Of a DNA stretch of 64,000 bases, positions 1-64,000 are shown in pieces. Source of the stretch: a virus. The stretch spans positions 1 through 64,000 of IMG/VR virus record IMGVR_UViG_3300049171_000092, one strand, 5' to 3'. The translations under genes were made by a program, and so were the position numbers. The notes beneath the pieces were generated by a model. That model was not told the origin of the DNA. It saw only the letters and a list, made by a program, of their open reading frames with translations, and did no database searches. Numbering within the stretch: position 1 is the first letter of the stretch; the number at the start of each line of letters is the position of its first letter.

Positions 1-155
1 GGGTTCACGGCTGGTGCCTTTCGGGTGGGCCGCCGCCCCGACAGCAGGGCGGCGGCGAGCGGTTCAGGGGCGGGTAATGCCGGGAGAGAAGCGCTGTACG
101 CCCCTGTGAGGCTTCAAAGCGGGCCCAGACGACGCGAGGACCCGCCGGAGGGGGC

Positions 156-188
156 GGGAGGCGCCACAGCGGGCACTGAGCGCCTCCC
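156..188 (-). terminator. Hairpin downstream of the 196..936 gene
   Basis: GGGAGGCGC / GCGCCTCCC 9-bp stem just 3' of the minus-strand stop at 196. Confidence 0.45.
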
Positions 189-195
189 GCGGGGC

Positions 196-936
196 TCACG
201 CGGGCGGAGAGGACGGGCGGGGGTCGTCCTGCCGCGTCTCGGCGGCGGGCCGGGCGGGGTTCGTCAGGCAGGTCTCCGAGGCGGACTGCGTCTCGTCGGC
301 CAGGCGGCGCAGCGCCCCGTCGAGGACCGTGCGCCACCGCTCGTACTGCTCGGGCTCGATGTCGGCGGATCCGTCGTAGCACGCGACCGGGCCGTCCCAG
401 GTGTCCTTCATCGGGGTGAAGGTGTCGAGCACTTCGCGGAGGGCGGCAGCGAGACGGGCGGTGAGGTCGACGGGCGCGGGCAGCACGGCTAGCACCGCGT
501 CGGCCTGCTCCAGGAAGCCCTGGTAGGTCAGGCTGCCCTCCTTGAAGCCGGGCGCGAACACCCAACCGTCGGCCTCGGCCAGGGCGTCGGCGATGCGGTC
601 ACGGAGGGCGGCCCGGTCGACGGGCGTCTCCTGGCCCTCCAGCCGCTCACCGACCCGGAGAAGGTCGGCGACGTCGTCCGCGCCCTGCGCCCGCACATCA
701 TGCCCTTCGGCGCGGAGGCGGGTAGCGACGGCGACGGCGGTCTCGAGGGCGGCCCGGTCGGTGGCGGGCGCCTGCCCGGCAGACGAGGCGGCGAGCAGCG
801 CACGCAGCGCCTCCACCCCGGCGTCCGTCAGGCCGACATCCACCGACCACACCTGCGTGTCGATGTACGTGACGTCCGGCAGATGCAGGATCACACCGCC
901 GTCCGGGTTCGGGGTGATACGGGTCTGGTCGGTCAT
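196..936 (-). CDS. Hypothetical early protein
   Basis: Track ORF 196..1167 trimmed in frame to ATG 934-936 (MTDQTRITPN...). High GC3. Operon-packed. Confidence 0.6.
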   Translation of the reverse strand: MTDQTRITPNPDGGVILHLPDVTYIDTQVWSVDVGLTDAGVEALRALLAASSAGQAPATDRAALETAVAVATRLRAEGHDVRAQGADDVADLLRVGERLEGQETPVDRAALRDRIADALAEADGWVFAPGFKEGSLTYQGFLEQADAVLAVLPAPVDLTARLAAALREVLDTFTPMKDTWDGPVACYDGSADIEPEQYERWRTVLDGALRRLADETQSASETCLTNPARPAAETRQDDPRPSSPPA

Positions 937-1022
937 GGCGGGTCCTTTCGGTGGCTGCCCGGGACAGGGCAGCCACGAGACGGTCGGTACGGCAGGGTGG
1001 GGTTTCGCGGGTCGACCGGTCC

Positions 1023-1268
1023 CTATCCGGCAGGGGCAGTCGCGTCGGTCTGGAACTCGATGACAACCGCCTCGTCGCGGACGTGGAAGCGGAGCGCGTC
1101 GTCGCGCAACGGCTGCTCCCGGTCGAGGCCGTGGTGCTCCCGGTACGCCAGTTCGGCAACCGCCCACGCCTTACCGATCTCCGCGGCGGCGGCACCCCAG
1201 GGTTCGGCGGCGGGGACGATCCAGCGGCGGATCGTGCGGGTGACCGTCTCGGAGGAAAAGTCAGCCAC
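1023..1268 (-). CDS. Hypothetical small protein
   Basis: 81-aa track ORF. GTG start 1266-1268 overlaps the stop of the upstream gene. Confidence 0.55.
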   Translation of the reverse strand: MADFSSETVTRTIRRWIVPAAEPWGAAAAEIGKAWAVAELAYREHHGLDREQPLRDDALRFHVRDEAVVIEFQTDATAPAG

Positions 1269-1662
1269 GGCCGGCCTCCCGGTGCGTGCGGCGGTACACG
1301 CTCAGCGCGGTCATGCCGTTGACCATGAGCTTGGGCGCCTGCTCCTTCGCGAGCCGCAGTGCGGTATCCAGGTCGAAGCGGTGCTCGGCGAGCCAGTCGT
1401 CCTCACGCCCGGACGGGATCGACTCCCACGACCACTCGCCCTGGGCGTTCATGCACTGCCGGTGGCGGACGATGGCCCACCGGTCGTCGCCGCGGTACTC
1501 GACGTTGATCGTGAACGAGAGGCGGTTGACGTCACCCTCGGGCAGCAGCGACACCTCGTAGCCGGTGGCCTGGACGGTCGGCTCGGGGATACCGGGCTGG
1601 ACGTGGCCGAGGGCTTCGCGGATCTCCCGCATCGTCATCGCGGGACGGGACTGGTCGGTCAT
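1261..1662 (-). CDS. Hypothetical early protein
   Basis: Track ORF trimmed in frame to ATG 1660-1662. GGAGGAA-type SD lies just upstream. Confidence 0.6.
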   Translation of the reverse strand: MTDQSRPAMTMREIREALGHVQPGIPEPTVQATGYEVSLLPEGDVNRLSFTINVEYRGDDRWAIVRHRQCMNAQGEWSWESIPSGREDDWLAEHRFDLDTALRLAKEQAPKLMVNGMTALSVYRRTHREAGRG

Positions 1663-1697
1663 GGGTTCCTCCGGGTGGGGTGGGTAAGGTCGGGCCA

Positions 1698-1732
1698 GAC
1701 CCCGGGGCGCGATAGGCGCGCGCCCCGGGGTC
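1698..1732 (-). terminator. Strong intra-operon hairpin
   Basis: GACCCCGGGGCGCG / CGCGCCCCGGGGTC 14-bp stem between the methylase gene and the next gene. Confidence 0.5.
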
Positions 1733-1771
1733 ACGGCAGTCACGGGGCGGGGTGGGGCGGTCGGCGGGACA

Positions 1772-2881
1772 TCAGGCGGCCTGCTGTTCAGAGAGGCCGT
1801 GAACCGCGCGACCGTGCAGCAGCCGGAGGGCGTGGGCGCCTTGCTGCCAGACGACGCCGTTCCCGATCGCGCGGAGCTGGTCCTCGTAGGACAGGCCGGG
1901 TACGGCGGTGATGTGGCCAGCCGCGAGGCCCTGCATCCACTCGGAGAAGGCCGGGTTGAGGCGGCGTCCGCCCCGCGGGCCGGTGATGGTGGGCTCCGGT
2001 GCGGGCCGCCCGATCACGTTCTCCCAGCGGCGGATGGCGGGTCCGTAGTCGACGCCGTTGGTGCCGACCCAGTCGCCGCGGCGAGGCAACCAGTTCACGG
2101 CGAACTCGTTCAACGGCCGGGAGTTGGTGCCCATCAAGTTGGAGGCGCCGGACTTCCAGTCCCGAGCCGCCGGCGTGGGCAGCAGGGTCACGTCTCCTGC
2201 GGGGGCAGCAGCGTGACCGCGGTCCGCAGATTCATGCCGCCCTTGCGCTTGGGCGAGGTTCCCGGCCCGCCGGTGCCGTCGGAGGTCGTGGGGGTCGGCA
2301 TCAGCGCGCCAGGCGAGGATGAACTCCCGCCACCGTTCGTGCGGTGCTCCGACGGCGGGATCGCTGGCGGGAAGACCGATCCACTCCGCATCGAACCCGA
2401 GGTCGGCCAAGTCGCCGAGTACAGCTCCGAGTGCTCGCAGAACAGGTTCGTCGCCGCGGTCTCCCACACACCACGGGCAGGGTTCCAAGTCGCTATGGGC
2501 TGGGGCCGAGCAGAGACCTCGGACATTCTCGATCACCACGAATCGGGGGTTGAGGGCCTGGATGCCGCGAGCGCAGTCGATCCACAGCCCGGAACGAGTA
2601 CCAGGGCGAAGACCGGCGCCGAGGCCGGCAAGGGACAGGTCAGTGCAGGGAAAACCCATGGCGGCAAGATCGACCGGCCCGTACTGCCGGAGCGTGCGAG
2701 CCCAGTGGACGAACCGGATGTCGCCCAGATTCGGCACCTCGGGCCAGTGGTGGGCGAGGATCTTCGACGCGCCCGGGTCCGGGTCCGCGTGGAACACGGT
2801 CTGGCCGCCGAACACGGCCTGCACAGCCATCTCCAGGCCGCCGAAGCCCGAGCAGAACGAGGCGATACGGAGGTCGCTCAT
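1772..2881 (-). CDS. dcm: DNA (cytosine-5)-methyltransferase, no adjacent restriction enzyme
   Basis: FCSGFGG (motif I), GFPCTDLS (PC motif IV), IENV (VI), AIGNGVV (X). Trimmed to ATG 2879-2881. Confidence 0.9.
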   Translation of the reverse strand: MSDLRIASFCSGFGGLEMAVQAVFGGQTVFHADPDPGASKILAHHWPEVPNLGDIRFVHWARTLRQYGPVDLAAMGFPCTDLSLAGLGAGLRPGTRSGLWIDCARGIQALNPRFVVIENVRGLCSAPAHSDLEPCPWCVGDRGDEPVLRALGAVLGDLADLGFDAEWIGLPASDPAVGAPHERWREFILAWRADADPHDLRRHRRAGNLAQAQGRHESADRGHAAAPAGDVTLLPTPAARDWKSGASNLMGTNSRPLNEFAVNWLPRRGDWVGTNGVDYGPAIRRWENVIGRPAPEPTITGPRGGRRLNPAFSEWMQGLAAGHITAVPGLSYEDQLRAIGNGVVWQQGAHALRLLHGRAVHGLSEQQAA

Positions 2882-3336
2882 GCGGCGGCCTCCTGCGGCC
2901 GGTGTTCGGCGGGCAGGTCGGCGTCGCAGTAGAAGCCGATGGCCAGGTGCAGGCCGTGGTCCTCGACGACCTTCCACACCGCCGTCTCCGTGCACAGCGG
3001 CCGGCCGTCCTGCTCGCGGTGGAAGTTGGTGGTGCAGTCCGCCAGGTCGGTGTAGTCGGGCAGCACCCATCCGCCGGGACGGTGGAAGACCCGCACTTCG
3101 GGCTCGGCCTCCGCAGGGTCCGGGTCCGGCTCCGGCTCGTCGGCTTCGCATTCGTCGTGAACGCAGATCGGGTCACCGGCGGCAATACCGCAGCCGCAGC
3201 ACTGCAAAAGCGTTCCGCTCTCGCCGGTCTTCGGGTCGAACCAGAGAACGACGTGCGGGTTCTCGGTGGTGCCGCAGTCCTGACAGTTAGTGGGCCCGGT
3301 GTGGCCGTGGGCACGGGCGATGTCGATGGTGGTCAT
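2878..3336 (-). CDS. Hypothetical Cys-rich protein
   Basis: Trimmed to ATG 3334-3336 (MTTIDIARAH...). CQDC and CCGC clusters. ATGA overlap with the methylase gene. Confidence 0.6.
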   Translation of the reverse strand: MTTIDIARAHGHTGPTNCQDCGTTENPHVVLWFDPKTGESGTLLQCCGCGIAAGDPICVHDECEADEPEPDPDPAEAEPEVRVFHRPGGWVLPDYTDLADCTTNFHREQDGRPLCTETAVWKVVEDHGLHLAIGFYCDADLPAEHRPQEAAA

Positions 3337-4073
3337 CGGGTACCTGTCTCCTCGGTGTCGTGGGCTCGGACGGGGCCGCGGATGCGTCGGAACTCGAGGC
3401 CGGGTTCGCCGGGTCGGTAGCCGTAGCAGCCGTCGAGCGATCCGCCGCAGGCCCGGCACTTGGGCCGGTCGAACCAGGTGCCGCGGTCGCAGTCCCCGCA
3501 GCGGGTGATCCATGCGGTCCGGCCGCGAGTCGACGTCCAGTCGGGGTGGCCACCGTGGCGGCGCTGCACGTTGGCGGCGATCCGGTAGTTCCGGGCGTCG
3601 ATCTCCGGGTCGTCCCACGCGTTGTACTGCTTGGGTTCGTGGCCGATGAGAACGAGCTCCCCGCCGGGCCAACGGCAGGCGCACTCCCCGGCGGGGTGGC
3701 CGCAAGCAAGGCTCTCGCCGAACTCGTAGGCCTTCTCGACGCGGGGAACGCCGGGCCCTTTCACCTCGAGCCAGCAACCGATGTCCGGGAGACGGAAGTC
3801 GGGGATGTAGGTGGCCCCGGACGGCAGGGTGATCGTCTCGGGCTCGTACTCCCACGCGATGTCGAGGGTGTCGAGGGTGGCCGCCCAAGACGCTTCGAGC
3901 GCGGAGCGGAACGTGGTGCCGGCATAGGAGGTGGGCAGCGCCTCGTGGGTCATGCCGTCGGCGAGAGCGCCGGGCTGGCCGGGTATGTGGCTGCTGCGGG
4001 TGGCGTACTGCTCGAGACGCTCGGTAACCGCGTCGCCTGCCGAGACGCAGTGCCAGTTGCGTTGGATGGTCAT
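3333..4073 (-). CDS. PD-(D/E)xK-type nuclease-like protein with C-terminal Cys4 ribbon
   Basis: SALEASWAATLD..WEYEP..YIPDF..WLEVKG nuclease-core pattern. C-terminal CGDC...CRAC. Trimmed to ATG 4071-4073. Confidence 0.6.
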   Translation of the reverse strand: MTIQRNWHCVSAGDAVTERLEQYATRSSHIPGQPGALADGMTHEALPTSYAGTTFRSALEASWAATLDTLDIAWEYEPETITLPSGATYIPDFRLPDIGCWLEVKGPGVPRVEKAYEFGESLACGHPAGECACRWPGGELVLIGHEPKQYNAWDDPEIDARNYRIAANVQRRHGGHPDWTSTRGRTAWITRCGDCDRGTWFDRPKCRACGGSLDGCYGYRPGEPGLEFRRIRGPVRAHDTEETGTR

Positions 4074-4078
4074 GGCGG

Positions 4079-5440
4079 TCACCCGGCCATGGACCGGAGC
4101 CGGGCGAACCGGCCCTGGAAGGCGAGGGACACGATGCGGCCGGAGGCGCCGTTGCGGTTCTTCGCGACGATCAGGTCGATCTCGCCGGCTCGCGGTCCGG
4201 TGTCGGTGCCGTCTTCGGCGAGTGGCCGGTGCATCAGGATGATCACGTTGGAGTCCTGCTCGATGCTGGAGGAGTCCTTGAAGTCGGACACGAGGGGCTG
4301 CCGTCCGACGGCGCCGCGGTTGAACTGGGCCAGCGCCACCACGGGGATCTCGAACTCCATCGCCAGGAGCTTCAGGCCGCGGGAGAGTTCGGCGACCTCG
4401 TTGGCGCGGGTCTTTTCTTTCTTTCCGTTCGACTCGGGGGTCAGCAGCTGCAGGTAGTCGGCGACGAGGATCGCCGGAGCGTGGCCGGAGGCCGCCATCC
4501 ACCGGACGCGGGCGCGGATCTTGCCCAGGGTGAGGTTCGGGGAGTCGTCGAGGATGAAGTTCGCGGCGTTCTGCATCTTCGGCGCGGCGCGAAACACCTT
4601 CTCCCAGTCGGCGGCCTCGAGCTTGCGGCGCACCAGGTGGTCGACGTCGACACCTGCTTCGGCGGCGGTGAGGCGGGCCATGAGTTCACTGCCGCCCATC
4701 TCCAGGGAGGCGACGAGGGCGGGCCGGCCGCGGGTGAGGGCGACGTGCGCGGCGAGGTTCATGCCGAAGAGGGATTTGCCCTGGCCGGTGCCGGCGCCGA
4801 CGGTGATGAGCTGGCCGGGCTTGAGTTCGATGATGTCGTTGAGGTCGGGCCAGGGGGTGTCGAGGGCGCGGGGGTCCTTGCCGGCTTCGAGTTCGTCGAT
4901 GAAACCCATCCATCGGTCGGCGACGGACAGCTTCTCGTCGACGGTGTCGACGCCCTTGGCGGCGGCCTGGAGGTCGGCCATGGCCGCTTCGAGGATCTCG
5001 GAGGCGGTGTTCGCGGCGGTGAGGACGCGCTGGCTGGCCTTGCGGGTCGCGGTGAGGACGGCACGGAGCTGGGCGTGTTCGCGGACGATCGCGGCGTATC
5101 CGGCTGCGTTGCCGACGACGGGCACGGACTGGGCGAGCTGGTGGAGGTAGGCGGCGCCGCCGACCTTGGTGAGTTCTCCGCTGGCGAGGAGCTCGGCGGA
5201 GACGGTGATGGGGTCGATCTTCGGCTTCCGGTCGCGGCAGTACATGTCGAGGACGGTGCGGTAGATGATCTGGTGGCGCTGCTCGTAGAAGTCCTCGTGG
5301 CCGGAGAGGGTCCGGTCGAGGGTGTCGATGGCGGCCAGGTCGAAGAACACGGAGCCGAGGGCGGCCCTCTCGGCTTCGAGGTTGTGGGGGGCGGCCTGCT
5401 CGTCGGTCAGGGTCTCGGGCTCCCACAGTGGCTCGGTCAT
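4079..5440 (-). CDS. dnaB: Replicative DNA helicase DnaB
   Basis: N-terminal NLEAERAALGS. Walker A GAGTGQGKS. ILVADYLQLL. IAKNRNG near the C-terminus. Trimmed to ATG 5438-5440. Confidence 0.9.
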   Translation of the reverse strand: MTEPLWEPETLTDEQAAPHNLEAERAALGSVFFDLAAIDTLDRTLSGHEDFYEQRHQIIYRTVLDMYCRDRKPKIDPITVSAELLASGELTKVGGAAYLHQLAQSVPVVGNAAGYAAIVREHAQLRAVLTATRKASQRVLTAANTASEILEAAMADLQAAAKGVDTVDEKLSVADRWMGFIDELEAGKDPRALDTPWPDLNDIIELKPGQLITVGAGTGQGKSLFGMNLAAHVALTRGRPALVASLEMGGSELMARLTAAEAGVDVDHLVRRKLEAADWEKVFRAAPKMQNAANFILDDSPNLTLGKIRARVRWMAASGHAPAILVADYLQLLTPESNGKKEKTRANEVAELSRGLKLLAMEFEIPVVALAQFNRGAVGRQPLVSDFKDSSSIEQDSNVIILMHRPLAEDGTDTGPRAGEIDLIVAKNRNGASGRIVSLAFQGRFARLRSMAG

Positions 5441-6429
5441 GCGGCGTGGCCTTTCTTGGCATTGGGGTGGCAGTCGGGGCAGGGGTGGACTCGGCGGAGG
5501 CCGTTGTCGTCTTCGGTTTCGCGGAGCCGGCTGGCGGGGTCGCAGTCGGGGTGGCCGCAGTGCGGGGGTCTCTGAGCGCCGTTCTCCGGTACGGCCTGTG
5601 TCTGGCGGGAGGGGTGCCAGGGGGAGCCGACGGGTGGCGGCTCGTACTCGCGCCAGATGTCGATCAGCAGGGTGCCGAACCGGATGGGGTTTCTGGGGTT
5701 CCAGCGGGTGGCGGCGAGGTGGACGAGGTACGGGACGCCGTGGGTCTTCATCAGCTGCTGGACGATGACCCACTGGAAGCTGCTGACGCGGCTCCAGCTG
5801 ACGGCTATGCCTTTGACGCCGAGGGCTTCGATGAGGGGCTTGGCCCAGTCGGGGGTGCGGGCGCTGCCTGCTTGCGTACTTACGTAGTTAGAAAGATTCG
5901 GTGGAAGTGTGCTTCCGGTCGTTCCTTCCTGACCTGCGGTTTCGTGTTGCGGCGGAGTCGCCGACCGGGTGGAAGTGTGCTTCCGGTCGGTCCGGGTGGA
6001 AGTGTGCTTCCGGTCGTTCTTCTCTGACCTGCGGGTTCGCTCGTTCTCGGTGGTGTTACCGACGGTTGACCGACCGGAAGTGGGCTTCCGCCCGGTCGAC
6101 CGACCGGAAGTGGGCTTCCAGTCGGTCGCCTTGAGAGTGCGCTTCTTTTCGCAGGCCAGGTCCCACACGAGAGGGCGCCGGTCCGGCGGGAAGTGAGCGA
6201 CTACGGCCGGGTCTCCGGGACGGATGAGGCCGGCCTTCTCCATCGCGTTGAGGTCGTTACGGACGGCCCGGTCGGACTTGCGGGCGTACTCGGCGAGGAG
6301 CTCCTGAGAGGGGCAGGCGCCGCGGCCTTCCTTGTCGGCATGGCGAGCCAGTCCGATGAGGACCGGGATCCAGTGCGGCGACACGTCGGGCGCCGACTCA
6401 ATCACCCACATCAGGGCCTCTTTACTCAC
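5437..6429 (-). CDS. Replication-initiator-like protein (N-terminal winged-helix) with repeat-encoded linker
   Basis: GTG start 6427-6429. wHTH-like N-terminus (SQELLAEYARKSDRAVRNDLNAMEKAGLI). Sits directly upstream of dnaB. Internal peptide repeats KPTSGRST x2 and DRKHTSTR x2 are encoded by the DNA iterons. Confidence 0.55.
   Translation of the reverse strand: MSKEALMWVIESAPDVSPHWIPVLIGLARHADKEGRGACPSQELLAEYARKSDRAVRNDLNAMEKAGLIRPGDPAVVAHFPPDRRPLVWDLACEKKRTLKATDWKPTSGRSTGRKPTSGRSTVGNTTENERTRRSEKNDRKHTSTRTDRKHTSTRSATPPQHETAGQEGTTGSTLPPNLSNYVSTQAGSARTPDWAKPLIEALGVKGIAVSWSRVSSFQWVIVQQLMKTHGVPYLVHLAATRWNPRNPIRFGTLLIDIWREYEPPPVGSPWHPSRQTQAVPENGAQRPPHCGHPDCDPASRLRETEDDNGLRRVHPCPDCHPNAKKGHAA
5900..6119. 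repeat. Iteron array (candidate origin of replication) inside the initiator gene
   Basis: GGTGGAAGTGTGCTTCCGGTCG at 5900-5921, 5968-5989 and 5995-6016. GACCGACCGGAAGTGGGCTTCC at 6068-6089 and 6098-6119. Each contains the palindrome GGAAG-N4-CTTCC. Confidence 0.7.
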
Positions 6430-6524
6430 GGGAATCTCTTCTCAGGAGGGGTGTCTCTTCGGGTTGATCAGCTGGCTTGGGACAGCCCTCAGGGGGGCGA
6501 TCGATGCGGCTGGCGCATCTCGCT

Positions 6525-6562
6525 ATAGCCAACATACACTTGGACACATGAATGTTGGCTAT
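6525..6562. promoter_or_regulatory. Inverted repeat in the divergent promoter region
   Basis: ATAGCCAACAT (6525-6535) and ATGTTGGCTAT (6552-6562), 11-bp perfect arms with a 16-nt spacer. Located in a lower-GC gap between the initiator gene and the plus-strand HTH gene. Confidence 0.55.
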
Positions 6563-6608
6563 GGTTGTGCAACTGGATGTGGCCTAGGCCGTGTGGGACC
6601 ATGCGGCC

Positions 6609-6872
6609 ATGACCGAGGAGGAGACCGTGACCCGCCTGAAGGAGGCGGCCAAGGCGAAGCGAGACGCCGAAGAGGCCGCGGCCAAGCAGTTCGAAGCCGC
6701 CGTCGTCGACGCCCTGCGCTCCGGCCTGAAGCCGGCAAAGGTCGCCGACGCGACCGGCTACAGCTACGAGACGATCCGGCGCATCGCCCGCGCCAACGAC
6801 ATCGGCCGCCTGCGCGAGCCAACCGTTACCAGCAGAAAGAAAGCCCAGCCGGGGGGCGAGCCCTCGGCCTGA
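6609..6872 (+). CDS. Small HTH DNA-binding protein
   Basis: Track ORF 6591..6872. ATG 6609 preferred, GTG 6591 possible. KPAKVADATGYSYETIRRIAR looks like an HTH. Confidence 0.5.
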   Translation: MTEEETVTRLKEAAKAKRDAEEAAAKQFEAAVVDALRSGLKPAKVADATGYSYETIRRIARANDIGRLREPTVTSRKKAQPGGEPSA

Positions 6873-6887
6873 CCGAGGGGATCCCGT

Positions 6888-7358
6888 ATGTACCTGGACG
6901 ACCACCGCACGGCGCTGTACCGCCTCTTCGACGCAGACGGCGCGTTGCTCTATGTCGGCATTACCTACGACACCGAGCAGCGTTTCGCCTCGCACAGGAA
7001 CAGTTCGCCCTGGTGGAAGGACGTCGCCAGCGAGAGCATCGAGTGGCACGGCAGTCGTCGCCTGGCCCTCGCTGCGGAGTCGGCGGCCATAAAGGCTGAA
7101 CGTCCGCGCCACAACATCAGCGGGTCGCCGTGGGCGCCTGGACCTCGAGAGCTGAACCCCGAGGAGAGGACGATGGGCGAGCTGCGGTCGAACGTGACCG
7201 AACTCTGTACGCAGGTGCGGTACCTCAACACCGCGTTCGTCGTGGTTGACCGCACCAAGGCGCGTCGCCCGATCGCCGCGCTCGTCTCGATGGACTTCTA
7301 CGAGCGGGCCCTCGAGGCGCTCAACGAGCGCACCAGTCCGGCCGAGTCCGACGACTAG
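6888..7358 (+). CDS. GIY-YIG nuclease domain fused to a Phd/YefM-antitoxin-like C-terminal domain
   Basis: N-terminus LYRLFDADGALLYVGITYD..RFASH...AE..AIKAERPRHN. C-terminus MGELRSNVTELCTQVRYLNTAFVVVDRTKARRPIAALVSMDFYERALEAL. GAGGGGA SD. Confidence 0.65.
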   Translation: MYLDDHRTALYRLFDADGALLYVGITYDTEQRFASHRNSSPWWKDVASESIEWHGSRRLALAAESAAIKAERPRHNISGSPWAPGPRELNPEERTMGELRSNVTELCTQVRYLNTAFVVVDRTKARRPIAALVSMDFYERALEALNERTSPAESDD

Positions 7359-7382
7359 CATCCGTCCCCTCCTCCCTCCTCC

Positions 7383-7409
7383 GGGGCCCCGCGGTTGCGG
7401 GGCCCTTTG
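7383..7409. terminator. Bidirectional terminator between convergent genes
   Basis: GGGGCCCCGC ggtt GCGGGGCCC followed by TTTGT. Confidence 0.6.
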
Positions 7410-7452
7410 TCGTGCGGTGGTGTGCCTGGTCAGTGGTGGTGCTGGCTGGCGG

Positions 7453-7704
7453 TCATGCGGCGGTTCGGTTGCGTTGGTGCAGGTGTCGGCGTTCGGTTTC
7501 GGTGAGGCCGCCCCATACGCCGTCGGTGATGCCGTGTTCGAGGGCCCAGGTCAGGCAGTGGTCGGTGACGGGGCAGCGTCGGCAGATGGCTTTGGCGGCG
7601 GCGATGACGTATTCCGAGCTGGGGCCGGTGTCGGAGGCGGGGAAGAAGATGTCGGGGAGGTCTTCGTTGCTGCAGGCGGCTTGGTGCCGCCAGTCGCCGG
7701 TCAC
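7453..7704 (-). CDS. whiB: WhiB-like (Wbl) Fe-S transcription factor
   Basis: Four Cys (C-x29-C-x2-C-x5-C), GVWGG turn and basic C-terminus. Confidence 0.9.
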   Translation of the reverse strand: MTGDWRHQAACSNEDLPDIFFPASDTGPSSEYVIAAAKAICRRCPVTDHCLTWALEHGITDGVWGGLTETERRHLHQRNRTAA

Positions 7705-8555
7705 GCGGCGACCTCCACGGCGTATTCGGGGTGGTCGCGGAAGGCGTGGTCGATGTACGACTTGGCGACGCCGAGGCGTTCGGCGGCGGAGGCGCGGTCG
7801 AGGCCGATGGTGGTCATGACCCAGTGCGCGTCCTGGGCGACGATCTCCCGGCGGGTGAGCCCGTACATGGGCTCGAAGTGCGGATCGTCGATGGCTCCCG
7901 GGTGCTGGTCCCAGTAGCCGGGAGTGGGCCAGCGCTTCTCCTTGGCTAGGCCGCGGATGCGTTTGGCGACTCGAGGTTCGATGCCGTTCCGGGTGGGCTT
8001 CTTCGTCTTGAGCGTGTCGTAGGCGCGGGCGACTTTCTCTGCTGTGGCGGCGAGGACAGGCCGGTCCTGCTCGGTGCGCCGGATGAGGTCGCCGGCGTAG
8101 GTCGGGTTGAGGCCCAGGTATTCGGCTACGCGGCGAATGGGCCAGCCCATGGCGGCGAGCGCTTGGATGCGGCGCCGGGTTCCGGTTCCGTCGACATGCC
8201 CGGAGGTGGCCGTCTCGATGGTGACGTTGAGGATCTTGCGGGCGATCTCGGGTGTGGTGCGGTGCTTCTTAGCGCGGTGGCCGGTGGTGGAGGGGAGGAA
8301 GGATCGGACGGTCCAGTCGTCGACGCCTGCCGCGAGGGAGATGCGGTAGGTGCTGATGCCGGCGGAGTGGAGTCGCAGGATGTGCTCGCGTACCGGCTGG
8401 GCGTCGACGAGGGCGGGCTGGCCTTCGCGCTTCCGGCGTCGGAGATCTCGCTGCCACTGCCGCCTGCGTTCGACGCATTCGGGGCGCCGGCAGCGGTAGT
8501 CGGTGTAGCAGGTGAGGTTGCGGTGGTGGGGGGCTTCGCGGACGGCGGTGGTCAC
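7701..8555 (-). CDS. Multi-HTH DNA-binding protein
   Basis: Trimmed to GTG 8553-8555 with an AAGGAG SD. Several HTH-like segments (IRRVAEYLGLNPTYAGDLIRR; ASAAERLGVAKSYIDHAF). Confidence 0.55.
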   Translation of the reverse strand: MTTAVREAPHHRNLTCYTDYRCRRPECVERRRQWQRDLRRRKREGQPALVDAQPVREHILRLHSAGISTYRISLAAGVDDWTVRSFLPSTTGHRAKKHRTTPEIARKILNVTIETATSGHVDGTGTRRRIQALAAMGWPIRRVAEYLGLNPTYAGDLIRRTEQDRPVLAATAEKVARAYDTLKTKKPTRNGIEPRVAKRIRGLAKEKRWPTPGYWDQHPGAIDDPHFEPMYGLTRREIVAQDAHWVMTTIGLDRASAAERLGVAKSYIDHAFRDHPEYAVEVAA

Positions 8556-8794
8556 GGGGTCTCCTTTCGGGTGTTGGTGGTGTGGGCGCCGGGGTGGTTG
8601 GCGAGGTGTTCGAGGCGGCGGATGGTGCGGCGGATGCGGTACCGGCGGGCGATCGCGTCGGTGGTGCAGTACAGGGCGTAGAGGGTGCCGCAGAGGGCGA
8701 CCCCGGGCCCGTAGGTGAGCACCTGGTTGAGGGCCCAGTCGGCGATCGGGTGGGCGGCGCGTCCCGCGGCGAGGTACAGGGCGAGGTCGTCCAT
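8552..8794 (-). CDS. Small membrane protein
   Basis: Trimmed to ATG 8792-8794 (MDDLALYLAA...). One hydrophobic helix. Confidence 0.5.
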   Translation of the reverse strand: MDDLALYLAAGRAAHPIADWALNQVLTYGPGVALCGTLYALYCTTDAIARRYRIRRTIRRLEHLANHPGAHTTNTRKETP

Positions 8795-9201
8795 CAGGCG
8801 GCCCGCTTTTCGGCTGCGCGGGCGGCACGCTGGGCGGCGCGTTCCTCGCGGCGGCGGCGTGCGACGGCTTCCCGGTGGGCAGCGGGGACACCGATCCACA
8901 CGTGGACCATGGAGTGGCCGGCGCGGGCGCTGGTGCCGCCGCCGTGGTGGCGGATGATGCCCTCGTTCTGCAGTCGGCCCGGCAGGCTGCCCCACTGGGA
9001 CTTGGGGTGCGGCGGGTCGGGCAGCTGGTACTTGCGGCTGATCTCGTCGATCGTGAACGGGACGCCGGTGTCGGCGGCGGCGACGAACGCGGGCCACACC
9101 TCGTCGACCCAGGCCTCGTAGTCGTCGACTATTCGACGCGACTTCGCAGGAGCCGGGGCCTCGAGGTGCATGCCGTCGAAAGCGGGCTGGATGTGGGACA
9201 T
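8794..9201 (-). CDS. Hypothetical protein
   Basis: 135-aa track ORF. ATG with an AGGAGA SD. Confidence 0.6.
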   Translation of the reverse strand: MSHIQPAFDGMHLEAPAPAKSRRIVDDYEAWVDEVWPAFVAAADTGVPFTIDEISRKYQLPDPPHPKSQWGSLPGRLQNEGIIRHHGGGTSARAGHSMVHVWIGVPAAHREAVARRRREERAAQRAARAAEKRAA

Positions 9202-9218
9202 CGTGGTCTCCTGGTTCC

Positions 9219-9253
9219 GGGAGCCGCTGCAGGTTCGGGCCGCAGCGGCTCCC
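9219..9253 (-). terminator. Intra-operon hairpin
   Basis: GGGAGCCGCTGC / GCAGCGGCTCCC, 12-bp perfect stem. Confidence 0.5.
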
Positions 9254-9265
9254 GATCGGGTCGGG

Positions 9266-9838
9266 CTAGAAGGGGACTTCGTTGGTGGGGCCGCCGAGCG
9301 CCATCCGCTGCATGTGCTGGCCGATCTCGTCGAGCAGGTCGATGTGTTCGCGCTTCAACTCGTGGGCAAGGCCGCGGGCCCAGGTGCGAACCTCTTCGGA
9401 CTTGCCGTCGAGGAGGGCTTCGGCGAGGTGGAGGGCGACGACGTTGGCCATGGCCTGGTCTCGGGTGACTCCGGGCCCCCACGGTTCGCGGACCGCGGCC
9501 TTCTCCGCGTGCGTCCACGGGTCGTCGGCCGGCACCGTCGTAAGCTGCCCGTGCTTGTCGTACTCGTCCTCGTGGTTGCGTCCGCAGTCTCCGCGGAGAC
9601 GCTCGTCGTCGTTCATGAGGGAGCAGGGCATGCGGCCGGTGTCGAGGAGGTGCCGCAGGTCGCGAATGTTCCGCAGGTAGATGTGCCGGTAGTCGCCGTA
9701 GCGGCGGGCCAGGTCGTCGTCGGGCTCGTCGGCCTTGGCCTTGTAGGCGTCGGCGACCTCCTGCCAGCGCTCGATCAGCGTGTCGAGGAGCGGGCGGGGC
9801 ACGTTCTGTTGGACGGTCTCGGTCTGGTCGATGGTCAT
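9266..9838 (-). CDS. Hypothetical protein
   Basis: 190-aa track ORF, ATG 9836-9838. Confidence 0.65.
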   Translation of the reverse strand: MTIDQTETVQQNVPRPLLDTLIERWQEVADAYKAKADEPDDDLARRYGDYRHIYLRNIRDLRHLLDTGRMPCSLMNDDERLRGDCGRNHEDEYDKHGQLTTVPADDPWTHAEKAAVREPWGPGVTRDQAMANVVALHLAEALLDGKSEEVRTWARGLAHELKREHIDLLDEIGQHMQRMALGGPTNEVPF

Positions 9839-9862
9839 GGGTTCGTGATCTCCTTGGGTGGG

Positions 9863-9899
9863 CCGGGGCCCCGCCTGTTAGCGGCGGGCGGGACCCCGG
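9863..9899 (-). terminator. Intra-operon hairpin (imperfect)
   Basis: CCGGGGCCCCGCC ... GGCGGG(cggga)CCCCGG. Confidence 0.4.
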
Positions 9900-9913
9900 T
9901 TTGCTGGTGTGGG

Positions 9914-10774
9914 CTACTTGGTGGGGGTGCCGGCCCACGGGTCGTCGTCCGGCGGGCCCTGCTTGCGTCCGCCGCTGCTCTTGCTGGTGATCTCGGCGCC
10001 GGTGATGCGGGCCTGCGGGAACGCCTCGTCGACGGCGATCTCGCGGCGCTGGATCGACTTGTGGGTGATGAGCAGCTGGGCGATGTCGGCGCCGTTCCAC
10101 TGCTCCCGCGGTCGGCCGAGCTTCTGCTCCAGCCGGTCCGGGTTGACGCCGAGCTGCTGGAACACCTTCACGGCGCCGTCGATGCGCTCCGGCAGCGGCT
10201 TGCCGTCGCCCTTGGCGAGGGTCTCCCGGCAGAGCTCTTCGGCCTCGGCGATGAAGAAGTCCGGGATGACCGCGAAGATCGCCTCACGGAGTCGACGAGC
10301 ACCGTTGTTGGCGTTGTTCTCGTAGATGTCGCGCAGGTCGACGAGCGCTTCGACCTTGCCCTTGGCGAACTTGGCGTGGGGGACGACGAAGGTGAGGACG
10401 TGCCGGGTGTTGGCTTCGACGTCCCACGCCCAGGCCTGCATCTCGGACTGGCGGTACTCGTCGTCACGGCGCATCTCGGAGACGCCGTACTGGATGTTCC
10501 CCCACGCCTGGGCGAGGGTCTTGGCGAGGTTGATGGTGGGGCCGGTGACCTTGCCGCCGGCTCGCGGGAAGTCGTAGAACGCCTTCTCGGCGAGGGCCAT
10601 GGAGCCGCAAGCGGCCTGCATGGCGGCGCGGGAGCGGCCGACGTCGCGGGGGAACTGGCGGGCCACGTAGATGGCGGCCTGGACTTCGGCGACGGCGCGG
10701 GACTGCTCGACGGCGGTGGACTGGCCGACACGGTCCGGGCCCTGCGCGGCGGGCATCTGAACGGGGAAGCTCAC
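9914..10774 (-). CDS. Single-strand annealing protein (RecT/Redbeta/ERF-type, family not resolved)
   Basis: Translationally coupled to the RecE-like exonuclease gene immediately upstream on the coding strand. PRAGGKVTGPTINLAKTLAQAWGNIQYG core resembles Rad52-like annealases. Confidence 0.55.
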   Translation of the reverse strand: MSFPVQMPAAQGPDRVGQSTAVEQSRAVAEVQAAIYVARQFPRDVGRSRAAMQAACGSMALAEKAFYDFPRAGGKVTGPTINLAKTLAQAWGNIQYGVSEMRRDDEYRQSEMQAWAWDVEANTRHVLTFVVPHAKFAKGKVEALVDLRDIYENNANNGARRLREAIFAVIPDFFIAEAEELCRETLAKGDGKPLPERIDGAVKVFQQLGVNPDRLEQKLGRPREQWNGADIAQLLITHKSIQRREIAVDEAFPQARITGAEITSKSSGGRKQGPPDDDPWAGTPTK

Positions 10775-11652
10775 AGGTAGATCTCCTTGTCGCGGTTCTC
10801 AGCCCATCCGGGAAGGGCGAGGTAGTTCGGGTTGTGGTCGGCGTAGCCGGGCCAGTGGCCGGTGGCGGAGCAGTCGGCGAAGATTTCGATGGCGGCGCGG
10901 TTCTTGGCGCGGCCGATCTCGCGGGCGAAGAAGTCGATGCCGACCACGTTCACCAGGTAGGGCGGGTCCTTCTCCTGCACGATGAACAGGAGTTCCGTGT
11001 CCTGCCCGCCGAGGCCGAGAGCGACGGCGGCTTCCTCGTACCAGGCCGCCTGCTGGTTGTAGCCGTAGTTATCGAGCGACTTCTGGAAGGCGTCGTTGCT
11101 GGCGTCGGCGGCGGTCTTGTAGTCGGGGATGATGAGCCGGCCGGACTGGATGGACGGCAGCCAGTCGAAGCGGACACGGCGGCGGATGCCGGTGGGGCCG
11201 TCGATCCAGAACCCGGACTGTTCGGGCGCCCCGTAGGCGGGTTCGAGGAGGGCGGAGGCGAGGGGGTGCTGGCGGATGGCGGCGGCCATCGCGTCGACCA
11301 TCTCGATCTCGTGGCGCTTCAGCGGGATGCCGCCCTGGGCGCGAACCTCGGCGACCTCAGCCTTGGCGGCCTTGGTGTCCCAGCGGTCGTGGTCGACGAG
11401 GACGAGGTTCGCTCCGCGCCCGAGTACCTTCGCGTGGGCGGCGTTGCCGTAGTCGAAGGTCTTCTTCGGCGGCTGCGGGTTGTCCTGCTCCCACCGGAAC
11501 TTGGCGGGGCAGGACGGCGGCAGGAGCTTGCGGGCGCCGGACGACGACAGACTGGTCTTGTCGGCGTGGTAGTCCTCGTTGGAGAGGTCGGTGTGCAGGC
11601 CCAGCGCGGGCGGTTCGGTCGTCGTGGCCGACGGCTCAAGCGTCGTGGTCAT
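10771..11652 (-). CDS. RecE-like PD-(D/E)xK exonuclease
   Basis: EDYHADKTSLSSSGARKLL N-terminal signature. D...IPDYKT...QEK catalytic pattern. Trimmed to ATG 11650-11652. Confidence 0.7.
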   Translation of the reverse strand: MTTTLEPSATTTEPPALGLHTDLSNEDYHADKTSLSSSGARKLLPPSCPAKFRWEQDNPQPPKKTFDYGNAAHAKVLGRGANLVLVDHDRWDTKAAKAEVAEVRAQGGIPLKRHEIEMVDAMAAAIRQHPLASALLEPAYGAPEQSGFWIDGPTGIRRRVRFDWLPSIQSGRLIIPDYKTAADASNDAFQKSLDNYGYNQQAAWYEEAAVALGLGGQDTELLFIVQEKDPPYLVNVVGIDFFAREIGRAKNRAAIEIFADCSATGHWPGYADHNPNYLALPGWAENRDKEIYL

Positions 11653-12149
11653 GCGGCGCCGCCTCCGATGAGGGACGTGTAGTAGCAGTGGCCGGGGCGT
11701 TCGCTGTGCAGTTCGAGGAGGCCGTCGCGGTGCAGGTTGTCGAGGCGGCGGCGGGCCACGGACCGGTAGATGTTGGTGCCGGCAGCTCGGCGAAGGACGA
11801 CCTTGGCTCGGCCCGGAGTCCACTCCCCGCCCTCGTCGGCGATCGCCTGGAGAAGCGCGAGCTCCGTCTGGTGTGGGCCGACGGGGTGCCGGTCGACTGC
11901 CTTCGGGTTGAGCAGGTAGGCCCGCTGGCCATCGACGGTGATGGGGAGCAGTTGGCCGCGCCGGGCGAGGTCCCGCAGGTCTCGACGTGTCGCGTTGCGG
12001 CCGATGCCGCTCCACGGGGTCACGCTGTAGAGGTCTTGGGCTCGGCGCGTCGTGATGGGTTGCCGCGGGGTGGCCTTGATGAGGGCGAGCAGGCTGTCGC
12101 GGCGCGCGGTGACGTCCAGGGCGCTGCTGATGGCGATGGTGGGGGTCAC
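11649..12149 (-). CDS. Hypothetical protein (possible winged-helix)
   Basis: Trimmed to GTG 12147-12149 in a GTGA overlap with the exonuclease gene. Confidence 0.55.
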   Translation of the reverse strand: MTPTIAISSALDVTARRDSLLALIKATPRQPITTRRAQDLYSVTPWSGIGRNATRRDLRDLARRGQLLPITVDGQRAYLLNPKAVDRHPVGPHQTELALLQAIADEGGEWTPGRAKVVLRRAAGTNIYRSVARRRLDNLHRDGLLELHSERPGHCYYTSLIGGGAA

Positions 12150-12790
12150 TTCACACCGCCCGTGACGGCGTCGTACACGTCCCTGGCCCAGCGGGCGTCG
12201 CCGAGCGCGGTGTGGGCGACGCCGTCGCCGGGCGGTTCGACGCCGACCGCGCGGGACAGGCCGCGGGAGGAGAACGGCAGGGACGGCAGGTCGCCGGGGA
12301 AGGCGAAGTCTCCGCCGTAGACACCGCTGTCCCGCTGCCCGAACCGGTAGCCGGCCGCGAGGGTGGCGATGTCGACGGTGCGGTAGTGCCAGGGGGTCTC
12401 GTTGAGGAAGACCTTCAGGAAGGCGGCGTCGAATGCCGGGTTGGAGCCGACGATGACGGCGCCGCCCAGCAGGGTGCGGAGGGTGTTGCGAAGGTCGTCC
12501 CGCTTCATCGGGTGCGGCAGCCCGCAAGCGTGGGTCATGTCGCCGACCTGGTAGTCGTCGGGCAGGACCATCCGGTCGCGGTAGCCGTTGATGTCGAGGG
12601 CCTTAGGGTCGGCTGCTTCGATCTCCCACGTGCTGGGCCGGATCTGCCAGAGGTGTTCGGTGTCGGTGCCGTTGTCGCGGCGGATGGCGGCGAGCTCCCA
12701 CATAGCGTGGCGCTCGGGGTCGAGGCCGGTCGTCTCGGTGTCGACGAACGCCAGCGGCGGCGTGGGTTTCGTGGTGGTTTCGGTGCTCAT
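12146..12790 (-). CDS. DnaQ-like DEDDh 3'-5' exonuclease
   Basis: FVDTETTGL (Exo I), GSNPAFDAAFL (Exo II), HTALGDARWARD (Exo III). ATG 12788-12790. Confidence 0.85.
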   Translation of the reverse strand: MSTETTTKPTPPLAFVDTETTGLDPERHAMWELAAIRRDNGTDTEHLWQIRPSTWEIEAADPKALDINGYRDRMVLPDDYQVGDMTHACGLPHPMKRDDLRNTLRTLLGGAVIVGSNPAFDAAFLKVFLNETPWHYRTVDIATLAAGYRFGQRDSGVYGGDFAFPGDLPSLPFSSRGLSRAVGVEPPGDGVAHTALGDARWARDVYDAVTGGVK

Positions 12791-12818
12791 GTACCTCTCC
12801 TGAGGGTGTGCTGATGGC

Positions 12819-12863
12819 GGGCCCGCTCCGTTGGGGCGGGGGGTGCTCCGGCGGAGCGGGCCC
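12819..12863 (-). terminator. Intra-operon hairpin
   Basis: GGGCCCGCTCCG / CGGAGCGGGCCC, 12-bp perfect stem. Confidence 0.5.
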
Positions 12864-12918
12864 TGGATGGCGGCGCGGAGTGGGGGGCTCAACACGCCGC
12901 CGGCTGTGAGGTTGTGGG

Positions 12919-13266
12919 TCAGGCGGCGAGGGGCTGCGGGTTGAGCGAGAGGACCCCGACCGTGTCGAAGGTGATGCGCATCGCGACCCGGTCTCCGAGG
13001 CCCTTGTCGGCCCGGAGTTCGGCGGCGCTGCGGGTCCAGTCCGTCAGCGGCGCGATGATCTCGGCCGTCGCTTCGGCTTCGCTCCGCTGCTCGAACTTGG
13101 CGATCTGCAGGCCGGAGTGGTGGCCGAGCCGCCAGATGTAGGGGTCGTCGGCCTTGCGGAGTTCCTCGGGGTAGACGTAGACGCGCAGCCCCGGCACGGG
13201 CTCTTCGGCCTGCACGAGGACGGGCGTCGCCGCCTTGCTGACCTGGATTTCGTGGGTGACGGACAA
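12919..13266 (-). CDS. Hypothetical protein
   Basis: 115-aa track ORF. TTG start with an AGGAGA SD. Confidence 0.6.
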   Translation of the reverse strand: MSVTHEIQVSKAATPVLVQAEEPVPGLRVYVYPEELRKADDPYIWRLGHHSGLQIAKFEQRSEAEATAEIIAPLTDWTRSAAELRADKGLGDRVAMRITFDTVGVLSLNPQPLAA

Positions 13267-13333
13267 GGTGATCTCCTGGGATCCTTGGTGGTGGATCCCC
13301 CGGGCGGTACGAGCGTCCGGGGGGTTCGTTGTG

Positions 13334-13540
13334 TCAGGCGGCGTTGCTGGCCTGGGTCTGGCTGGCGGCGACCGTCTTGAGGCCGTCGATGAACTCGTCG
13401 AGGCGGTCGACGGGGATGTAGCAGCCGTCGGCGTTGGTCTGGAGCCAGATGACCGGGCCGTGAGTGGTGTCGTGGACGAGTTCGGCGCTGGCGGTGTCGC
13501 GGCCCTGGTTGAGGACGGCGATCTGCGGCGACTTCTTCAT
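13334..13540 (-). CDS. Hypothetical small protein
   Basis: Trimmed to ATG 13538-13540 (MKKSPQIAVL...). AGGAGA SD. Confidence 0.55.
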   Translation of the reverse strand: MKKSPQIAVLNQGRDTASAELVHDTTHGPVIWLQTNADGCYIPVDRLDEFIDGLKTVAASQTQASNAA

Positions 13541-13567
13541 GGGGTTCTCCTGTGAGGCGGTGTCGGT

Positions 13568-13641
13568 CCCGCCCGGCATCTCCGGGCGGGGGTTCTTCTT
13601 GTGCGCCGCCCCGCCGGCCGGTGGCCATCCGGCGGGGCGGC
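13568..13641 (-). terminator. Two tandem hairpins
   Basis: CCCGCCCGG/CCGGGCGGG (13568-13590) and GCCGCCCCGCCGG/CCGGCGGGGCGGC (13605-13641). Confidence 0.5.
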
Positions 13642-13644
13642 GGT

Positions 13645-13962
13645 CTATGCGGCGGCGAGTTGAGCCGCGGTGACGATGGGCGTTTCGACGGTGTCGTCGG
13701 TCGCGACCTTCGCCAGGCGCTCGAGTTCGGCGATCCGGGAGTCGCGTTCCATCAGCTGCGCGGTCTGCCGGGCAACGAGCTGCTCGGCCTTCATCCGCTC
13801 CCCGTCCGCGATCTCCGCCTGCGCTTGCAGGGCCCGGCAGCGGGCGGTGACCGCCATGAGACGGGCGCGGTACCAAGCGAGGTCGTCGGTGAGGTTCGCG
13901 ACCCTCTGCCGCAGCCGCACGTTGTCCTCGCCGGCCCGCCGCTTGCCGGTGCCGCGGATCAC
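13645..13962 (-). CDS. Coiled-coil protein
   Basis: 105-aa track ORF with a heptad-like, Ala/Arg/Gln/Glu-rich sequence. GTG start in a GTGA overlap. Confidence 0.55.
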   Translation of the reverse strand: MIRGTGKRRAGEDNVRLRQRVANLTDDLAWYRARLMAVTARCRALQAQAEIADGERMKAEQLVARQTAQLMERDSRIAELERLAKVATDDTVETPIVTAAQLAAA

Positions 13963-14324
13963 GGCATCTCCTTGCGGAGCTCGTCGGCGGTGTCACGGAG
14001 CAGGGCGAGCGCGGTCGTCTTCCCGCTGCCCGGGTAGTCGCACCAGGCCGCGAGGGACGGGGCGTCGATCCGGGCGGTGAGAGCCTGCTCGGCGGCGAAG
14101 GTGAGCGGGTCGCCGCCGACGTGCCGCGGGGTGCCGTGCACGGCCACGTTGATCGCGCCGATCAGGTCCACGCTGCACTTGTCGAGCGGCAAACCGGTCT
14201 CGGCCTGACGGACGCTGTACAGGTACTTCTTGCAGTAGCCGACCGTTTCGATGTGGTCGGCGGCTAGATCGAGGACGGCGGCTACGTCGGTGGCGGCCGG
14301 TGCGGTCGCGGTCACGGTGGTCAC
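13959..14324 (-). CDS. Hypothetical protein
   Basis: 121-aa track ORF. GTG start 14322-14324. Confidence 0.6.
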   Translation of the reverse strand: MTTVTATAPAATDVAAVLDLAADHIETVGYCKKYLYSVRQAETGLPLDKCSVDLIGAINVAVHGTPRHVGGDPLTFAAEQALTARIDAPSLAAWCDYPGSGKTTALALLRDTADELRKEMP

Positions 14325-14422
14325 TGGTTCTCCTTGCGGGCGTCGATCCAGGCGAAGAACTGCTCAACGGCGAAGATCAGAGGGATCGGGGCGACGAGGA
14401 CGAACGGGATGAGGGCGGTCAC
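14321..14422 (-). CDS. Possible 33-aa membrane peptide
   Basis: Below the track size cutoff. Translates as VTALIPFVLVAPIPLIFAVEQFFAWIDARKENQ. GTGA overlaps at both ends fill an otherwise empty gap. Confidence 0.3.
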   Translation of the reverse strand: MTALIPFVLVAPIPLIFAVEQFFAWIDARKENQ

Positions 14423-14598
14423 GGCGTCTCCCGGCTGATCCGCTTGCAGAAGTCCTCGAGCGACTCGGTGAGTCCGCTGTCCATGGAGGTCTGGTAGTCC
14501 GGGTCCATCCGGCGGACGATTCCGAGGCCCGTGAGCAGGCCGGGCAGTATCACCGGCTCGGCGTCGTCCGGGGTGGGCGGCAGGTCGAGGATCCTCAC
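14419..14598 (-). CDS. Hypothetical small protein
   Basis: Trimmed to GTG 14596-14598 (GTGA overlap). Confidence 0.45.
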   Translation of the reverse strand: MRILDLPPTPDDAEPVILPGLLTGLGIVRRMDPDYQTSMDSGLTESLEDFCKRISRETP

Positions 14599-14798
14599 GG
14601 CGCCGTCTCCTGTTCGTGGGTCCGCAGCCAGCGGCGGCGGTGGTTGTAGCGGGCGTGGACCCGTTCGATCTGCTCGACGTACTCGGCCGGCGTCCACGGC
14701 TTCACCCCGCGAGCGCGGCGGACGAACTCCTCCTCCACCTGGACGAGCGCGTCTTGCTCCAGGTCGGCGAGCGGGCGGGGCTCGGTCGCGGTCGCCAT
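14595..14798 (-). CDS. Hypothetical small protein
   Basis: Trimmed to ATG 14796-14798 (MATATEPRPL...). Confidence 0.55.
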   Translation of the reverse strand: MATATEPRPLADLEQDALVQVEEEFVRRARGVKPWTPAEYVEQIERVHARYNHRRRWLRTHEQETAP

Positions 14799-14799
14799 G

Positions 14800-15036
14800 T
14801 CACGCCGCCTCGCGGAGCGTCTGCCGCTTCGTCCACGCGGCGAGCTGGGCGACCGCCTCGGCGAGCTGGTCGACGGTGTCCGGCGACGAGTTGGTGACGG
14901 TGATCGCAATGGACTTGCCGGGCTCGCCGATGACGAGCCGGGCCATCTGCCTGCCAGCAAGGTCACGGTCGTACTCGGTCCGGATCGGGGCGTCGTTCAG
15001 GTCGACGGTGATACCGCCGTAGATGTCAGCGCTCAT
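14800..15036 (-). CDS. Hypothetical small protein
   Basis: Trimmed to ATG 15034-15036 (MSADIYGGIT...). Confidence 0.55.
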   Translation of the reverse strand: MSADIYGGITVDLNDAPIRTEYDRDLAGRQMARLVIGEPGKSIAITVTNSSPDTVDQLAEAVAQLAAWTKRQTLREAA

Positions 15037-15671
15037 CGGTTCGCTTCCTCGGCGGGGTCGATGCGGATGGCGTGCCGCATGCCGGGCTCGTCCTCGGCGG
15101 CGGCCAACGTGGGGCAACCCCACGCGTGCCGGTCGAACCGCTTCGGGCAGCCGCACGGGTGGCACGGGTCCTCGGCGGGCTTCGGCACGACGCCGTGCCC
15201 GTCGGGTGCCGGTCCCGTGTGGTTCCACCAGCCGCCGTTCGGGTTCTCCACCCACCGCACCGGAGCCGCACATTCGCGGCAGACCAGGACGGGAGCGGCC
15301 TCCAGCTCGGCGACGCGGTTGATCAGCCAGTCGACGGCCGGGGTCAACGTCTCGCCCAGCTCGAACGGCACCGCGCGGGGCCCGTCGGCCGGGGCGAGCG
15401 AGCCACGCATGCTCAGCGCGTCGTTCTGGAGGGCTGTCAGCCGGGCCCGGTGCCGCTCGATGCGGTCCACCAGCCGGTTGATCGTCTTGCTGTCCTCGCC
15501 GTGCCAGCGGACCAGCTTCTCCCGCTCGGCCTCCAACTCGGCCGCGTAGTTGATGACGTTCTCCAGGACGAGGAGCAGGTTGTCCTTCGTCATGCGGGCG
15601 GTGAGGGCGTCGCGGGCGCGGTCGAGGATCGTGGCAGCGCGCTGCGAGGCGGGTGTCAGGCGGTCGGTCAC
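15033..15671 (-). CDS. Hypothetical protein with coiled-coil and Cys/His cluster
   Basis: Trimmed to GTG 15669-15671. CRECAAP...CHPCGCP...H..GC. Confidence 0.6.
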   Translation of the reverse strand: MTDRLTPASQRAATILDRARDALTARMTKDNLLLVLENVINYAAELEAEREKLVRWHGEDSKTINRLVDRIERHRARLTALQNDALSMRGSLAPADGPRAVPFELGETLTPAVDWLINRVAELEAAPVLVCRECAAPVRWVENPNGGWWNHTGPAPDGHGVVPKPAEDPCHPCGCPKRFDRHAWGCPTLAAAEDEPGMRHAIRIDPAEEANR

Positions 15672-15946
15672 AGCGCACCTCCCGCGGTGTCGAGGGCGGT
15701 GGCACGGGCCTTGCGGTCCTGCTCGGCCTCCCACCAGCCGTAGATGAGCGCGTCGAGGGCGGCTGGCTTCAGGTCGTCGTGCAGGGAGTCGAACGCGAGC
15801 CGGCCGACCTCCAGCAGGTCGTAGCCCTCCGGGTGCAGGACGGCCAGCGTCTCCTCGGCCTCCTCCCACACCAGCTGCCACGCCGACGGGAAGCGCACGT
15901 CGGACGCGCGGAGGAGGAGCTCGAAGCGGGTCACGTCGTCGCTCAT
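15668..15946 (-). CDS. Hypothetical small protein
   Basis: Trimmed to ATG 15944-15946. Confidence 0.55.
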   Translation of the reverse strand: MSDDVTRFELLLRASDVRFPSAWQLVWEEAEETLAVLHPEGYDLLEVGRLAFDSLHDDLKPAALDALIYGWWEAEQDRKARATALDTAGGAL

Positions 15947-16416
15947 CGGGCCGCCTCCTCGGCGACCTGCAGGACCTCCAGGGAGAACGTCCCGCCGTTG
16001 TTGAACCCGGTGTAGATCTGGCCGCGCATCGCCTCCAGGTCCACCAGCACTTCGATGTCGCTCGACAGCAGGTACGGGCGGATGTCCTTCAGGATGTGCT
16101 CGGCGAGACCCTCCAGGGTGACCGCCCACACCGTGAGCGGAGCCGGGGCCGGACTGCCGTTGCGTCCTCCGTGGCGGCCGACCCGGTCATACGTGATGCA
16201 GTACTTGGTCTGCGTCGCGCCCGGGGCGGCGGTCATCTCGTCGAGGGATGGGGTGGTGATCTCGGCCTCAGGGTCGCGCGGCAGATGACGTCCGGCCTGC
16301 CAGTCGGGACCGAGCTTCATCTTCATGGCGCGCTCGGCCTCGGCGTACATCTCGTTGATGTCGGCGATCTCAGCGGGGGTGAGTCCGGGCTTGGGGGTCT
16401 GCGATGATGTGGACAA
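15943..16416 (-). CDS. Hypothetical protein
   Basis: 157-aa track ORF. TTG start 16414-16416 with an AGGAG SD 8 nt upstream. Confidence 0.6.
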   Translation of the reverse strand: MSTSSQTPKPGLTPAEIADINEMYAEAERAMKMKLGPDWQAGRHLPRDPEAEITTPSLDEMTAAPGATQTKYCITYDRVGRHGGRNGSPAPAPLTVWAVTLEGLAEHILKDIRPYLLSSDIEVLVDLEAMRGQIYTGFNNGGTFSLEVLQVAEEAAR

Positions 16417-16501
16417 GGTCCACGCTCCTGTTCTCGAAGGTTCGGGTGGTGTGGATCGCGAGGTCGTCCCGTAGGCGCGGGGCGGCCTCTTTGCTTGCCG
16501 C

Positions 16502-16789
16502 TCAGGCGGCGGCGCGGGCCGACTCGTGCTGGAGCTGCGGGGTGGCGTAGTCCGGGATGCCGAGGTACTCGGCGACCGCCCGGGCGGGGAACCGCAGGGT
16601 TCGCCGGCTGCTGTCCGGGGTGGCGATGTCGATGACGCATCCGCGAGCCTTGAACTCGGGGTCGTCGTCGACCCGCATGCGGATCCACATGTCGCTGACC
16701 TTGAGCCACTCGCGGAGCTCTGCCTTGGTGAGCAGGGGGGTGTGCAGCTGCGTGGGGGTGAGGGGCTGGTCCACTACTCCTCCTTTCAT
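16502..16789 (-). CDS. Excisionase-like / MerR-type HTH DNA-binding protein
   Basis: LLTKAELREWLKVSDMWIRMRV HTH. Lies next to the cro-like gene near int. Confidence 0.55.
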   Translation of the reverse strand: MKGGVVDQPLTPTQLHTPLLTKAELREWLKVSDMWIRMRVDDDPEFKARGCVIDIATPDSSRRTLRFPARAVAEYLGIPDYATPQLQHESARAAA

Positions 16790-16811
16790 CTGGTGTGGAC
16801 GATCTTTCGGT

Positions 16812-16824
16812 GAATGTGGAAACC
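16812..16824. promoter_or_regulatory. Operator-like half-site GAATGTGGAAACC
   Basis: Same core as the 17132-17170 arms and the 17254-17265 copy. Confidence 0.45.
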
Positions 16825-16840
16825 GTTGGCGCGAAAAGGG

Positions 16841-17092
16841 TCACGTGGGGGCGGAGGTGTCGAACAGTTCCTCGATGGACTTGTCGAGCGCCCGGGCGAC
16901 CAGGTCGCAGGAGCGGTCCCTGAAGGGGGTCCGTCCACTGGGGCCGCGGGAGACCATGTGACCCACGGTGGCGCGGCTGATGCCGTAGCCGAGGGGGTCG
17001 ACTTCTCGGGTCTTCTCGGCGAGGCGCTCGATGGACAGGCCGGCTTCCCGCATCGCGTCTCGTATGGGTTGGCCGTTGTCCCGTCTGTGCAT
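16841..17092 (-). CDS. Cro-like XRE-family HTH regulator
   Basis: IRDAMREAGLSIERLAEKT HTH. ATG 17090-17092 with a GAAAGGG SD. Divergent from the cI-like gene. Confidence 0.7.
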   Translation of the reverse strand: MHRRDNGQPIRDAMREAGLSIERLAEKTREVDPLGYGISRATVGHMVSRGPSGRTPFRDRSCDLVARALDKSIEELFDTSAPT

Positions 17093-17131
17093 GGGGTGCC
17101 CTTTCAAGGCCGAGAGGTGCGGTGCGTGGCC

Positions 17132-17170
17132 GAATGTGGAAGCTCGGCCGTCGGCTTCGTTTCCACATTC
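17132..17170. promoter_or_regulatory. Inverted repeat operator candidate in the cI/cro intergenic region
   Basis: GAATGTGGAA (17132-17141) and TTCCACATTC (17161-17170), 10-bp perfect arms. Confidence 0.6.
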
Positions 17171-17227
17171 AATGTTGGATGTGGATAGATGTCAAGGCTT
17201 ACTGCGTGGTAGGTAGCGTTGGTCAGC

Positions 17228-17265
17228 GCTTCCGCATATGCCAATGCTTCCGCATGTGGAAACCA
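17228..17265. promoter_or_regulatory. Direct repeats GCTTCCGCAT(A/G)TG x2 plus an ATGTGGAAACC half-site
   Basis: Direct repeats at 17228-17240 and 17246-17258. The second runs into CATGTGGAAACC. Confidence 0.45.
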
Positions 17266-17316
17266 ATGCTGGTCAGATGGGGTGAGATGACTTGTCTGCA
17301 CGGCACGCGATGCACA

Positions 17317-17682
17317 ATGCTTCTACATGTGGATGACCTTGCGCGCTTGATCACCAGAGTGATGGACGAGAAGGGATGGACACTGTCCACCCTCGCCCGG
17401 CGCTCAGGCCTGTCCACCTCCACCCTGCACAGCTGGAAGAACGGCGACCGCGCGACAGGCAGCCGAGGGCCCAGCCCCGACAAGCTCCGCCAACTCGCCA
17501 ACGGCGCCGAACTTCCCGTCGCCACCGTCTTCGAAGCCGCCGGCCGCCACGTCCCCACGGCCATCGACGACGAAGAAGAGCGCCGCTTCCTCCACCTCTA
17601 CCGCTCCCTGGACGGCCAGGACCGCCGGGTGATCGAGGCGACGATGCAGGCGATGCGAGAGCGGCAGAAGTCCACCCCCTGA
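17317..17682 (+). CDS. cI-like XRE-family HTH repressor
   Basis: MDEKGWTLSTLARRSGLSTSTLHSWKNG HTH. ATG 17317 is in frame within track ORF 17122..17682. Confidence 0.7.
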   Translation: MLLHVDDLARLITRVMDEKGWTLSTLARRSGLSTSTLHSWKNGDRATGSRGPSPDKLRQLANGAELPVATVFEAAGRHVPTAIDDEEERRFLHLYRSLDGQDRRVIEATMQAMRERQKSTP

Positions 17683-17851
17683 CGAAGATTCACTCGATCG
17701 GCGTACAACCATCCGCGAAGTTCGGTTCCCGCCTCACCGATCCCGCACGGGCGCTTCACTAACGGTAGTTGTCAGTTGTAACGTCGAAGCTCCGCCGTAC
17801 CTCCACCTGCGGCCGGGAACGCAAGCCAGTTCATGGGCTCATGGGGGTCGT

Positions 17852-18115
17852 ATGTGCGCAATCGTGATCGTGGAGGACTTCGTCCCGATCGCGCCGCGGT
17901 GGGACAGAGACCGAGTCGCAATCGTCGTCGGCCAGGGACTCGACTACTTCGGCACGCTGCAGCAAGTCCGGGCCATGCTCGCCTACCTGGGCGCCCCACA
18001 GATAGATTCCGGCGCCACATGCTGGTGCGGCGAGTACATAGAGGTGCCCCGGGACCGTCGAGTCCCGCGACAGATCACCATGCCCTTGCAGAAGGAGGTC
18101 TGGCATGCCCCGTAA
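17852..18115 (+). CDS. Hypothetical protein upstream of int
   Basis: 87-aa track ORF with moderately high GC3. Its 3' end carries the AAGGAGG SD for int. Confidence 0.4.
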   Translation: MCAIVIVEDFVPIAPRWDRDRVAIVVGQGLDYFGTLQQVRAMLAYLGAPQIDSGATCWCGEYIEVPRDRRVPRQITMPLQKEVWHAP

Positions 18116-19388
18116 GGCTGCCAACAACCCCAGGCAGATCTGCATCAAGTCCTGCGGCTGCAAGACGTGCACGGCCAGGTTCAGGCCCGGCGAGGAACCG
18201 ACCCGGAAGACCTGCACAGGACCGTGGCAGGCCCGCTACCGCGACCCGTCCGGTAAGCAGCGCGCGAAGACGTTCTCCGGCGAAGGAGCGAAAAGAAAGG
18301 CCGAGGCGTTCCTCGACAAGACCCGCGACAAGGTCCGCAGCGGCAGCTTCGTCGACCTGGACCGCGGCAAGGTCACGGTCGCCGAGTGGTACGAGAAGTG
18401 GCGGCCGACCCGCCGCATCGCCGCCAACACGACCGAGACCGCCACCAGCGTCTGGACGAACCACGTCGAGCCGGCGTTCGGGGCGTGGCCACTCACCTCG
18501 ATCGGCCACCTCGACGTCGAAGCATGGGTGGCTCGGCTGGACACGAAGGTCGGCAGGGCCACCATCGAGAAAGCATTCCGGATGCTCGACGGGATGATGA
18601 CGGCCGCGGTCCGCGACCGGCGCATCCCCCACAACCCGTGCGACGGAGTGAAGCTGCCGAAGGGGCAGCCGAAGCACCCCGACGACCTCATGCCGCCCAC
18701 CTACGACCAGCTGGCCGAGATCCGCGGCGAGTTCCCCGAGCACTACCATCCGATGCTGATCGTGGCAGAGGAGACGGGGCTGCGCTGGGGTGAGCTGGTG
18801 GGCCTGCGACGCTGCTGGGTGGACCTCGACGGGGCCGCCCTCCAGGTCCGGGAAACCATCATCCAGGTGGGCGGCAAGCCGCAGCGCAAGGCCTACCCGA
18901 AGTCGGCGGCCGGCTGCCGCACGGTTCCCCTGTCGGACCGGGCCCGGCGTGCTTTGAAGGCTCACCTGGACGCGCACCCCGCTGCTGCCACCCGTACCGC
19001 TGTGAGTAGCGGTATGCATCCCGAGGAGCTGGTGTTCCGGTCCCCGTGGGCCGGCAAGAAGGTGAAGGGGCGGCCTCCCTTCGACGGGGTGCTCGAGCGG
19101 GCGAACTTCTGGTTGAAGTGGAACCGTGCCACGGAGAGCACGGGGATCGCGCGGCAGGTGGAGAACAGGGCCACGGGGCGGATCGAGCGGTGGCCGCACT
19201 TCCACGACATCCGGCACGCGTTCGCGTCGCGGCTGCACTCACTGGGGATTCCGGAGGCGGACGCGCAGCGGATCCTGGGGCACGAGCGGGGCGGGCGGAT
19301 CACGTGGCTGTACACGCATGCGTCGGCGGACTCGGTGTCGGCGGTGCGGGATGCGCTGGATCAGGGGCGGCTGCGGAGGGTGGTGTGA
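18105..19388 (+). CDS. int: Tyrosine integrase
   Basis: C-terminal catalytic pattern: ...RWGE..GLR...HDIRHAFASRL...ILGHERGGRITWLYTH (R, H-x-x-R, H, Y). Confidence 0.93.
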   Translation: MPRKAANNPRQICIKSCGCKTCTARFRPGEEPTRKTCTGPWQARYRDPSGKQRAKTFSGEGAKRKAEAFLDKTRDKVRSGSFVDLDRGKVTVAEWYEKWRPTRRIAANTTETATSVWTNHVEPAFGAWPLTSIGHLDVEAWVARLDTKVGRATIEKAFRMLDGMMTAAVRDRRIPHNPCDGVKLPKGQPKHPDDLMPPTYDQLAEIRGEFPEHYHPMLIVAEETGLRWGELVGLRRCWVDLDGAALQVRETIIQVGGKPQRKAYPKSAAGCRTVPLSDRARRALKAHLDAHPAAATRTAVSSGMHPEELVFRSPWAGKKVKGRPPFDGVLERANFWLKWNRATESTGIARQVENRATGRIERWPHFHDIRHAFASRLHSLGIPEADAQRILGHERGGRITWLYTHASADSVSAVRDALDQGRLRRVV

Positions 19389-19396
19389 AGGTCCGC

Positions 19397-19419
19397 GTGG
19401 AGTCCACAACCCGTCCACA
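19397..19419 (+). repeat. Left copy of the att-flanking repeat GTGGAGTCCACAACCCGTCCACA
   Basis: Palindrome GTGGA-G-TCCAC followed by CCCGTCCACA. Partner copy at 19752-19775. Confidence 0.6.
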
Positions 19420-19512
19420 CCACCATGTCAACTCACATCTACTTACATCAGAAAGTGGTGTGTCTGGGATGTGTGGTGACCTGGGCTTTCACCGACTGCG
19501 AGTCGTCCACCA

Positions 19513-19746
19513 GTGTGGAAGATCCGTCCGCATCGGCAGTCCATTTTCCGGGTCACGGAGATCGTCGGCACCTCGCCCGACGGCGTCGACCAGGCGGTAC
19601 GCAACGGCCTCGACCGCGCGTCGCAGACCCTGCGCAACCTCGACTGGTTCGAGGTGACCCAGGTGCGCGGCCAGATCGAGAACGGGCGGGTCGCCCACTA
19701 CCAGGTGGGCCTGAAGGTCGGTTTCCGCCTGGAGGACACGGACTGA
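19513..19746 (+). CDS. Dodecin-family (Rv1498A-like) protein with a non-canonical N-terminus
   Basis: FRVTEIVGTSPDGVDQAVRNGLDRASQTLRNLDWFEVTQVRGQIENGRVAHYQVGLKVGFRLED. GTG start with a 9-residue atypical extension. Confidence 0.75.
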   Translation: MWKIRPHRQSIFRVTEIVGTSPDGVDQAVRNGLDRASQTLRNLDWFEVTQVRGQIENGRVAHYQVGLKVGFRLEDTD

Positions 19747-19751
19747 GCCAG

Positions 19752-19775
19752 GTGGAAATCCACATCCCGTCCACA
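19752..19775 (+). repeat. Right copy of the att-flanking repeat GTGGAAATCCACATCCCGTCCACA
   Basis: Palindrome GTGGA-AA-TCCAC followed by CCCGTCCACA. Confidence 0.6.
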
Positions 19776-20003
19776 ACGCGCCAGGAGTCCACCCACCCGC
19801 AAGAAGGACGATTCGAGCGGGCCATTCCATTGCAGCCCGCATCCAGTTAGCCTGTGGATCACCTGGGGAGGGATAGCGCCTCGTGCGCGGCCCTCAGACG
19901 CACCCCCACGCGTGTACCGGTGGGGAACAGGGGGTGGAGCCTCGACTCCGCCGGAGACGGCCCCCGCCGGGATTCTCGGCGGGGGCCGCTGCCGTGGACA
20001 GTA

Positions 20004-20046
20004 GACCGCCCCCGCGACGCGTGTCGTGGGGGCGGTCGCCCTTTTT
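20004..20046 (+). terminator. Rho-independent terminator
   Basis: GACCGCCCCCGCGAC gcgt GTCGTGGGGGCGGTC, then GCCCTTTTTG. Confidence 0.7.
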
Positions 20047-20253
20047 GCGGTTCCGTGATGAGCGAGCGGCGGCCGGCGGACGCACCTACGCACGGCCGCC
20101 GCTCGTGCGTCCGCCGCTCCCCCGGGGGATAGGTTGCGACGGACCGGAGGCCTGCTCTTGGTCGGGGAGCAGGCTGGTCTCAGAGGGCCATGATCGAAAA
20201 GTGCCTCAAATCTGCTGCTGACTTATGATCTTGGTCGGTAAACGGTTGGTCGG

Positions 20254-20484
20254 GTGCCAGCCGATCTACCCGAGTGGGTCCCTCAGGCCCGCCGGGCCGT
20301 CGGCGACCGCATCCGCGTGCGGCGCCTGCACCAGAACATGACCCAGGAGGCCCTCGCTCACGCGAGCGGCCTGGACCGGTCGACGGTCCAGCGGATGGAA
20401 GCCGGTCACGAGATGAAGCTCAGCCACTTGCTGCTGATCGCTCACGCCTTGCGGGTACACGTCACCGACCTCTTTCACGGTTGA
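20254..20484 (+). CDS. XRE-family HTH regulator
   Basis: LHQNMTQEALAHASGLDRSTVQRMEAG HTH. GTG start. Confidence 0.7.
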   Translation: MPADLPEWVPQARRAVGDRIRVRRLHQNMTQEALAHASGLDRSTVQRMEAGHEMKLSHLLLIAHALRVHVTDLFHG

Positions 20485-20665
20485 TTGCGCCGCCATGGCC
20501 GATTTTTGACTGGGTCGTTGATCAAAATTCAACATCAGACTGATCAGTAACGGAAGTAACTGCGCTACGCATTTACATGCGGAACGTGAGCGTCTACTAC
20601 GTTTCCGTTACCGATCGTCAAGGCTTTGGCCTGCGCCTTCCTCGCGGGCAACAGTCAGCGCCTCT

Positions 20666-20911
20666 TCATTGCCTGCGAGGCGATGCCTTGCCGGCCAGCT
20701 GGTCGAGGGCCGCGGTCGCGAGGACTCGCCAGGCGCGATGCAACTCGGTCCCGAGGTCGCAGTTGCCGTCGATGTCGCGGCAGTCGATGCAGCGGGTGGC
20801 GTGGCGGGTGTAGCTCGCGTATGCCTCCTGTACCGGTGACAGGCGGGTGGCTGCGGCGATGGCCGGCGGGCGTCTTTCCGCTGCGGGCGGGGTGTCCGTA
20901 GGCTCGTCCAC
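20666..20911 (-). CDS. Hypothetical protein
   Basis: 81-aa track ORF. Confidence 0.5.
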   Translation of the reverse strand: MDEPTDTPPAAERRPPAIAAATRLSPVQEAYASYTRHATRCIDCRDIDGNCDLGTELHRAWRVLATAALDQLAGKASPRRQ

Positions 20912-21015
20912 GTCGACGCTCCGTTCGTCGGCTGCCTCCGGGGTGGCGGGCCACGCTCCCCGGGGGCTCTTGCTGCGTGCAATTGCAGGCTACGCCGACT
21001 TGTATCGGCCTGTCT

Positions 21016-21027
21016 CGATACGTATCG
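21016..21027. promoter_or_regulatory. Perfect palindrome CGATACGTATCG (GntR-type operator candidate)
   Basis: Lies about 50 nt upstream of the mini-GntR gene. Further (T/C)GTATC copies at 21001, 21021 and 21031. Confidence 0.55.
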
Positions 21028-21077
21028 ACTCGTATCCCAAGGTGCCGGTCTGTAGCGCCCTGCCTAGCGTCGCGTTC

Positions 21078-21344
21078 ATGGCCACTGACCCGGATGCCGA
21101 GATCGACCACGAGGGGCCCATCACCCCGTATCGGCAGCTCGCTGACATCTTGAAGGCGCGGATCGCGCGCGGGGACTGGGCGGAGGGCCGGCCGATCGCG
21201 TCGGAGACCAGGCTGGTGCAGGAGTACGGGCTGGCCCGGTCTACGGTCCGGCGGGCGCTGGATCTCCTCGTCGAGGAGCAGATCGTGTGGAAGGTGCAGG
21301 GCCGCGGCACCTACGTGGGTCAGCCGCCAGCCGGCGACTCGTAG
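21078..21344 (+). CDS. GntR-family winged-helix regulator, DNA-binding domain only (88 aa)
   Basis: PYRQLADILKARIARGDW..GRPIASETRLVQEYGLARSTVRRALDLLVEEQIVWKVQGRGTYV. Confidence 0.7.
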   Translation: MATDPDAEIDHEGPITPYRQLADILKARIARGDWAEGRPIASETRLVQEYGLARSTVRRALDLLVEEQIVWKVQGRGTYVGQPPAGDS

Positions 21345-21377
21345 CCGCTGTCAGACGGCGCGGCTACGCTGATCGCC

Positions 21378-21557
21378 ATGTCCTCTCCTCTCCCGCCTTC
21401 GGGCGTCGCGCGGCCTGCCGCGGTGGTGGATGCGGAGATCCGTGCGCTGCTGGTGGCGACGGGCGGCTGGCTGTGGGGGCCGACCCGGGAGCGGTACGAG
21501 CGGCTGCGGGACGAGTGGGTGGAGGCCGTGCGCGGGGAGATGGCGACGGCGGCGTAG
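21378..21557 (+). CDS. Possible 59-aa protein
   Basis: Below the track cutoff. ATG...TAG with very high GC3. Followed by the hairpin at 21570. Confidence 0.4.
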   Translation: MSSPLPPSGVARPAAVVDAEIRALLVATGGWLWGPTRERYERLRDEWVEAVRGEMATAA

Positions 21558-21569
21558 GCTGACGTGCGA

Positions 21570-21602
21570 GCGCCCCCGCCTGCTTACCTCAGGCGGGGGC
21601 GC
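21570..21602. terminator. Bidirectional terminator
   Basis: GCGCCCCCGCCTG cttacct CAGGCGGGGGCGC between convergent operons. Confidence 0.65.
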
Positions 21603-21625
21603 TTCTGCGTGCGGGGGTCAGGCCC

Positions 21626-21778
21626 TCACTTCTCGCTGTCGCGGTCGGCGGCGGCCTCGTCGATGACCTGTTGCGCTTCGCCCAGGGTCATGGCGTGCTG
21701 GTCGCCGGGCTGGGCGATGACGATCTGCGGGCTGGTCTCGTCGGTCCAGTCGACGTCGTAACGACGCTGCTCGGGCAT
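21626..21778 (-). CDS. Mini-protein (50 aa) ending ...SEK
   Basis: ATG 21776-21778. Shares the gene-end motif GAGAAGTGAGG. Confidence 0.5.
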   Translation of the reverse strand: MPEQRRYDVDWTDETSPQIVIAQPGDQHAMTLGEAQQVIDEAAADRDSEK

Positions 21779-21789
21779 GGTTGGTGTCC

Positions 21790-21960
21790 TCACTTCTCGG
21801 TGGTGCGGTCGGTGGCTTCGATCTGGTCGGCCTCGGCGCGGAGGGCAGCTGCCTTCTCCAGCCACATCCGCTCGTCGTCGGTGCGCGGGCCGGCGGTGAC
21901 CGGAGGCACGCGGCTTTCCAGCTCGGCGGCACGGGCGCGGAGATCGGTCGGATTGCTCAT
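21790..21960 (-). CDS. Mini-protein (56 aa) ending ...TEK
   Basis: ATG 21958-21960. 3' end is ACCGAGAAGTGAGGACACCAACC, followed by ATG. Confidence 0.5.
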   Translation of the reverse strand: MSNPTDLRARAAELESRVPPVTAGPRTDDERMWLEKAAALRAEADQIEATDRTTEK

Positions 21961-21971
21961 GGTGGGTGCCC

Positions 21972-22151
21972 TCACTTCTCGGTGGCGGCCTGGTTGGGGG
22001 TGACCCATTCGAGCAGGCTGTGGAGCTTGTCGCTGGGCTGGCTGACCTTGCTGACCCAGATCTGCCCGAGGTCGTCACGGACGGCTGCCGCCTCCTGGGC
22101 AGACATCTTCACGGTCACGGTGCCGTCGCTCTCGATGCTCACGATCTCCAT
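21972..22151 (-). CDS. Mini-protein (59 aa) ending ...TEK
   Basis: ATG 22149-22151. 3' end is ACCGAGAAGTGAGGGCACCCACC, followed by ATG. Confidence 0.5.
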   Translation of the reverse strand: MEIVSIESDGTVTVKMSAQEAAAVRDDLGQIWVSKVSQPSDKLHSLLEWVTPNQAATEK

Positions 22152-22153
22152 GC

Positions 22154-22336
22154 TTAGCTCTCCTCTTCCACGTTCCACCAGGCGTTGACGTTGTTGGAGA
22201 CGTGGACGTCGAGCACCTCGTCCGCCCACTGCCTCTGCTCTTCGGGACTCATCCCGTCCCAGTCGTCGGGCAGCGCGATGTCGGCCTCATCCTTGGAGCC
22301 GCCCATTTCGACGCCAACCTTCAGCACCTTCGCCAT
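22154..22336 (-). CDS. Acidic mini-protein (60 aa)
   Basis: ATG 22334-22336 with a GGGAGGA SD. First gene of the mini-gene operon. Confidence 0.55.
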   Translation of the reverse strand: MAKVLKVGVEMGGSKDEADIALPDDWDGMSPEEQRQWADEVLDVHVSNNVNAWWNVEEES

Positions 22337-22354
22337 TTTTCCTCCCTGATCAAA

Positions 22355-22368
22355 GGTGGTTAACCACC
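22355..22368. promoter_or_regulatory. Perfect 14-bp palindrome GGTGGTTAACCACC
   Basis: In the divergent intergenic region. Partner palindrome at 22392-22405. Confidence 0.65.
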
Positions 22369-22391
22369 TACATGTTCGCACTCCGTAGACA

Positions 22392-22405
22392 GGTGGTCAA
22401 CCACC
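22392..22405. promoter_or_regulatory. Near-identical palindrome GGTGGTCAACCACC
   Basis: 37 bp from the first palindrome (start to start). Confidence 0.65.
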
Positions 22406-22421
22406 CCGGCATGATTGCCCC

Positions 22422-22625
22422 ATGGTGAATCAGCACCGGGAGAAGCTGCGCGGAGTACGCGGCGTCGACGACCAGCTCTGGGCCGACTTTGGAGACGCCT
22501 CTGCGCGCGCGGACAGCGACCGGTCAGCCGAGCTTCGTCGCTTCATGGAGTGGTACGTCCGCCGCCACGGAGCCGAACACCCACGTCGCCCAGCCCCGCC
22601 TGAGTCGACCGACAACCCGGCGTAG
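22422..22625 (+). CDS. Small regulator-like protein (possible ribbon-helix-helix)
   Basis: GVDDQLWADFGDA...DRSAELRRFMEWYV resembles RHH beta-alpha-alpha. Adjacent to the palindromes. Confidence 0.45.
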   Translation: MVNQHREKLRGVRGVDDQLWADFGDASARADSDRSAELRRFMEWYVRRHGAEHPRRPAPPESTDNPA

Positions 22626-22634
22626 GATCCGCCC

Positions 22635-22838
22635 GTGGCTGACTACGACTTCCCCGACGACCTGCTGGAGCTGGAACGATCCGCCTGGGCTGCGATCCAG
22701 GATGGCACCCTCACCGTCGACCAAGCCGACGCCGTGCAGGCCGGGATCACCGCCTACGCCGAAGCCGCGCGCCTCGACCGGTACAAGGTGGAGATGGCGT
22801 TGAAGCGGGCCGTTCGGCACGCGGAGGCGACGGGCTAG
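22635..22838 (+). CDS. Hypothetical small protein
   Basis: 67-aa track ORF, GTG start. Confidence 0.5.
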   Translation: MADYDFPDDLLELERSAWAAIQDGTLTVDQADAVQAGITAYAEAARLDRYKVEMALKRAVRHAEATG

Positions 22839-23218
22839 AGGTCGCGCCAGCTCTCCGGATAGTGCGGGCGCTCACGTCGGATCTCCCGCCACGCCTCGTC
22901 CAGCTCGGCAGTCCGCCGCTCCTCGGCAGCCCGCACCTTCACCCGCTCGCGCGCCAGAACATCCCGCTCCTCGGCAGTCAGCGGCGCGGCACGATGCTTG
23001 TACAGGTAGGCGCCGTCGTCCGCGATCCGCGGTCGACCGTTCTCCCGCAACGGCTCGTACTCAGCTGCCCGCGTCGGCGTAGGCTCCAACGAGCTGGCGA
23101 ACAGTTCACTGATTGGCGGCGCGAGCGGGATCAGGTAGAGCGGCGGGGGCACGGCATCGGGGATCGCGTAGGTGCGGCCATCGGCGGGACCGCCCAAGAA
23201 CCTGATCTCAATACTCAC
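22835..23218 (-). CDS. Hypothetical protein
   Basis: 127-aa track ORF. Confidence 0.6.
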   Translation of the reverse strand: MSIEIRFLGGPADGRTYAIPDAVPPPLYLIPLAPPISELFASSLEPTPTRAAEYEPLRENGRPRIADDGAYLYKHRAAPLTAEERDVLARERVKVRAAEERRTAELDEAWREIRRERPHYPESWRDL

Positions 23219-23478
23219 GGCCGCCTCCCAAAGGCACGTTCGACCTCACCGCCGATGTCGATCAAGCCTCGACGCACCGCCTCCGCGACGGCGTCAGCAT
23301 CCGTGCTGGCACCCAACGCCACACGCACATTGCCCATGATCTGCCCTACCCGACTACCGGTTACGCCAAGGACGGCGCCGATCTCGCGGTACGTCCAGCC
23401 GTAAGCGCGCCGCTGGAGGATCTCCTCCGATCGCAGCCCGAGACGCACCTCTGGCTCCTCTGCATGTGTCGCGTCCAT
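23215..23478 (-). CDS. LuxR / sigma-70 region-4-type HTH protein
   Basis: EILQRRAYGWTYREIGAVLGVTGSRVGQIMGNV. ATG 23476-23478 with a GAGGAGG SD. Confidence 0.6.
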   Translation of the reverse strand: MDATHAEEPEVRLGLRSEEILQRRAYGWTYREIGAVLGVTGSRVGQIMGNVRVALGASTDADAVAEAVRRGLIDIGGEVERAFGRRP

Positions 23479-23676
23479 GAGCCTCCTCTCAGCGGCCCAA
23501 GACTGATGCGCGCTGGCCCGAGGGGGCAACCATCCCGCACTTCCGCGGCTCCCTTATAGCCCGACACCTGACAGCAGAGCGCCCCGCCTGCGTGACCAGA
23601 CGGGGCGGCCTCAGCACTGCGCCAGCATGGGCTGATAGTGGAACCAGCCTACGACCCGCCGCCGACAACGCCGAGG

Positions 23677-24033
23677 TTAGACGTACCGGCCGGGACCCCA
23701 CTCCTGCGACGACCCCGGGCACGGTCCGCCAGCCCACTGCGAGTGCGGATGACGGCAGCGGGTGCAGCGCTGCACTCCGTCGTCCCCGTACCGGAAGTCG
23801 TGCTCATCATCACGCGTCGACAGGCGGTACTCGCCGACGGGATACGGAGTGATCTCCCCGGTTACGCCGTCCATGTGAAAGTTCGGACGCCACCCCTTCG
23901 CGTTCTCCCGAAGCCTCGCGAACGCCTCGCCCATCGGGCGCAGGCACTCCAGCTCCACGACAGGCGGGTCCTGGTAGTGGCGGCCGGCTTGCCGCAGTGC
24001 GCGGTCGACATTCGGGTACGGGCGGTAGCTCAC
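23677..24033 (-). CDS. Hypothetical protein
   Basis: 118-aa track ORF. Confidence 0.55.
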   Translation of the reverse strand: MSYRPYPNVDRALRQAGRHYQDPPVVELECLRPMGEAFARLRENAKGWRPNFHMDGVTGEITPYPVGEYRLSTRDDEHDFRYGDDGVQRCTRCRHPHSQWAGGPCPGSSQEWGPGRYV

Positions 24034-24221
24034 AACTGCCCCCCGTAGAGGATGTCCAGTTCGTCGTCGAGCGCCGTCAGCTCCGGATGGTCGCCGAACA
24101 GAATCACGTCCTGGATCTGGTGGACGGCTGCAACGAACTGCCCCTGGATCGCCTGGATACCCCTGAGTCGCTCCGTCATCTCCGCCGCCAGCCTTCCCAG
24201 GTCCGACTGTTCAGCCGCCAT
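24030..24221 (-). CDS. Hypothetical small protein
   Basis: 63-aa track ORF, ATGA-type coupling. Confidence 0.5.
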   Translation of the reverse strand: MAAEQSDLGRLAAEMTERLRGIQAIQGQFVAAVHQIQDVILFGDHPELTALDDELDILYGGQL

Positions 24222-24257
24222 ACCGCCTCCTCCGCTCCCCGCCAGGATGGCAGAGGC

Positions 24258-24452
24258 TCACGTCCGCTCGGGCCACTCCGTCAACGTCTCGCCCGTCTCC
24301 TCGTCGACGAGGGTGACCCGCGCGCCGGGCTTGCCCCACTCCCCCACCCAGGTCTTGAACTTCCCGCGGGCCACCGCTTCCGACGCCCACCAGCCTTGTG
24401 CGACCGGGCGGCCGGCGGAGGTGAGGGTGAGGTGGAAGCGGGCGGGGTGCAT
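24258..24452 (-). CDS. Hypothetical small protein
   Basis: 64-aa track ORF. Confidence 0.5.
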   Translation of the reverse strand: MHPARFHLTLTSAGRPVAQGWWASEAVARGKFKTWVGEWGKPGARVTLVDEETGETLTEWPERT

Positions 24453-24672
24453 ACGGTCACCCTACGGGCAGCCGCATGGCCTCCCGTGGGGAGGAGCCGG
24501 GAGGTGCGGCGGGCCCTGCCGCATCGGCGACGCACGGCAGGGCCCGAGAGGGGAGTCATCACCTGGGGGGAGGTGCGTGATCCCGTGCGCACCACCATGC
24601 ACCATGATTCAGCCACGCAACAGGGGTCGGCTGGAAATCTTCGCTGTCAGTGCCACCAGGCATGATGCCCGC

Positions 24673-24846
24673 ATGCAGAACTTCGCCTTGCTCTGGACCG
24701 CCCCCGACGGCCGGCCGCGCGCATCCGCCGTCGCCTACGACAAACCCTCCGCTGACGAACGCCGCGCCGAGCTTGAGGACGCCGGCTGTACCGACATAGA
24801 GGTCGTGCCCGTCAAGCCCGGCCAGCTCCCCGAACCGCGGGCCTGA
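24673..24846 (+). CDS. Possible 57-aa protein
   Basis: ATG 24673 in frame at the end of a long shadow ORF. High GC3. Followed by a perfect hairpin. Confidence 0.4.
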   Translation: MQNFALLWTAPDGRPRASAVAYDKPSADERRAELEDAGCTDIEVVPVKPGQLPEPRA

Positions 24847-24854
24847 ACACGCGC

Positions 24855-24882
24855 GAGCGCCCGGCCGTCTGGCCGGGCGCTC
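24855..24882 (+). terminator. Terminator hairpin
   Basis: GAGCGCCCGGCC gtct GGCCGGGCGCTC, 12-bp perfect stem. Confidence 0.6.
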
Positions 24883-25071
24883 GGGGTTCGGCGATCGCGT
24901 CCTCGAACCATCGCCACTGAGCACCGCGCACGGCGCATCAGGAGGGGCAGCGGCCGTCACCGCCAGGTGTCGCGACAGGATGCCGCGGAACATGCCGCCC
25001 ACCCCAGAATGCCAGAGGCCCGCCTCGACGGGGGGCGAGACGGGCCGAAGCCAGTGTGGCACGGGGTACCG

Positions 25072-25401
25072 CTATCGGCGCCGCCATCCTGGCTTTCCAC
25101 CCATAGGGATGCTGCCCGTCGTCCAGATGCGGGAGCCCTTGCTCAGCTCCCGCCGCTCGGCGAGGAACTCCTGGTACTCCTCTCGCGCGTACTCCTGCAC
25201 CTCCTCCAGCGTGGCGGCGTAACCGGCCCACACCTTGCCGGTCCCCATCACGCTCCAGATGGTGAACTCCCAGGACGGCACCTCGCCGTCGGCAACCTCC
25301 CTTTCGCTGAGCTCTTCCGGATGGATCTCGCCGATCCGGTCGTCGCCGTCGAAGAGGTCGAAGCGCTCCGGATCGTCGGTGGAGCGGATCTCCAGGGTCA
25401 T
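25072..25401 (-). CDS. Hypothetical acidic protein co-transcribed with the recombinase
   Basis: 109-aa track ORF. ATGA overlap with the recombinase stop. Confidence 0.6.
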   Translation of the reverse strand: MTLEIRSTDDPERFDLFDGDDRIGEIHPEELSEREVADGEVPSWEFTIWSVMGTGKVWAGYAATLEEVQEYAREEYQEFLAERRELSKGSRIWTTGSIPMGGKPGWRRR

Positions 25402-25967
25402 GCACGCTCCAGGTACCGGTAGATGGTGGTGCGGGCGACGCCGAGCTCGTTGGCGATGTCCTGCACGGTGTGCTTGCGCTTGCCGTCCTCGCCGAGCTCG
25501 TCGTACATCTCCTGCGCGAGCTTCACCTGCCGCGGCTTGAGTGCCTGCTTCCTGCCGCCGACTCGGCCGCGCGCCCGGGCGGCGGCCAGGCCGTCGTGGG
25601 TACGTTCGACCATCATCGAGTGCTCAAACTCGGCGATGGCGCCGAGGATTGTGAAGAACATGACCCCGGCCGGCGTCGAGGTGTCGATGCCCTGATCCAG
25701 GACGACGAGCGTGATGCCGTTGCCGCGGAGGCGTTCGGACAGCTCGAGCAGGTTCTTCGTGGAGCGGCCGAGCCGGTCCAGCTTGGTGATGACGAACTCG
25801 TCGCCTTCGCGCGCGGCGATGAGCGCCTTGTCGAGTTCGGGCCGGGAGGCGAGCTTTCCGGATGCCTTGTCGACGTAGATCTGGTCGCAGTTCGCCTTGC
25901 GGAGGGCATCCTCCTGGGCTTCGGGGTTCTGGTCTCGGGTCGAGACGCGTCCGTATCCAATCCTCAC
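25398..25967 (-). CDS. Small serine recombinase (resolvase/invertase family)
   Basis: RIGYGRVSTRDQ catalytic Ser motif. LDRLGRS. C-terminal HTH VQDIANELGVARTTIYRYL. GTG 25965-25967 preferred (possibly leaderless); TTG 25985 is the alternative. Confidence 0.9.
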   Translation of the reverse strand: MRIGYGRVSTRDQNPEAQEDALRKANCDQIYVDKASGKLASRPELDKALIAAREGDEFVITKLDRLGRSTKNLLELSERLRGNGITLVVLDQGIDTSTPAGVMFFTILGAIAEFEHSMMVERTHDGLAAARARGRVGGRKQALKPRQVKLAQEMYDELGEDGKRKHTVQDIANELGVARTTIYRYLERA

Positions 25968-25977
25968 AGACGGAGCG

Positions 25978-26050
25978 TAGCGCAAACGGGGGTTAGCGCA
26001 ACATAGTTAAGGACACGAGTTTGCGTCACTTCCGGCCTGCGGTAACGCAG
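25978..26050. promoter_or_regulatory. res-like cluster of TA(G/A)CGCA(A/G) half-sites
   Basis: TAGCGCAA at 25978-25985 and 25994-26001. Inverted TTGCGTCA at 26021-26028. TAACGCAG at 26043-26050. Directly upstream of the recombinase gene. Confidence 0.45.
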
Positions 26051-26116
26051 TTGAGGCGGAAGTGTCGCCATACGATCGTTTGTGGACACGACGCCAGCCC
26101 GTGCCACACTCCCGCC

Positions 26117-26290
26117 ATGAAGACATGCGCCACCTGCCGCCGGGCCTACGACGAGTCAGACAAGGACGCCGCCGAGGAGCACACCGAACCTCTCTACTGC
26201 TCACGGACGTCGAAACGCTGCAACCGCTGCGATGGCAAGCCGAGCTGCTACACCTGCGGCGACTCGTTCTGCCTTTGCCACGGCCACTGA
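26117..26290 (+). CDS. Cys-rich mini-protein (57 aa)
   Basis: MKTCATCRR...CNRCDGKPSCYTCGDSFCLCHGH. ATG 26117 lies within track ORF 26021..26290. Confidence 0.45.
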   Translation: MKTCATCRRAYDESDKDAAEEHTEPLYCSRTSKRCNRCDGKPSCYTCGDSFCLCHGH

Positions 26291-26394
26291 CTCCCAACAT
26301 GGCAAGGGGCCCCACTCCTCGATGGGAGCGGGGCCCGCGATATGGCATGTTATCGAGAGGCAGACAGCCCAACTGGCCTATCTGCAAACGACGA

Positions 26395-26434
26395 AGCGCC
26401 CCACTCCCCTGCCGAAGCAGGAGAGCGGGGCGCT
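26395..26434. terminator. Bidirectional terminator at the end of the lysis cassette
   Basis: AGCGCCCCACTCCCCTGC cgaa GCAGGAGAGCGGGGCGCT. Confidence 0.6.
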
Positions 26435-26439
26435 GTCGT

Positions 26440-26595
26440 TCACGCGGGTTCGTCGTCGGGCGGCCAGTCCGGCTCGAGGAACGGGTTCGTGGCCGGCGCG
26501 GGGACGGGCGGCGGTTCTTCCTGCCCGAGCTGCACCAGCGACCTGACGTCGGCGGCCGTGTCGTTCCTGCGTGGCCGGAGGGGGATCGGATCCAT
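26440..26595 (-). CDS. Possible 51-aa Pro-rich protein
   Basis: Below the track cutoff. ATG 26593-26595 lies 3 nt after the upstream stop. Nearly all codons end in G/C. Confidence 0.35.
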   Translation of the reverse strand: MDPIPLRPRRNDTAADVRSLVQLGQEEPPPVPAPATNPFLEPDWPPDDEPA

Positions 26596-26598
26596 GGG

Positions 26599-26925
26599 TC
26601 ACACTCCAGTTCGGTTGCGGCTTTCCCGCTGGGCCTGCAGCAGGATGCGGATGCGCTGCGCGATCAGCGCACTGATCACCAGCGCCAGTGCCGTCCGAAC
26701 CCCCCGCAGGATGAAGGCGATACAGCCGTCCGGCCACAGCGTGACGAGGACGGTGTACAGGAACAGCAGCCCGATCGCGGCCGGCAGCCCCATGAGGTTG
26801 CGGCCGGTCTGGGACCTCCACCACGTCGTCTTCACGTGGTAGATGACGACGAATGCGGCGCAGACCAGCGTGGCCAGTGCCGACGCGATCAGGTTGACCC
26901 ACATGTCGACGCCCATCTCTTTCAC
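26599..26925 (-). CDS. Membrane protein (3 predicted TM helices)
   Basis: 108-aa track ORF with hydrophobic segments LIASALATLVCAAFVVIY, LPAAIGLLFLYTVLVTLW and ALALVISALIA. Confidence 0.65.
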   Translation of the reverse strand: MKEMGVDMWVNLIASALATLVCAAFVVIYHVKTTWWRSQTGRNLMGLPAAIGLLFLYTVLVTLWPDGCIAFILRGVRTALALVISALIAQRIRILLQAQRESRNRTGV

Positions 26926-27134
26926 TACGGTGCTCCTCTGAACGCGGCCTCGATCCGCTCCCTGAAATGGTTCTCCTCGCGGGCGTGCCGGAGCTTCGCG
27001 GCCACAGCGGAGACCAAGGGCTGCCGAGCCTCGGCCTGCTGGCGTGCCTCCCGTGCCCGCTCCAGGGCGGCTTCGGCGTCGCTTGGCTCGGTGCGGTCAC
27101 ATCCGAGGACGAGGCGCCTGACCCATCCGATCAC
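26925..27134 (-). CDS. Hypothetical small protein (lysis cassette)
   Basis: 69-aa track ORF. Start uncertain because it overlaps the upstream gene by 38 nt. Confidence 0.45.
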   Translation of the reverse strand: MIGWVRRLVLGCDRTEPSDAEAALERAREARQQAEARQPLVSAVAAKLRHAREENHFRERIEAAFRGAP

Positions 27135-27417
27135 CGGCGTTCACCTCCTCCTCGTCCGCGTGCCCCGGATGGGGCAGGGCGGTGAGGATGTGACCGCCGA
27201 GCTTGGCCATCTCCAGCAGCTCGCCGGTCTGTTCGTGCTCGACCTTGCGGGCCGCCTCGCTTTCGAGGAACGCCTGCCGCCAGTTGTCTCTGTCGGCGAG
27301 GGCGTCCTCGTGGGTCTTCCGGGGCACGAGGCGGCCGGTGAGGACCAGCAGGACGACGACTACGAGGAGCGTGACGGCTCCAGCGTCGCCTGGGTTGACG
27401 CCGAAGACCTCGCTCAC
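27097..27417 (-). CDS. Membrane-anchored lysis-cassette protein
   Basis: N-terminal TM helix AVTLLVVVVLLVLTG followed by a charged helical region. Confidence 0.55.
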   Translation of the reverse strand: MSEVFGVNPGDAGAVTLLVVVVLLVLTGRLVPRKTHEDALADRDNWRQAFLESEAARKVEHEQTGELLEMAKLGGHILTALPHPGHADEEEVNAGDRMGQAPRPRM

Positions 27418-27459
27418 TGCGCCCTCCCCTTATGTAAGTGGTGCACCGTCGCGTGTCGC

Positions 27460-27831
27460 TCACGCCGCCTTGACAAGGCTGGACTGCTCGACGCGCAGGG
27501 CGGCGATGGGCGCAGTCACCTGTGGACGCACGATGAACAGAGCGACAAGGCTCTCGATGGCCAGCATCCAGTTGGCCTGCTGCTCGGCGCTCATGTTGAG
27601 GCCGAACGCCAGGTACAGGGCGATCGCGGCGTGCCCGAGGTTGACGAGGGCTGCGAACGCGGCACCGGTCTTCAGGATGAACGCCTCGGCGACGGCGACG
27701 ACGCAGGACAGGAACACCATGATGGCGGCCTGCAGTTCGGCGGACACGTCGAGCCCGTAGGCGGAGCTCAGCTTGAGGGCGACGGCGATGAACGCGAGGA
27801 TCGTCACCGGCTCTCTGCCGAAGATCTTCAT
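27460..27831 (-). CDS. Holin-like protein (about 4 TM helices)
   Basis: 123 aa, hydrophobic, immediately downstream of the endolysin gene. Confidence 0.65.
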   Translation of the reverse strand: MKIFGREPVTILAFIAVALKLSSAYGLDVSAELQAAIMVFLSCVVAVAEAFILKTGAAFAALVNLGHAAIALYLAFGLNMSAEQQANWMLAIESLVALFIVRPQVTAPIAALRVEQSSLVKAA

Positions 27832-27834
27832 GGG

Positions 27835-28932
27835 TCAGGATTCCTTCCAGACGAGCGCCGACAGCACGGCGCTGTCGACAGTGATCGGCGTCGCCGACTG
27901 GTTCAACAGCCGCACGCGCATCCCCCGGCCGGCGGCGAGCCGCTTCGTCAGGGGCACCACGGCGAAGGTGCCGCCCGCCGTGCCGACCACTTCGGCGATG
28001 GGGTGGTCGGCCTTGTGGTCGTCGCCCTGGTACTCCGACATGCGGACCTGGACGACGCCGCCGACGGGGAGGCCCTCGAGGCGCAGGCTGACGGTGCCGG
28101 TGAAGCGGGCCGGGCCACGGGCCCATACGCTGCCGCCGGTCGCGTGATCCCCCGCGGTGTCGTTCCACTCGGCCGTGAACTCGACGCTGTCCCACGCGCC
28201 GGGCGCCAGGGTGTACGACTTCGCGATGCCCAGGTTCACGTAATCCGGCATGTCGCTGTCCTCCTGCTCGTCGTCGGTGGGGTTCCAGCTCGCCGGGTGG
28301 GCCAGGCGCTCGGCGACATCGGCGCGGAACTGGCGCATCGAGAACACGAACCGCCCGCGGCTGCCGTAGCGCTCGACCGGACCCTTCGGGTCGATCTTGC
28401 CCTCGACGCTCGTTTCGAGGTGACCGGCCACCGACCGCTGCGACCAGCCGTGGAAGCGGCAGATGGCGGCGTTGAACCGGACCCAGGTGTCGTACTGCTC
28501 GGCCGTGTACGGGTCGACGCCGTCGCCGCGGTTCTCCGTCTCGATGGCGTACAGGGCGTCGTTGCCGTCGACGGTGCCGGACGCCTTCGACGGCGCCGGA
28601 AGGTCCCGCTCGTCCACGAGCGCGTCATACACGTTCTTCGCGACCGGGCCCGCGTGGTTGGCGCGGCCGTCAGCAACGAGCGTCAGCACGCCCGACTTCG
28701 GCAGGTAGGCGTGCGCGAGCGGCGGCGGCAGGTTCGGAACGCCGTCGTAGGCGACCGCCCGCAGGGAGTCGACACCGGCCGTGTGGTGGTTGAGGACCGC
28801 GTTCACTGGCCCGAACGTCTTGCCCGTCGCCGCGTCCCGGCCGCGCGTCGTCCAGCCGGGCAGCTCGACGAACCGCACTCCCTCGGCCCGGAGCGCCCCA
28901 CGCCACTGGTCAGGCGTCATCGGTGCCGCCAT
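27835..28932 (-). CDS. Endolysin: N-acetylmuramoyl-L-alanine amidase (PGRP/amidase_2) with unknown C-terminal domain
   Basis: NHHTAG, ANHAG, IETENRG, GHLETS..GKIDP zinc-amidase pattern. Confidence 0.88.
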   Translation of the reverse strand: MAAPMTPDQWRGALRAEGVRFVELPGWTTRGRDAATGKTFGPVNAVLNHHTAGVDSLRAVAYDGVPNLPPPLAHAYLPKSGVLTLVADGRANHAGPVAKNVYDALVDERDLPAPSKASGTVDGNDALYAIETENRGDGVDPYTAEQYDTWVRFNAAICRFHGWSQRSVAGHLETSVEGKIDPKGPVERYGSRGRFVFSMRQFRADVAERLAHPASWNPTDDEQEDSDMPDYVNLGIAKSYTLAPGAWDSVEFTAEWNDTAGDHATGGSVWARGPARFTGTVSLRLEGLPVGGVVQVRMSEYQGDDHKADHPIAEVVGTAGGTFAVVPLTKRLAAGRGMRVRLLNQSATPITVDSAVLSALVWKES

Positions 28933-29300
28933 CAGCTGTCCCCTTCCGTGACCGGCGGCACGTCCGCCGGGAGTTCCTGCGCGGCGTCTGCCGCCGTGTC
29001 GGCGAGCACGCCGCCCGTGTAGCCGGACAGGCGCCGCGCGACCGCCTCCGGCAGCAGCACGGCGAGCGCGAGGTACGCGACCCGCGCTTCGGCGTCCTGC
29101 GCCGCCTGCCGCTCGGCCACGTCCTGGGCGTGCTGCTCCGTGATAGCGGCGAGTGCGGCTTCGTACTCCTCGGCGCTCACGCCCACCGCGCCGTCCGGCA
29201 CGGGCACGTCCACGCCCTCGGACACGGTGACTTCCCGCACGCCGCCGTCCGGGAGCTGGTAGTACGTCGTCGTCTGGTCCACAGCAACCGCCTTACGCAC
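28932..29300 (-). CDS. Fibre-associated small protein (paralog of 42201..42500)
   Basis: YYQLPDGGVREVTV...AEEYEAAL...LSGY aligns with YYRFDTGALRAVTV...EAEYQQER...ISGY. Confidence 0.6.
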   Translation of the reverse strand: MRKAVAVDQTTTYYQLPDGGVREVTVSEGVDVPVPDGAVGVSAEEYEAALAAITEQHAQDVAERQAAQDAEARVAYLALAVLLPEAVARRLSGYTGGVLADTAADAAQELPADVPPVTEGDS

Positions 29301-30135
29301 TAAGGGGGATCGAGAACAGCCAGGCCCGCAGCGCCGTCTGAATGCGGTTGTAGGTCGCGCCGCCCGCGCCGCGGCCGACCGTCACATCGAGCGTGATCGT
29401 CAGCGAACCCCCGGCAGGGATCGTCGCGTTGTGCATGACGCTGTTCTGCGACTGCCACGACGTGATGTCGGAGCTACCGGTGTTCTTCATGTACGTGAGG
29501 TCGTCGCCGTTGATGCCCGCCGCCGCGGCACCGCCACCGGCCGGCAGGTCGAAACTGACGTCGGCCGCACGATGAATGATCACGAACGCGGCGCGGCACG
29601 GATCCGGGTTCTGCATGGTGATGCTCGCCGTGCGGATGATCGTCTCCGTGGCCGGCACCGCCCGCGCCGTCACCGTGTCGTTCGCCGCCGCCTCGCGGAA
29701 CCGGGCCCGGATCGGCGGGTCGGTCTTGAGCTGGCCCGTGGCCGGGTCGCAGTAGACGCCGCCGCCGTTCGCTCCGATGGGGCAGGTGTACGGCCAGGCC
29801 GCCGTGTTCGCGCGTACCGGGCTCGCGCCCGAGCCGTCGCCGAGCAGACCACACCCCGCCGTCACCGTGGCCGCGCCAGTCGGCACGAACAGCCCGTTGG
29901 GCCGCATCACCGCGTTGTTGCCCGGGTCTTCGGACAGGTCGAGCGAGATCGCGCCCGTCGTCTGGTTGAAATTGATTCCGGCGCCGTTGGACAGGCAGCC
30001 GCGGACCTCCGCGCAGTTGGTGACCGCCGAGACGACGAACGGGTTCGGCGTGCTGCCCGCTCCGCTCACCTCGGCGTTCTCGCCGGCCACGATGACGCAG
30101 TTGCAGCCGGTCCCGCCGCATTGACACCTGGCCAA
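29293..30135 (-). CDS. Fibre-like minor tail protein, copy 2 (paralog of 42513..43370)
   Basis: N-terminus MARCQCGGTGCNCVIVAGENAEVSGAGSTPNPFVVSA. Shared blocks WPYT, NPDPCR(A/P)AFV, GRG.GGAT(Y/F).RIQTA. TTG start. Confidence 0.7.
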   Translation of the reverse strand: MARCQCGGTGCNCVIVAGENAEVSGAGSTPNPFVVSAVTNCAEVRGCLSNGAGINFNQTTGAISLDLSEDPGNNAVMRPNGLFVPTGAATVTAGCGLLGDGSGASPVRANTAAWPYTCPIGANGGGVYCDPATGQLKTDPPIRARFREAAANDTVTARAVPATETIIRTASITMQNPDPCRAAFVIIHRAADVSFDLPAGGGAAAAGINGDDLTYMKNTGSSDITSWQSQNSVMHNATIPAGGSLTITLDVTVGRGAGGATYNRIQTALRAWLFSIPLSA

Positions 30136-30162
30136 GTCACACCGTCCCGAGGTGGATCCTTG

Positions 30163-30183
30163 GCCCGGCCCAGAACCAGCGGC
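30163..30183 (-). promoter_or_regulatory. Late-cassette 21-nt motif, copy 1
   Basis: Coding strand GCCGCTGGTTCTGGGCCGGGC, 27 nt before the start at 30135. TAGACT hexamer 8 nt upstream. Confidence 0.6.
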
Positions 30184-30229
30184 TACCCGTCAGTCTAAGG
30201 CGCACAGGGGTACGCCACGTCGCCCCTGC

Positions 30230-30955
30230 TCAACCGTACAATTCGACGATTACTATGCCGTCCCCGCCTTCACCGCCGTCGACGTCGCCGCCGAAGGACA
30301 GGCCGCCGCCCGCGCCCGCGCCCCTGCCGCGCGGTCCGAGCCCGTTCCCCTCGGTGGTGCGGCCCAGTCCGCCCGTGCCCATGAACGAGTCGCCGCCGTG
30401 ACCGGCCATGCCGTAATTGCCGTTGAGGCGGATCGCCGAGCCCGAAGCGCCGCCGCCCGCCCGGAAGTCGCCGCCCGTGCCCGCGTTGGGGCCGGCAATG
30501 CCCTGCGCCGTGCTCGGCGTGGCCCCGCTCGGCATGTTTGACGTGCCGCCCGCTCCGCCCGGCGCGAAGACGTGCCCGCCGAACTGGGACGAGCCGCCGT
30601 CGCCGCCGTCGGATCCGGCACCGCCGGCCGAGCCGCCTCGCCCGACGATGATCGTCTCGTTCGTGCCGAGCGCCGACACCTGGATCAGGCCCTCGCCGTA
30701 GGCGCCGCCCGCTCCCCCAGGCCGCGCGATCGCCTCGTTCGTGTCGGCGTTCGCGCCCGCCGAACCGCCGCCCGCTCCCTGCACGCGGACCCTGACCCGC
30801 GCGAGCCACGGGTACGACGCCTTGCGGAACGTGAACGTGCCGGGGTCGGCGTACTCGAGGACCTGCCGCAGGCCCATCGTGCCCGGCTTCAGGCACAACT
30901 CCCCGTTGTCCGGGTCGACTACGAAAAAATCATCGCATACGCAAGCCCTTGCCAC
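30230..30955 (-). CDS. Glycine-rich minor tail protein
   Basis: Long GGxGG tracts. N-terminus CVCDD. GTG start. Confidence 0.7.
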   Translation of the reverse strand: MARACVCDDFFVVDPDNGELCLKPGTMGLRQVLEYADPGTFTFRKASYPWLARVRVRVQGAGGGSAGANADTNEAIARPGGAGGAYGEGLIQVSALGTNETIIVGRGGSAGGAGSDGGDGGSSQFGGHVFAPGGAGGTSNMPSGATPSTAQGIAGPNAGTGGDFRAGGGASGSAIRLNGNYGMAGHGGDSFMGTGGLGRTTEGNGLGPRGRGAGAGGGLSFGGDVDGGEGGDGIVIVELYG

Positions 30956-30981
30956 GGTTATCCCCAGATGTCCGAAATGAC

Positions 30982-31002
30982 GCCCGGCCCAAAACCAGCG
31001 GC
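30982..31002 (-). promoter_or_regulatory. Late-cassette motif, copy 2
   Basis: GCCGCTGGTTTTGGGCCGGGC, 26 nt before the start at 30955. TAACCT upstream. Confidence 0.6.
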
Positions 31003-31012
31003 TACGCAGAGG

Positions 31013-31537
31013 TTAGACCGCCGGGGCGCCGCTCGCCGTCATGTGCACCGGCACCCCGGCGCCGGACGGGACCAGCGGCAGCAGGCCCAGGCCGAGCAGC
31101 GCCTGAGTGCGCCACACCCGCACGACGGCCTGCGTCGTGGTGACCTGCTCCAGCGACACCGTCACCGTGCGGTCGTCGGCCGGCGTCGTGTCGACGGCGA
31201 GTGCTGTGATGACGGGCGGCGCGGTGAACGCCTTGGGGAACACCCACGTTGCGCGGCTGTCGGCGGCCGTAGTGACGACCGCCGCGGCAGGCGGTGCGCC
31301 AGGCGGGCCGGGAGGGCCCGACTCGCCGGGCGCACCGGGCGCACCGGGCGCACCTGGCGATCCGGGCTCGCCGGGCGGCCCCGGGCGGCCGGGCTCGCCC
31401 TGCGGACCGCGCTCTCCTTGCTCGCCGCGCGGGCCGGGCCTGCGCGAGCCTGCACGCGCCGCCCGGCCGACCTCGCGCATCACGCCACCCATCGGGTCAC
31501 CCGGCAGCCGCCGGGCCGCTGATCCTCGTACCGCCAT
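31013..31537 (-). CDS. Collagen-like (G-X-Y repeat) minor tail protein
   Basis: [46 protein letters not shown]. Confidence 0.75.
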
Positions 31538-31541
31538 GCCG

Positions 31542-32567
31542 TCAGTCCTCCACGTCGCTCGTGACCGGCGCCAGTTGTACCTTCACGCTCTCGCCGTCGC
31601 CGTCTTCTTCCACCTTCAGTCCCGCGATCTTGAGCCGCTGTGTCAGCGGCCGGCACGTCACTTGCGTGGCCACGTCGACGCACCAGCCCGGCACGAGCGT
31701 CGCCACGTCGACCGCGGCTTCGGGCGACAAGGTCACCTCGTCCGACGACAGGAACACCGGCACCGGGTAGTTCGCCGCCCGGCGCGAGCGGGCCGCCGCC
31801 AGCGCCGACGCGTCCGTCTTGACCGACGTCTGCTCGACGCTGACCTCGAGCAGCCCGTAATAGCCATCAGCGCCGCCCGAGACGCCCTTCACGCCGCTGG
31901 CCTGGTCGCCGTGCACGATGACCCGCGTCGCGAGCTGCGAACCGTCCTCCGCCACGATTAGACCCTCAGGAAGATCCGCGTCGGTCAGCGTGCCCACCGA
32001 CGCCGACCAGTCCTCGGGCATGAGCACGATCGTGTTGCCGACGGCCGTGTAGTCCAGCCCGGTGTCCGCGAGGTCGCGCAAGTGGTCGCCGGTCTGCCCG
32101 TCATCGCGCGTATAGGCGCGTCCGCCCTCGACGCCGGTCGGGCCGAGGATCCGCACCTCGTGCCCGGGGTCGTCGGGGGCGAAGCCGTCCTCGATGAGCC
32201 ATGCCCCGATGTCCGCGAGGTCGGCGCCGGCGAACGTGACCGACTCGTGCGGCACGCGCCGGTCGAGCCAGACGAGAATGTCGCTCGCCCACAGCTCGAC
32301 CTTCCCCAAGGACCACTCGGCCTGGATGATGGGCCCCTCCCACACCGTCACCCCGTCGCGGGCAATGACGAGCTTGTGCCGCCAGGTGCGCACCCGGCCG
32401 AGCTGGGCGCAGCAGTCCCCGTCGGGGTTGATGATGACGTGAGCCGTCGACACGTCATCGAGGACGCGGGACCACTCCACGGAAACGAGGACGTCGGCGT
32501 GGGAGACGACCGCGCCGTCCCGGTCGACGATCAGGGCCGAGTGAACCCCGCAGCCGGCTGACGACAT
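31542..32567 (-). CDS. Minor tail protein (Tal-position)
   Basis: Trimmed to ATG 32565-32567. Follows the Dit-position gene. Confidence 0.6.
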
Positions 32568-32590
32568 GGGCACCCCTGTGTGAGGAGGTA

Positions 32591-32611
32591 GCCCGGCCCA
32601 CAACCAGCGGC
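32591..32611 (-). promoter_or_regulatory. Late-cassette motif, copy 3
   Basis: GCCGCTGGTTGTGGGCCGGGC, 23 nt before the start at 32567. TAACCT upstream. Confidence 0.6.
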
Positions 32612-32647
32612 ACCATCAGGTTAGGCGGGATGGATCCCCTGGGGTGG

Positions 32648-33991
32648 TCAGTAGCCGCGCCCGGACACGGCGACCGTCACCGTGGCGTCCTCCGCAGGCG
32701 GCACCATCTCATCCGTCTCCAGGCACACGACGAGCGTGCCGCACTCGATCTCCGGCCAGGACGGTGGCGCCCCGTCGCGGCCCCACACATTCGTCGCCGT
32801 CTCGCAGGTGCCGCCGCACTCCACGGTCGCGCGCCCGATCTGCCCGTCGAGCGTCAGCGTGCCACTCGCGGGCACGAACCCCACCTCGTACACGGCGAGC
32901 GGGTCGCAGCGTTTCTTGTCGGCCACCTGCGCCGCGGTCAGGCCCGCGTCGGCATCGCCCCGCTCGTAGAAGCTGATCGTGAGTCGGCGCAGGTCCTCGC
33001 TGCCCGCGTACACGGTGATGACCGGCACGTCCGACGACCAGGCGGGCCGCCCCGTCAGGTCGAGGTCGTAGCACTCCCGGTTGGTGGCGAGCGCTTGGCA
33101 GAAGCAGGAGGCGGGCGATGTCGGCTGCGGCGGCGACGGCGGAGCGCACGACGGGTCGGCGCACGCGGCGCCCGCGTCGGGGCAGCCGCGCAGCCGGCAC
33201 CCGCCGGGCAGGCACTGCGGGAACCAGATCGGCCGGTCGTTGCGGTGCACACACCACTGGATGCAGTCGGTGTCGTCGTCGGTGGGGACGTTCACGCTCA
33301 GCACGGGCGTCTCGTCGGTCCATCCCCACGGCGTGGCGGCGATCAGCACGAACTCGACCGTGAGGATGTCCGCGCCGCGGCTGCACTGCCCTGCCGTACA
33401 GTTTCCGTCGCCGTTCCGCGCGGTCACGGTGGGCCCCTGCACGAGCGCCACACGCCGGTAGGTGCGCCGGTAGCGGGCGAGGAACTCGGCGGGCGTCTGC
33501 TCGTCGCCGGGGCAGCACTTGAGCATCTGCACGCAGTCACCGCCGCACGCGCTGCCCGTGCAGCCCTGCAACGCCTCGCCGAGCCAGTGAAGCCCGTACT
33601 CGACGGCGCAGCACGTCGCGCCGAGGAGAATGCCCGTCACGGTGATCGTGCGGGGCTGCACCCGAGCCGGGCCGAGCGCGCCGCCCCCGGCGACGGAGTT
33701 CGTCACCGTGCGGCGTACCGGGTAGTCGTCGATGCCGTCGAAGTCCAGCGGCAGGAACCCGACGAAGTCGGCGCTCTCGGGCACGTCGGGGTCGTACCAG
33801 GGCGCTGGGCTGTCGGGGTCGTCCGGGGTGGTGTAGGGGGCGTGGTCGAGCGTCTCGGCTGTGAGTGTCTCGCAGCCGCAGATGTCGTCGGCTCCCGACG
33901 TCAGCGGTGATCCGACCGTCGCCAGGTAGGCGCGCAGACGGGCCGTGTTGACCACTTCTATGCCGCCCACGGAAAGGAAGTCGGAGAGCAC
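32648..33991 (-). CDS. Cys-rich minor tail protein (Dit-position)
   Basis: GTG 33989-33991 chosen because the 21-nt motif then lies 24 nt upstream, as in the other eight copies. The track ORF extends to 34054. Confidence 0.6.
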   Translation of the reverse strand: MLSDFLSVGGIEVVNTARLRAYLATVGSPLTSGADDICGCETLTAETLDHAPYTTPDDPDSPAPWYDPDVPESADFVGFLPLDFDGIDDYPVRRTVTNSVAGGGALGPARVQPRTITVTGILLGATCCAVEYGLHWLGEALQGCTGSACGGDCVQMLKCCPGDEQTPAEFLARYRRTYRRVALVQGPTVTARNGDGNCTAGQCSRGADILTVEFVLIAATPWGWTDETPVLSVNVPTDDDTDCIQWCVHRNDRPIWFPQCLPGGCRLRGCPDAGAACADPSCAPPSPPQPTSPASCFCQALATNRECYDLDLTGRPAWSSDVPVITVYAGSEDLRRLTISFYERGDADAGLTAAQVADKKRCDPLAVYEVGFVPASGTLTLDGQIGRATVECGGTCETATNVWGRDGAPPSWPEIECGTLVVCLETDEMVPPAEDATVTVAVSGRGY

Positions 33992-34015
33992 GAGCGAACC
34001 CCCAGAACGCAGAAC

Positions 34016-34036
34016 GCCCGGCCCACAACCAGCAGC
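34016..34036 (-). promoter_or_regulatory. Late-cassette motif, copy 4 (variant)
   Basis: GCTGCTGGTTGTGGGCCGGGC. Confidence 0.5.
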
Positions 34037-34217
34037 GTGTGAAAAGTCTGTCACACCTCACGGAGCATGCTCTGAACTGGCACTTTGCCGGTAAGTACTG
34101 CAACTTTCAGGGTCGTTGGAACGTCGTTATACGTGAGCGGGCCGCCCCGGTGTTGCGACCACCGGAACGGCCCTGACCGACACCCCTTGTGGCTCTTGGA
34201 CCTGAAGGAGTACGGCT

Positions 34218-35324
34218 GTGCCCGAAGATACGGCACCACGCGCGGGTAGACCCCGCTCGAAGCGTTCCATCCGCGCCGAGGCAGCGTTCCACGCCCGCCT
34301 CGACGATCTAGGCGCGACGCTCCTGGAACCCGTTTGGTTGGGGGCCCTCAAGCCGCACCGCGTGTTGTGTGCCGAGGGACACGAGTGCGCCCCCTGGCCC
34401 TCTTCCGTCGTCCGTGGTCAAGGGATCTGCCCAACCTGCGCCCACACGAAGCGGAACGCGGACCGATCCCGCCGTGTTGAGGCCGCGTTCCGTGCTCGCC
34501 TTGAAGAGCTCGGCGCCACCCTGCTTGAGCCCTCTTGGCTCGGTACGGAGACGCCGCACCGCGTCCTGTGCGCCGCGGGCCATAAGTGTGCGCCCTGGCC
34601 ACAGAGCGTGCTGAGAGGGCAGGGCATCTGCTTGACGTGCGTCGGCCACGACCCGAAGGCTGCCGAGGCCAAGTTTCGCGCCCGTCTCGCCGAGGTCGGC
34701 GCCGAACTGCTCGAAGTGGCGTGGCTCGGGGTCAACACGCCCCACCGCATCCGGTGCAACAGCGGACACGAGACGTCCCCGCGACCGGGTCACGTGGCGA
34801 AAGGGCGCGCGATCTGTTGGACGTGTTCCGGCCGGAATCCGGAAGTACCCGAGACAGCGTTCCGCGCTCGTCTCGCCGAAGTCGGCGCAGCTCTGCTAGA
34901 GGAGCGCTGGTTGGGCTCACTGAAACCGCATCGCATCCGATGCGTGGAAGGCCACGATGTCACGACGAGGCCCTCCCACGTTCTCCAGGGACGCGGCGTG
35001 TGCCGCGTCTGCGCGGGCAAGACGTGGGATGCCCTGTACGTCGTCCATGACGCCCTCAACGGGATCGTGAAGCCGGGCATTACGTCTGGCGACCCCCGCC
35101 CGCGTCTTGCCGACCACGAGCGCGACGGGTTCGACGAGGTGATTCGTGTTCACGCCAATCTGCCCGATGGCGTCGCGCTGGAGCTTGAGAGCACGGTCCT
35201 TGCCGCCCTTGAAGACGCAAAGATTCCGCCCATACGCGGGCGCGAGTACTTCCCAGAAGGAGCGCTTCCCGTGATCCTCGACCTCGTCGACAACCACCCG
35301 GCCATACGAGCCGCTGCCGACTGA
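34218..35324 (+). CDS. Free-standing homing-endonuclease-like protein: 4 tandem zinc-ribbon repeats plus a T5orf172/GIY-YIG-like C-terminal domain
   Basis: Four repeats of about 57 aa: AF.ARL.E.GA.LLE..WLG...PHR..C..GH......P..V..G.G.C..C. C-terminus LYVVHDALNGIVKPGITSGDPRPRLADHERDGF...GREYF. GTG start with a GAAGGAG SD. Antisense to the tail operon. Confidence 0.7.
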   Translation: MPEDTAPRAGRPRSKRSIRAEAAFHARLDDLGATLLEPVWLGALKPHRVLCAEGHECAPWPSSVVRGQGICPTCAHTKRNADRSRRVEAAFRARLEELGATLLEPSWLGTETPHRVLCAAGHKCAPWPQSVLRGQGICLTCVGHDPKAAEAKFRARLAEVGAELLEVAWLGVNTPHRIRCNSGHETSPRPGHVAKGRAICWTCSGRNPEVPETAFRARLAEVGAALLEERWLGSLKPHRIRCVEGHDVTTRPSHVLQGRGVCRVCAGKTWDALYVVHDALNGIVKPGITSGDPRPRLADHERDGFDEVIRVHANLPDGVALELESTVLAALEDAKIPPIRGREYFPEGALPVILDLVDNHPAIRAAAD

Positions 35325-35330
35325 CACGAT

Positions 35331-35367
35331 GCGCAGGCCCTCGCTCCCCAGTGACAGGGGCCCGCGC
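35331..35367. terminator. Hairpin between convergent genes
   Basis: GCGCAGGCCC ... GGGCCCGCGC (one mismatch). Confidence 0.4.
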
Positions 35368-35369
35368 GG

Positions 35370-38300
35370 TCACATGGTGTACGTCAACGCCATGCGGTGC
35401 ATGACGCGCGCCGCGGTCGCCTCCCCGTCGCCCACCTCGGAGATGTTGAAGACGGGGGCGATGGTGACCGCGGAGTCGCTGCTGGAGGCGGCGCCGTCAC
35501 CACCGAGCATCTCCGTCAGCCCGGACTGCGCGGCGAGCTGCTTCGCCCGCTTCGGCTTCGTCAGCGGGATGATGACCTCAGGACCAGCCTCGCCCACCAG
35601 GGCGTGCGTCGGCCCGAGGACTATGCCGCCTTCCGCAAAGGGCAAGTATTTCCGGACAGCACTAGGCAAACCGGATTTTATGGATGCCATTATTCGGCTT
35701 CCGATATTGCCGAGCGCGCCGACGATCCTGCCCGGCAGACCGGTGAACAGGGACACGATGCCGGAGATCAGCGACGACACCGCCGACCGGGCGCGGCCGG
35801 CGGCGCTGGAGAACACGCCCGCGATCCGGCCTCCCAGCCCGGACAGCGCGGAGGCGATCCGACCGGGCAGCGCCGAGAAGAACGACGCGACCGACGACCC
35901 GAACGACCGTGCCTGCGCCAGCGCGCTGGTGCCGGCCGACCGGAACATCGCCGACAGCCGGCCCGGCAGGGAGGCGACCGCGGACGCCACCCGGCCGGGC
36001 AGCTGGGAGAAAAACGTTGCCGCAGACGACAGGAACGACGAGATCGCCGCGCGCGCCGAGTTGAACGCCGACGTGAACACCGCCAGCAGCCGTGACCCGA
36101 GCGAGGACAGGGCCGCGACGATCCGGCCGGGCAGTTCGGTGAAGACGAACACGATGCCGGCGATCGCCGTCAGGATGGCGATCGCGACACCCGAGACGGC
36201 CATGACGAACAAGTTGACGAGCAGGCCGGGCAGCGCGGCGAGCGCCGACATGATCATCCCTGGCAGGGAGACGAAGAAGTTCACGACGGCCTGGAAGCCC
36301 GTGGTGATCCAGATGACGAGGTTCGCTGCCAGAGTGGTGAAGAACCCGCCGATCGCCGAGCCGAGCGCGGACAACCCGGCAGTGATCATCGACGGCAGGT
36401 TCGTGATGAACGTGACGACCGACGTGATTCCCGTGATCAGGCCGGTCAGCGCGCCGACGACGCTCTGAATGATCGGGACGACGAGGTTGATCGCCGCCCA
36501 CGACGCGAACGCCGCGGCGACCTGGAGGACGGGCGCGAGCAGCTGGATCATCTGAACGACGAGCGGCGCGAGCGCGGCGACCAGACCGGCGATCGACGGC
36601 AGAAGCGGGATGAGCGCCTGCAAGATCGCGTTGATCGCCTGGACGACCGGCGGCAGCACTGGCAGGAGCGCGCTCGCGAAGGCCGTGTAGACGGGAACGA
36701 GCGCGGTCGCGACCTGGAGCAGGGCGCCCGCCAGGGTCGACAGGATCGGGGCGAGGCCGGCGAGGAGCTGCGCGACCGCCTGTCCGACGCCGGCTGCGAG
36801 CGGGGCCATCGCCCCGGCGAGTTGTGCGAACGCTTGCGCGATGGGCGGGAGGATCGGCAGCAGCGCCGCCGACAAGGCGGAGATGATCGGCGTGAACAGC
36901 GTTGCGAGGTTCTGCAGGACCGGCGCGAGCATCGTCGCCAAGGTCGCGACGAGTTGACCGGCGAGCGGCAGCAGTGGGGCCAGGGCGGAAACGATCTGCC
37001 CGACTGCGGCACCGACGGGGCCGAGACTGGGGCCGATGATCGCGAGCCCCTCGGCGAGGGCCGAGCCGATGGTCGCCAGGCTCGGGGCGATTGCGGCGAG
37101 CGCAGGCCCGAGCGAGCTGATCAGAGAGACGATCGCCGGGCCGAGTGCGGTGAACAGCGGCGCGAGGGCGGGGGCGATCGCGCCGACCTGCTGCACCAGC
37201 GCGGCGAAGATCGGCCCCAACTGGGCGGCGATCGTGCCCAGGGTCGAGAAGATGTTCCCGAGCGCCTCCTGGCCGGCGACGCTGTTGGCGAAGTCGGCGA
37301 GCGACTGGGTGATCCGCTGGATGTTCGCCAGGAATCCGGCCCCGGAGGCGTCGGCGGCGGCGAAAACGCCCGAAACGATTTCGCCGAGGTTGCCGAGGAT
37401 GTCTCCGAGTTGGGCGAAGACGTTCAGCGCGTTGTCGACCCAGGCGACGGCCTGTCCGCTGCTCGCCGCGCGCTGGAGGAACTCGCCGAGCCGCTGCCCC
37501 GCGTTCGATATGCCGCCGGCCAGCTCGGCGCCGAACGCGTCACTGATGGACGCCGCGAGCTGGAGGACGCCCGCGGTGAGCTTGTTCGTCGTCTGCGACA
37601 GGCCCTCGACCCCAAGGCCGGTCGCGTCAAGGATCGAGCGGACGTTCGCGACGCCCTCAGCGCCCTTGATGTACCCGAGCGCGCTGTTCAGGGCGTTACC
37701 CCACGCCGTGGAGATCCGGGTCAGCCCGGACATGAGGGGGCCGTCGAGCGCGTTCGCGACGGCGGTGATCTGCCCCTCGAATTGCGCGAAGAAGGCGTCC
37801 TGCACCGCTGTGCGCAGCTCGTCGAAAGCGGGCTTAAGGGCGCGAACTTCCTGAGCGGCGGCACGCGCGGCCGGCGAGAGGTTCTCGAGGCTCTCGGTAA
37901 ACTCCTCCGAGGTGCCCGTCAGCGCGGCCGAGAAGGCGTCGCTGACGCCCATGAGGGCGAGCTTCAGTGTGCCGATCGCCGTCTGTACGCCGATCAGTAG
38001 CGCCGGATAGGCAGCCAGGATGCCGGCCGCTGGCGCGAGCGCTGCGACAAGCAGCCCGACCCCTTGCGCGGCGCCGGCCGCGGCGATTCCGATCGCGCCG
38101 AAGCGCAGCAGCGAGCCGAGCATGGAGCCGACGCGGCCCGCGATGCCGCCGAGACCAGCGAGTGCCTGCGACAGCCGACCTGTGTCGGCGTCGGCGTTGA
38201 CCGTGACGTCCGGCGGCGAATGGCCGCGGACCCGCGCGTCGAAGTCGTCGAAGTCCGGGACGACGCGGATGCTGACCTCTTCGCCGGCGAGCGCGGCGCG

Positions 38301-38612
38301 CAGCCGCGTCATGAACTCGTCGAGATCCGGCGCGACGGGGATGTTCAGCGAGCCGATCCCGCTCAGCCCGTCGAGGAGCTGCGCGTCGAAACGCGAAAGG
38401 TCCGGGTCGACACGAATACTCACCGACGCCGCAGTGAGTCCTCGCTGGATGTTGCGGCGGATCTGATTGCCGACGTCACGGGTCGCGCGGACAAGCGCCC
38501 GCTGGATCCGAAGACCGAGATCGCGTGACTCCTGAACGACCCCGCTGTCATCGAGCGTGATCGTGATGCGGGCGGATCCGTAGTCCTCGCTGTCGCCGGC
38601 CGGAGTGGTCAC
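35370..38612 (-). CDS. Tape measure protein
   Basis: 1080 aa. Long Ala/Gly/Leu-rich helical and TM-like repeats. Follows the chaperone pair. GTG start. Confidence 0.88.
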   Translation of the reverse strand: MTTPAGDSEDYGSARITITLDDSGVVQESRDLGLRIQRALVRATRDVGNQIRRNIQRGLTAASVSIRVDPDLSRFDAQLLDGLSGIGSLNIPVAPDLDEFMTRLRAALAGEEVSIRVVPDFDDFDARVRGHSPPDVTVNADADTGRLSQALAGLGGIAGRVGSMLGSLLRFGAIGIAAAGAAQGVGLLVAALAPAAGILAAYPALLIGVQTAIGTLKLALMGVSDAFSAALTGTSEEFTESLENLSPAARAAAQEVRALKPAFDELRTAVQDAFFAQFEGQITAVANALDGPLMSGLTRISTAWGNALNSALGYIKGAEGVANVRSILDATGLGVEGLSQTTNKLTAGVLQLAASISDAFGAELAGGISNAGQRLGEFLQRAASSGQAVAWVDNALNVFAQLGDILGNLGEIVSGVFAAADASGAGFLANIQRITQSLADFANSVAGQEALGNIFSTLGTIAAQLGPIFAALVQQVGAIAPALAPLFTALGPAIVSLISSLGPALAAIAPSLATIGSALAEGLAIIGPSLGPVGAAVGQIVSALAPLLPLAGQLVATLATMLAPVLQNLATLFTPIISALSAALLPILPPIAQAFAQLAGAMAPLAAGVGQAVAQLLAGLAPILSTLAGALLQVATALVPVYTAFASALLPVLPPVVQAINAILQALIPLLPSIAGLVAALAPLVVQMIQLLAPVLQVAAAFASWAAINLVVPIIQSVVGALTGLITGITSVVTFITNLPSMITAGLSALGSAIGGFFTTLAANLVIWITTGFQAVVNFFVSLPGMIMSALAALPGLLVNLFVMAVSGVAIAILTAIAGIVFVFTELPGRIVAALSSLGSRLLAVFTSAFNSARAAISSFLSSAATFFSQLPGRVASAVASLPGRLSAMFRSAGTSALAQARSFGSSVASFFSALPGRIASALSGLGGRIAGVFSSAAGRARSAVSSLISGIVSLFTGLPGRIVGALGNIGSRIMASIKSGLPSAVRKYLPFAEGGIVLGPTHALVGEAGPEVIIPLTKPKRAKQLAAQSGLTEMLGGDGAASSSDSAVTIAPVFNISEVGDGEATAARVMHRMALTYTM

Positions 38613-38640
38613 CGGGCACCCTCACGTGATCGTGAATGGT

Positions 38641-38662
38641 GCCCGGCCCAGAACCAGACGGC
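38641..38662 (-). promoter_or_regulatory. Late-cassette motif, copy 5 (1-nt insertion)
   Basis: GCCGTCTGGTTCTGGGCCGGGC, 28 nt before the start at 38612. 9-bp stem CCGGGCACC/GGTGCCCGG spans 38612-38646. Confidence 0.55.
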
Positions 38663-38698
38663 GTCGGCAGCACGCGCGGCGCTGCCTCGAATCTCAGG

Positions 38699-39061
38699 TT
38701 AGCCGCTGCGACGGCTTGCGAGCTGTGCGTCTTCCGCCGCGACCTGCGCCATCAGTGCCCGTGCCTGGCCCGCGTCGACGCGTGCTGCGGCCGGCCGGCC
38801 GCGAGCTCCTCGAGCTCGTTCACCGCGAGGCGGCGCGTACAGCTTCGCCCGGATGCGCTGCCGCTCGGCGTCGTCTTCCGCCGCCATGTCCATCGCGGCC
38901 TCGGCAGCGGCGAGCATCGTTTTCAGCGGCCACGCGTGCGGGTCGGTCCCATTGAGGGCGAGTTGCCCGAGCCACGAGTCCCAGCTGGCTTCGATGCTTT
39001 CGCAGATCCGGAAGACGACATAGTAGGGCGCGAGCCGCCTCCGAAGAGCTCGACGACCCAC
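38699..39061 (-). CDS. -1 frame extension ORF of the tail assembly chaperone (gpT-like part)
   Basis: Open -1 frame overlaps the last ~140 nt of the chaperone gene and has no plausible own start or SD. Confidence 0.4.
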   Translation of the reverse strand: MGRRALRRRLAPYYVVFRICESIEASWDSWLGQLALNGTDPHAWPLKTMLAAAEAAMDMAAEDDAERQRIRAKLYAPPRGERARGARGRPAAARVDAGQARALMAQVAAEDAQLASRRSG

Positions 39062-39462
39062 TCGAGGAGCTCGACGACGACGCGTGTCGGCAGCCGGAAG
39101 TGGTCGACGACGCGCGCTCCGTCGTACTGCTCGGCGTACTCCTCGGCCTCGTCGAAGTCGTGGAACGACTCGAGGACGTCGCCGGCACCGTTGACGACGT
39201 CGAGGCGGGTGAAGAGGGCGGCGCTCTCGGGGAGCATCTGCCGCGCGAGGAAGAGGCGCAGCGAGCGCATGGTGCGGCGGATGTCCTTCGGGTCTGCCTC
39301 GGCGAGGTTCTCGAGGTCGACGCCCTTCGCGTGCTGGGCTTCGCGGAGTTCGGCGTAGGCGTCCATGAACTCGTCGCCCATGACCTCGGGCTCGAACTTC
39401 AGCTCTGTGCCGCCGATGTCGGCGATGTGGGGTTCGGTGTTGAGGGCGAAGGATTTACGCAC
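38923..39462 (-). CDS. Tail assembly chaperone (gpG-like)
   Basis: Position immediately upstream of the tape measure. Acidic, 179 aa. GTG 39460-39462. Confidence 0.6.
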   Translation of the reverse strand: MRKSFALNTEPHIADIGGTELKFEPEVMGDEFMDAYAELREAQHAKGVDLENLAEADPKDIRRTMRSLRLFLARQMLPESAALFTRLDVVNGAGDVLESFHDFDEAEEYAEQYDGARVVDHFRLPTRVVVELLEWVVELFGGGSRPTMSSSGSAKASKPAGTRGSGNSPSMGPTRTRGR

Positions 39463-39488
39463 AGGTCTTTCCCTGTCTCCCGTTCCTC

Positions 39489-39510
39489 GCCCGGCCCACA
39501 ACCAGTCGGC
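39489..39510 (-). promoter_or_regulatory. Late-cassette motif, copy 6 (1-nt insertion)
   Basis: GCCGACTGGTTGTGGGCCGGGC, 26 nt before the start at 39462. Confidence 0.55.
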
Positions 39511-39537
39511 GCACTACGAAGGGTACTGGCCGTGCCG

Positions 39538-39915
39538 CTATCGCCCGAGTCGCAGCGCTCTCTGCAGCCACGGATTGGCACGGGTTCCCGGGTGCCTCAC
39601 GAGCTTGGTGAACACCACGTCGCCACCTGCCTCGAACCGGAGTGCCTTCGCCCGGCGGGGGCGGATCAAGTGCGGCCTCGTACCGTCCAAGGAAAATCGA
39701 ACAGCAGGGTGGTCGCAGGTGATGACGCCTTGCAGGCCGCGCGGTCCTTCAGTGATCTTCCAGTCGATGTACTGGCCCATGCTGCCCGGCGCCTCAGCCT
39801 CCGCAATGCGAGCCACCCGCTCCGTGCGGGCACTCACCCGGCGGTGCGCAATGCTGCCGCGGGCGCGGATAAGACGCAGCAGCCGACCCGGCTCGATAGT
39901 CACTTCGACGCTCAC
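39538..39915 (-). CDS. HK97 gp10-like head-tail joining / tail-completion protein
   Basis: C-terminus ...VFTKLVRHPGTRANPWLQRAL resembles the gp10-family HPG..A.PFL ending. GTG in a GTGA overlap. Confidence 0.55.
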   Translation of the reverse strand: MSVEVTIEPGRLLRLIRARGSIAHRRVSARTERVARIAEAEAPGSMGQYIDWKITEGPRGLQGVITCDHPAVRFSLDGTRPHLIRPRRAKALRFEAGGDVVFTKLVRHPGTRANPWLQRALRLGR

Positions 39916-40496
39916 GGCGTGACTCCTTCCGTGGGGCAGGCGCAACCGGGCAGCGCCACGATGACGCGCTGTTCGACGCCGACGCAGCCCCCTTCGGGGC
40001 CGAGGATGCGCGAGCCACCGAGGACGAACTTGCGGCCCCGCCGGCTGGTGCTCGTCGCCGGGAGGCAGCACAGAAGCGCGTTCGTGATGACCGCCGAGTC
40101 GATGTGGACGGTGCGGGCTACGGCGGCCTGCTCGTCGCACGACGGCGGGCAGCCACGATCGTTGGGCAGCGGCGCGCACCGCAGCAGCGTCACCACGTAC
40201 TCGACCGCGGTGATCGGCGGCGGGGTGCAGCCCCGCAGCCCTTGCACCTCCGCGTCCTGCGCCGGAAAGTTCGACGAGGGGTACATGCGGGCCACGGACA
40301 CCGACAGCTGCCCGCCGGTCTCCCCCGTGCACGGGTCGGCGCACGAATCCCACGCCGGCTGGCCAGGCACGACACACGTTCGGCAAGGGCAGCCGGGGAA
40401 GTCGTCTACCTCGCTCGCGGTTTCGTCGAGGGCGGCGCACACGCAGCCGAGGATGGCCTGGGCAAGGTCGTGGACGGCGAGCGCCTGCAGCGCCAT
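39912..40496 (-). CDS. Cys-rich head-tail connector protein
   Basis: 194-aa track ORF. GCPCRTCVVPGQPAWDSC...GQLSVSVARMYPSSNFP pattern, as I recall it from actinophage connectors. Confidence 0.55.
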   Translation of the reverse strand: MALQALAVHDLAQAILGCVCAALDETASEVDDFPGCPCRTCVVPGQPAWDSCADPCTGETGGQLSVSVARMYPSSNFPAQDAEVQGLRGCTPPPITAVEYVVTLLRCAPLPNDRGCPPSCDEQAAVARTVHIDSAVITNALLCCLPATSTSRRGRKFVLGGSRILGPEGGCVGVEQRVIVALPGCACPTEGVTP

Positions 40497-40505
40497 GAGG
40501 GCTCC

Positions 40506-41315
40506 TTACGGCCAGACCTGGGTGCGGGACCGCCGGTGGTCTGGGCTGTAGACGCGGCTGGGGGACGTGAGGCGGTGGGGGTTGACCGTGGTGAGCCAGA
40601 GGTCGACGAGGGGTAGACCGGTGCGCATCTCGGTGTAGAGCAGCGTCGGGTCGGCGAACTCCTGGTCGACGCCCTGCCGCGACAGACGGGTGACGTTCGC
40701 GGGCAGCTTGCAGCCGCACGCACCACCTCCGTTGCAGCCTTTGAGTAGGTGGCAGACGAGTTCGCTGTAGGCGGCGATCGCGGCGTCGTCGAGAGGCAAG
40801 CCGATCCGGTAGTGCACAGCGAACGTGCCCGGTTCACCGGCGGGCGCGGCGAGGTCCTGGCAGTCGGGCCAGCAGCCGCCGTCGGTACGCACCAGCAGCC
40901 CGGGTGAGTCGACCCGGTACGCCGACGTCGGCAGCGTCACGCCGTCGACTTCAACGCCGAGGATGTCGTAGACGGGGCCTTCGAGGCGGACTTCGCACAG
41001 CTCGGTGCAGGAGCAATCCGTGGCGCAGCCGCACACGGAGGCGTTGCGCCACTGCCCGTCGCGGCCGATGTACGGGATCCACGGGGAGCCGCCAGTCCAG
41101 GAAGAAGCGAGCGGCAGGGAGTCGAGGCAGCTGCGCCGGCAGGGCCGCACCGTGTACGGGCAGGACGGGCCCCAGCGTCGGCCGGACAGGTTGAACAGGA
41201 TGGTGGTGGCGACCCGCTTCCAGCGTTCCAGGACCGCCTCGTCGGCGTCGTCGGCGGCGGGGCAGCACGACAAATCGAGTGGCCAGGGCTCACACAACGG
41301 CCGTTGCAGGGCCAC
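40506..41315 (-). CDS. Head-to-tail adaptor-like protein
   Basis: CEPWPLDLSCC...LSGRRWG..C..TVRPCRR.C N-terminal pattern. GTG start with a GAGGAG SD. Confidence 0.6.
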   Translation of the reverse strand: MALQRPLCEPWPLDLSCCPAADDADEAVLERWKRVATTILFNLSGRRWGPSCPYTVRPCRRSCLDSLPLASSWTGGSPWIPYIGRDGQWRNASVCGCATDCSCTELCEVRLEGPVYDILGVEVDGVTLPTSAYRVDSPGLLVRTDGGCWPDCQDLAAPAGEPGTFAVHYRIGLPLDDAAIAAYSELVCHLLKGCNGGGACGCKLPANVTRLSRQGVDQEFADPTLLYTEMRTGLPLVDLWLTTVNPHRLTSPSRVYSPDHRRSRTQVWP

Positions 41316-41342
41316 GACGTCTCCTCATGGGCAGATGGGGGT

Positions 41343-41386
41343 GTGCGGTGGCCGGACGGGGAACGGGGTCCGTGCGGCCACCGCAC
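41343..41386 (-). terminator. Strong hairpin after the major-tail-like gene
   Basis: GTGCGGTGGCCG / CGGCCACCGCAC, 12-bp perfect stem. Confidence 0.6.
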
Positions 41387-41413
41387 GATCAGGGGCGCCG
41401 ACAGCCGGGGCTG

Positions 41414-42100
41414 TTACGGCACCGGGACGGGTACCGCCGCGTAGTCACACGACGGCACCGGAGGCGGCGTCGTCGTTATGAACGTGCGGCGGTGGCAAGA
41501 GCTGTCGAGCGGGGTGAGCATCGGACCCGGCGTGCCCGCGGCGTCGATCGGCATGACGTCGTAGGGGCCGACGCCCCACGAGCCGCCGGCCCGGGTAGAG
41601 CCGGTGATCTGGAGCGTGACGGCCTCCGAGCCGATCTCCAGGTCCCCGAGGAGCCCGTTCGTGACCCACGGCAGCAGGAAGTAAATCCACTGCCCCTCGG
41701 CGCCCTCAGCGCACTCCTCGCCCAAGACTTCGGCCCACAGTTCCAAGGCGAAGCCGGTGTCGCAGCGCACGCTGCAGGTGTCAAAGCCGATCGGGGCGCC
41801 GTCGTAGCCGAGGACGACCGGGTTGCCGGTGAGGATTTCGATCAGCTCCGGGCTGACGGAGAACACGTTCATCTCGATGTCGAAACCGCGGAACGTGGGA
41901 CAACCCCGTTTGAATCCGCAGATTCGGCCGTTCGATGCCTTGTATTCGATGTCTTCGCCGTCGTCGGAGTTGTTGTTCATCGCCAGGCTGGCGAAGCAGT
42001 CGAAGACGAAGCCGTTGTCGGGGCCGGGGATCGGGTTCCCGCAGCGGTCCAACCTGGTGACGCGCATGACGTCAGCGTTTGCAATCAGAGGGCAGGACAA
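41414..42100 (-). CDS. Major-tail-like protein (tentative), located upstream of the connectors
   Basis: ANADVMRVTRLDRCGNP N-terminal motif, recalled from actinophage major tail proteins. Has its own motif, a strong AGGAGG SD and a terminator hairpin. TTG start. Confidence 0.5.
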   Translation of the reverse strand: MSCPLIANADVMRVTRLDRCGNPIPGPDNGFVFDCFASLAMNNNSDDGEDIEYKASNGRICGFKRGCPTFRGFDIEMNVFSVSPELIEILTGNPVVLGYDGAPIGFDTCSVRCDTGFALELWAEVLGEECAEGAEGQWIYFLLPWVTNGLLGDLEIGSEAVTLQITGSTRAGGSWGVGPYDVMPIDAAGTPGPMLTPLDSSCHRRTFITTTPPPVPSCDYAAVPVPVP

Positions 42101-42124
42101 GCCGAAACCTCCTACTAGCAGGAG

Positions 42125-42145
42125 GCCCGGCCCAAAACCAGCGGC
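42125..42145 (-). promoter_or_regulatory. Late-cassette motif, copy 7
   Basis: GCCGCTGGTTTTGGGCCGGGC, 24 nt before the start at 42100. TAAACT upstream. CCTCCT/AGGAGG stem at 42108-42125. Confidence 0.6.
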
Positions 42146-42200
42146 TCAATATGCGAGTTTAGCTGCGGCGCTGTGCTGCACGGCTGCCGCTTTCGGCTGC

Positions 42201-42500
42201 TCAGGCGGCCGGTTCCTGGGGCGGCCGGTAGCCGGAGATCTGCTGCGCTGCGGCGTCGGGGATCCCTGCGGTGAGGAGCGCTTCGTAGGCGTCTTGTTTC
42301 GCTGCGGTCTCGGCGGCGCGCCGGTCGGTGACGAGCTGCGCGTTGTTCGCTTCGAGGGTGGCGCGCTCCTGCTGGTACTCGGCTTCGGTGATCTCGACGG
42401 CGCCAGCCGGGGGCGGTACTTGCTCGTTCTCGTCGGTGACGGTCACTGTCACGGCGCGCAGGGCGCCGGTGTCGAACCGGTAGTACAGGGTTTTGTCCAC
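42201..42500 (-). CDS. Fibre-associated small protein (paralog of 28932..29300)
   Basis: 99-aa track ORF, GTG start. See the paralog alignment under 28932..29300. Confidence 0.6.
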   Translation of the reverse strand: MDKTLYYRFDTGALRAVTVTVTDENEQVPPPAGAVEITEAEYQQERATLEANNAQLVTDRRAAETAAKQDAYEALLTAGIPDAAAQQISGYRPPQEPAA

Positions 42501-42512
42501 GATGGGCCCGCC

Positions 42513-43370
42513 TTACAGGACGAAGATGAAGCAGCGCTGGGCTGTCTGGATGCGGTCGAAGGTGGCGCCGCCGCTGCCGCGGCCCATGCGCACGGAGAAC
42601 GGCAGAGAGAGGGTTCCGCCGGGCGGAATGGTGCGGTTGAAGACCTTGCAGCCCTGGGCGTGGACCTTGTTCATGGTCGTCGTGCCGGTGTTCTCGAAGT
42701 AGTACATGTCGTCGTCGCCGAGCGCGGCCATGGCGCCACCGCCCGGCGGGATGTCGAAGTCGACGTCGAGTTCCATCTCGTAGACCACGAAGGCGGGCCG
42801 GCAGGGGTCGGGGTTGGTGATGGTGAAGTCGCGGACTTCGATCTCTGCCTCGGCGGTGGTCGGTACGGGGGTCGCCGGGTAGGTGTCGTCGATGACTTGC
42901 TGCTGGAAGTCTGTTACCGGGCGGGGTTCGCTGCGGAGTTGTCCGGTGCTGTCGCAGTAGACGTTTCCGGCGTAGGTGTCGGGGGTGCAGCCGGTGTAGG
43001 GCCAGGTGCCGACGGCTGCGGCGAGGGGGGCGGTGGTGGTGCCGTCGCCGGTGAGGCCGCATGCGGTGTCGAGTTCGGCGTAGAGCCCTTCGGGTCCGGC
43101 TTGGATGAGGTTGGTGCCGCCGCCGGGCGGGGTGGCGTCGAGGCGGACGGTGGAGCTGACGACGACCGGATCGGCGGTCGTTCCGGTGCCGGTGATGGTG
43201 GTGTCGACGGTGGGGGTGTCGCCGGCCTGGATGACGGTCGGGGTACCGCTGCCGCCGCCGGGTGCGGAGATGACGTAGGGGTTGGTGGTCGAGCCGCCGC
43301 CGTCGATCTCGACGCCGGGGCCGGCGACGAGCGTGCAGGTGCAACGCTTCGCGCCGCAGCAGTCGGCCAT
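42513..43370 (-). CDS. Fibre-like protein, copy 1
   Basis: Trimmed to ATG 43368-43370. MADCCGAKRCTCTLVAGPGVEIDGGGSTTNPYVISA. Confidence 0.7.
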   Translation of the reverse strand: MADCCGAKRCTCTLVAGPGVEIDGGGSTTNPYVISAPGGGSGTPTVIQAGDTPTVDTTITGTGTTADPVVVSSTVRLDATPPGGGTNLIQAGPEGLYAELDTACGLTGDGTTTAPLAAAVGTWPYTGCTPDTYAGNVYCDSTGQLRSEPRPVTDFQQQVIDDTYPATPVPTTAEAEIEVRDFTITNPDPCRPAFVVYEMELDVDFDIPPGGGAMAALGDDDMYYFENTGTTTMNKVHAQGCKVFNRTIPPGGTLSLPFSVRMGRGSGGATFDRIQTAQRCFIFVL

Positions 43371-43398
43371 GGGAGCACTCCTCAGGAGGTGAGAGAGT

Positions 43399-43419
43399 GC
43401 CCGGCCCAAAACCAGCGGC
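43399..43419 (-). promoter_or_regulatory. Late-cassette motif, copy 8
   Basis: GCCGCTGGTTTTGGGCCGGGC, 28 nt before the start at 43370. TAAACT upstream. Confidence 0.6.
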
Positions 43420-43502
43420 TCATTGGTGAGTTTATCGATCCGGGGTCGCCGTGAAGGTGGCCCCGGTGCCGCGCCCGGCGGACGACCGGGCGCGGCGTCG
43501 AG

Positions 43503-46500
43503 TCAGCCGTTCGCCGACGACGGCGGCAGGAAGCAGGGGGCGACGCGCCAGCCGTCCGGCGGGGCGTCCTGGCGCTGCCCGTCCTCGTCGAGGTAGTAGA
43601 TCGAGTCGTCGCAGCACACCATCCGCGTCCACGACCGCGTCTCCGGGATCACCTGGTAGAAGACCTTCAGGTGCACCATGAGGCCGGCGCCGCCGCCCAC
43701 GGTCTCCTCGACGTCGAGGTAGAGCGCGTTACGGCCGGCCTTGGCGCCGGGGATGGCGTCCGGCCCGAAGGTGTAAGTCGTGCCGTTGTGCGTGGCCGAC
43801 GCCGGGAGGGTTTGCCAGGCGCCGTCGTTGAGCCTGAAGGCCCTTCCGGCCTGGTCCGCGTTGAAAACCGTCGCCTGCACCCGAATGCTGCTGGGATCAG
43901 CGTTGTCCGGCAGATCGAAGAACGCCCGCGGGTACCAGTGGACGTTGAGCAACGACGGGCCCTCGTTGGGCCGTGGCGGGCTCGACTGCGCCGACCGGCC
44001 ATCCGGGTGCGGGCTCACCCACCACGCCGGCCGCGCCGTGTCGGAGTCCCGCACCGTCCAGTCAGCGGAGAACTGGAACTGGTACATGTCGTACCAGACG
44101 GGGCTCGCGGCGTTGAGGTCCGTGGTCCACTTCCACACCGGGTCGACAGTGTTGTCGTTGCGATGCGCTTCGTTGGAGATGAACTCGCGGGTCTGCGTCG
44201 GGATCTGCTGGATGCACACCTGCACGGGCTGGCAGCAGTTGTCGCCGCACGTGAGCGTCGCCCGAGCAGGGATCGCCGAGCCGGTGACCGCGTCGACGAC
44301 CTTGATGCGGCCCTGGCAGTCGGCGAGCTTGACGGCCGGCCACGGCACGGTGTCGACGACGACGCCGCAGAACCGCTCGAAGTGCGGCGCGGGCGGGTCG
44401 CCGAAACCGGTGGTCGTCAGCGTCAGGCGCACCGGCTTGGAGAACTCGATCCGGTACCGGTCGCCGTTGTCGACGTTGAGCTTCGTCGGGTCGTCGTTGC
44501 GCGCGACGCCGTTACCGGCGAGCGCCCGCAGCGTCACCACCACGCCGTTGAACGTCGCCGTGCCGACGTAGCCGGCGGGCGACTGCGTCGGGTGGATCGG
44601 GATGGCCGGGTTGAACGCGGCCCAGTTGATGTCTCCGCCGAGGTCGCCGCTGGTGAACCCGAACGCCGAGATGGCGCCCGTGCTCGACTCGTAGGTGCCT
44701 TCCCAGGCGGTGACCCTGTCGCCGTAGCCGTAGCGGGGGTTCGTCGCCGTAGCGAGCATGCAGTCCGGGTAGGAGGCGCTGTTCAGGTCGAACCCGACCG
44801 CACCGTCTGGCATGGAGTAGGTGCACTCTTCCACTACCGACAGGTCGCACGGCGGCTCCTGCTGGCACTGGCCGACGTCGCCGACCGGCACGTATGGGGT
44901 GACGCCGTCCATCAGCGTGTCCGTGACGCTGGTGACCTGCCCGTCGCAGTCCCGGCAGATCCGGCGCAGGAACTGCCCGCCCGGAGCCACGCTGAAAGCG
45001 CCGACGTAGTACGTGAAGAACGTCGTGCACGCCGCGATCCTGCTGCCCTGGCCGGGCTGGGTCGTGAGGCTCGTGACCGGGCCCGGGGTGCGGAACCGGG
45101 CCATGTGCTCGGGCTGCGGGTCCGTCACGTAAGTGCAGCTGTCCGTGGTGCCGTCCCAGGTGCGGGTGAGCACACCCGTCGCCGGGTCGTAGGTGTAGTT
45201 CTCCGGCAGGCTCAGGACCTCCAGCCCGACGGGGAGCTGCGCCTGGTTGCTCGGCGGGTTCGTCGGGCTGCCGATCAGATAGACGGAGAACTCCACGACG
45301 GACGGCAGCGAGAACGTCCACCGTGTCGGCGCATCAGCCAGGTTGGGGAACGAGTGCAGCCCCCAGAACGCGATGCCGTCGCTGTTGGCGATGCGCGCGG
45401 GCATCGCCGTTCCCGTGCTGAGCGGGCCGGGGTTGCGTGCAGTGTAGGCGACACCGTTCGCCAGGGTGCCTTGCGCGGCGGTGCCCGTGATGGTGGCAGG
45501 GCTGCCCGAGTCGCACAGGATCAGCGTCTCGCAGTCCGCGCAGGGCGAGGAGGTGGAGGGCGGCTCGGGGCAGGTGCCCGCCTCGCCCTGCACCTCGTAC
45601 AGGGTGACGCCGTCGAGGGTGGTGTCCGCCGTCGTCACGCCGCCGGCGTCCCGGCACAGAGTGCGTAGGAACGGGACCGCGACGTCGGCCGCCACGGTGA
45701 TCTGCCCGTACTGGCTGGTCTGCCCGGCCGTCTGCGCGCCGGTGAGAACGGGCGCGAACATGGTCTGCGCGGTCAGGGCGTCGGTCTTGAAGACGGACTC
45801 CCCGACCTGCGTGGCGGAAGCGGTCGGGGAGATCGTCCGCGTGGCCGCGTTCCAGGTGTGCTGCACGGTGTTGATGCTGTCGAGGTACCAGCCCGCGGGG
45901 ATCCGCAGCGGCGTGGCGGTGGGCCCGGAGAACCTGACGGTGTAGCGGATGGACACCGGCCGGTCGAAGTCGAACCGCTCGGGCGCGTTGTCGGCGGCGA
46001 GGTACCAGCCGTCTCCGGAGGCCATGTCCAGGCCGCGCTTCATCCAGCGCACGCCGTTGGCGGCGAGGGTTTGCCACTGCTCGTCCGGTGTGCCGAACGA
46101 CGGGAGGACGGCCGGCACCTGGTGCTGGACGTCGCAGAGCTGGACGATCTCGCAGTCCGTACCGGGCGGGGTTTCGCAGGCGCCCGTGGTGCCGAGCACC
46201 TGGTAGGCGGTGGTCCCGTCGAGGGTGGTGTCCGTGACGGTCGTCTCGCCGGTGGCACAGTCGCGGCACAGGGTCCGCAGGAACGGCACCGGGCCGGGGT
46301 TGAGGACGAACCCGCCGACACGGGTGGCACCGACCTGGCCGCAGATCGGCACTGCCTGCGGGGTGGTGATGACCATCGACGAGACCGGTGCCGCGGTGAG
46401 GAACGTCGCGGACGTGGCGACCGCCGGCGTGCGCAGCGACGGGCAGTCGTCGCTGGTGCTGCTCAGGGTTCGGGTGGCCGCGTCGTAGCTGTACCCCTCC

Positions 46501-47267
46501 GGCAGGTGCAGCGGGATGACGTCGGTCGAGAACGTCACCGATCCGGGCCCGACCTGCACCACACTGAACTGGACGGTGGAGGGCTGCCCGAATTCCCACG
46601 TCTGCGGTCCGGCGCTGTCGCGCGGGTAGGTCTGGATGCCGTACCAGTAGCCGGTTCCGTCGGCCGAGGCGACGTTGGCCTCCAGCTCCATCGGGCCGTT
46701 GTTACCGTCCCCGGTCACGGACCAGGAGACCCCGCTGGATGCGGTCCCCGATCCCGCGTTCTCCGCCGGGGCGATGACCCCCTGGGGGCCGGTAGTGGCG
46801 GACAGGACGTCGCAGAGTTGCAACGTCTCGCAGCCGGCGCACTGCGGCGGGGTGCAGACGCCGACGGTGCCCGTGACGGTGTACGGGGTGCCGTCGAGGG
46901 TGAGGTCGGTGTGCCCGTCCGGCTCGCCGGTCGCGCAGTCGTAGGAGTAGCGGCGCAGAAACCGGACGGGCTCGCCGCCACCGGCCGGGGCGTCGCACAG
47001 CAGCTCCGTGTGGCTGTCGCAGCCGCCCTCGGTGGGGCACTGCGTCAGCTCACCCTGCACCGTGTACGCCTCGCCCGTGACGGGGTCGACGGTGCGCGTC
47101 GCGACGCGCTGGCCCGTGGAGGCGTCGTAGACCGGCTCGACGGCCACCAGGGCGGCGACGGTGCCGTCTGGCAGCACGTCGCACATGACGAGCGTTTCGA
47201 CGTCGAGCCGCTGCGAGGCGGCGGGGTTGTTGAAAACGACGGGCTGGCCGCAGCCGCATCCGCTCAC
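43503..47267 (-). CDS. Giant Cys-rich repeat protein (1254 aa), probable adhesin/receptor-binding virion protein
   Basis: GTG 47265-47267 in a GTGA overlap. N-terminus VSGCGCG. Four FLR...LDG.PY...G..G.C modules alternate with three ~200-aa divergent repeats. Confidence 0.75.
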   Translation of the reverse strand: MSGCGCGQPVVFNNPAASQRLDVETLVMCDVLPDGTVAALVAVEPVYDASTGQRVATRTVDPVTGEAYTVQGELTQCPTEGGCDSHTELLCDAPAGGGEPVRFLRRYSYDCATGEPDGHTDLTLDGTPYTVTGTVGVCTPPQCAGCETLQLCDVLSATTGPQGVIAPAENAGSGTASSGVSWSVTGDGNNGPMELEANVASADGTGYWYGIQTYPRDSAGPQTWEFGQPSTVQFSVVQVGPGSVTFSTDVIPLHLPEGYSYDAATRTLSSTSDDCPSLRTPAVATSATFLTAAPVSSMVITTPQAVPICGQVGATRVGGFVLNPGPVPFLRTLCRDCATGETTVTDTTLDGTTAYQVLGTTGACETPPGTDCEIVQLCDVQHQVPAVLPSFGTPDEQWQTLAANGVRWMKRGLDMASGDGWYLAADNAPERFDFDRPVSIRYTVRFSGPTATPLRIPAGWYLDSINTVQHTWNAATRTISPTASATQVGESVFKTDALTAQTMFAPVLTGAQTAGQTSQYGQITVAADVAVPFLRTLCRDAGGVTTADTTLDGVTLYEVQGEAGTCPEPPSTSSPCADCETLILCDSGSPATITGTAAQGTLANGVAYTARNPGPLSTGTAMPARIANSDGIAFWGLHSFPNLADAPTRWTFSLPSVVEFSVYLIGSPTNPPSNQAQLPVGLEVLSLPENYTYDPATGVLTRTWDGTTDSCTYVTDPQPEHMARFRTPGPVTSLTTQPGQGSRIAACTTFFTYYVGAFSVAPGGQFLRRICRDCDGQVTSVTDTLMDGVTPYVPVGDVGQCQQEPPCDLSVVEECTYSMPDGAVGFDLNSASYPDCMLATATNPRYGYGDRVTAWEGTYESSTGAISAFGFTSGDLGGDINWAAFNPAIPIHPTQSPAGYVGTATFNGVVVTLRALAGNGVARNDDPTKLNVDNGDRYRIEFSKPVRLTLTTTGFGDPPAPHFERFCGVVVDTVPWPAVKLADCQGRIKVVDAVTGSAIPARATLTCGDNCCQPVQVCIQQIPTQTREFISNEAHRNDNTVDPVWKWTTDLNAASPVWYDMYQFQFSADWTVRDSDTARPAWWVSPHPDGRSAQSSPPRPNEGPSLLNVHWYPRAFFDLPDNADPSSIRVQATVFNADQAGRAFRLNDGAWQTLPASATHNGTTYTFGPDAIPGAKAGRNALYLDVEETVGGGAGLMVHLKVFYQVIPETRSWTRMVCCDDSIYYLDEDGQRQDAPPDGWRVAPCFLPPSSANG

Positions 47268-49813
47268 GTCGTGACTCCTGTCGTGAAGTTGATCGTTACC
47301 GTTCCGGTCTGGGCTGCGATCCGCAGCGGACCGACGAGCCTGGCGTCGATGTCTTTGCTGATCGCCCACCGGGCTGTCTCGCCGTCGTGCAGGGTCGAGG
47401 TGCCGTCGGCGGTGGTCACCTGGCCCGTGCCGGTGCGCGCGGTCGCCTCGACGGTGCGCAGCAGCGGCCAGGCGTCGGCGTCCCACGTCTCGCCGGGGTC
47501 GAGCTGCACGCGCCGCGCCTGCACCACGACGGCGGGTTCGGCGTCGCCGGTGTTCGTGTCGGCGTCGCACGGGATCGGTGCGATCGGCGTGTAGGGGGCG
47601 GAGAGGTCGGGCGTGTACGTGCCGAGCGGTGTGAGCGTGCCGGAGGTGTCGGCGAGGAGCAGCTCGGCGTAGCACGTATCGGCGGTGCCGTCGCCGTCGG
47701 TGTCGTCGCAGCGTTCGGCGCGGATGATGCTCGAGCCGGCCGGCGTGCTGCTCGCCGGACAGAGGCCGACGGTGCCGGCGGGCGTGTACGGGGTGACGCC
47801 GTCGAGAGCGAGATCCGTGACGTCGAGGACGGCGCCGGTGCAGGTGAACGCGACGCGGCGTAGGAACGGCGTCACCGTGCCGTCTATGGCCGTGTCGCAG
47901 AGCGTCATGACGGCCGTGTCGCAGGGCTCGGCCGGTGGTGCGTCACCGTCGGCGTCGCAGTCGACGGGCGAGACTGGCGCGTAGGCCGCGGACAGGTCGG
48001 GCAGGTAGTCGCCGAGTGGGCTGATCAAGCCGTCGCAGTCGACGGCGAGGAGCGCGACGTAGTCCGTATCGGCGACGCCGTCGCCGTCGGTGTCGTCGCA
48101 GCGGCAGACGCGGAGCACGTTCGTCGTCGTGCACGGCTGGGGCGGGACGGGTGGGGATCCGGTGCCGCTGCCGGGTACGCACTGCCGGACGTCGCCGCCG
48201 ACGGTGTACGGGGCGCCGTCGAGCGTCGTGTCCGTGATCTCGGTGACCTGGCCGGTCTCGCAGTCGGTGACGATCGTCCGTAGGAACTGGACGGCGCAGC
48301 CGTCGAGGGTGGCGCCGATGTCGACTTGATCGACGGTCCATGCCTTCGGCCCGAGGTGGTGCGTCTCGAGGATGAGGATGACGTACAGGTCGCCGGAGGT
48401 GAGATCGGCGGCCGTGATCGGGGCGATCGCGTTCAGTGTCTGCTGGTAGCCGACGGGCGGATTCGAGAGGACGCCTTCGCCGAGGAGTCCGGTCGTGCCC
48501 CGGTAGATGCCCATGCGGCCGACGTAGGCGATGCCGTCCGTCGGCCCGTTCAGGGTGACCCGCATGGAGACGGAGAGGCTGCCTTCGCCGCCCTCGCAGG
48601 GCTGGCCGGTGATCCGGCCGACAGCGACGCGGTAGACCTGCGAGCCGTCGCCGGCGGAGGCGTCGGCGTCTGCGGGGAACGTGAACGGTCCGCCTGCCCA
48701 CAGGTCGGCGAACGAGCCGGGCAGCGTCGCGAACGGGGTGGTGAGGCCGACGTCTTGGATCGTCGCGTCGCTGATCGTCAGCGGTATAGGAGTCGCCGTG
48801 AGCGTGGTGTCGCACAGGACAACGGCTGTCGTGTCGCGGCACGGCTGCGCGTCGCATGAGGTGATCGTGCCGGTCGGCACGTAGGCGGCGCCGTCGAGCG
48901 TGTAGTCCGAGTGCCCGACGATCGCACCCGTTTCGTTGCGCCGGTAGTCGCGCAGGAACGGCGTCACGGTGCCGTCGGCGGCGACTTCACACAAGACCGC
49001 GAGGTCCTGCTCGGGCTGGTCTATGCCGGTGGGGCAGGTCGTGATCTCGCCCTGCGGCGTGTACGGCTGGCCGGTGGTGGCGTCGACGAGCTGAACGCCG
49101 CCGACGCTGCCGTCGGGGTTGTAGGTGTACTGCACGAGGACAAGGCCGAGGACGTCGCCGGTCGCCGGGTCCGTGTCGCAGAACGTGCCGGTGGTCGAGA
49201 TGTTCCGCGGCGTACCGCAGGCGGTGACTCCGGTGGGGGGCTGCCCGGCGGAGTAGGCGCCCGTCGCAAGGTTGAGCCAGCCTTCCTGCCGGATCACGCC
49301 GTCGCAGTCGCGGGTGACGAGGACGGCGATGGGTGTGCCGTCGGCGAGGCACAGGCCGAGCGTCGCCAGGGGTGCGCGCTGCTCGAGGCAGTCGGAGCCG
49401 CCGTCGCAGGATCGTACTTGGCCGATGACGACGTGCGGGGTCTCGCCGTCGATCTCGACGTCGACGTAGGCGGCGGTGCCGTTGGAGAGGAAGGTGAACT
49501 TCCGCAGGAACGGGCGGCCGGAGTCGTCGCAGAGCATCTCGGTGTGGCACTGCATGGTGCCGTGCTCGCAGTCGACCGGCGAGATGGGCGTGTACGGCTC
49601 CGAGGGGTCGCCCTGGTAGGTGAGGACGAGCTGGCTGGTGCCGTCCTGCTCGATGCACCAGAGTTCGCTGTAGGTGGTGTCGGGCAGGCCGTCACCGGTC
49701 GTGTCGTCGCAGCGCAGGACGCAGGTGGTGGTGACGCACGTGGGGGGGCATTCGCATTCGCCTCCGCCGCCTCCCCCGGCGCCGCAGGTGCAGCCGCTGT
49801 AGGAGATGGCCAT
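47264..49813 (-). CDS. Giant Cys-rich repeat protein (849 aa) with DxDxDG-type loops
   Basis: N-terminus MAISYSGCTCGAGGGGGGECEC. Three RCDDT(D/T)GDG.(A/P)DT repeats. Four FLR...LDG.PY modules. Confidence 0.75.
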   Translation of the reverse strand: MAISYSGCTCGAGGGGGGECECPPTCVTTTCVLRCDDTTGDGLPDTTYSELWCIEQDGTSQLVLTYQGDPSEPYTPISPVDCEHGTMQCHTEMLCDDSGRPFLRKFTFLSNGTAAYVDVEIDGETPHVVIGQVRSCDGGSDCLEQRAPLATLGLCLADGTPIAVLVTRDCDGVIRQEGWLNLATGAYSAGQPPTGVTACGTPRNISTTGTFCDTDPATGDVLGLVLVQYTYNPDGSVGGVQLVDATTGQPYTPQGEITTCPTGIDQPEQDLAVLCEVAADGTVTPFLRDYRRNETGAIVGHSDYTLDGAAYVPTGTITSCDAQPCRDTTAVVLCDTTLTATPIPLTISDATIQDVGLTTPFATLPGSFADLWAGGPFTFPADADASAGDGSQVYRVAVGRITGQPCEGGEGSLSVSMRVTLNGPTDGIAYVGRMGIYRGTTGLLGEGVLSNPPVGYQQTLNAIAPITAADLTSGDLYVILILETHHLGPKAWTVDQVDIGATLDGCAVQFLRTIVTDCETGQVTEITDTTLDGAPYTVGGDVRQCVPGSGTGSPPVPPQPCTTTNVLRVCRCDDTDGDGVADTDYVALLAVDCDGLISPLGDYLPDLSAAYAPVSPVDCDADGDAPPAEPCDTAVMTLCDTAIDGTVTPFLRRVAFTCTGAVLDVTDLALDGVTPYTPAGTVGLCPASSTPAGSSIIRAERCDDTDGDGTADTCYAELLLADTSGTLTPLGTYTPDLSAPYTPIAPIPCDADTNTGDAEPAVVVQARRVQLDPGETWDADAWPLLRTVEATARTGTGQVTTADGTSTLHDGETARWAISKDIDARLVGPLRIAAQTGTVTINFTTGVTT

Positions 49814-50205
49814 CAGCTATCCCCCTCGGGGTGGGCCTGGCGGCGGTGGGTGTTCCGGCCGCGTTCGGTCGCGAAGGTGCGCGGGCACCGATCGCAGGCG
49901 TAGGCGTCGTCGGCGTCGTCGCTGGGGGCGTCCTCCAGCGGCGCGAAGTCCGAACCCGGCCCGGTCTCGCTGAAGGCCTCGGGGGTGGCGACACCCAGGA
50001 GTTCCTGGTCAGCGTCCTCTTCGGGTGAGCGGTAGCGGTGGCCGTCGACGAGGGAGCCGATCAGCAGCTCTTCCGGCATGTGCGTGAACAGGTCCGGGGG
50101 GACGGCGAACTCGCTGTGGGAGCAGGTTTCTACCTGCGGGGTCTGGGCGGTCGCCCACCGGGCGAACGCTGCACGCCGCTCGGGCGCGGGCCGCACTTTG
50201 ATCAT
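49813..50205 (-). CDS. Acidic protein with a C-terminal classical C2H2 zinc finger
   Basis: YACDRCPRTFATERGRNTHRRQAH fits Y-x-C-x2-C-x3-F-x8-H-x4-H. ATG 50203-50205; GTG 50217 is the alternative. Confidence 0.6.
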   Translation of the reverse strand: MIKVRPAPERRAAFARWATAQTPQVETCSHSEFAVPPDLFTHMPEELLIGSLVDGHRYRSPEEDADQELLGVATPEAFSETGPGSDFAPLEDAPSDDADDAYACDRCPRTFATERGRNTHRRQAHPEGDS

Positions 50206-50207
50206 CG

Positions 50208-51044
50208 TCAGCAGCACGTCGAGATCCTCACTGCCGCCGCCTCACAGCACGCCACCTCGATCACGGAAGTGCGCTCGGCGAGGACGTACCGGTCATTCAG
50301 GCGGGTGTCGATGCTCCCGGCCTCGGTGGGCGGGATGATGTCGAGCGGTCCGCGCCGCACCCGCACGGGCCCGGTGATGTAGAGCCACGCTTCGCCGTCG
50401 GGTGCCTGCGTGCAGGTCGGCCCGCCGACGTTCGTGGCGTAGCCGGCGCCCATCACCACGCCGTTACCCATGAGCGTTTCGGGGCATTGGGTGTCGCGGG
50501 TGCGGGTGACGACGTTGCAGCAGCCCAGCAGCGCTGCCGCGCCGGCAGGGATGTGCAGGATGCCTTCGCCGCCGTAGTGCTCGGCCAGCCAGCCCTCCAG
50601 CGCGGCGATGCCCTGCGCGGCCGGCAACGCCCCCGACGCGGGGGTGAGGTCGTTGTCGGCGGCCATCGTGCACAGGGCGTTCATCATGAACCAGGATTCG
50701 AGGGCGCGCTGCTCGCCCATGCGGAGAGTTTCCGCAGCGTGCTCGACGGCCTCGTCGTAGGTCATGCCGAACGTGCTGCACGTGGACCCTGCGTATGTAG
50801 TCACCGGGTCGAACTCGCACACCCCGGGCCGGTCGAAGATCTTCGATGCCGGGTTGGGCACGGTGGGGGGCGGGCAGTCCCGCTCCCACGTGTGGGTCTC
50901 CGCGCACGACAGCGGCACGAACTGGGTGCCGTTCATCTCGTGCAGATCGGTGACGTCTACGACCTCTACGCACCCGCCGAGGAGGCCGTAGGGGCTCGGG
51001 TTGCCGCGGATGGGGGCTACGGTCTTGCGCATCCCTCCCGCCAT
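50208..51044 (-). CDS. Virion protein, possibly a second HK97-fold capsid-like protein
   Basis: ATG 51042-51044. ...EQRALESWF...GILHIPAGAAALL...LMGNGVVMGAGY...AWLYITGPVRVRRGP resembles the C-terminal half of HK97-type capsid proteins. Confidence 0.45.
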   Translation of the reverse strand: MAGGMRKTVAPIRGNPSPYGLLGGCVEVVDVTDLHEMNGTQFVPLSCAETHTWERDCPPPTVPNPASKIFDRPGVCEFDPVTTYAGSTCSTFGMTYDEAVEHAAETLRMGEQRALESWFMMNALCTMAADNDLTPASGALPAAQGIAALEGWLAEHYGGEGILHIPAGAAALLGCCNVVTRTRDTQCPETLMGNGVVMGAGYATNVGGPTCTQAPDGEAWLYITGPVRVRRGPLDIIPPTEAGSIDTRLNDRYVLAERTSVIEVACCEAAAVRISTCC

Positions 51045-51070
51045 CTGCCTCACGCCCTCTCGTGGTTCGG

Positions 51071-51106
51071 GCGCAGCCCCGGCCGGGCAGATGGCCGAGG
51101 CTGCGC
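51071..51106 (-). terminator. Hairpin after the major capsid gene
   Basis: GCGCAGCC(c)CGGCC ... GGCCG(a)GGCTGCGC. Confidence 0.55.
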
Positions 51107-51120
51107 GCAAAGGGGGTGGG

Positions 51121-52767
51121 TTAGGCGGTCGGGCAGGCGACGGCGGCGCGCGGGCCGACGGAGCCGTCGGCGCAGACCGGGATGGTGATGGCGCGGGCCT
51201 GCGGGCCGCGGTAGATGAGGGCGTTGCAGGACTCGAAGAACAGGGCGGTCATGTCGTTGGTGCGCAGCAGGGTGCTGTCGTGGACGACGCCGAGGTTGAT
51301 CTCGGGGCCGCGGCCCATCTGGAAGGCGCCGGCCGGGTAGAGCAGGGCCTGCACGGTGGCGGGCCAGGCGGTGGCGGGGGTGGTGTTGCCGATCTGGGTG
51401 GGGACGGCCGGGGGCAGGCCCTTGACCCACTGGACGCGGACGCCGAGGTCGGCGAAGGCCTGCTCGACGCAGTTCTGGTTGAGGTCGCAGACGTTGACGC
51501 CGTCACGGCGGGCGATGTCGGCGAGGAACATGTTGCGCGCCCAGTACGGCAGGACCAGCTCGAGGCCGATCCGCTCGCAGAGGTTGAACCGTTCGGTCAT
51601 GTCGGCGATCTGCAGGGCGAGCGCCCCGTACACCGCCGAGAAGGACGCGAAGCTGGTGGCGGTGGTGACGGGCGTGGCCCGGGTGAGGGCCTGCTGGTAC
51701 ATGGCGGCCTTGAGACGCATCTCGTAGGCAACCATGGCGCGGCGGATGTAGAAGGTGGTCAGTTCCGGGAAGAACCGCTGGGAGAGGATGCCGGCCTGGA
51801 TGCAGGCGCCGTAGGCGGTGCAGCGGACCTCGACCGGGTCCACACAGGGGATCTTGAAGCAGGGCTTGGTGGGGTCGCCGTCGACCGCGCTGATGTCGTC
51901 GGCTTCGGTCCAGACCCACGACATGGCGGTGACGTCCAGCTCGGGTGTCATGTAGTAGCGCAGCCCGCCCCGGGACAGGTTGAGCTCGGGCAGGTCCCAC
52001 AGGTTGTCCGGGCAGGAGATCTCGGTGAAGTCGTACACCGTCTCTGAGGGGGCGCACCAGCCGCCCGAGGCGACGAGGTCACCGCCCTTCAGGCGCCGCT
52101 GGTCGGCGGCCTTCAGGACCTTGGTGGTGCCCTCCTCTGGGGAGCCGGCGTCGTTGATGACGAGGTCCTGCGGGAAGGGCAGCTGGTACGAGGCGGCGAT
52201 GGCCTTGCCGCCGTTGGTGACGAGCTGCGCGACCTTGGTGACGGACTCGGTCAGCCCGTCCATGTCCAGCGGTGCGCCGAGGCTGGCGCCGGGGACCTCG
52301 GCGGAGGCGACGATCGTGACGGCCGGGGTGCCGGACTGCGGCATCGGCTGCCGCGGCTGCCGCTCCCGCACGGTGGCGAGGCTGATGATCGGGCGCCGCA
52401 CGACGGCGGACGACGCGGCGACCTCCTCGACGACCGGCTCCTCCTCGGCGGCGGGCTCGGCCGGCTCGTCCGTCTCGGCGGCCGGGTGGTCGTCGGTGTC
52501 GGTGGCGGCTTCCTCGCCGAGGACCTGGGCGGCGAGTTCGTCGAGTTCAGCGACGGCAGCCTGCGCGGCTTCGACGCGCTGGGTCTGCTCGGCGCGCAGC
52601 GCCTCGATTCCGGTGGCCAGCTCCCGCAGGACGGGCAGGTCTTCGGTGGTGAGGTTGGGGTCCTGACGCCGGGCGTTGAACGCCTCGACGGCGGCGGCGA
52701 GGGTGGCGTCGAGGTCCTCGCTGCTGAGGCTGGTGACGTCGTCGGGAAGCTGGAAGGGCTCGGACAT
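51121..52767 (-). CDS. Major capsid protein with N-terminal scaffold-like (coiled-coil/acidic) domain
   Basis: 548 aa. Coiled-coil plus acidic linker, then ASGGWCAPSETVYDF and an HK97-like C-terminal region. AGGAG SD. Flanked by the 21-nt motif and a hairpin. Confidence 0.78.
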   Translation of the reverse strand: MSEPFQLPDDVTSLSSEDLDATLAAAVEAFNARRQDPNLTTEDLPVLRELATGIEALRAEQTQRVEAAQAAVAELDELAAQVLGEEAATDTDDHPAAETDEPAEPAAEEEPVVEEVAASSAVVRRPIISLATVRERQPRQPMPQSGTPAVTIVASAEVPGASLGAPLDMDGLTESVTKVAQLVTNGGKAIAASYQLPFPQDLVINDAGSPEEGTTKVLKAADQRRLKGGDLVASGGWCAPSETVYDFTEISCPDNLWDLPELNLSRGGLRYYMTPELDVTAMSWVWTEADDISAVDGDPTKPCFKIPCVDPVEVRCTAYGACIQAGILSQRFFPELTTFYIRRAMVAYEMRLKAAMYQQALTRATPVTTATSFASFSAVYGALALQIADMTERFNLCERIGLELVLPYWARNMFLADIARRDGVNVCDLNQNCVEQAFADLGVRVQWVKGLPPAVPTQIGNTTPATAWPATVQALLYPAGAFQMGRGPEINLGVVHDSTLLRTNDMTALFFESCNALIYRGPQARAITIPVCADGSVGPRAAVACPTA

Positions 52768-52796
52768 TGCCGTTGACTCCTGGTGTGATCACAGGA

Positions 52797-52817
52797 GCCC
52801 GGCCCAAAACCAGCGGC
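52797..52817 (-). promoter_or_regulatory. Late-cassette motif, copy 9
   Basis: GCCGCTGGTTTTGGGCCGGGC, 29 nt before the start at 52767. CTCCTG/CAGGAG stem at 52777-52797. Confidence 0.6.
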
Positions 52818-52852
52818 GTATTCGATTGTGATGAAAGGAATCTTAGCTGCAT

Positions 52853-52886
52853 GGGCGGGCGGTGAGCTGTGTCAAGCCGCCCGCCC
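52853..52886 (-). terminator. Hairpin upstream of the capsid cassette
   Basis: GGGCGGGCGG / CCGCCCGCCC, 10-bp perfect stem. The loop contains TTGACA. Confidence 0.55.
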
Positions 52887-52895
52887 TTGCAGCGG

Positions 52896-53159
52896 TTAGG
52901 ACGTGGTGGTCGGTTCGGTGTCGGTGGTATCGGCTTGCTCGACGGTGGTGGGGTCCGGCGTTGCGGCCGGCTTTGTTGAGGCGTCGGGATCAGGGTCGAT
53001 GCGGCTGCCGGAGTAGTTACGGGCGACGGTCTTCGCCAGGGCGGGGTCGTGGGTCTGGAAGGCGACCCGTTCCGGGTTGCTGTTGACCATGACCTTGTAC
53101 AGGGTCTGCTGTGTGCCGCTGCGTGCCCGGACGCGGCTGGAGCAGGCGCCGCACGCCAT
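52896..53159 (-). CDS. Small CxxC protein with Thr/Asp/Pro-rich tail
   Basis: MACGACSS...TLYKVMV... Paralog of the next gene. Confidence 0.55.
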   Translation of the reverse strand: MACGACSSRVRARSGTQQTLYKVMVNSNPERVAFQTHDPALAKTVARNYSGSRIDPDPDASTKPAATPDPTTVEQADTTDTEPTTTS

Positions 53160-53311
53160 CAGGCGCCGTCCTTCGGGACTTCGCGGACCTCGCCCTGGTG
53201 CCGAGTGGCCATGGCGTCAGCGGTCGTCTTGTAGGGGGTGGGCCCGAACACGCGGGTGCCGTCCTTGACGACCTCGTACTGCGTCCGGTTTTTCCCGCAG
53301 TTGCATCCCAT
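53159..53311 (-). CDS. Small CxC protein (50 aa), paralog of 52896..53159
   Basis: Below the track cutoff. MGCNCGKNRTQYEVVKDGTRVF... GGAAGGAG SD. TGATG overlap. Confidence 0.45.
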   Translation of the reverse strand: MGCNCGKNRTQYEVVKDGTRVFGPTPYKTTADAMATRHQGEVREVPKDGA

Positions 53312-53314
53312 GGT

Positions 53315-56300
53315 TCAGGCTCCTTCCTGCTGCGGTGCAGCACTGGCGGTCAGGGCGAGGTCGGTCGGTTCGACCAGCGCGGAGAGGGCTTCGAGTTCGG
53401 CGCGCATTCGGGCGCGTTCGGTCTGCCGCTGCTCGAACGCGTCGACGAACCGGTCGAGGAAGGCGGGGCTGGTCAACAGGTCGGCCGCGGCCTGCACAAC
53501 GTCGGTGGCGGGAGCGGTGTCGGCTGCCCGCCTATGCGACGGCTCGGGCTCGACCTCCGGCTCGGCGGTGGTCTCGTGCTCGGCGTCCAGGGTCGCTGCG
53601 GCAGCCGTGAGCGCGAGGTTCGCCCGCTCGACCACGGCGGTCGCGGCCAAGTGCGCGGCAGCGGCCAGCCGGTATCCCGGCTTGAGCGGCGATGAATGCC
53701 CCGGCACTGGGACAGTGAGGACCGCGCGTAGTTCATACTGGCCGCTGCTGCTCTGCGTGAGGTGGTAGCTGGGTTGGCAGCTTCTGAATACCCGAAGATC
53801 CCACTCGCTGATCCAAGGGGCCGCCGCCCCTGAAAACCACAGGCCGCCCTTGTTCTGTCCGACCGTGACGATGGCCGCCACGGTGCCAGAATCGTCGAAT
53901 TGGCAAGCTGCGGTCTCGCACTGCCACCCGTCGCGATGGTGGCCAACGTTCATCGTGAACGCGCCGACCGCGATCATCGTGCCGTCGTCGAGCTCGAACT
54001 CCGCGCGCAGGAAGTGCGAGAAGTCCAGCGGCCCTAGTTTGTCGATCATCACCTTGCGGCCGTAGACAGCGTGCGGCACGCCCGCCTGTGCAACCCAGCC
54101 GTATACGCGGCCGTCCTTGTAGTGGACACCCCCGCTACCGGGCGGCAGTTCCTCCTCGGTCGGCTCACGGAACCACTCGGCAGGCATCGGCGGCTGCTCT
54201 TGCATCACCCGCCAGGCGGAGGCTTCCAGCTCGCTCATGTCGCCGTCGTCGTCGCTGGTGTCGTCGTCCCACGGTGGCCGGATGCTCGGGTCGTCGAATG
54301 CGGTGGCCAGGCTTTCGTACAGGTCGTCGACGTGTTCGCGGATCTGTTCCTGTTCGTTCTCGGGGATGTCGACGCCGCCGCGCGCACCGGACAGGGCACC
54401 GGCGACGGCGTACACGCCGCTCGCGACGATCTCCAGCCGCGGGCCGTCACCGGTGTCGAAGACGTCGGCGAAGCCCAGCTTGTAGGCGGTGAGGGTCGCC
54501 GGGTCGGCGTCCGGATCGCGGTAGAGGAAGGCCCGGCCGAGGGCGTCGGCGTCGACGGTGCCGTCGTCGCCGGTGGCCCAGTCGAGGACGCGGGAGGCTG
54601 CGGCGTCGCCGTCCCACTCGGCGTCACGCTTCGCGTGTACGGGCAGGCCGAGGTCGCCGGAGGCCGCCGCGATCATCTCCCCTTCAGGGATCGACGAGGG
54701 GGCGGTGTACAGGCCGCGGCCGATCCGCAGAACCCGGCCGTCGCGGACGGCAGTGCGCAGGTGCCGCTTGGTCGTCGACACGGTCAGGCCGAGCGCGTCG
54801 GCGACCTCACGGGCGCCGACCGGTACCGGTGACGTGCAGACGTGCCCGATGACCCGCTCGAGGTCGTCGCCCGCCGCCGCGGCCACTTCCGTGACCGGCT
54901 CTTCCTCGTCGACCGGCTGCTCGGCAGTGGGGTCGAGGACGATGCGGGCCTTGTCGTAGGCCGGCATGGCGACCAGGGTGGCGCCCCTGACCCGGGCGCG
55001 GGTGATCCGCACGAGAAGGTCGCCCGAGTTCTCAGTGTGGACGACGGTCCCGGACTGAGGGTTGTCGGGGTCACCGGCTGCTGCGGTGAGCGCGCCGGGG
55101 AACAGGGCGCGGGCGGCGTCGGCGGGGATGCGTCCGCCGGGCCCGGAGATGACCGACGCTGTCCGGGTGCTGCTCTGCATCGCGGCGCCGGACGCGGTCC
55201 ACTCGGGGGTGCTGCTCGCGGTGATCATCCATCCGCCGTCGTGCAGGGGCAGGACGGATGCGCGGGCGTAGGAGGCGGCGGCGAGGACAAGGTCGTTGTC
55301 CTCGCCCTCGTTCTCTCCGCTGCTCGTGTTGTCGACCAGTTCGATGTCGACGTCGTCGAGGTCGACGGACACGCCGAGCGGGGCGCCCTGCCGCAGCAGC
55401 ATCGCGGCCTCGGCGCCTGCGCGCTGCATCAGGTACAGGACGCCCGTGCCGGTGAGGCGCGGGCCGTCGATGTCCATCTCCTGGATGGCGCCGGCGAGTT
55501 CCGCGCCGTCGTGGCCGGCTCCCATCTCGTCGGCGTACTGCAGGGGCCACGGCCCGCCCTCCCAGTAGAGGGAGCCCTCGGCGAAGACTCGGCCGTCGCC
55601 GGTCTGCTGGCCGATGAACGCGAGGGCGGCGTCCCCGGGGGTGGACCAGGTGAGGATCGGTGGCGGGTCGTCCGCCGCGGCGGCTGTGGTGTGGGATTCA
55701 CGCACGAGGTTTCCCTCTCCTGCTGGGCTGGTGGCGGCGCTCTGCTCGGTGTCGGCCCGCGCGAGGGCGAGGACGCAGCGGCAGTTGACGGTTAGGGCTG
55801 CTGAGGCGGTGGGGTCGCCGGGGTAGGCCATGTCGACGCCGCCCACTCGGAAGGGCTCGTCGAGGAGTTGCAGTTGGGCGTCGGCGTCGGCGTGGGTTTC
55901 GCGGACGCGCTGGTCGTGGCGGGTGATCCACTGTTTGACGAGGGGCCGGTCCGGGCCGGTGAGCGCCTGCGCGGCTGCCAGGGTCGCGGCGTTCCAGACG
56001 CGCGTGGACTCGGTGCGGGCGATGCGTTCCTCGCGGGTCTCCCCCAGCTGGGCGCCGTCGGCGGAGAACAGGGCACGCAGCCGGGTGCGCAGGGCCTCGG
56101 TGTCTTCGCCGGCGTCGAGGCCTTCGGCGAGCGCGGTGATGGCGGCTTCGGTGAGCCGGTCGCCGACGGCGCGCAGCAGGTGCTCGGTGGCCTCGGCGTA
56201 GTCGCCGAGAGACGGGGGGAGGGTGTCGTCGTCGTACCGGCCGGGCAGGTCGGTCCAGTCGTCGGGCAGTTCACCGTCTACATCGGCCGCGGCCTGCTGG

Positions 56301-56521
56301 CCTGCGGTTTGGGCGACGCGGAAGAGGCGCCGCATGATGCGCGGCACTCGCTGCGCCCACATGCTGGTGATGCGGCTGAGGGAGAACCGGGCGGCGACGA
56401 TCTCCGTCGCGTCCTCCAGTTCCGCGGCGATCTCGTCGGCGAGTTCGTCGAGGACGACCCGGACTTCGTCGGTTACCTGCTGCTCGGCGGTCTGGAGGAG
56501 CTGCTCCAGGTCGTCATCCAC
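53315..56521 (-). CDS. MuF-like head morphogenesis / capsid maturation protease / scaffold fusion protein
   Basis: N-terminus RIARTESTRVWN...W..RHDQRVRETH...PGDP...NCRC (MuF/SPP1 gp7-like). Central and C-terminal protease-like blocks (VHYKDGRVYGWVAQAG..H; FTMNVGHH). Helical Ala-rich tail. GTG 56519-56521 with a GGAGG SD. Confidence 0.75.
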   Translation of the reverse strand: MDDDLEQLLQTAEQQVTDEVRVVLDELADEIAAELEDATEIVAARFSLSRITSMWAQRVPRIMRRLFRVAQTAGQQAAADVDGELPDDWTDLPGRYDDDTLPPSLGDYAEATEHLLRAVGDRLTEAAITALAEGLDAGEDTEALRTRLRALFSADGAQLGETREERIARTESTRVWNAATLAAAQALTGPDRPLVKQWITRHDQRVRETHADADAQLQLLDEPFRVGGVDMAYPGDPTASAALTVNCRCVLALARADTEQSAATSPAGEGNLVRESHTTAAAADDPPPILTWSTPGDAALAFIGQQTGDGRVFAEGSLYWEGGPWPLQYADEMGAGHDGAELAGAIQEMDIDGPRLTGTGVLYLMQRAGAEAAMLLRQGAPLGVSVDLDDVDIELVDNTSSGENEGEDNDLVLAAASYARASVLPLHDGGWMITASSTPEWTASGAAMQSSTRTASVISGPGGRIPADAARALFPGALTAAAGDPDNPQSGTVVHTENSGDLLVRITRARVRGATLVAMPAYDKARIVLDPTAEQPVDEEEPVTEVAAAAGDDLERVIGHVCTSPVPVGAREVADALGLTVSTTKRHLRTAVRDGRVLRIGRGLYTAPSSIPEGEMIAAASGDLGLPVHAKRDAEWDGDAAASRVLDWATGDDGTVDADALGRAFLYRDPDADPATLTAYKLGFADVFDTGDGPRLEIVASGVYAVAGALSGARGGVDIPENEQEQIREHVDDLYESLATAFDDPSIRPPWDDDTSDDDGDMSELEASAWRVMQEQPPMPAEWFREPTEEELPPGSGGVHYKDGRVYGWVAQAGVPHAVYGRKVMIDKLGPLDFSHFLRAEFELDDGTMIAVGAFTMNVGHHRDGWQCETAACQFDDSGTVAAIVTVGQNKGGLWFSGAAAPWISEWDLRVFRSCQPSYHLTQSSSGQYELRAVLTVPVPGHSSPLKPGYRLAAAAHLAATAVVERANLALTAAAATLDAEHETTAEPEVEPEPSHRRAADTAPATDVVQAAADLLTSPAFLDRFVDAFEQRQTERARMRAELEALSALVEPTDLALTASAAPQQEGA

Positions 56522-56714
56522 GGCGGGCCTCCGGGTCGTCGGGGTCGTCGCAGATGATGCAGCCGGTGACGGTGCCGACGACCGTGACACCGTCCGTCCC
56601 GATGGTCACCAGGTCGGCGGTGAAGGCGGTGTACGCCTTGCAGACGGCGCACCACAGGTCGCCGTGGACGTTGGCTACGTCCAGGCGGAGTGTCGCGGTC
56701 TGTCGCCTGTTCAT
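56514..56714 (-). CDS. Hypothetical small protein
   Basis: Trimmed to ATG 56712-56714 (ATGA overlap with the portal stop). Confidence 0.5.
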   Translation of the reverse strand: MNRRQTATLRLDVANVHGDLWCAVCKAYTAFTADLVTIGTDGVTVVGTVTGCIICDDPDDPEARRG

Positions 56715-58423
56715 GCCGCGTTCGCCTGGCAGGGGTGTCGCATGATGCGGGCGGTGTCCTCGAAGCTGTGGGGCATGCGGGCGGCGATCAGGGCGCGGGC
56801 GTAGTCGTCGAGCTGCCGTGTCAGACAGTCCGGGTCGAGCCCATAGCGCTTCGCAATCTCCGGGACCCGCGTCCACGCCCCGTCGAACAGACGCCACTCG
56901 TCGACAAGCTCGGGGTCGACGGGGTAGGCGGTGTGGAGTTCGGCGGGCGCGATCTCGCGGGCGCGGGCACGCTCCGGGCGCGGGCACACCGGCCGGTTCC
57001 GCAGGCGCGTGCCGGCGGCGTAGAGGGCGTTGTAGATGATGCCGTCGACGGCGGCGAGAACCTCGGCCGGAAGGTTCAGCGAGGTGGGGGCCGCGGCGGC
57101 GGGCAGGGTGTCGGGCAGGTCCTGGGTTTCGCTCACGGGCAGAGTGGTCACGGTGTTGTCGCCTTCGTTGTCGGTCGCCTCGTCGTCGGCGTCGCTGGCT
57201 GGTGCGGTGGGGGCGTCGGACTCGTCGAAACCGGTCTCGCGGCGGGCCGCGGCAGCCGAGATCAGACCGGCCTGGAACGCCTCAAGGGCGGTGGCGGCGC
57301 GGTTGGCCTGGACACGGAGCTGACTGGTGTCGTGCCAGACGAGCCACTCGGCGGCGTCGGTGGCGCCTTGGGCCTCAAGGAGGGGGCGCAGCCACTGAGT
57401 GGTGAGCGCATTCGAGACGAGGGTGAGGCGCGGCTCGACGCCGAGACGGACGCCCTCGGCGGACGCGAGCCAGGCGCCCCAATGGTTGAGGCCGCCCATA
57501 CCAAGAAGCACTTCGGGCGGGGTCTCCAGGCCCGTGGCGAAGCGGCGGATGCACTCGTCCCGCAGCTTGATGGCGATCTCGTCGAAGTCGCTCTCGAACT
57601 TCAGGTGCTGGATCTGCCCGATCATCTCCCCGGGGACTTGCAGGATGATCGGCACCGTGCCCGCTGCGGACTCGGGTTCGCGGTAGGCCGTGGAGGCGAC
57701 TTCCATGAACACGTCGACGAGGTCGTCTTGCGCTTCTTGGCCGGGCGCGGTGGGGAAGGTGACGCCGGTCGGGAAGAGGAGGACGCCGCGGCCGACGAGC
57801 CGGGAGCGGGCAGCGGCAGCTACGGCGGCGTTGAGGAGGCGGAGTTCCTCGAGGACGACCAGCGACGATCGCACGGGGCTGTCGGCTTCGATGTGCCGGC
57901 GGGGGTGGGGGTCCCATACGCGGATCGCGACTGGAGTGTCGGGGTCGGCTGTCGCGTCGGGGTCGTAGGGCGGGATCTCGACTTCGTCTCCGTCGATCTC
58001 CGCGGTCATGGTGCCCTGCTGCTGCTTGACCTCGGCGACGGACAGCACCCGCCAGTCCGCGTCGCCGGTCTCGGTCGGGCGGATGATGATCCATGCTTCG
58101 CCCGCGACGACGAGGTGCGGGCCGAACTCGGCGAGGAACTGGGACTGCCCTCCGGGGCCGCCCGCGATCTGGGAGACGATCTCTGCGGCCGGGTGCCCGT
58201 CGGGGGCTTTCTCGATGGTGCCGTCTTCGAGGCGCCGGCCGGCGTAGAGGCGGGCGCCTCCCATGGCGTTGCCGATCCAGGTGGCGGCGAATCGGACTTC
58301 GGGGATGACGCTGAAGAGGTCCCAGGCTTCGTCCTGCCAGCCGCCGCCGTTGTTGGTCGTCTTCTGTCTGCCGAGTTTGCGGGTGGTGAACCGTGAGGCG
58401 GCGGCGGTGAGTTGGCGGATCAC
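56711..58423 (-). CDS. Portal protein
   Basis: 570 aa, between terL and the MuF/protease gene. Start GTG 58421-58423 chosen at the stop of the upstream gene. Confidence 0.8.
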   Translation of the reverse strand: MIRQLTAAASRFTTRKLGRQKTTNNGGGWQDEAWDLFSVIPEVRFAATWIGNAMGGARLYAGRRLEDGTIEKAPDGHPAAEIVSQIAGGPGGQSQFLAEFGPHLVVAGEAWIIIRPTETGDADWRVLSVAEVKQQQGTMTAEIDGDEVEIPPYDPDATADPDTPVAIRVWDPHPRRHIEADSPVRSSLVVLEELRLLNAAVAAAARSRLVGRGVLLFPTGVTFPTAPGQEAQDDLVDVFMEVASTAYREPESAAGTVPIILQVPGEMIGQIQHLKFESDFDEIAIKLRDECIRRFATGLETPPEVLLGMGGLNHWGAWLASAEGVRLGVEPRLTLVSNALTTQWLRPLLEAQGATDAAEWLVWHDTSQLRVQANRAATALEAFQAGLISAAAARRETGFDESDAPTAPASDADDEATDNEGDNTVTTLPVSETQDLPDTLPAAAAPTSLNLPAEVLAAVDGIIYNALYAAGTRLRNRPVCPRPERARAREIAPAELHTAYPVDPELVDEWRLFDGAWTRVPEIAKRYGLDPDCLTRQLDDYARALIAARMPHSFEDTARIMRHPCQANAA

Positions 58424-58743
58424 TACGCGGTCCAGGTGTCGTCGCGTCGGTTGAGTAGCGCCTGGATGCCGGAGATCGCGAACCAGAGGAGACCGAACTG
58501 GACGAGCAGGTTGTCGCGCCAGAACCACCACGCGGTGAGGACGGCGCCGGACAGCCAGAAGCCGAGGCAGTAGATGCAGGAGATCAGCTGCATGAGGAAC
58601 TTACGGGGTCGGCTGTCGAGTTTGTTGGCGTGCCAGGTGGCGAGGCGTTCGCGTGCGGGGTCGAGGATCGTGTCGTGGACGCCGAGTTGGGTGGCGCGGT
58701 AGGCCGCGGCGCCGAGGAGCGCGAGTTCCGGGAGTGATATCAA
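58423..58743 (-). CDS. DUF1360-like membrane protein
   Basis: AYRATQL..HD.I..P.R......L..C.YC.G.W pattern with hydrophobic helices. TTG start. Confidence 0.6.
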   Translation of the reverse strand: MISLPELALLGAAAYRATQLGVHDTILDPARERLATWHANKLDSRPRKFLMQLISCIYCLGFWLSGAVLTAWWFWRDNLLVQFGLLWFAISGIQALLNRRDDTWTA

Positions 58744-58861
58744 GGCCGCCCCCTGCTGAAGATCCTGCGGTATCGGCGACCACTATAAGCCTATGGCCGG
58801 AAAATCTTCCGTTGGAGACTCTTCGGGCCGGAGTATCTACAGATCGAGGGTGGAGGGACGG

Positions 58862-60238
58862 TTACTTCCCGAAGATGGGCCGCGCGTACCGGGACCCGCC
58901 CGCCGTCTGCCGGGACGGGCCTCGCCGCGTAGGCGACTGCACCTGGGCCGCCCCCACCAGATCCACCGCGGCGACCATGTACCGCATCGCGTCCATGCCG
59001 TGGTCGTCCTGCTTCAGCGGCTGCTCCTTCAGCCCTCCAGCCGCGCCCGGCTTGACCGCCCACACATAGCTGTTGATCTCCTCGGCGGTGGACGTCGGCT
59101 TGCCCGCGTCGGCGAGGTCCTGGTCCCGGTCGACCACGGAGTCCCGCAGGATGAACAGGCGCGGCTTGCCGTCGCCGGCCGGGCGGATCCGGGTCTGCAC
59201 GGCTTGAATGCCTGGGGAGACCGTCTTCTTTGCGGCAGTCGTAACGAGGCCGGAGTGCCTTTCGAAGGTGGCCCGGTCTTCGGCGTCGTGGTCGCAGACC
59301 ACCGCGGCTGGGTGCGGTTCGCCGGTCTCGCCGATGATCCGCTTTGCCTGCTTGGCGTGATCCTCGGCGAGCACCCGTGTCCTGTAGATCTCCCGGTACA
59401 GGTACAGGCGCCCGTCCCCGTCCTGTGCCCACCACTGGATCACCATGGGGTTCGTGAAGCCGAAGTCGATCGACATGTACCGCTGCCAGGCATCTGGGAC
59501 GTCGAACCGGTCGACCACGTGGACGGCGTCCTGCCACTCGTCGTAGATGATCCCCTCGGCGCTGACCCACTTGCCCCACCGCAGACGCTGGTAGCGCGGC
59601 CCGGTGAGGCTGTCCAGGCGCGCCAGGTAGGCCTTGCCGTAGTCGGTCCATTCGCCGTTTTGGTAGAGGCGGGGGTTGTCTTCGTGGCGGCTGTAGAGGA
59701 TGCGGCACCGGCCGGCGTCCGCCCGCAGTTTCAGGTGGTGGGAGGGTGGGCCGGGGTTGGTGCACATGATCAGCCGCTGGAGTGGGAGCACTCCGTTGCG
59801 GAGGCGGGACACGATCGTGTCGAGGTCTTCGGCTGTCACTTCGATCGCTTCGTCGACCAGGACGAGGTCGAATTCGGTGGACAGCAGCTTGGTGGGTCGG
59901 TCGAGGCCGCCGACGACGATGACGCTGCCGTTGGCGTACCGGTAGCTGGCGGGCTCCTGCGCCGACCCACCGAAGAAGTGCAGCAGGCCCGCAGCGATGG
60001 CTTCCTTCGCGACTTTCTCCCGGAAGCTGACCAGGGTCGACGACGTGAGTGAAGCATGGGTTTTACGGACGATCAGCGCGCGGGTGTGCGGGTTGTCGAG
60101 GCACTGGAGGTGCACGTACATGAGCGCGCCCACGCTCTTGCCCGTGCCTGCCGCACCGGAGAGGAGGATTTCGGTGTCCGTGGACCGGAAGAGTTCGCGG
60201 ACGGCGCCGCGGGCTTCGAACGTGACGGTGTCAGGCAT
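58862..60238 (-). CDS. terL: Terminase large subunit
   Basis: Walker A GAAGTGKS. Walker B LVLVDE. C-terminal nuclease-like DHGMDAMRY. Confidence 0.93.
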   Translation of the reverse strand: MPDTVTFEARGAVRELFRSTDTEILLSGAAGTGKSVGALMYVHLQCLDNPHTRALIVRKTHASLTSSTLVSFREKVAKEAIAAGLLHFFGGSAQEPASYRYANGSVIVVGGLDRPTKLLSTEFDLVLVDEAIEVTAEDLDTIVSRLRNGVLPLQRLIMCTNPGPPSHHLKLRADAGRCRILYSRHEDNPRLYQNGEWTDYGKAYLARLDSLTGPRYQRLRWGKWVSAEGIIYDEWQDAVHVVDRFDVPDAWQRYMSIDFGFTNPMVIQWWAQDGDGRLYLYREIYRTRVLAEDHAKQAKRIIGETGEPHPAAVVCDHDAEDRATFERHSGLVTTAAKKTVSPGIQAVQTRIRPAGDGKPRLFILRDSVVDRDQDLADAGKPTSTAEEINSYVWAVKPGAAGGLKEQPLKQDDHGMDAMRYMVAAVDLVGAAQVQSPTRRGPSRQTAGGSRYARPIFGK

Positions 60239-60725
60239 CGGGTGCGTCGTTTGCGAGGCCGATGATTTCGTATCGGACGCCGCCGGCTACGTCGATTTTC
60301 TGGCGTGCGTCGAGGCCGAAGAGGCGCCGGTAGCTTTCGCGGACCTTGACGAGCCGGTCGATCGCGGCGAGCTTCGGCCCGTCGTCCGGGAGCGGGTTGC
60401 CGTCGTCGTCTGTGACGATCCGGCCGTGGGACACCATGACGTGGTCGCGGTGGAGGACGTCCAGGGCTTCCTCGTAGAGGCTGTCGAGGCGTGCGGCTTC
60501 CTGCCGGATCAGGGCTTCGGCGGGGCCTTGGACGATTTCGCGGAGGGCGCGTTGGATGGCTTGGCGGGCGTTGGATTTGTCGGTGTAGCCGAGTTCGTCG
60601 GCGATCTGCTGGAGTGTCCAGCCTTCGGCGCGGAGTTGGGCGGCGCGGGCGTCACGTTCCGCGGTTTCGGGGGTGCGTATGTAGCGACCTTTGCCGTCTC
60701 GGGCGTTGTCGGGCGGTGAACTCAC
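60231..60725 (-). CDS. terS: Terminase small subunit (HTH)
   Basis: Immediately upstream of and overlapping terL. AEGWTLQQIADELGYTDKSNARQAIQRAL HTH. GTG start with a GGAGG SD. Confidence 0.68.
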   Translation of the reverse strand: MSSPPDNARDGKGRYIRTPETAERDARAAQLRAEGWTLQQIADELGYTDKSNARQAIQRALREIVQGPAEALIRQEAARLDSLYEEALDVLHRDHVMVSHGRIVTDDDGNPLPDDGPKLAAIDRLVKVRESYRRLFGLDARQKIDVAGGVRYEIIGLANDAPDA

Positions 60726-60747
60726 GGGTGCCGCCTCCGCTCACGGG

Positions 60748-60776
60748 GTTACTGACTGATCACATCAGATGGTAAC
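60748..60776. promoter_or_regulatory. 29-bp near-palindrome upstream of terS (packaging or regulatory site candidate)
   Basis: GTTACTGACTGATCACATCAGATGGTAAC in a lower-GC gap. Confidence 0.4.
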
Positions 60777-60808
60777 GATCCGCGGCGTGGCTGGTGGGCG
60801 GGCATGTG

Positions 60809-60840
60809 TGTGGGCCCGCACCAGACGGCGCGGGCCCACA
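60809..60840 (-). terminator. Hairpin separating late-early genes from terS
   Basis: TGTGGGCCCGC / GCGGGCCCACA, 11-bp stem. Confidence 0.55.
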
Positions 60841-60860
60841 GGGGGTGGTCAGGCTGCTTC

Positions 60861-61010
60861 TCATTTCTCAGTAGCGCAGTCGGGGGTCTGCGGCGGCTTG
60901 ATGCAGGGGTGGGGTTCGGTGGCCTCGTACACGCCGGGCCGAACCTGGACGGCGGGGGCAAGGTGGCAGTGGCAGGGGATCACGGTGCGGCAGTCTCGGC
61001 AGAGGGCCAT
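60861..61010 (-). CDS. Cys-rich mini-protein (49 aa) ending ...TEK
   Basis: Below the track cutoff. MALCRDCRTVIPCHCH...PDCATEK. High GC3. ATG lies 7 nt after the upstream stop. Confidence 0.4.
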   Translation of the reverse strand: MALCRDCRTVIPCHCHLAPAVQVRPGVYEATEPHPCIKPPQTPDCATEK

Positions 61011-61017
61011 GACGTGC

Positions 61018-61290
61018 TCACTTCTCGGTGGCGCGGCCGGCGTCGATGTCCCGCTCGGTCTCGTACAGTTCGACGGCTTCCCGTGTCGCGGTCAGGCGCA
61101 CTGCGCTGTCGGCGATCTGCCGGACTTGCTCGACGATCTGGCGCAGGCCGGGCGCGTCGACGCGCCCAGCTGATACGTCCTGTGCGAAGCGGGTGAGGGC
61201 GTCGCCGGTGTCCTGTGCTTGGAGGGCGAGGCGGGCCTGCTCGTCGCTCATCCTCTTGGTGAGCATGCGGTACGCCATGGACTCGGTCAT
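61018..61290 (-). CDS. Hypothetical protein ending ...TEK
   Basis: Trimmed to ATG 61288-61290. 3' end is ACCGAGAAGTGAGC. Confidence 0.55.
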   Translation of the reverse strand: MTESMAYRMLTKRMSDEQARLALQAQDTGDALTRFAQDVSAGRVDAPGLRQIVEQVRQIADSAVRLTATREAVELYETERDIDAGRATEK

Positions 61291-61589
61291 CGGTTCTCCT
61301 TCGCAGTGGCCCATCGTTGCCATGCGGCAAGTCCGCGGGCGGCGGCCTGCTCGATGGTGGTCTCGCGCCGGCTGCTGCCGGATGGGCCGAGAGCGGCGAG
61401 CCACCACGTCCACCCGTTGCGGCCCGTGCGGGAGGTGCCGCTGTAGGACGGGGCGATCACGACGAGCACCTCCCCGTCGCCGGTGACGACGTGCCAGTGC
61501 CGGGTGTCCCGCCAGTCCGGAGCCTTCACCAGGTCGGCGGCTTCGATCACCTCGCGGGCCCGGCGGGCAGACATCGGGCGGCGGGTCAC
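61287..61589 (-). CDS. Hypothetical protein
   Basis: 100-aa track ORF, GTG in a GTGA overlap. Confidence 0.55.
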   Translation of the reverse strand: MTRRPMSARRAREVIEAADLVKAPDWRDTRHWHVVTGDGEVLVVIAPSYSGTSRTGRNGWTWWLAALGPSGSSRRETTIEQAAARGLAAWQRWATAKENR

Positions 61590-61855
61590 GGCGCGGGGAA
61601 CTCGTCGTTGGCCTTGGCGTTGGCGAGGGCCATGATCCCGGTGAGGATGTGGCCGACCATGGGTGGCGTGTCGTCTCGGTTGATGTAGTCGACGAGGCTG
61701 GTCTCCAGCAGTTGCAGGCGGCGCAGTTCCCGCTGCTGGTCGATGCTCCCGGCGGCCCGGGCTTCGTTCTCGACGCGGTCGAGGAGTCCGTCGAGGTAGT
61801 CGCCTCCGAGGTGGGCGTCGTCGGCGTAGTTGTACAGCTCGTCGCGGGCGTTCAT
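61586..61855 (-). CDS. Hypothetical protein
   Basis: Trimmed to ATG 61853-61855. Confidence 0.55.
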   Translation of the reverse strand: MNARDELYNYADDAHLGGDYLDGLLDRVENEARAAGSIDQQRELRRLQLLETSLVDYINRDDTPPMVGHILTGIMALANAKANDEFPAP

Positions 61856-61992
61856 GAGTCCTCGTCTCTCGTCCAGTAGAGGCGGTCGTAGCGGGCGGCT
61901 TCGGCGGGAGTTTCCTCCCACCAGCCGGGTGCGGGGCCGGGCTCGATGAGCGGCGCTTCGTCCGTGGCCGGGGCCGGGATCGGGGTTACCAC
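61852..61992 (-). CDS. Mini-protein (46 aa), intact paralog of 62630..62746
   Basis: GTG 61990-61992. ...APGWWEETPAEAARYDRLYWTRDEDS. Confidence 0.4.
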   Translation of the reverse strand: MVTPIPAPATDEAPLIEPGPAPGWWEETPAEAARYDRLYWTRDEDS

Positions 61993-62390
61993 GGCTCGTC
62001 TCCTCCCCACCCGCCGGCCGTCGGGCGTGGGTTGCGGGGGATGCCCCACCGCTGCTCGTCGAGCCGGGCCTGGATCCGCATCCATGGGCGGCATGCGTCG
62101 GTTTTGCAGTCGGCGCAGTACGGTTCGCCGCTCTCGCCGGTGTGGTCGGCCGCCCATCCGGTGACGGCGTGGTACTTGGCCGGCTCGGCGGTCAGTCGGG
62201 CGGCCCGACGGCGTCGCATCCGTTCCAGAATTATCGCCTGGCTGGGCTTCACCCACTGGTGCAGGCCGATGATCGGTGTCCACTGGGTGCCGTGGTGGTG
62301 CTGTTCGTCGCCGCACCAGCGGCATCCGAACGGCGGCTCGGAGGCGATGCCCCGAGCGGCCATCTGGGCGCGGATCGTAGCGGTGCTCAT
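61986..62390 (-). CDS. Hypothetical Cys/His-rich protein
   Basis: Trimmed to ATG 62388-62390. CRWCGD..HHHG...CADCKTDAC. Confidence 0.6.
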   Translation of the reverse strand: MSTATIRAQMAARGIASEPPFGCRWCGDEQHHHGTQWTPIIGLHQWVKPSQAIILERMRRRRAARLTAEPAKYHAVTGWAADHTGESGEPYCADCKTDACRPWMRIQARLDEQRWGIPRNPRPTAGGWGGDEPW

Positions 62391-62626
62391 GCGGTCTCCT
62401 TGGTGATGTCGGTCCAGGCGCCACCGCTCCAGTCGTCGAGCGTTCGACTGTTCTGCACCCACGTCCACTCGTCCGCGCGTCGCCTGCCGTGCCAGCCTTT
62501 CGCTCGGGGCGTTCCCGTCTCCGAATCGGCGGTGACGGACTCGCAGTAGAAGCGGAAGCGCTCACGGCCGCCGGGCCAACCGGCACGGGCCGCGTAGGTG
62601 TGTCCGGGCTGGAAGAAGGTGCTCAT
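62387..62626 (-). CDS. Hypothetical protein
   Basis: 79-aa track ORF. Confidence 0.55.
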   Translation of the reverse strand: MSTFFQPGHTYAARAGWPGGRERFRFYCESVTADSETGTPRAKGWHGRRRADEWTWVQNSRTLDDWSGGAWTDITKETA

Positions 62627-62629
62627 GCG

Positions 62630-62746
62630 TTAGTCCTCGTCTCGGTCGTTGTCGTAGTCGCGGTCGCCCCACCAGCGGTCCCAGGTGGCGACTTCGGCGG
62701 GAGTTTCCTCTCACCACGGGGCCGGCGGCAGGGGCGGGGCGGTCAC
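62630..62746 (-). pseudogene. Paralog of 61852..61992 interrupted by an in-frame TGA
   Basis: GTG 62744-62746. TGG TGA GAG GAA ACT CCC GCC GAA here versus TGG TGG GAG GAA ACT CCC GCC GAA in the intact copy. The TGA is at 62711-62713. Confidence 0.4.
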
Positions 62747-62946
62747 CGGGAGTCGTCCGGCGCAGGCTCCCCGATGGGGGCGAGTTCGTCTCCGCCGTAG
62801 GTGCCCTTCGCTCCTTCCGGGGTGTCCATGAGGACGTGGTAGTCGTCGTATGCCGGGTCGTATCCGATGACGGTTCCGGTCGTGCCAGCCGGGATGCCAG
62901 CCCGGACGACGGTGGCACGGACGGGCTGTTCGACATGGAATTTCAT
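62743..62946 (-). CDS. Hypothetical small protein
   Basis: Trimmed to ATG 62944-62946 (MKFHVEQPVR...). Confidence 0.5.
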   Translation of the reverse strand: MKFHVEQPVRATVVRAGIPAGTTGTVIGYDPAYDDYHVLMDTPEGAKGTYGGDELAPIGEPAPDDSR

Positions 62947-62999
62947 GAAGGTTCCTATCGGTTCAAGCCGGGCAGGACAGCCCGGCAGACGGGGCGGGT

Positions 63000-63404
63000 T
63001 CAGGCGAGTTCGCGAGGTACGACGAGGAGGAGGCTGTCGGGCCGGTAGGTGGTACAGCCGTCGACGGTCCAGTGCCCGGGACCGGCGACACGGATTTCCG
63101 CGTTGTGGGCGCACAGCCAGCAGTGCGCGGGGTTGAACGGGCGAGCGTCCGCCAGCTGCGGCTGGCTGGCGTGGGAGAAGTACGACACCCACTGCGCCTG
63201 GTCGAGCGGTTCGAGGAGGGCCCCGTAGTGGGGCTGGATGGTGCCGATGATCGTGTCGCCGGCCCGTACCTCGGCGACGGGGGCGACGCGGACCGCGGCC
63301 GGGTCGAAGGCGTCGTCGGGCGGGGTGACCATGCGGGCGCCCGACGCGGTACGGGAAGACGGGGCGCGGACGATCACGCGGTGGAAGGCGACGGGGACGG
63401 GCAC
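63000..63404 (-). CDS. Hypothetical protein
   Basis: 134-aa track ORF. Confidence 0.55.
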   Translation of the reverse strand: MPVPVAFHRVIVRAPSSRTASGARMVTPPDDAFDPAAVRVAPVAEVRAGDTIIGTIQPHYGALLEPLDQAQWVSYFSHASQPQLADARPFNPAHCWLCAHNAEIRVAGPGHWTVDGCTTYRPDSLLLVVPRELA

Positions 63405-63455
63405 AGCGGGCTCCTTGCAGGCGGTCTGGGTCGTCTGCTGCGTCGTGGAGTTGGT

Positions 63456-63878
63456 CTAGGCGACCTCCGTGAAGTCGGCCTGGGCGAGGTGGCGGGTGGC
63501 CTTGTACGTGGTGAGCGCGACGTAGAGGGCGGGGTCGGTGGGCTTGTAGACGTGGACGTGGATCCACTTGCCGGTCGTGCGGTGCTGCGCCCAGACCTTG
63601 ATGGCGTCGGTGCCGAGGTTCATGGCGCGGTAGGCCTTGGCGGTGTGCCGGCCGTACCAGGAGCGCTGTCCGTCCTTCAGTTCGTCGGCGCCGAGGCGGT
63701 CGAGGAGGTCGCCGGTGCGGATGAGCCGGCCCTGGTCGACGGCGACGGCGATGTCGCCGGACAGGCAGCGGTAGTAGAGGGCCTTCGGCATGGTCATCGC
63801 GGTGTGGTGGGTGCGGCGGATGACGGTGAGGGCGCGGGCCTTCAGGTTGCTGCGACGGGTGCGGCTGGTGCGGATCAT
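63456..63878 (-). CDS. Hypothetical protein
   Basis: Trimmed to ATG 63876-63878 with a GAGGGGGA SD. A lower-GC promoter-like region lies upstream. Confidence 0.55.
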   Translation of the reverse strand: MIRTSRTRRSNLKARALTVIRRTHHTAMTMPKALYYRCLSGDIAVAVDQGRLIRTGDLLDRLGADELKDGQRSWYGRHTAKAYRAMNLGTDAIKVWAQHRTTGKWIHVHVYKPTDPALYVALTTYKATRHLAQADFTEVA

Positions 63879-64000
63879 GTGCGGGTCCCCCTCGATGCAA
63901 CTTACTGCCAACTTTCTTGGCACTTCGATAGTGACATGACCACCCGCCAGAGTGCAACATAGTTGGCATGACAAATCCGCGAACCGATGCCCATTCAGTT

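Follow-up and report, generated by a model that had tools for sequence, protein, structure and literature searches.

The 21-nt motif that precedes the virion genes of a Streptomyces (pro)phage encodes, judging from the covariation of its bases, a conserved RNA stem-loop, named here HP1. Nine copies occur in the window (the whole 64-kb stretch of DNA that was analysed), each probably near the 5′ start of a separately promoted virion-gene message, since HP1 lies just downstream of -10-type elements.

The HP1 stem-loop and the genes behind it

A search allowing up to three mismatches retrieved nine motif matches in the window, all on the minus strand, whereas 0.04 copies would be expected by chance (0/100 shuffles reach nine). 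In ascending coordinate, they precede fibre-like gene 2 (30163–30183, start codon at 30135), the genes for the Gly-rich protein (30982–31002, start 30955), the Tal-position protein (32591–32611, start 32567) and the Dit-position protein (34016–34036, a U3 variant, start 33991), the tape measure gene (38641–38662, start 38612), the tail assembly chaperone-position gene (39489–39510, start 39462), the major tail gene (42125–42145, start 42100), fibre-like gene 1 (43399–43419, start 43370) and the major capsid gene (52797–52817, start 52767). The corresponding gaps to the start codon are 27, 26, 23, 24, 28, 26, 24, 28 and 29 nt. The tape measure and chaperone-position copies are 22-nt matches. 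All nine copies were also found with a covariance model, at 24–36 bits (35.6 for the capsid copy, 24.8 and 24.4 for the chaperone-position and tape measure variants), against 17 bits for the next best match. Neither this search nor a PWM scan detected any weaker copy elsewhere in the 64 kb, so that the early/accessory part of the window, including the early and integrase region (1–26 kb), is empty of the motif. The preliminary description, which had reported nine co-oriented copies 23–29 nt before virion-gene starts, two of them with a 1-nt insertion, and none in the early part, thus holds on all these points.

The major capsid and major tail proteins were identified through PHROG matches (phrog_777 and phrog_792, respectively), and the chaperone-position gene matches a PHROG family of unknown function. 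Homology to annotated phages provided the names of the tape measure, Dit-position, Tal-position and Gly-rich proteins and of both fibre-like paralogues. An integrase gene at 18105–19388 indicates that the window is a temperate element. The nine HP1 cassettes split its virion-gene block into nine units, which are probably separate transcription units.

HP1 comprises seven base pairs (1-21, 2-20, 3-19, 5-18, 7-17, 8-16 and 9-15), two single-base bulges, G4 and U6, and a 5-nt loop, within a total length of 21–22 nt; the 1-nt insertions of the longer variants map to the G4 bulge. Among 42 distinct 21-mers, standard pairs are found in 97.6% of the cells, whereas slid pairing registers are just 16–52% paired. 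Both sides vary at four of the seven pairs: 1-21 (GC/GU/AU), 2-20 (CG/UA/UG), 3-19 (CG/UG/UA/AU) and 5-18 (CG/AU/GC). A19 is always accompanied by U3 (11/11), A20 by U2 (8/8) and U18 by A5 (3/3). Altogether, 24 cells are altered on both sides, compared with 6.2 in shuffles (0/500 reach 24), the independent compensatory events being fewer than the cells counted because the instances are related by descent. Pairs 1-21, 2-20 and 3-19 include 47 G-U/U-G instances versus a single A-C/C-A, a bias that points to pairing in the sense-strand RNA and not to a palindromic DNA site. While the stem covaries freely, the bulges and the G7G8/C16C17 core are invariant, even where the phage proteins are only about 45–50% identical.

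The hairpin is weak when considered on its own: its predicted stability of about -5 kcal/mol is no better than that of shuffles, RNAfold favours other registers, and forcing HP1 into whole-leader folds has a mean cost of about 3.8 kcal/mol. That the motif is itself a hairpin had been missed in the preliminary description.

Promoter-like hexamers and the masked Shine-Dalgarno sequence

A TANNNT hexamer ends 6–11 nt before HP1 in 165 of 206 related copies, versus 0–7 in control windows, and about 87% of the 206 have a -10-type hexamer 6–14 nt upstream. Position 5 of the hexamer is C in 166/180 cases, giving a TAnnCT consensus, and no -35 element was detected at the HP1-linked hexamers of the related copies examined. 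In outlier copies, the hexamer lies farther upstream, as far as about 35 nt, and an additional hairpin separates it from HP1. In the window, where all these elements lie on the minus strand, TANNNT is found 6–10 nt upstream of six copies: TAGACT 8 nt before HP1 of fibre-like gene 2 (30192–30197), TAACCT 7 nt before the Gly-rich copy (31010–31015) and 6 nt before the Tal-position copy (32618–32623), TACCCT 9 nt before the chaperone-position copy (39520–39525), and TAAACT 10 nt before the major tail copy (42156–42161) and 9 nt before that of fibre-like gene 1 (43429–43434). Five of these had been listed previously; the chaperone-position copy at 39489 is a sixth, and the Dit-position copy at 34016 has CAGACT 8 nt upstream (34045–34050). 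As for the more remote hexamers, TAAGAT does lie 22 nt before the capsid copy (52840–52845), which also has CACAAT at 7 nt (52825–52830), but the tape measure TAACCT (38696–38701) lies at 33 nt, and not 36, with an extra hairpin between it and HP1. The late promoter/leader reading proposed earlier is thus supported, and sharpened by the addition of a transcribed, covarying hairpin.

A second hairpin, HP2, abuts HP1. Its sequence is variable and it contains the Shine-Dalgarno (SD) sequence, whose G-run lies at +37 to +41, the start codon being mostly 27 nt past HP1. In the window, on the minus strand, HP2 is seen before fibre-like gene 2 as a CAAGG.../...CUUG hairpin extending to the start codon (30138–30162), and in a form holding the SD before the Tal-position gene (UACC.UCC...GGGGUG, 32570–32590), the tape measure gene (a strong hairpin with SD GAGGGUG, leader z = -4.9, 38615–38640), the major tail gene (CCUCCU/AGGAGG, 42103–42124), fibre-like gene 1 (ACUC.UCUC...GAGGAGUG, 43373–43398) and the major capsid gene (UCCUG...CAGGA, followed by a spacer to the ATG, 52770–52796). 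Over the 206 leaders, the leader hairpin has a mean z of -1.42 (p about 5e-22). In 83 of 91 non-redundant leaders, half or more of the SD core is paired, with partners at positions 21–29, and the SD pairing probability is 0.75, versus 0.65 with the spacer shuffled (p = 6e-6). The earlier suggestion that bases 3′ of the motif pair with the SD is therefore retained, both in the window and statistically, but the 3′ end of the motif does not generally belong to the SD helix, which mostly starts just after it. HP2 begins at position 22 in 42/96 leaders, and a selected overlap of HP1 with the SD hairpin was not supported in these 96 leaders.

Distribution of HP1

HP1 is conserved in dozens of related phages and matches no catalogued RNA family; no Rfam family corresponds to it and no published description was found in the literature searched. 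The 17-nt motif core is present in at least 116 IMG/VR stretches, and related copies precede the MCP, MTP, chaperone, TMP, Dit, Tal, fibre and Gly-rich protein genes. When loci were found by MTP protein homology alone, HP1 was upstream in 52/52 testable cases; tandem double copies occur in 11 of these 52 MTP leaders, and also in TMP leaders. The cassette precedes homologous virion genes in phages and prophages of Streptomyces and Kitasatospora. The temperate phage TurkishDelight has 10 copies, none of them around its annotated repressor and Cro genes. In the cluster BG/Woodruffvirus phages TP1604, phiSAJS1 and Mischief19, HP1 is found only before MCP and MTP; Geonosis, a relative of the cluster BG phages, is predicted to be virulent.

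Among 185,579 species, with one genome per species, the full 21-mer is restricted to Streptomyces and Kitasatospora, where about 30 of roughly 39 copies precede recognisable virion-gene homologues, most with a -10 hexamer. Core-only matches in other phyla have neither the virion-gene context nor the hexamer.

Possible functions and known systems

On balance, and with modest confidence, HP1 is best read as a leader 'operator' for one conserved trans-acting partner setting late mRNA stability and/or translation. Since the stem covaries whereas the bulges and the G7G8/C16C17 core are fixed across divergent phages, HP1 is most likely a recognition site. The putative partner may be either a protein encoded by the phage or some part of the host machinery (ribosome, RNase or RNA polymerase). 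Once bound, it would determine how stable the mRNA is and/or how often translation starts at the neighbouring masked ribosome-binding site, which could lead to coordinated high expression of the virion proteins. No candidate partner emerged among the non-structural proteins common to the four sequenced relatives. A WhiB-like factor, the only such protein common to all four, would have sigma, not RNA, as its target, and the p134 zinc-finger tail does not track the motif. In the MS2 and PP7 coat-protein operators, Mu Com-mom and the BglG/LicT RAT, a known protein acts at a single site in the genome or operon. HP1 resembles them as a hairpin of about 20 nt with conserved bulge and loop, weak alone, next to or overlapping a structure masking an expression signal; it differs in its nine or more sites, its putative partner and the lack of support for a selected overlap with the SD hairpin.

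A passive role is possible but unlikely, namely that HP1 is a 5′-terminal stabiliser against RNase E/RNase J 5′-end-dependent decay, with no need for a specific partner. Stem-loops at the 5′ end stabilise the ompA, ermC and T7 gene 10 mRNAs. In T7, the conserved gene 10 stem-loop begins at +1 of late class III transcripts, and its sequence belongs to the promoter of the phage's own RNA polymerase. HP1, which is also conserved and about 21 nt long, likewise forms a hairpin at the predicted 5′ end of late mRNAs (T7's is found on the most highly expressed ones, ahead of a strong ribosome-binding site); it would begin 0–5 nt from the predicted TSS, placed from the -10 hexamers only, in most copies, and in cluster BG it is limited to the genes of the two most abundant virion proteins, MCP and MTP. 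However, the -10 hexamer of its putative promoter is of the host type and variably spaced, and no RNA polymerase gene is annotated in the four sequenced relatives. Passive stabilisation is also at odds with the weak predicted stability, and would explain neither the invariance of G4, U6, G7G8/C16C17 and most loop bases beside a covarying stem, nor the copies that are not 5′-terminal (TMP, MCP, second of tandem pairs).

A similarly small chance is given to a nut-/put-like element, in which RNA polymerase that has only just left each late promoter, modified by the nascent hairpin acting by itself or together with a small phage protein and Nus factors, would read through inter-cassette terminators. 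The phages with lambda nut boxB or HK022 put carry just two such sites each, and these stand in no set relation to a ribosome-binding site. Like them, HP1 is a small conserved nascent-RNA hairpin soon after a (predicted) phage promoter, with terminator-like hairpins downstream. Each copy is linked to its own promoter-like hexamer, a strong hairpin occurs in the 65 nt upstream of about half of them (-18 kcal/mol or lower in 48%, versus 27% in shuffles), copies may be tandem in MTP and TMP leaders, and invariance across divergent phages would be expected if the target belonged to the host, as RNA polymerase does. On the other hand, antitermination requires neither a narrowly set distance from HP1 to the SD and start codon nor an HP1 abutting the SD hairpin, a processive mechanism would have no need to reload at nine sites within 23 kb, and there is no boxA or boxA-like conserved flank, nor was an N-like protein identified in the HP1 phages. 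The promoter link at every copy would suit an effect on RNA polymerase as well as it suits the leader operator.

Cleavage of long late transcripts at or near HP1 by an RNase, yielding monocistronic mRNAs with defined 5′ ends, is improbable. The copies do lie between the genes of a block that shares one orientation, and a hairpin with single-stranded flanks could conceivably direct cleavage by RNase E, RNase III or RNase P. Nothing points specifically to this possibility, raised in the preliminary description: about 87% of copies have a suitably spaced promoter-like hexamer, which makes primary 5′ ends more likely than processed ones, a classical RNase III site would need a longer helix, and no conserved single-stranded AU-rich cleavage site exists outside the loop.

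The stoperator-like alternative, also raised there, is very improbable. It would make the duplex 21-bp site, at +1 to +21, the target of a phage repressor or late regulator that blocks or activates late promoters. Stoperators are DNA sites for the immunity repressor of temperate phages, distributed genome-wide including the early promoter; consensus sequences are available for L5, Cluster A mycobacteriophages and Streptomyces phage R4 (PMC10276819, supplement). The motif shares with them many asymmetric, co-oriented, intergenic and highly conserved short copies in an actinophage; it overlaps the predicted TSS, and the window is temperate. Yet it is limited to late leaders, without a copy in the immunity/early regions of the window and TurkishDelight, occurs in cluster BG despite the predicted virulence of Geonosis, lies at varying distances from the -10 hexamer and is unlike the stoperators of R4, L5, Zemlya and phiHau3 in sequence; its sense-strand Watson-Crick and wobble covariation is that of an RNA hairpin. 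A host REP-like or chance repeat, suggested by nothing beyond the GC-rich nature of the motif, can practically be dismissed given the chance expectation in the window and a taxonomically limited 21-mer mostly found before virion genes with a -10 hexamer, both features lacking in core-only matches.

The SAS/ESAS elements of Cluster K mycobacteriophages provide another comparison. SAS is a short asymmetric repeat (13 bp) with 11–19 copies in each genome, all pointing the same way and located in the larger gaps between genes, shortly before start codons; the subclusters share it, the host lacks it, and it has no known partner (Pope et al. 2011, PMC3203893). It includes the SD, is separated from the start codon by 3–7 nt and is associated with non-structural genes, and the ESAS repeats have no RNA pairing support (PMC3203893). 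HP1 is similarly multi-copy, co-oriented, intergenic and upstream of start codons. Unlike SAS, it is 21 nt long, lies 23–29 nt from the start, excludes the SD and marks virion genes; it follows a -10 hexamer and shows clear RNA covariation.

Distribution of HP1 in the window and in related phages

The 21–22-nt motif HP1 was recovered with the pattern GCCGCTGGTTNTGGGCCGGGC, allowing up to three mismatches, at nine sites of the window. All of them are on the minus strand and fall where the preliminary description had placed them. The same search gave 0.04 sites in dinucleotide-shuffled sequences, and a chance repeat was thus rejected. The distance between each copy and the start codon that follows is indeed 23–29 nt. 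The early/accessory part had been described as devoid of copies, and this also holds: scanning the whole window with a PWM and searching it with a covariance model both returned exactly nine copies, with none of intermediate quality, and no HP1 was detected at 1–29 kb or at 53–64 kb.

The window has a G+C content of about 70%, and its minus-strand block between 60 and 27 kb forms the virion and lysis module of a siphovirus. This block encodes a terminase, a portal, a MuF-protease fusion, the major capsid protein (MCP, phrog_777), two very large Cys-rich proteins, the major tail protein (MTP, phrog_792), an adaptor, a chaperone, the tape measure protein (TMP), Dit- and Tal-position proteins, fibre-like proteins and an endolysin. 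Late genes lacking HP1 overlap or abut their upstream neighbours. The nine copies thus occupy the only sizeable intergenic gaps, and split the block into nine units. The other 27 kb encode a tyrosine integrase, a GntR-type regulator, a resolvase, a DnaB-type helicase, nucleases and a WhiB-like protein. The integrase (18105–19388, plus strand), the GntR-family regulator (20847–21344, plus) and the serine resolvase (25398–25985, minus) lie mid-window. Phage genes flank this integrase group on either side, and the window is therefore not a simple attL-to-attR view of a prophage. No tRNA gene was found in the window.

No near-identical sequenced phage was detected at the DNA level by megablast, and relatives were recovered at the protein level only. 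The window capsid is 46–54% identical to those of the temperate phage TurkishDelight, of TP1604/YDN12 (cluster BG, Woodruffvirus), of phiSAJS1 and of Mischief19. HP1 is associated exclusively with virion (late) genes. TurkishDelight has ten copies, each preceding a late gene. The cluster BG/Woodruffvirus phages TP1604, phiSAJS1 and Mischief19 have two copies each, before the MCP and MTP genes only, with a different loop (GCYGCUGG-CGKUA-GGCCGGGY).

On a larger scale, the invariant 17-nt core is present in at least 116 IMG/VR stretches, usually as several co-oriented copies per stretch. Among 206 non-identical instances the flanks vary and the motif is near-invariant except at position 11, a conservation to be read knowing that the search patterns used for collecting the instances fixed much of the motif beforehand. 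The genes located 3' of HP1 are homologous to the same genes of the window: fibre-like (42), chaperone (30), MTP (28), TMP (24), Gly-rich (19), Tal (14), MCP (13), Dit (7) and endolysin (3). A motif-independent sample was obtained by gathering loci through MTP homology (51–98% identity). All 52 such loci with upstream DNA carry HP1, 25–75 nt before the MTP gene, and 11 of them carry it as a tandem double. Tandem pairs, 23–45 nt apart, were observed before TMP or MTP genes in TurkishDelight (locus L239, 22903–22950) and in the related loci L246–L248, L264, L270, L272, L274 and L275, while the window has single copies only.

A covarying hairpin preceded by a −10-type hexamer and followed by a structured ribosome-binding site

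HP1 is a conserved, covarying RNA hairpin whose position is fixed, with a −10-type hexamer on its 5' side and a structured ribosome-binding site on its 3' side. The proposed structure, (((.(.(((.....))))))), yields 97.6% of standard pairs over 42 distinct 21-mers, in which four pairs are altered on both sides. Doubly changed cells amount to 24, as compared with 6.2 in shuffles, and none of 500 shuffles reaches 24. Pairing falls to only 16–52% when the register is slid. The alternative register given by RNAfold (5–19, 6–18 etc.) shows no covariation and contains 14 broken cells, and the bulged register was therefore preferred. The coupled variants can be read directly at the MTP loci: GUCG...GGAC (U2/A20), GCUG...GAGC (U3/A19), GUUG...GAAC (both changes), GUAG...GUAC (A3/U19), ACCG...GGGU (A1/U21), GCCGAUGG...CCUGGC (A5/U18) and ACUGGUGG...CCCGGC (G5/C18). 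In 205 context-filtered instances, A19 occurs with U3 only, A20 with U2 only and U18 with A5 only, and 47 G–U states are observed versus a single A–C/C–A. This wobble asymmetry, together with the bulges, favours pairing in the sense-strand transcript over a symmetric DNA operator. The single-base insertions of the TMP and chaperone copies lie exactly at the G4 bulge. G4, U6, G7, G8, G14, G15, C16 and C17 are invariant in the collected set, of which U6–G8, G14–G15 and C17 were required by the collection pattern. No Rfam covariance model matched over any copy, at thresholds of E = 5 for a 25-kb stretch and E = 10 for one leader. HP1 is a previously uncatalogued structured RNA, whose covariation is unusually clean for its size.

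Upstream of the hairpin, a TANNNT hexamer ends 6–11 nt 5' of HP1 in 165 of the 206 instances, and 6–14 nt in 180, as compared with 0–7 in control windows. It is mostly of the form TAnnCT (TAGACT, TACCCT, TACACT and others) and is a candidate −10 element of a host sigma-70/HrdB-type promoter. Stop codons are out as its source, since TACCCT, TACACT and TATGCT are among the most frequent hexamers. At 16–19 nt further upstream, the HP1 leaders show neither a conserved −35 hexamer nor any TTGACA-like enrichment, and an E. coli-type promoter/terminator scan, uninformative here, returned no promoter site. The few outliers are mainly TMP and MCP copies, whose hexamer lies 22–36 nt upstream and is separated from HP1 by an additional hairpin. 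The 65 nt preceding the hexamer are likewise enriched in strong hairpins, which could be terminators or 3'-end structures belonging to the unit before.

The hexamer is also found on its own. Mischief19 has many sites made of a GC-rich hairpin followed by cgTAGACTgg, 35–50 nt before late genes devoid of HP1, for example upstream of positions 4246, 9272, 18095, 30451, 33795 and 37234; hexamer and HP1 are thus separable modules. Two −10-like sequences without HP1 were observed on the minus strand of the window, TACCAT at about 60740–60790, upstream of a small-terminase-like gene, and TATAGT at about 58760–58800, upstream of the DUF1360 gene located before the portal gene. They are possibly promoters of head-morphogenesis units.

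Downstream, the start codon lies most often 27 nt past HP1, and the Shine–Dalgarno (SD) G-run lies at +37 to +41. The pairing-probability profile delineates a second hairpin, HP2, with a C-rich anti-SD 5' arm (22–29), a loop at about 31–34 and a 3' arm containing the SD. Across 206 leaders, this segment folds better than its dinucleotide-shuffled versions, with a mean z of −1.42. In 83 of 91 non-redundant leaders, half or more of the SD core is paired. The earlier proposal that the bases 3' of the motif pair with the SD was borne out, with an SD pairing probability of 0.75 versus 0.65 when the spacer was shuffled (p = 6e-6). HP2 starts directly after HP1 in 42 of 96 leaders, and at most 3 nt after it in 61 of 96. 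Enforcing HP1 costs about 3.8 kcal/mol. A riboswitch-like mechanism in which HP1 and the SD hairpin compete was considered but is unsupported: the SD helix has an extension of 1.08 into the motif, as compared with 0.97 ± 0.12 for permuted tails. As this extension is no greater than with permuted tails, HP1 and HP2 are described as abutting hairpins. The complete cassette, from hexamer to start codon, reveals start codons and operon boundaries, and thus improves the annotation of these prophages. It is also compact, a promoter-leader module about 75 nt long, and could serve expression engineering in Streptomyces.

Possible partners of HP1 and competing explanations

In the mechanism we favour, the host RNA polymerase would start a few nucleotides before HP1, and a single conserved partner would recognise the hairpin, controlling the fate of the mRNA at its 5' end and ribosome-binding site. 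As to a T7-like promoter for a single-subunit phage RNA polymerase, no RNA polymerase gene was found in the feature tables of TP1604, phiSAJS1 and Mischief19 (first 50 kb each) and of TurkishDelight (complete), nor among the part of the window proteins that was scanned. The stem covaries while the bulge and core are invariant, which argues for a recognition hairpin rather than a generic stabiliser. Moreover, HP1 is constant between phages sharing only about 45–50% protein identity, so that its partner may be highly conserved and perhaps a machine of the host.

Several phage proteins were considered in this context. A WhiB-like transcription factor (7453–7704, minus strand; PF02467, E = 7e-24) is the only non-structural protein common to the window, TurkishDelight, TP1604, phiSAJS1 and Mischief19. 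It might be a helper for the −35-less late promoters. It was rejected as the partner of HP1 itself because it is not an RNA binder and would leave the RNA hairpin unexplained. The 134-residue protein p134 (49813–50217, minus; phrog_30321/17728) ends in a single classical C2H2 zinc finger (YACDRCPRTFATERGRNTHRRQAH), a eukaryote-like element unusual within a phage head-gene cluster. The finger is kept in 15 of 18 complete homologues from related loci. In the BG phages a Lys/Arg-rich basic tail takes its place, and two loci with the standard motif likewise have a basic tail instead. The finger therefore does not track HP1 and was discarded as a partner. Two tandem small paralogues starting with M-x-C-x-C (52896–53159 and 53159–53311, minus; phrog_17988) were also observed, and each of the four sequenced relatives conserves one copy immediately before the capsid cassette. 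They have no Pfam match and gave no family or functional hint.

A bolder version of the mechanism, which we regard as rather doubtful, is that HP1 would be an identity tag of late mRNAs, with a host machine rather than a phage protein as its direct reader. Either the nascent hairpin would reprogram RNA polymerase at every late promoter, in a put-like manner, or HP1 would dock the 30S subunit beside the masked SD, so that virion mRNAs would be selectively transcribed or translated. Such a tag would explain the invariant bulges and core despite the low protein identity and the different Streptomyces hosts. If true, it would have no precedent among actinophages.

The nearest functional analogues of HP1 are the 5' stem-loop leader of T7 gene 10, boxB and put, and protein-binding operator hairpins (MS2, Com-mom and RAT). 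A passive role, with HP1 simply stabilising the 5' end, looks unlikely and fits poorly with the invariant bulge and core. Antitermination of the nut/put type appears improbable to the same degree. No boxA-like conserved flank was seen beside HP1, and N-like proteins are not recognisable by sequence. An RNA-processing signal, also put forward in the preliminary description, is judged very improbable.

A stoperator-like DNA operator is essentially excluded. The compensatory pairs and wobble asymmetry described here speak against it, as do the lack of sites in the immunity region, the carriage of HP1 by BG phages and the unrelated sequence. The convincing copies of TurkishDelight are all in its late region. 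Its one weak match (21.5 bits, GCCGCUGGAGCGUGGCCGGGU, 40805–40825, minus), which falls within an annotated gene, on the opposite strand, and is probably due to chance, is away from the repressor/Cro genes at about 47.1–48.1 kb. Nor is HP1 confined to temperate phages, since TP1604, phiSAJS1 and Mischief19 carry it and their Woodruffvirus relative Geonosis is predicted to be virulent. Published stoperators differ from HP1 in sequence and logic, and the consensus sequences of R4 (TGTGCAAGTGTNGC), L5 (GGTGGCTGTCAAG), Zemlya and phiHau3 bear no relation to the HP1 pattern. A dispersed host repeat of the REP type is essentially excluded as well: in a scan of one genome per species (185,579 species), the full 21-mer matches listed are all from Streptomyces or Kitasatospora, and about 30 of the about 39 full-length copies listed precede recognisable virion-gene homologues, most with the upstream hexamer, while core-only matches in other phyla occur at a chance-level rate, without virion-gene context or hexamer.

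Relation to described systems and neighbouring genes

We rate HP1 as a new structured leader RNA family forming a multi-copy late regulon. No description of it was found by motif-sequence searches, in genome announcements and papers on related phages, or in the literature on BG phages, stoperators and the Start-Associated Sequence (SAS). The closest described phenomenon is the SAS of Cluster K mycobacteriophages, whose function is also unknown (Pope et al. 2011, PMC3203893). The SAS is a 13-bp repeat which contains the SD, lies 3–7 nt before the start codon and precedes non-structural genes. In contrast, HP1 ends 23–29 nt before the start codon of virion genes and is separate from the SD. The two elements thus differ in length, position and gene class, and the SAS shows no RNA pairing. 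Across a widespread group of Streptomyces phages and prophages, HP1 appears as the leader shared by as many as ten virion-gene transcription units. It offers a concrete, testable handle on late-gene expression in actinophages, which is largely unknown.

Some neighbouring genes deserve mention in their own right. The two Cys-rich proteins (43503–47675 and 47264–49813, minus; 1390 and 849 residues, both phrog_18824) contain internal repeats with recurrent 'FLRR...C.DC.TG' and 'TLDG.PY' motifs. Their genes sit between the capsid-accessory and tail genes and are predicted to be co-transcribed with the capsid cassette. The listed start of the 1390-residue ORF falls inside the 849-residue ORF, and its true start is therefore probably further downstream. 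Among sequenced relatives, the only related protein is Mischief19 gp18. A two-gene module is duplicated on the minus strand (29293–30135/28932–29300 and 42513–43370/42201–42500), each module comprising a fibre-like protein, a small Ala/Glu-rich protein and one HP1 cassette. Both fibre-like proteins match the same genes in phiSAJS1 and Mischief19. Lastly, a 174-residue ORF with a collagen-like Gly-X-Y tract (31013–31537, minus) is coupled to the Tal-position gene.

What the first reader, a model, noticed from the sequence alone, without database searches (positions are those of the whole stretch)
43503..49813. Two translationally coupled giant Cys-rich repeat proteins built from an unrecognised FLR...LDG.PY...C module
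An 849-aa ORF and a 1254-aa ORF overlap by GTGA at 47264-47267. Together they carry at least eight copies of a ~45-55 aa module. Examples are VRFLRRYSYDCATGEPDGHTDLTLDGTPYTVTGTVGVC, VPFLRTLCRDCATGETTVTDTTLDGTTAYQVLGTTGAC, VQFLRTIVTDCETGQVTEITDTTLDGAPYTVGGDVRQC and TPFLRRVAFTCTGAVLDVTDLALDGVTPYTPAGTVGLC. Many copies are followed by C...(L)CD. The 849-aa protein also has three RCDDT(D/T)GDG.(A/P)DT..Y....G...PLG.Y.PDLS.PY.P..P..CD repeats that resemble calcium-binding DxDxDG loops. The 1254-aa protein interleaves three divergent ~200-aa repeats (e.g. ...WYGIQTYPRDSAGPQTWEFGQPSTVQFSV..., ...FWGLHSFPNLADAPTRWTFSLPSVVEFSV...). Both start with CxC clusters like the smaller fibre-like proteins. I do not recognise the module as a named domain. 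At 6.3 kb this is the largest coding investment in the window, and it sits in an unusual place between the head genes and the connector genes.
Basis: partly seen in the sequence, partly recalled or inferred. Interest (0 to 1): 0.75.

Follow-up and report, generated by a model that had tools for sequence, protein, structure and literature searches.

The report
Modular cysteine-stapled phage adhesin cassette
Two very large genes in a Streptomyces-type temperate phage are built from about 15 copies of an undescribed 55-residue two-cysteine beta module that carries sugar-binding-like domains in one loop, and they most likely form an optional host-binding appendage of the virus particle.

Summary
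A (849 aa, 47264-49813, minus) and B (1254 aa, 43503-47267, minus) overlap by GTGA, and each has a Shine-Dalgarno-like sequence.

Together they hold about 15 copies of one ~55-aa all-beta module with two invariant cysteines. The FLR...LDG.PY...C copies and the RCDD/DGDG repeats are variants of that module. In five copies a 150-400-aa beta-sandwich domain appears to sit between strand 1 (xxLCD) and strand 2 (FLR). In homologues a genuine Pfam CBM_4_9 domain occupies the same site.

Pfam, NCBIfam and PDB sequence searches, and Foldseek, name nothing. The only family match is PHROG 18824, of unknown function. The module occurs in 534 protein clusters, and every one whose source was checked is from an actinomycete or its phage.

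The genes fill a hypervariable slot (3.3-14.6 kb) between a small conserved gene and the major tail gene in 51 of 53 related viral contigs. Cluster BG phages such as TP1604/BayC lack the cassette, so it is accessory. In PIS136 and one contig the homologue follows the tape measure and minor tail genes.

Best reading: optional virion-borne glycan-binding appendages. Their place on the virion and the cysteine chemistry are untested.

The parts
47264..49813 (-). Gene A, 849 aa: 9 module copies, one nested beta-sandwich domain and a conserved C-terminal beta domain
   Evidence: PHROG 18824 E 2e-215
43503..47267 (-). Gene B, 1254 aa, GTG start overlapping A's stop (GTGA): 2 complete modules, 3 split modules carrying inserts, 2 C-terminal beta domains and a short terminal module
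   Evidence: (identical P0121)
49736..49813 (-). A residues 1-26: N-terminal Cys/Gly cluster (GCTCGAGGGGGGECECPPTC)
   Evidence: pLDDT below 50
49568..49735 (-). A module 1 (residues 27-82), RCDD/DGDG variant
49406..49552 (-). A module 2 (88-136), FLR type
49217..49372 (-). A module 3 (148-199), GLCLADG type, nearly invariant across homologues
49034..49195 (-). A module 4 (207-260)
48854..49012 (-). A module 5 (268-320), FLR type
48179..48838 (-). A split module 6: strand 1 (326-336, ...VVLCD), nested variable beta-sandwich (337-503, weakly CBM-like), remainder (504-545, QFLR...C)
47957..48127 (-). A module 7 (563-619), RCDD variant with D-x-D-x-D-G loop (D574-G579)
47759..47923 (-). A module 8 (631-685), FLR type
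47567..47734 (-). A module 9 (694-749), RCDD variant with D-x-D-x-D-G loop (D704-G709)
47267..47548 (-). A C-terminal beta domain (756-849), conserved in about 130 homologues (median 60% identity); also found at the end of many B-type homologues
47244..47267 (-). B N-terminal CxC cluster (MSGCGCGQ)
46854..47207 (-). B complete modules b1 (21-77) and b2 (83-138)
46176..46841 (-). B split module b3: strand 1 (143-154, CETLQLCD), insert ins1 (155-326), remainder (327-364, VPFLR...C)
45570..46154 (-). B split module b4: strand 1 (372-380, CEIVQLCD), insert ins2 (381-529), remainder (530-566)
44865..45542 (-). B split module b5: strand 1 (576-587, CETLILCD), insert ins3 (588-762), remainder (763-801)
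44262..44846 (-). B beta-sandwich domain ins4 (808-1002), pLDDT around 90
43629..44261 (-). B conserved Trp-rich beta domain BC (1003-1213), 80-86% identical in many homologues that are otherwise 30-55% identical
43533..43640 (-). B terminal short module-like segment (1210-1245, SWTRMVCCDD...WRVAPC)
49813..50217 (-). p134, the small conserved gene that marks the upstream edge of the cassette slot; C-terminal C2H2-like motif
42201..43409 (-). p298 (fibre-like, N-terminal CC/CxC cluster) plus p99, downstream members of the cassette and paralogues of p280 + p122 in the tail-fibre region
41414..42100 (-). Major tail protein gene, downstream edge of the slot
   Evidence: phrog_792, E 1.7e-91

Best explanation
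A and B are optional proteins made late in infection and carried on the virion, and they act as host-surface adhesins.

Each is a string of small (~55 aa) four-strand beta modules. Every module is held by two invariant cysteines, and about a fifth of copies carry a second, co-varying pair. These are most likely disulfide staples that form once the particle reaches an oxidising environment.

The hairpin loop between strands 1 and 2 is the variable display site. It is short in plain copies. In the RCDD variant it carries an acidic D-x-D-x-D-G loop that may bind calcium. In five copies it hosts a whole beta-sandwich domain of lectin or carbohydrate-binding type. These displayed domains, together with the conserved Trp-rich C-terminal domain of B, would bind cell-wall glycopolymers of the actinomycete host and give reversible primary adsorption or a wider host range. 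The N-terminal CxC clusters, shared with three smaller fibre-like proteins, would tie subunits together or to the virion.

Shown: the module, its copy number, its conservation, the accessory and hypervariable nature of the cassette, a real CBM at the insertion site in homologues, and the tail-fibre-slot location in two relatives.

Inferred: presence in the virion, glycan binding, disulfides, oligomeric state, the nesting geometry, and whether the attachment point is tail, neck or head.
For: **Late structural operon**
- The gene order on the minus strand is terminase, portal, MuF-protease, capsid, p300, p134, A, B, p298, p99, major tail, adaptor, tape measure, minor tail proteins and endolysin.
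- A and B overlap by 4 nt with a Shine-Dalgarno-like sequence.

**Accessory cassette**
- BayC/TP1604 run capsid, gp14, gp15, major tail with only an 87-nt gap.
- Xkcd426 and Mischief19 carry a 6-7 kb block at the same spot.
- The Xkcd426 insertion of five orphan genes is noted in PMC5511901, and all five phages of that report were isolated on the same S. griseus strain.

**Hypervariable slot**
- The distance from p134 to the major tail gene is 3.3-14.6 kb (median 10.3 kb) in 36 IMG/VR loci.
- 51 of 53 loci share the slot.

**Links to tail fibres**
- In PIS136 the homologue gp002 follows tape measure, a p468-like gene and a p353-like gene. Locus L048 has the same order.
- p298, next to B, is a paralogue of the tail-region protein p280 and of Mischief19 gp34.

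**Display scaffold**
- Split modules match the profile only from position 14-19 onward, and each insert is preceded by a C-x5-LCD strand.
- In P0145 a CBM_4_9 domain (29.8 bits against a 25.9-bit cutoff) lies exactly between LLLCD and VPFLR. At least 15 family proteins share that insert.
- The inserts belong to several unrelated sequence families.

**Structure models**
- AlphaFold2 gives pLDDT around 90 for the modules, separated by low-confidence linkers. All inserts are beta-sandwiches.
- The only Foldseek leads are weak: CBMs, lectins, Dit, BppU and tail fibres.

**Cysteines**
- Two Cys columns are 99-100% conserved in 860 near-full module copies.
- Columns 5 and 28 co-occur with phi 0.86 (168 both, 0 column 5 only, 46 column 28 only, 646 neither).
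- 81% of complete copies have 2, 4 or 6 cysteines, nearly all 2 or 4.
- Virion proteins of this lineage are seven-fold Cys-enriched.
Against: - There is no direct evidence that A or B is in the virion, and no proteomics or imaging exists for any phage that has a homologue.
- Neither A nor B matches a CBM profile.
- Every Foldseek hit outside the family has a low TM-score and a marginal E-value.
- The C-terminal domain of B is the most conserved part. This is the reverse of the usual receptor-binding-protein pattern, where the distal tip varies most.
- Whole-protein cysteine parity is not significantly even: 187 of 355, p = 0.17.
- The Cys co-occurrence statistics are inflated by shared ancestry of orthologous copies.
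- Disulfides would not be expected to form in the reducing host cytoplasm, and I found no phage thiol oxidase among the larger ORFs.
Confidence: 0.55

Rival explanations
1. A and B are head fibres or capsid decoration. They would be anchored on the prolate capsid and project outward, like T4 Hoc or phi29 head fibres, giving weak adherence or particle stabilisation.
For: The cassette starts two genes after the major capsid gene in 51 of 53 loci. p300, just upstream, is annotated as a capsid pentamer protein in one Gordonia phage. A beads-on-a-string layout of small beta domains is typical of capsid decoration. The cassette is dispensable.
Against: In PIS136 and L048 the homologue sits after the tape measure and minor tail genes, and in L059 the p300-p134-A block follows tail-tip genes. 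The cassette contains a paralogue of a tail-region fibre protein. There is no similarity to known decoration proteins or Ig-like Pfam families.
Confidence: 0.17
2. A and B are not virion components. They would be prophage-encoded accessory proteins released at lysis or expressed from the lysogen, for example to bind or mask cell-wall polymers for superinfection exclusion or to compete with other phages.
For: The cassette is dispensable and highly variable, like moron loci. Most homologues lie in bacterial genomes, presumably as prophages. The window encodes an integrase.
Against: The genes are embedded in the late structural operon on the same strand, with an overlapping stop and start. By eye, neither N-terminus looks like a signal peptide or membrane anchor (no predictor was run). 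The N-terminal Cys cluster is shared with tail-region fibre-like proteins. I did not look for an independent promoter or terminator around the cassette.
Confidence: 0.1
3. The conserved C-terminal domain of B is an enzyme, a glycan depolymerase or esterase, so the pair would be a tailspike-like cell-wall-polymer-degrading device rather than a pure adhesin.
For: The BC domain is unusually conserved (80-86% identity), with many invariant Trp, His, Asp, Asn and Glu residues.
Against: It is about 210 aa of beta-sandwich. It has no match to any hydrolase in Pfam, NCBIfam or PDB by sequence, or in PDB by fold. There is no beta-helix or catalytic fold in the model.
Confidence: 0.07

Closest known systems
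PHROG 18824 (function unknown): Streptomyces phage Mischief19 gp18, Xkcd426 gp17/gp18, Saccharomonospora phage PIS136 gp002, and about 290 (A-type) and 250 (B-type) 'hypothetical proteins' of Streptomyces, Nonomuraea, Streptosporangium, Microbispora and related prophages
   Same: True homologues. They share the module, the conserved N-terminal region, the A C-terminal domain and the BC domain, and A-type and B-type genes are adjacent. BFVD's top fold hit, I4AZD5 (941 aa, the same length as PIS136 gp002), scores E 9e-18.
   Different: None has an assigned function or a described domain. Copy number, the set of inserted domains and the split into one, two or more genes differ from phage to phage.
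CBM-decorated adhesion devices of Gram-positive siphophages, such as lactococcal 'evolved' Dit, BppA, major-tail-protein extensions and the neck passage structure (from my own knowledge of the work of Cambillau, Mahony and van Sinderen; not checked here)
   Same: These are dispensable or variable carbohydrate-binding beta-sandwich domains grafted into loops of virion scaffold proteins. Some are encoded between head and tail genes. Their role is glycan-based adsorption. Weak Foldseek hits to a Dit and a BppU protein point the same way.
   Different: There is no sequence or confident fold homology. The scaffold here is a repeated Cys-containing mini-module rather than Dit, Tal or the major tail protein. 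Virion location is unknown.
Ig-like and other small beta-domain arrays on phage surfaces, such as T4 Hoc and Big_2/FN3/I-set domains in tail and head proteins (my own knowledge)
   Same: A beads-on-a-string layout of small all-beta domains in accessory virion proteins with a proposed weak glycan-adherence role.
   Different: The module is about 55 aa with four strands and two invariant cysteines. It matches no Ig, FN3 or Big profile.
Thrombospondin type 3 repeats and the D-x-D-x-D-G calcium-binding loop (my own knowledge)
   Same: The RCDD variant combines flanking cysteines with an acidic DDTDGDGxAD loop that fits D-x-D-x-D-G-x-x-D (A 574-582 and 704-712).
   Different: There is no TSP_3 profile match at E <= 1. 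The loop sits in a beta hairpin of a larger module. The first copy has Thr at the second Asp position. Calcium binding is untested.

Membership tests
PHROG 18824 (unknown function) | Significant profile-HMM match | tested here: met
   A scores E 2.1e-215 over three stretches. B scores E 2.8e-54 over four stretches.
Pfam CBM_4_9 (PF02018) carbohydrate-binding module | HMM score above the gathering cutoff | tested here: not met
   There is no hit in A or B at E <= 1. The feature is met only in homologue P0145 (29.8 against 25.9 bits), at the equivalent insertion site. hhalign of that CBM family against the window's insert families gives probability <= 7%.
D-x-D-x-D-G calcium-binding loop / thrombospondin type 3 repeat | Sequence motif D-x-D-x-D-G followed by an acidic ligand | tested here: inconclusive
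   The motif is present in A modules 7 and 9 (D574-G579 with D582; D704-G709 with D712). Module 1 has D-x-T-x-D-G. The related pattern C-D-[DN]-x-[DN]-G-[DN]-G occurs 340 times in 209 of 355 family proteins. There is no TSP_3 Pfam match.
D-x-D-x-D-G calcium-binding loop / thrombospondin type 3 repeat | Bound calcium ion | not testable with these tools
   This needs metal analysis or an experimental structure.
Phage tail fibre / receptor-binding protein | Gene located in the tail-tip module downstream of the tape measure, Dit-like and Tal-like genes | tested here: not met
   In this window the genes lie between p134 and the major tail gene. The feature is met in PIS136 and locus L048 only.
Phage tail fibre / receptor-binding protein | Homology to a known fibre, spike or attachment domain | tested here: not met
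   There are no Pfam, NCBIfam or PDB sequence hits. Foldseek hits to tail proteins are marginal.
Phage tail fibre / receptor-binding protein | Presence in the virion, trimeric state and receptor binding | not testable with these tools
   No multimer prediction or proteomics was available.
Disulfide-stabilised extracellular repeat module (general class) | Conserved, co-varying cysteine pairs with an even number per repeat | tested here: met
   Two Cys columns are 99-100% conserved. The optional pair has phi 0.86. 81% of complete copies have 2, 4 or 6 Cys. Caveats: phylogenetic non-independence, and whole-protein parity is not significant.
Disulfide-stabilised extracellular repeat module (general class) | Cys-Cys geometry or chemistry compatible with a disulfide | not tested
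Ig-like / FN3 / Big phage decoration domains | Profile match to an Ig-superfamily Pfam family | tested here: not met
   There are no such hits at E <= 1.

The most novel reading that the evidence does not exclude
The ~55-aa two-cysteine module would be a new fold class of phage appendage. It would be a monomeric, disulfide-stapled mini-domain chain whose first hairpin loop is an evolvable insertion site for receptor-binding domains. It would also be part of a lineage-wide strategy in which actinophage virions (tail tube, adaptor, baseplate and fibres all at 4-8% Cys) become covalently cross-linked by oxidation after release. That would imply a maturation step outside the cell for a tailed phage of a Gram-positive host.
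Probability: 0.22. Interest if true: 0.7.

Novelty: new variant of a known kind. Interest (0 to 1): 0.48.

Why it matters
**An unnamed domain family.** The work defines a repeat family with no name in Pfam, NCBIfam or the PDB. It is present in at least 534 protein clusters at 50% identity, with up to 18 copies per protein. The family can now be modelled and annotated in hundreds of Streptomyces prophages, where these genes are currently 'hypothetical'.

**A candidate host-range determinant.** The cassette is a hypervariable, dispensable locus in cluster BG-like phages. That makes it a natural candidate for a host-range determinant in Streptomyces, a genus whose phage receptors are, to my knowledge, poorly known.

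**A possible engineering scaffold.** If the nested architecture holds, with foreign beta-sandwich domains in one defined hairpin loop, the module may serve as a display scaffold for engineered binding domains.

**An open question on virion chemistry.** The strong cysteine enrichment of the whole virion in this lineage raises a testable question: do these particles use disulfide cross-linking?

Tried and rejected
**Searches that found nothing useful**
- Megablast of the region against 50,697 phage records gave no match. tblastn of B against the same records gave no match.
- Pfam, NCBIfam and PDB sequence searches gave only noise for A, B and the neighbouring genes. The best hits were DUF7133, TraK_N and Rpb3 at E 0.009-0.5.
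- A profile of the BC domain against PDB gave nothing below E 0.3. Scanning 16 BC-domain sequences one by one against Pfam at E <= 5 gave no consistent family.

**Structure searches**
- Whole-model Foldseek against PDB returned integrins, Cry toxins, spike proteins, lectins and CBMs with TM <= 0.1 on the query. I reject these as generic beta-sandwich noise. The few high-probability short hits, such as a porphyran-binding CBM and HpiC1, are leads only.

**Other tests**
- hhalign shows that A-mid, ins4, BC, the A C-terminal domain and the CBM_4_9 insert are not detectably related to one another or to ins1-3.
- There is no X XXY YYZ slippery site in the last 420 nt of A, so nothing supports a -1 frameshift A-B fusion, even though B's frame stays open 136 codons upstream.
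- Whole-protein even-cysteine bias is not significant.
- A Pfam scan of ten of the larger non-structural ORFs found no phage-encoded thiol oxidase or thioredoxin. This was not exhaustive.
- Literature searches found no virion proteomics, imaging or cysteine chemistry for these phages.
Full report
**1. What is in the sequence**

The window is about 70% G+C. Its minus strand carries a complete late operon of a temperate siphovirus.
- PHROG profiles identify terminase (58862-60238), portal (56711-58531), a MuF-protease fusion (53315-56590) and the major capsid protein (51121-52767).
- Next come a 300-aa protein of unknown function (phrog_779, 50208-51110) and a 134-aa protein (49813-50217).
- The two ORFs of the finding follow, then a 298-aa and a 99-aa protein.
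- After these come the major tail protein (41414-42100), the head-tail adaptor (40506-41315), phrog_810, the tape measure (35370-38612), two minor tail proteins, small collagen-like and glycine-rich fibre proteins, and an endolysin.
- The left part of the window holds a tyrosine integrase, a serine resolvase, DnaB and a GntR regulator.

- B's GTG overlaps A's TGA as GTGA, and AGGAG lies 8 nt upstream.
- An identical 1254-aa gene call exists in a JGI metagenome.
- B-type homologues start with the same MSGC(C)GQP, so the GTG start is sound.
- The last 420 nt of A contain no slippery heptamer, so I see no case for a frameshift fusion.

**2. The repeat**

The eight FLR...LDG.PY...C copies are present.

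AlphaFold2 models of A (mean pLDDT 80.5) and of B residues 55-1254 (mean pLDDT 78.5) used 71-sequence alignments. They show strings of small units, each with three longer strands and one short strand. The units have pLDDT around 90 and are separated by low-confidence linkers.

I cut A and B at those boundaries and aligned the ten complete units. They align with only short gaps of up to three residues, and four positions are invariant:
- the Cys at the end of strand 1 (the 'LCD' or 'RCDD' cysteine);
- a Gly in the loop between strands 1 and 2;
- a Gly in the turn between strands 2 and 3;
- the last Cys.

A Tyr is nearly invariant.

- The RCDDT(D/T)GDG repeats are the same module with a longer acidic first loop.
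- The 'C...(L)CD' that follows many copies is strand 1 of the next copy.

A profile of those ten copies finds 9 copies in A and 4 in B. Three of these were not used to build it, at E 4e-8, 4e-11 and 8e-5. This is well beyond chance.

**3. Nested domains**

Four module copies match the profile only from about position 14-19 onward: A 504-545, B 327-364, B 530-566 (found) and B 763-801. Each lacks strand 1.

In every case a strand of the form C-x5-LCD lies 150-190 residues upstream: B 146-153, 372-379 and 579-586, and A 328-336. A beta-sandwich domain lies between the two parts. I read this as a globular domain inserted into the first hairpin of the module.

- ins1 and ins3 are 34% identical (E 2.5e-21).
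- ins1 and ins2 are 27% identical (E 8e-7).
- Family profiles of ins3 and ins2 match at 98% probability.

B then has two further beta domains, ins4 (808-1002) and BC (1003-1213), followed by a short module-like end.

The insert families A-mid, ins1-3, ins4, BC and the C-terminal domain of A are not detectably related to one another.

The best support for the display idea comes from homologue P0145. A Pfam CBM_4_9 domain, scoring above its gathering cutoff, sits exactly between '...LLLCD' and 'VPFLR...'. At least 15 family proteins share that insert.

**4. Is it known?**

- Pfam-A, NCBIfam and PDB sequence searches give nothing for A, B, the BC profile or individual BC sequences.
- The only family match is PHROG 18824, function unknown.
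- Foldseek of the whole models against PDB gives only marginal beta-sandwich hits: CBMs, lectins, integrins and Cry toxins.
- Against BFVD the one strong hit is I4AZD5 (941 aa, the same length as PIS136 gp002). The rest are weak hits to Dit, BppU and tail-fibre-like proteins.
- The module profile finds 534 clusters at E <= 1e-3 among 1.84 billion representatives, with up to 18 copies in proteins of up to 2627 aa.
- Every hit whose source I checked is an actinomycete or its phage: Streptomyces, Nonomuraea, Streptosporangium, Sphaerimonospora, Microbispora and others. All are 'hypothetical'.

**5. Genomic context**

A-type and B-type genes carry adjacent locus tags in many genomes.

- **Same slot in most relatives.** In 53 IMG/VR loci, 51 have the p300 gene just upstream of the A-type gene. 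Where the flank reaches it, the major tail gene lies downstream. The slot is 3.3-14.6 kb long, median 10.3 kb, in 36 loci. A p298-like gene closes the cassette in 17 loci.
- **Absent from close cultured relatives.** Cluster BG phages (TP1604, BayC and relatives) have capsid, p300, p134, tail and adaptor proteins that are 48-55% identical to the window's. Their gp15 and major tail genes are only 87 nt apart. Xkcd426 and Mischief19 carry 6-7 kb at that point.
- **Published note.** The cluster BG genome announcement remarks on this insertion of more than 6 kb, with five orphan genes, in Xkcd426. All five phages in it were isolated on S. griseus ATCC 10137 (PMC5511901). The cassette is therefore accessory.
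- **Tail-fibre slot in two relatives.** In Saccharomonospora phage PIS136 the homologue gp002 comes after the tape measure and the two conserved minor tail genes, where tail-fibre genes are usually found. Locus L048 has the same order.
- **A fibre paralogue inside the cassette.** p298 and p99, next to B, are paralogues of p280 and p122 in the tail-fibre and lysis region, and of Mischief19 gp34.

**6. Cysteines**

- A is 4.5% Cys and B 3.2%. The family average is 3.7%.
- Ten virion proteins of the window average 4.16% Cys, against 0.58% for 15 other proteins. BayC shows the same pattern.
- In 860 near-full, non-identical module copies the two defining Cys columns are 99-100% occupied.
- An optional pair, one Cys in strand 1 and one in strand 2, co-occurs with phi 0.86 (168 both, 0 first only, 46 second only, 646 neither).
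- Complete copies carry 2 Cys (1231 copies), 3 (322), 4 (349), 5 (45) or 6 (4).

A two-ligand invariant site plus an optional co-varying pair fits disulfide staples better than metal sites. There are three caveats:
- The statistics are inflated by shared ancestry.
- Whole-protein parity is not significant.
- No geometry could be measured.

The acidic loop of the RCDD variant fits D-x-D-x-D-G in two of the three copies. The related pattern C-D-[DN]-x-[DN]-G-[DN]-G is common in the family, at 340 occurrences in 209 of 355 proteins. Calcium binding is plausible and untested.

**7. Most likely mechanism**

I commit to an optional virion-borne adhesin, at confidence about 0.55.
- A and B would be chains of stapled mini-domains that present lectin-like or CBM-like domains.
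- A conserved Trp-rich terminal domain would add to this binding surface.
- Together they would bind host wall glycopolymers and give primary, reversible adsorption or an extended host range.
- The N-terminal CxC clusters, shared with p298, p280 and p241, would serve for inter-subunit or virion attachment.

Within this reading, tail attachment is somewhat more likely than neck or head, because of the PIS136 and L048 gene order and the p298/p280 paralogy.

The rivals are head fibre or decoration (0.17), a non-virion accessory protein (0.10) and an enzymatic tailspike-like function of the BC domain (0.07). The main weaknesses are:
- there are no virion data;
- A and B themselves match no CBM profile;
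- the conserved C-terminus of B is atypical for a receptor-binding tip.

**8. Novelty and score**

Large, modular, variable proteins that carry binding domains on a phage particle are a familiar kind of thing. Three features are new:
- an unnamed Cys-pair repeat module;
- the apparent use of one hairpin loop as a domain-insertion site;
- the strongly Cys-rich virion context.

I rate it a new variant of a known kind, with interest 0.48. The position is standard for the lineage, and the likely function is conventional. It is still worth a domain description and a simple test comparing Xkcd426 with TP1604.

Noticed in passing
window 29293-52767 (virion genes); locus L004 (BayC): Virion proteins of this lineage are strongly Cys-enriched. 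In the window the values are major tail 4.4%, adaptor 6.3%, phrog_810 protein 8.2%, phrog_838 minor tail 5.8%, p300 5.0% and capsid 2.2%, against 0-0.9% for tape measure, terminase, portal and MuF. BayC shows the same pattern.
   Followed up: partly
window 42201-43409 and 28932-30135: This is a duplicated gene pair. p298 + p99 (next to B) are paralogues of p280 + p122 (just upstream of the endolysin). Both large proteins match Mischief19 gp34 and begin with CC/CxC clusters followed by a 'VAG.G..I.G.GS..NP' motif.
   Followed up: partly
window 49813-50217 (-): The 134-aa protein just upstream of A ends in a classical C2H2 zinc-finger-like motif (YACDRCPRTFATERGRNTHRRQAH), which is unexpected inside a structural operon. 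Only its N-terminal ~60 aa are shared with BayC gp15.
   Followed up: no
window 35370-42100 (-); L004 4267-7314: The gene order is unusual. The major tail gene precedes the head-tail adaptor gene. The tape measure lies after the adaptor block here, whereas in cluster BG phages it lies upstream of the portal gene.
   Followed up: no
window 34054-35370: The 1.3-kb stretch between the tape measure and the first minor tail gene holds only ORFs of 136 and 161 aa with no PHROG match.
   Followed up: no
window 4079-5773, 18105-19388, 20847-21344, 25398-25985: The window shows temperate-phage features: DnaB helicase, tyrosine integrase on the plus strand, a GntR-type regulator and a serine resolvase. 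The contig is probably a complete or near-complete temperate phage. The identical B protein occurs on JGI contigs of up to 85 kb.
   Followed up: partly
locus L007 18051-21903 (Streptomyces sp. NBC_00104 prophage): A related prophage carries a 681-aa glycosyltransferase (GT4 families) and a weak Stealth_CR2 protein a few kb downstream of its A-type gene, inside the structural region.
   Followed up: no
locus L059 (IMGVR_UViG_3300003316_000274): In this rearranged relative the tail-tip genes (p468-like, p353-like, p280-like) lie directly upstream of p300, p134 and the A-type gene, with no capsid gene between them.
   Followed up: no
window 52896-53159 (-): A small 87-aa ORF between the MuF fusion and the capsid gene begins MACGACSS. 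It occupies the same position as small unannotated genes in BayC (gp12) and Xkcd426 (gp13).
   Followed up: no
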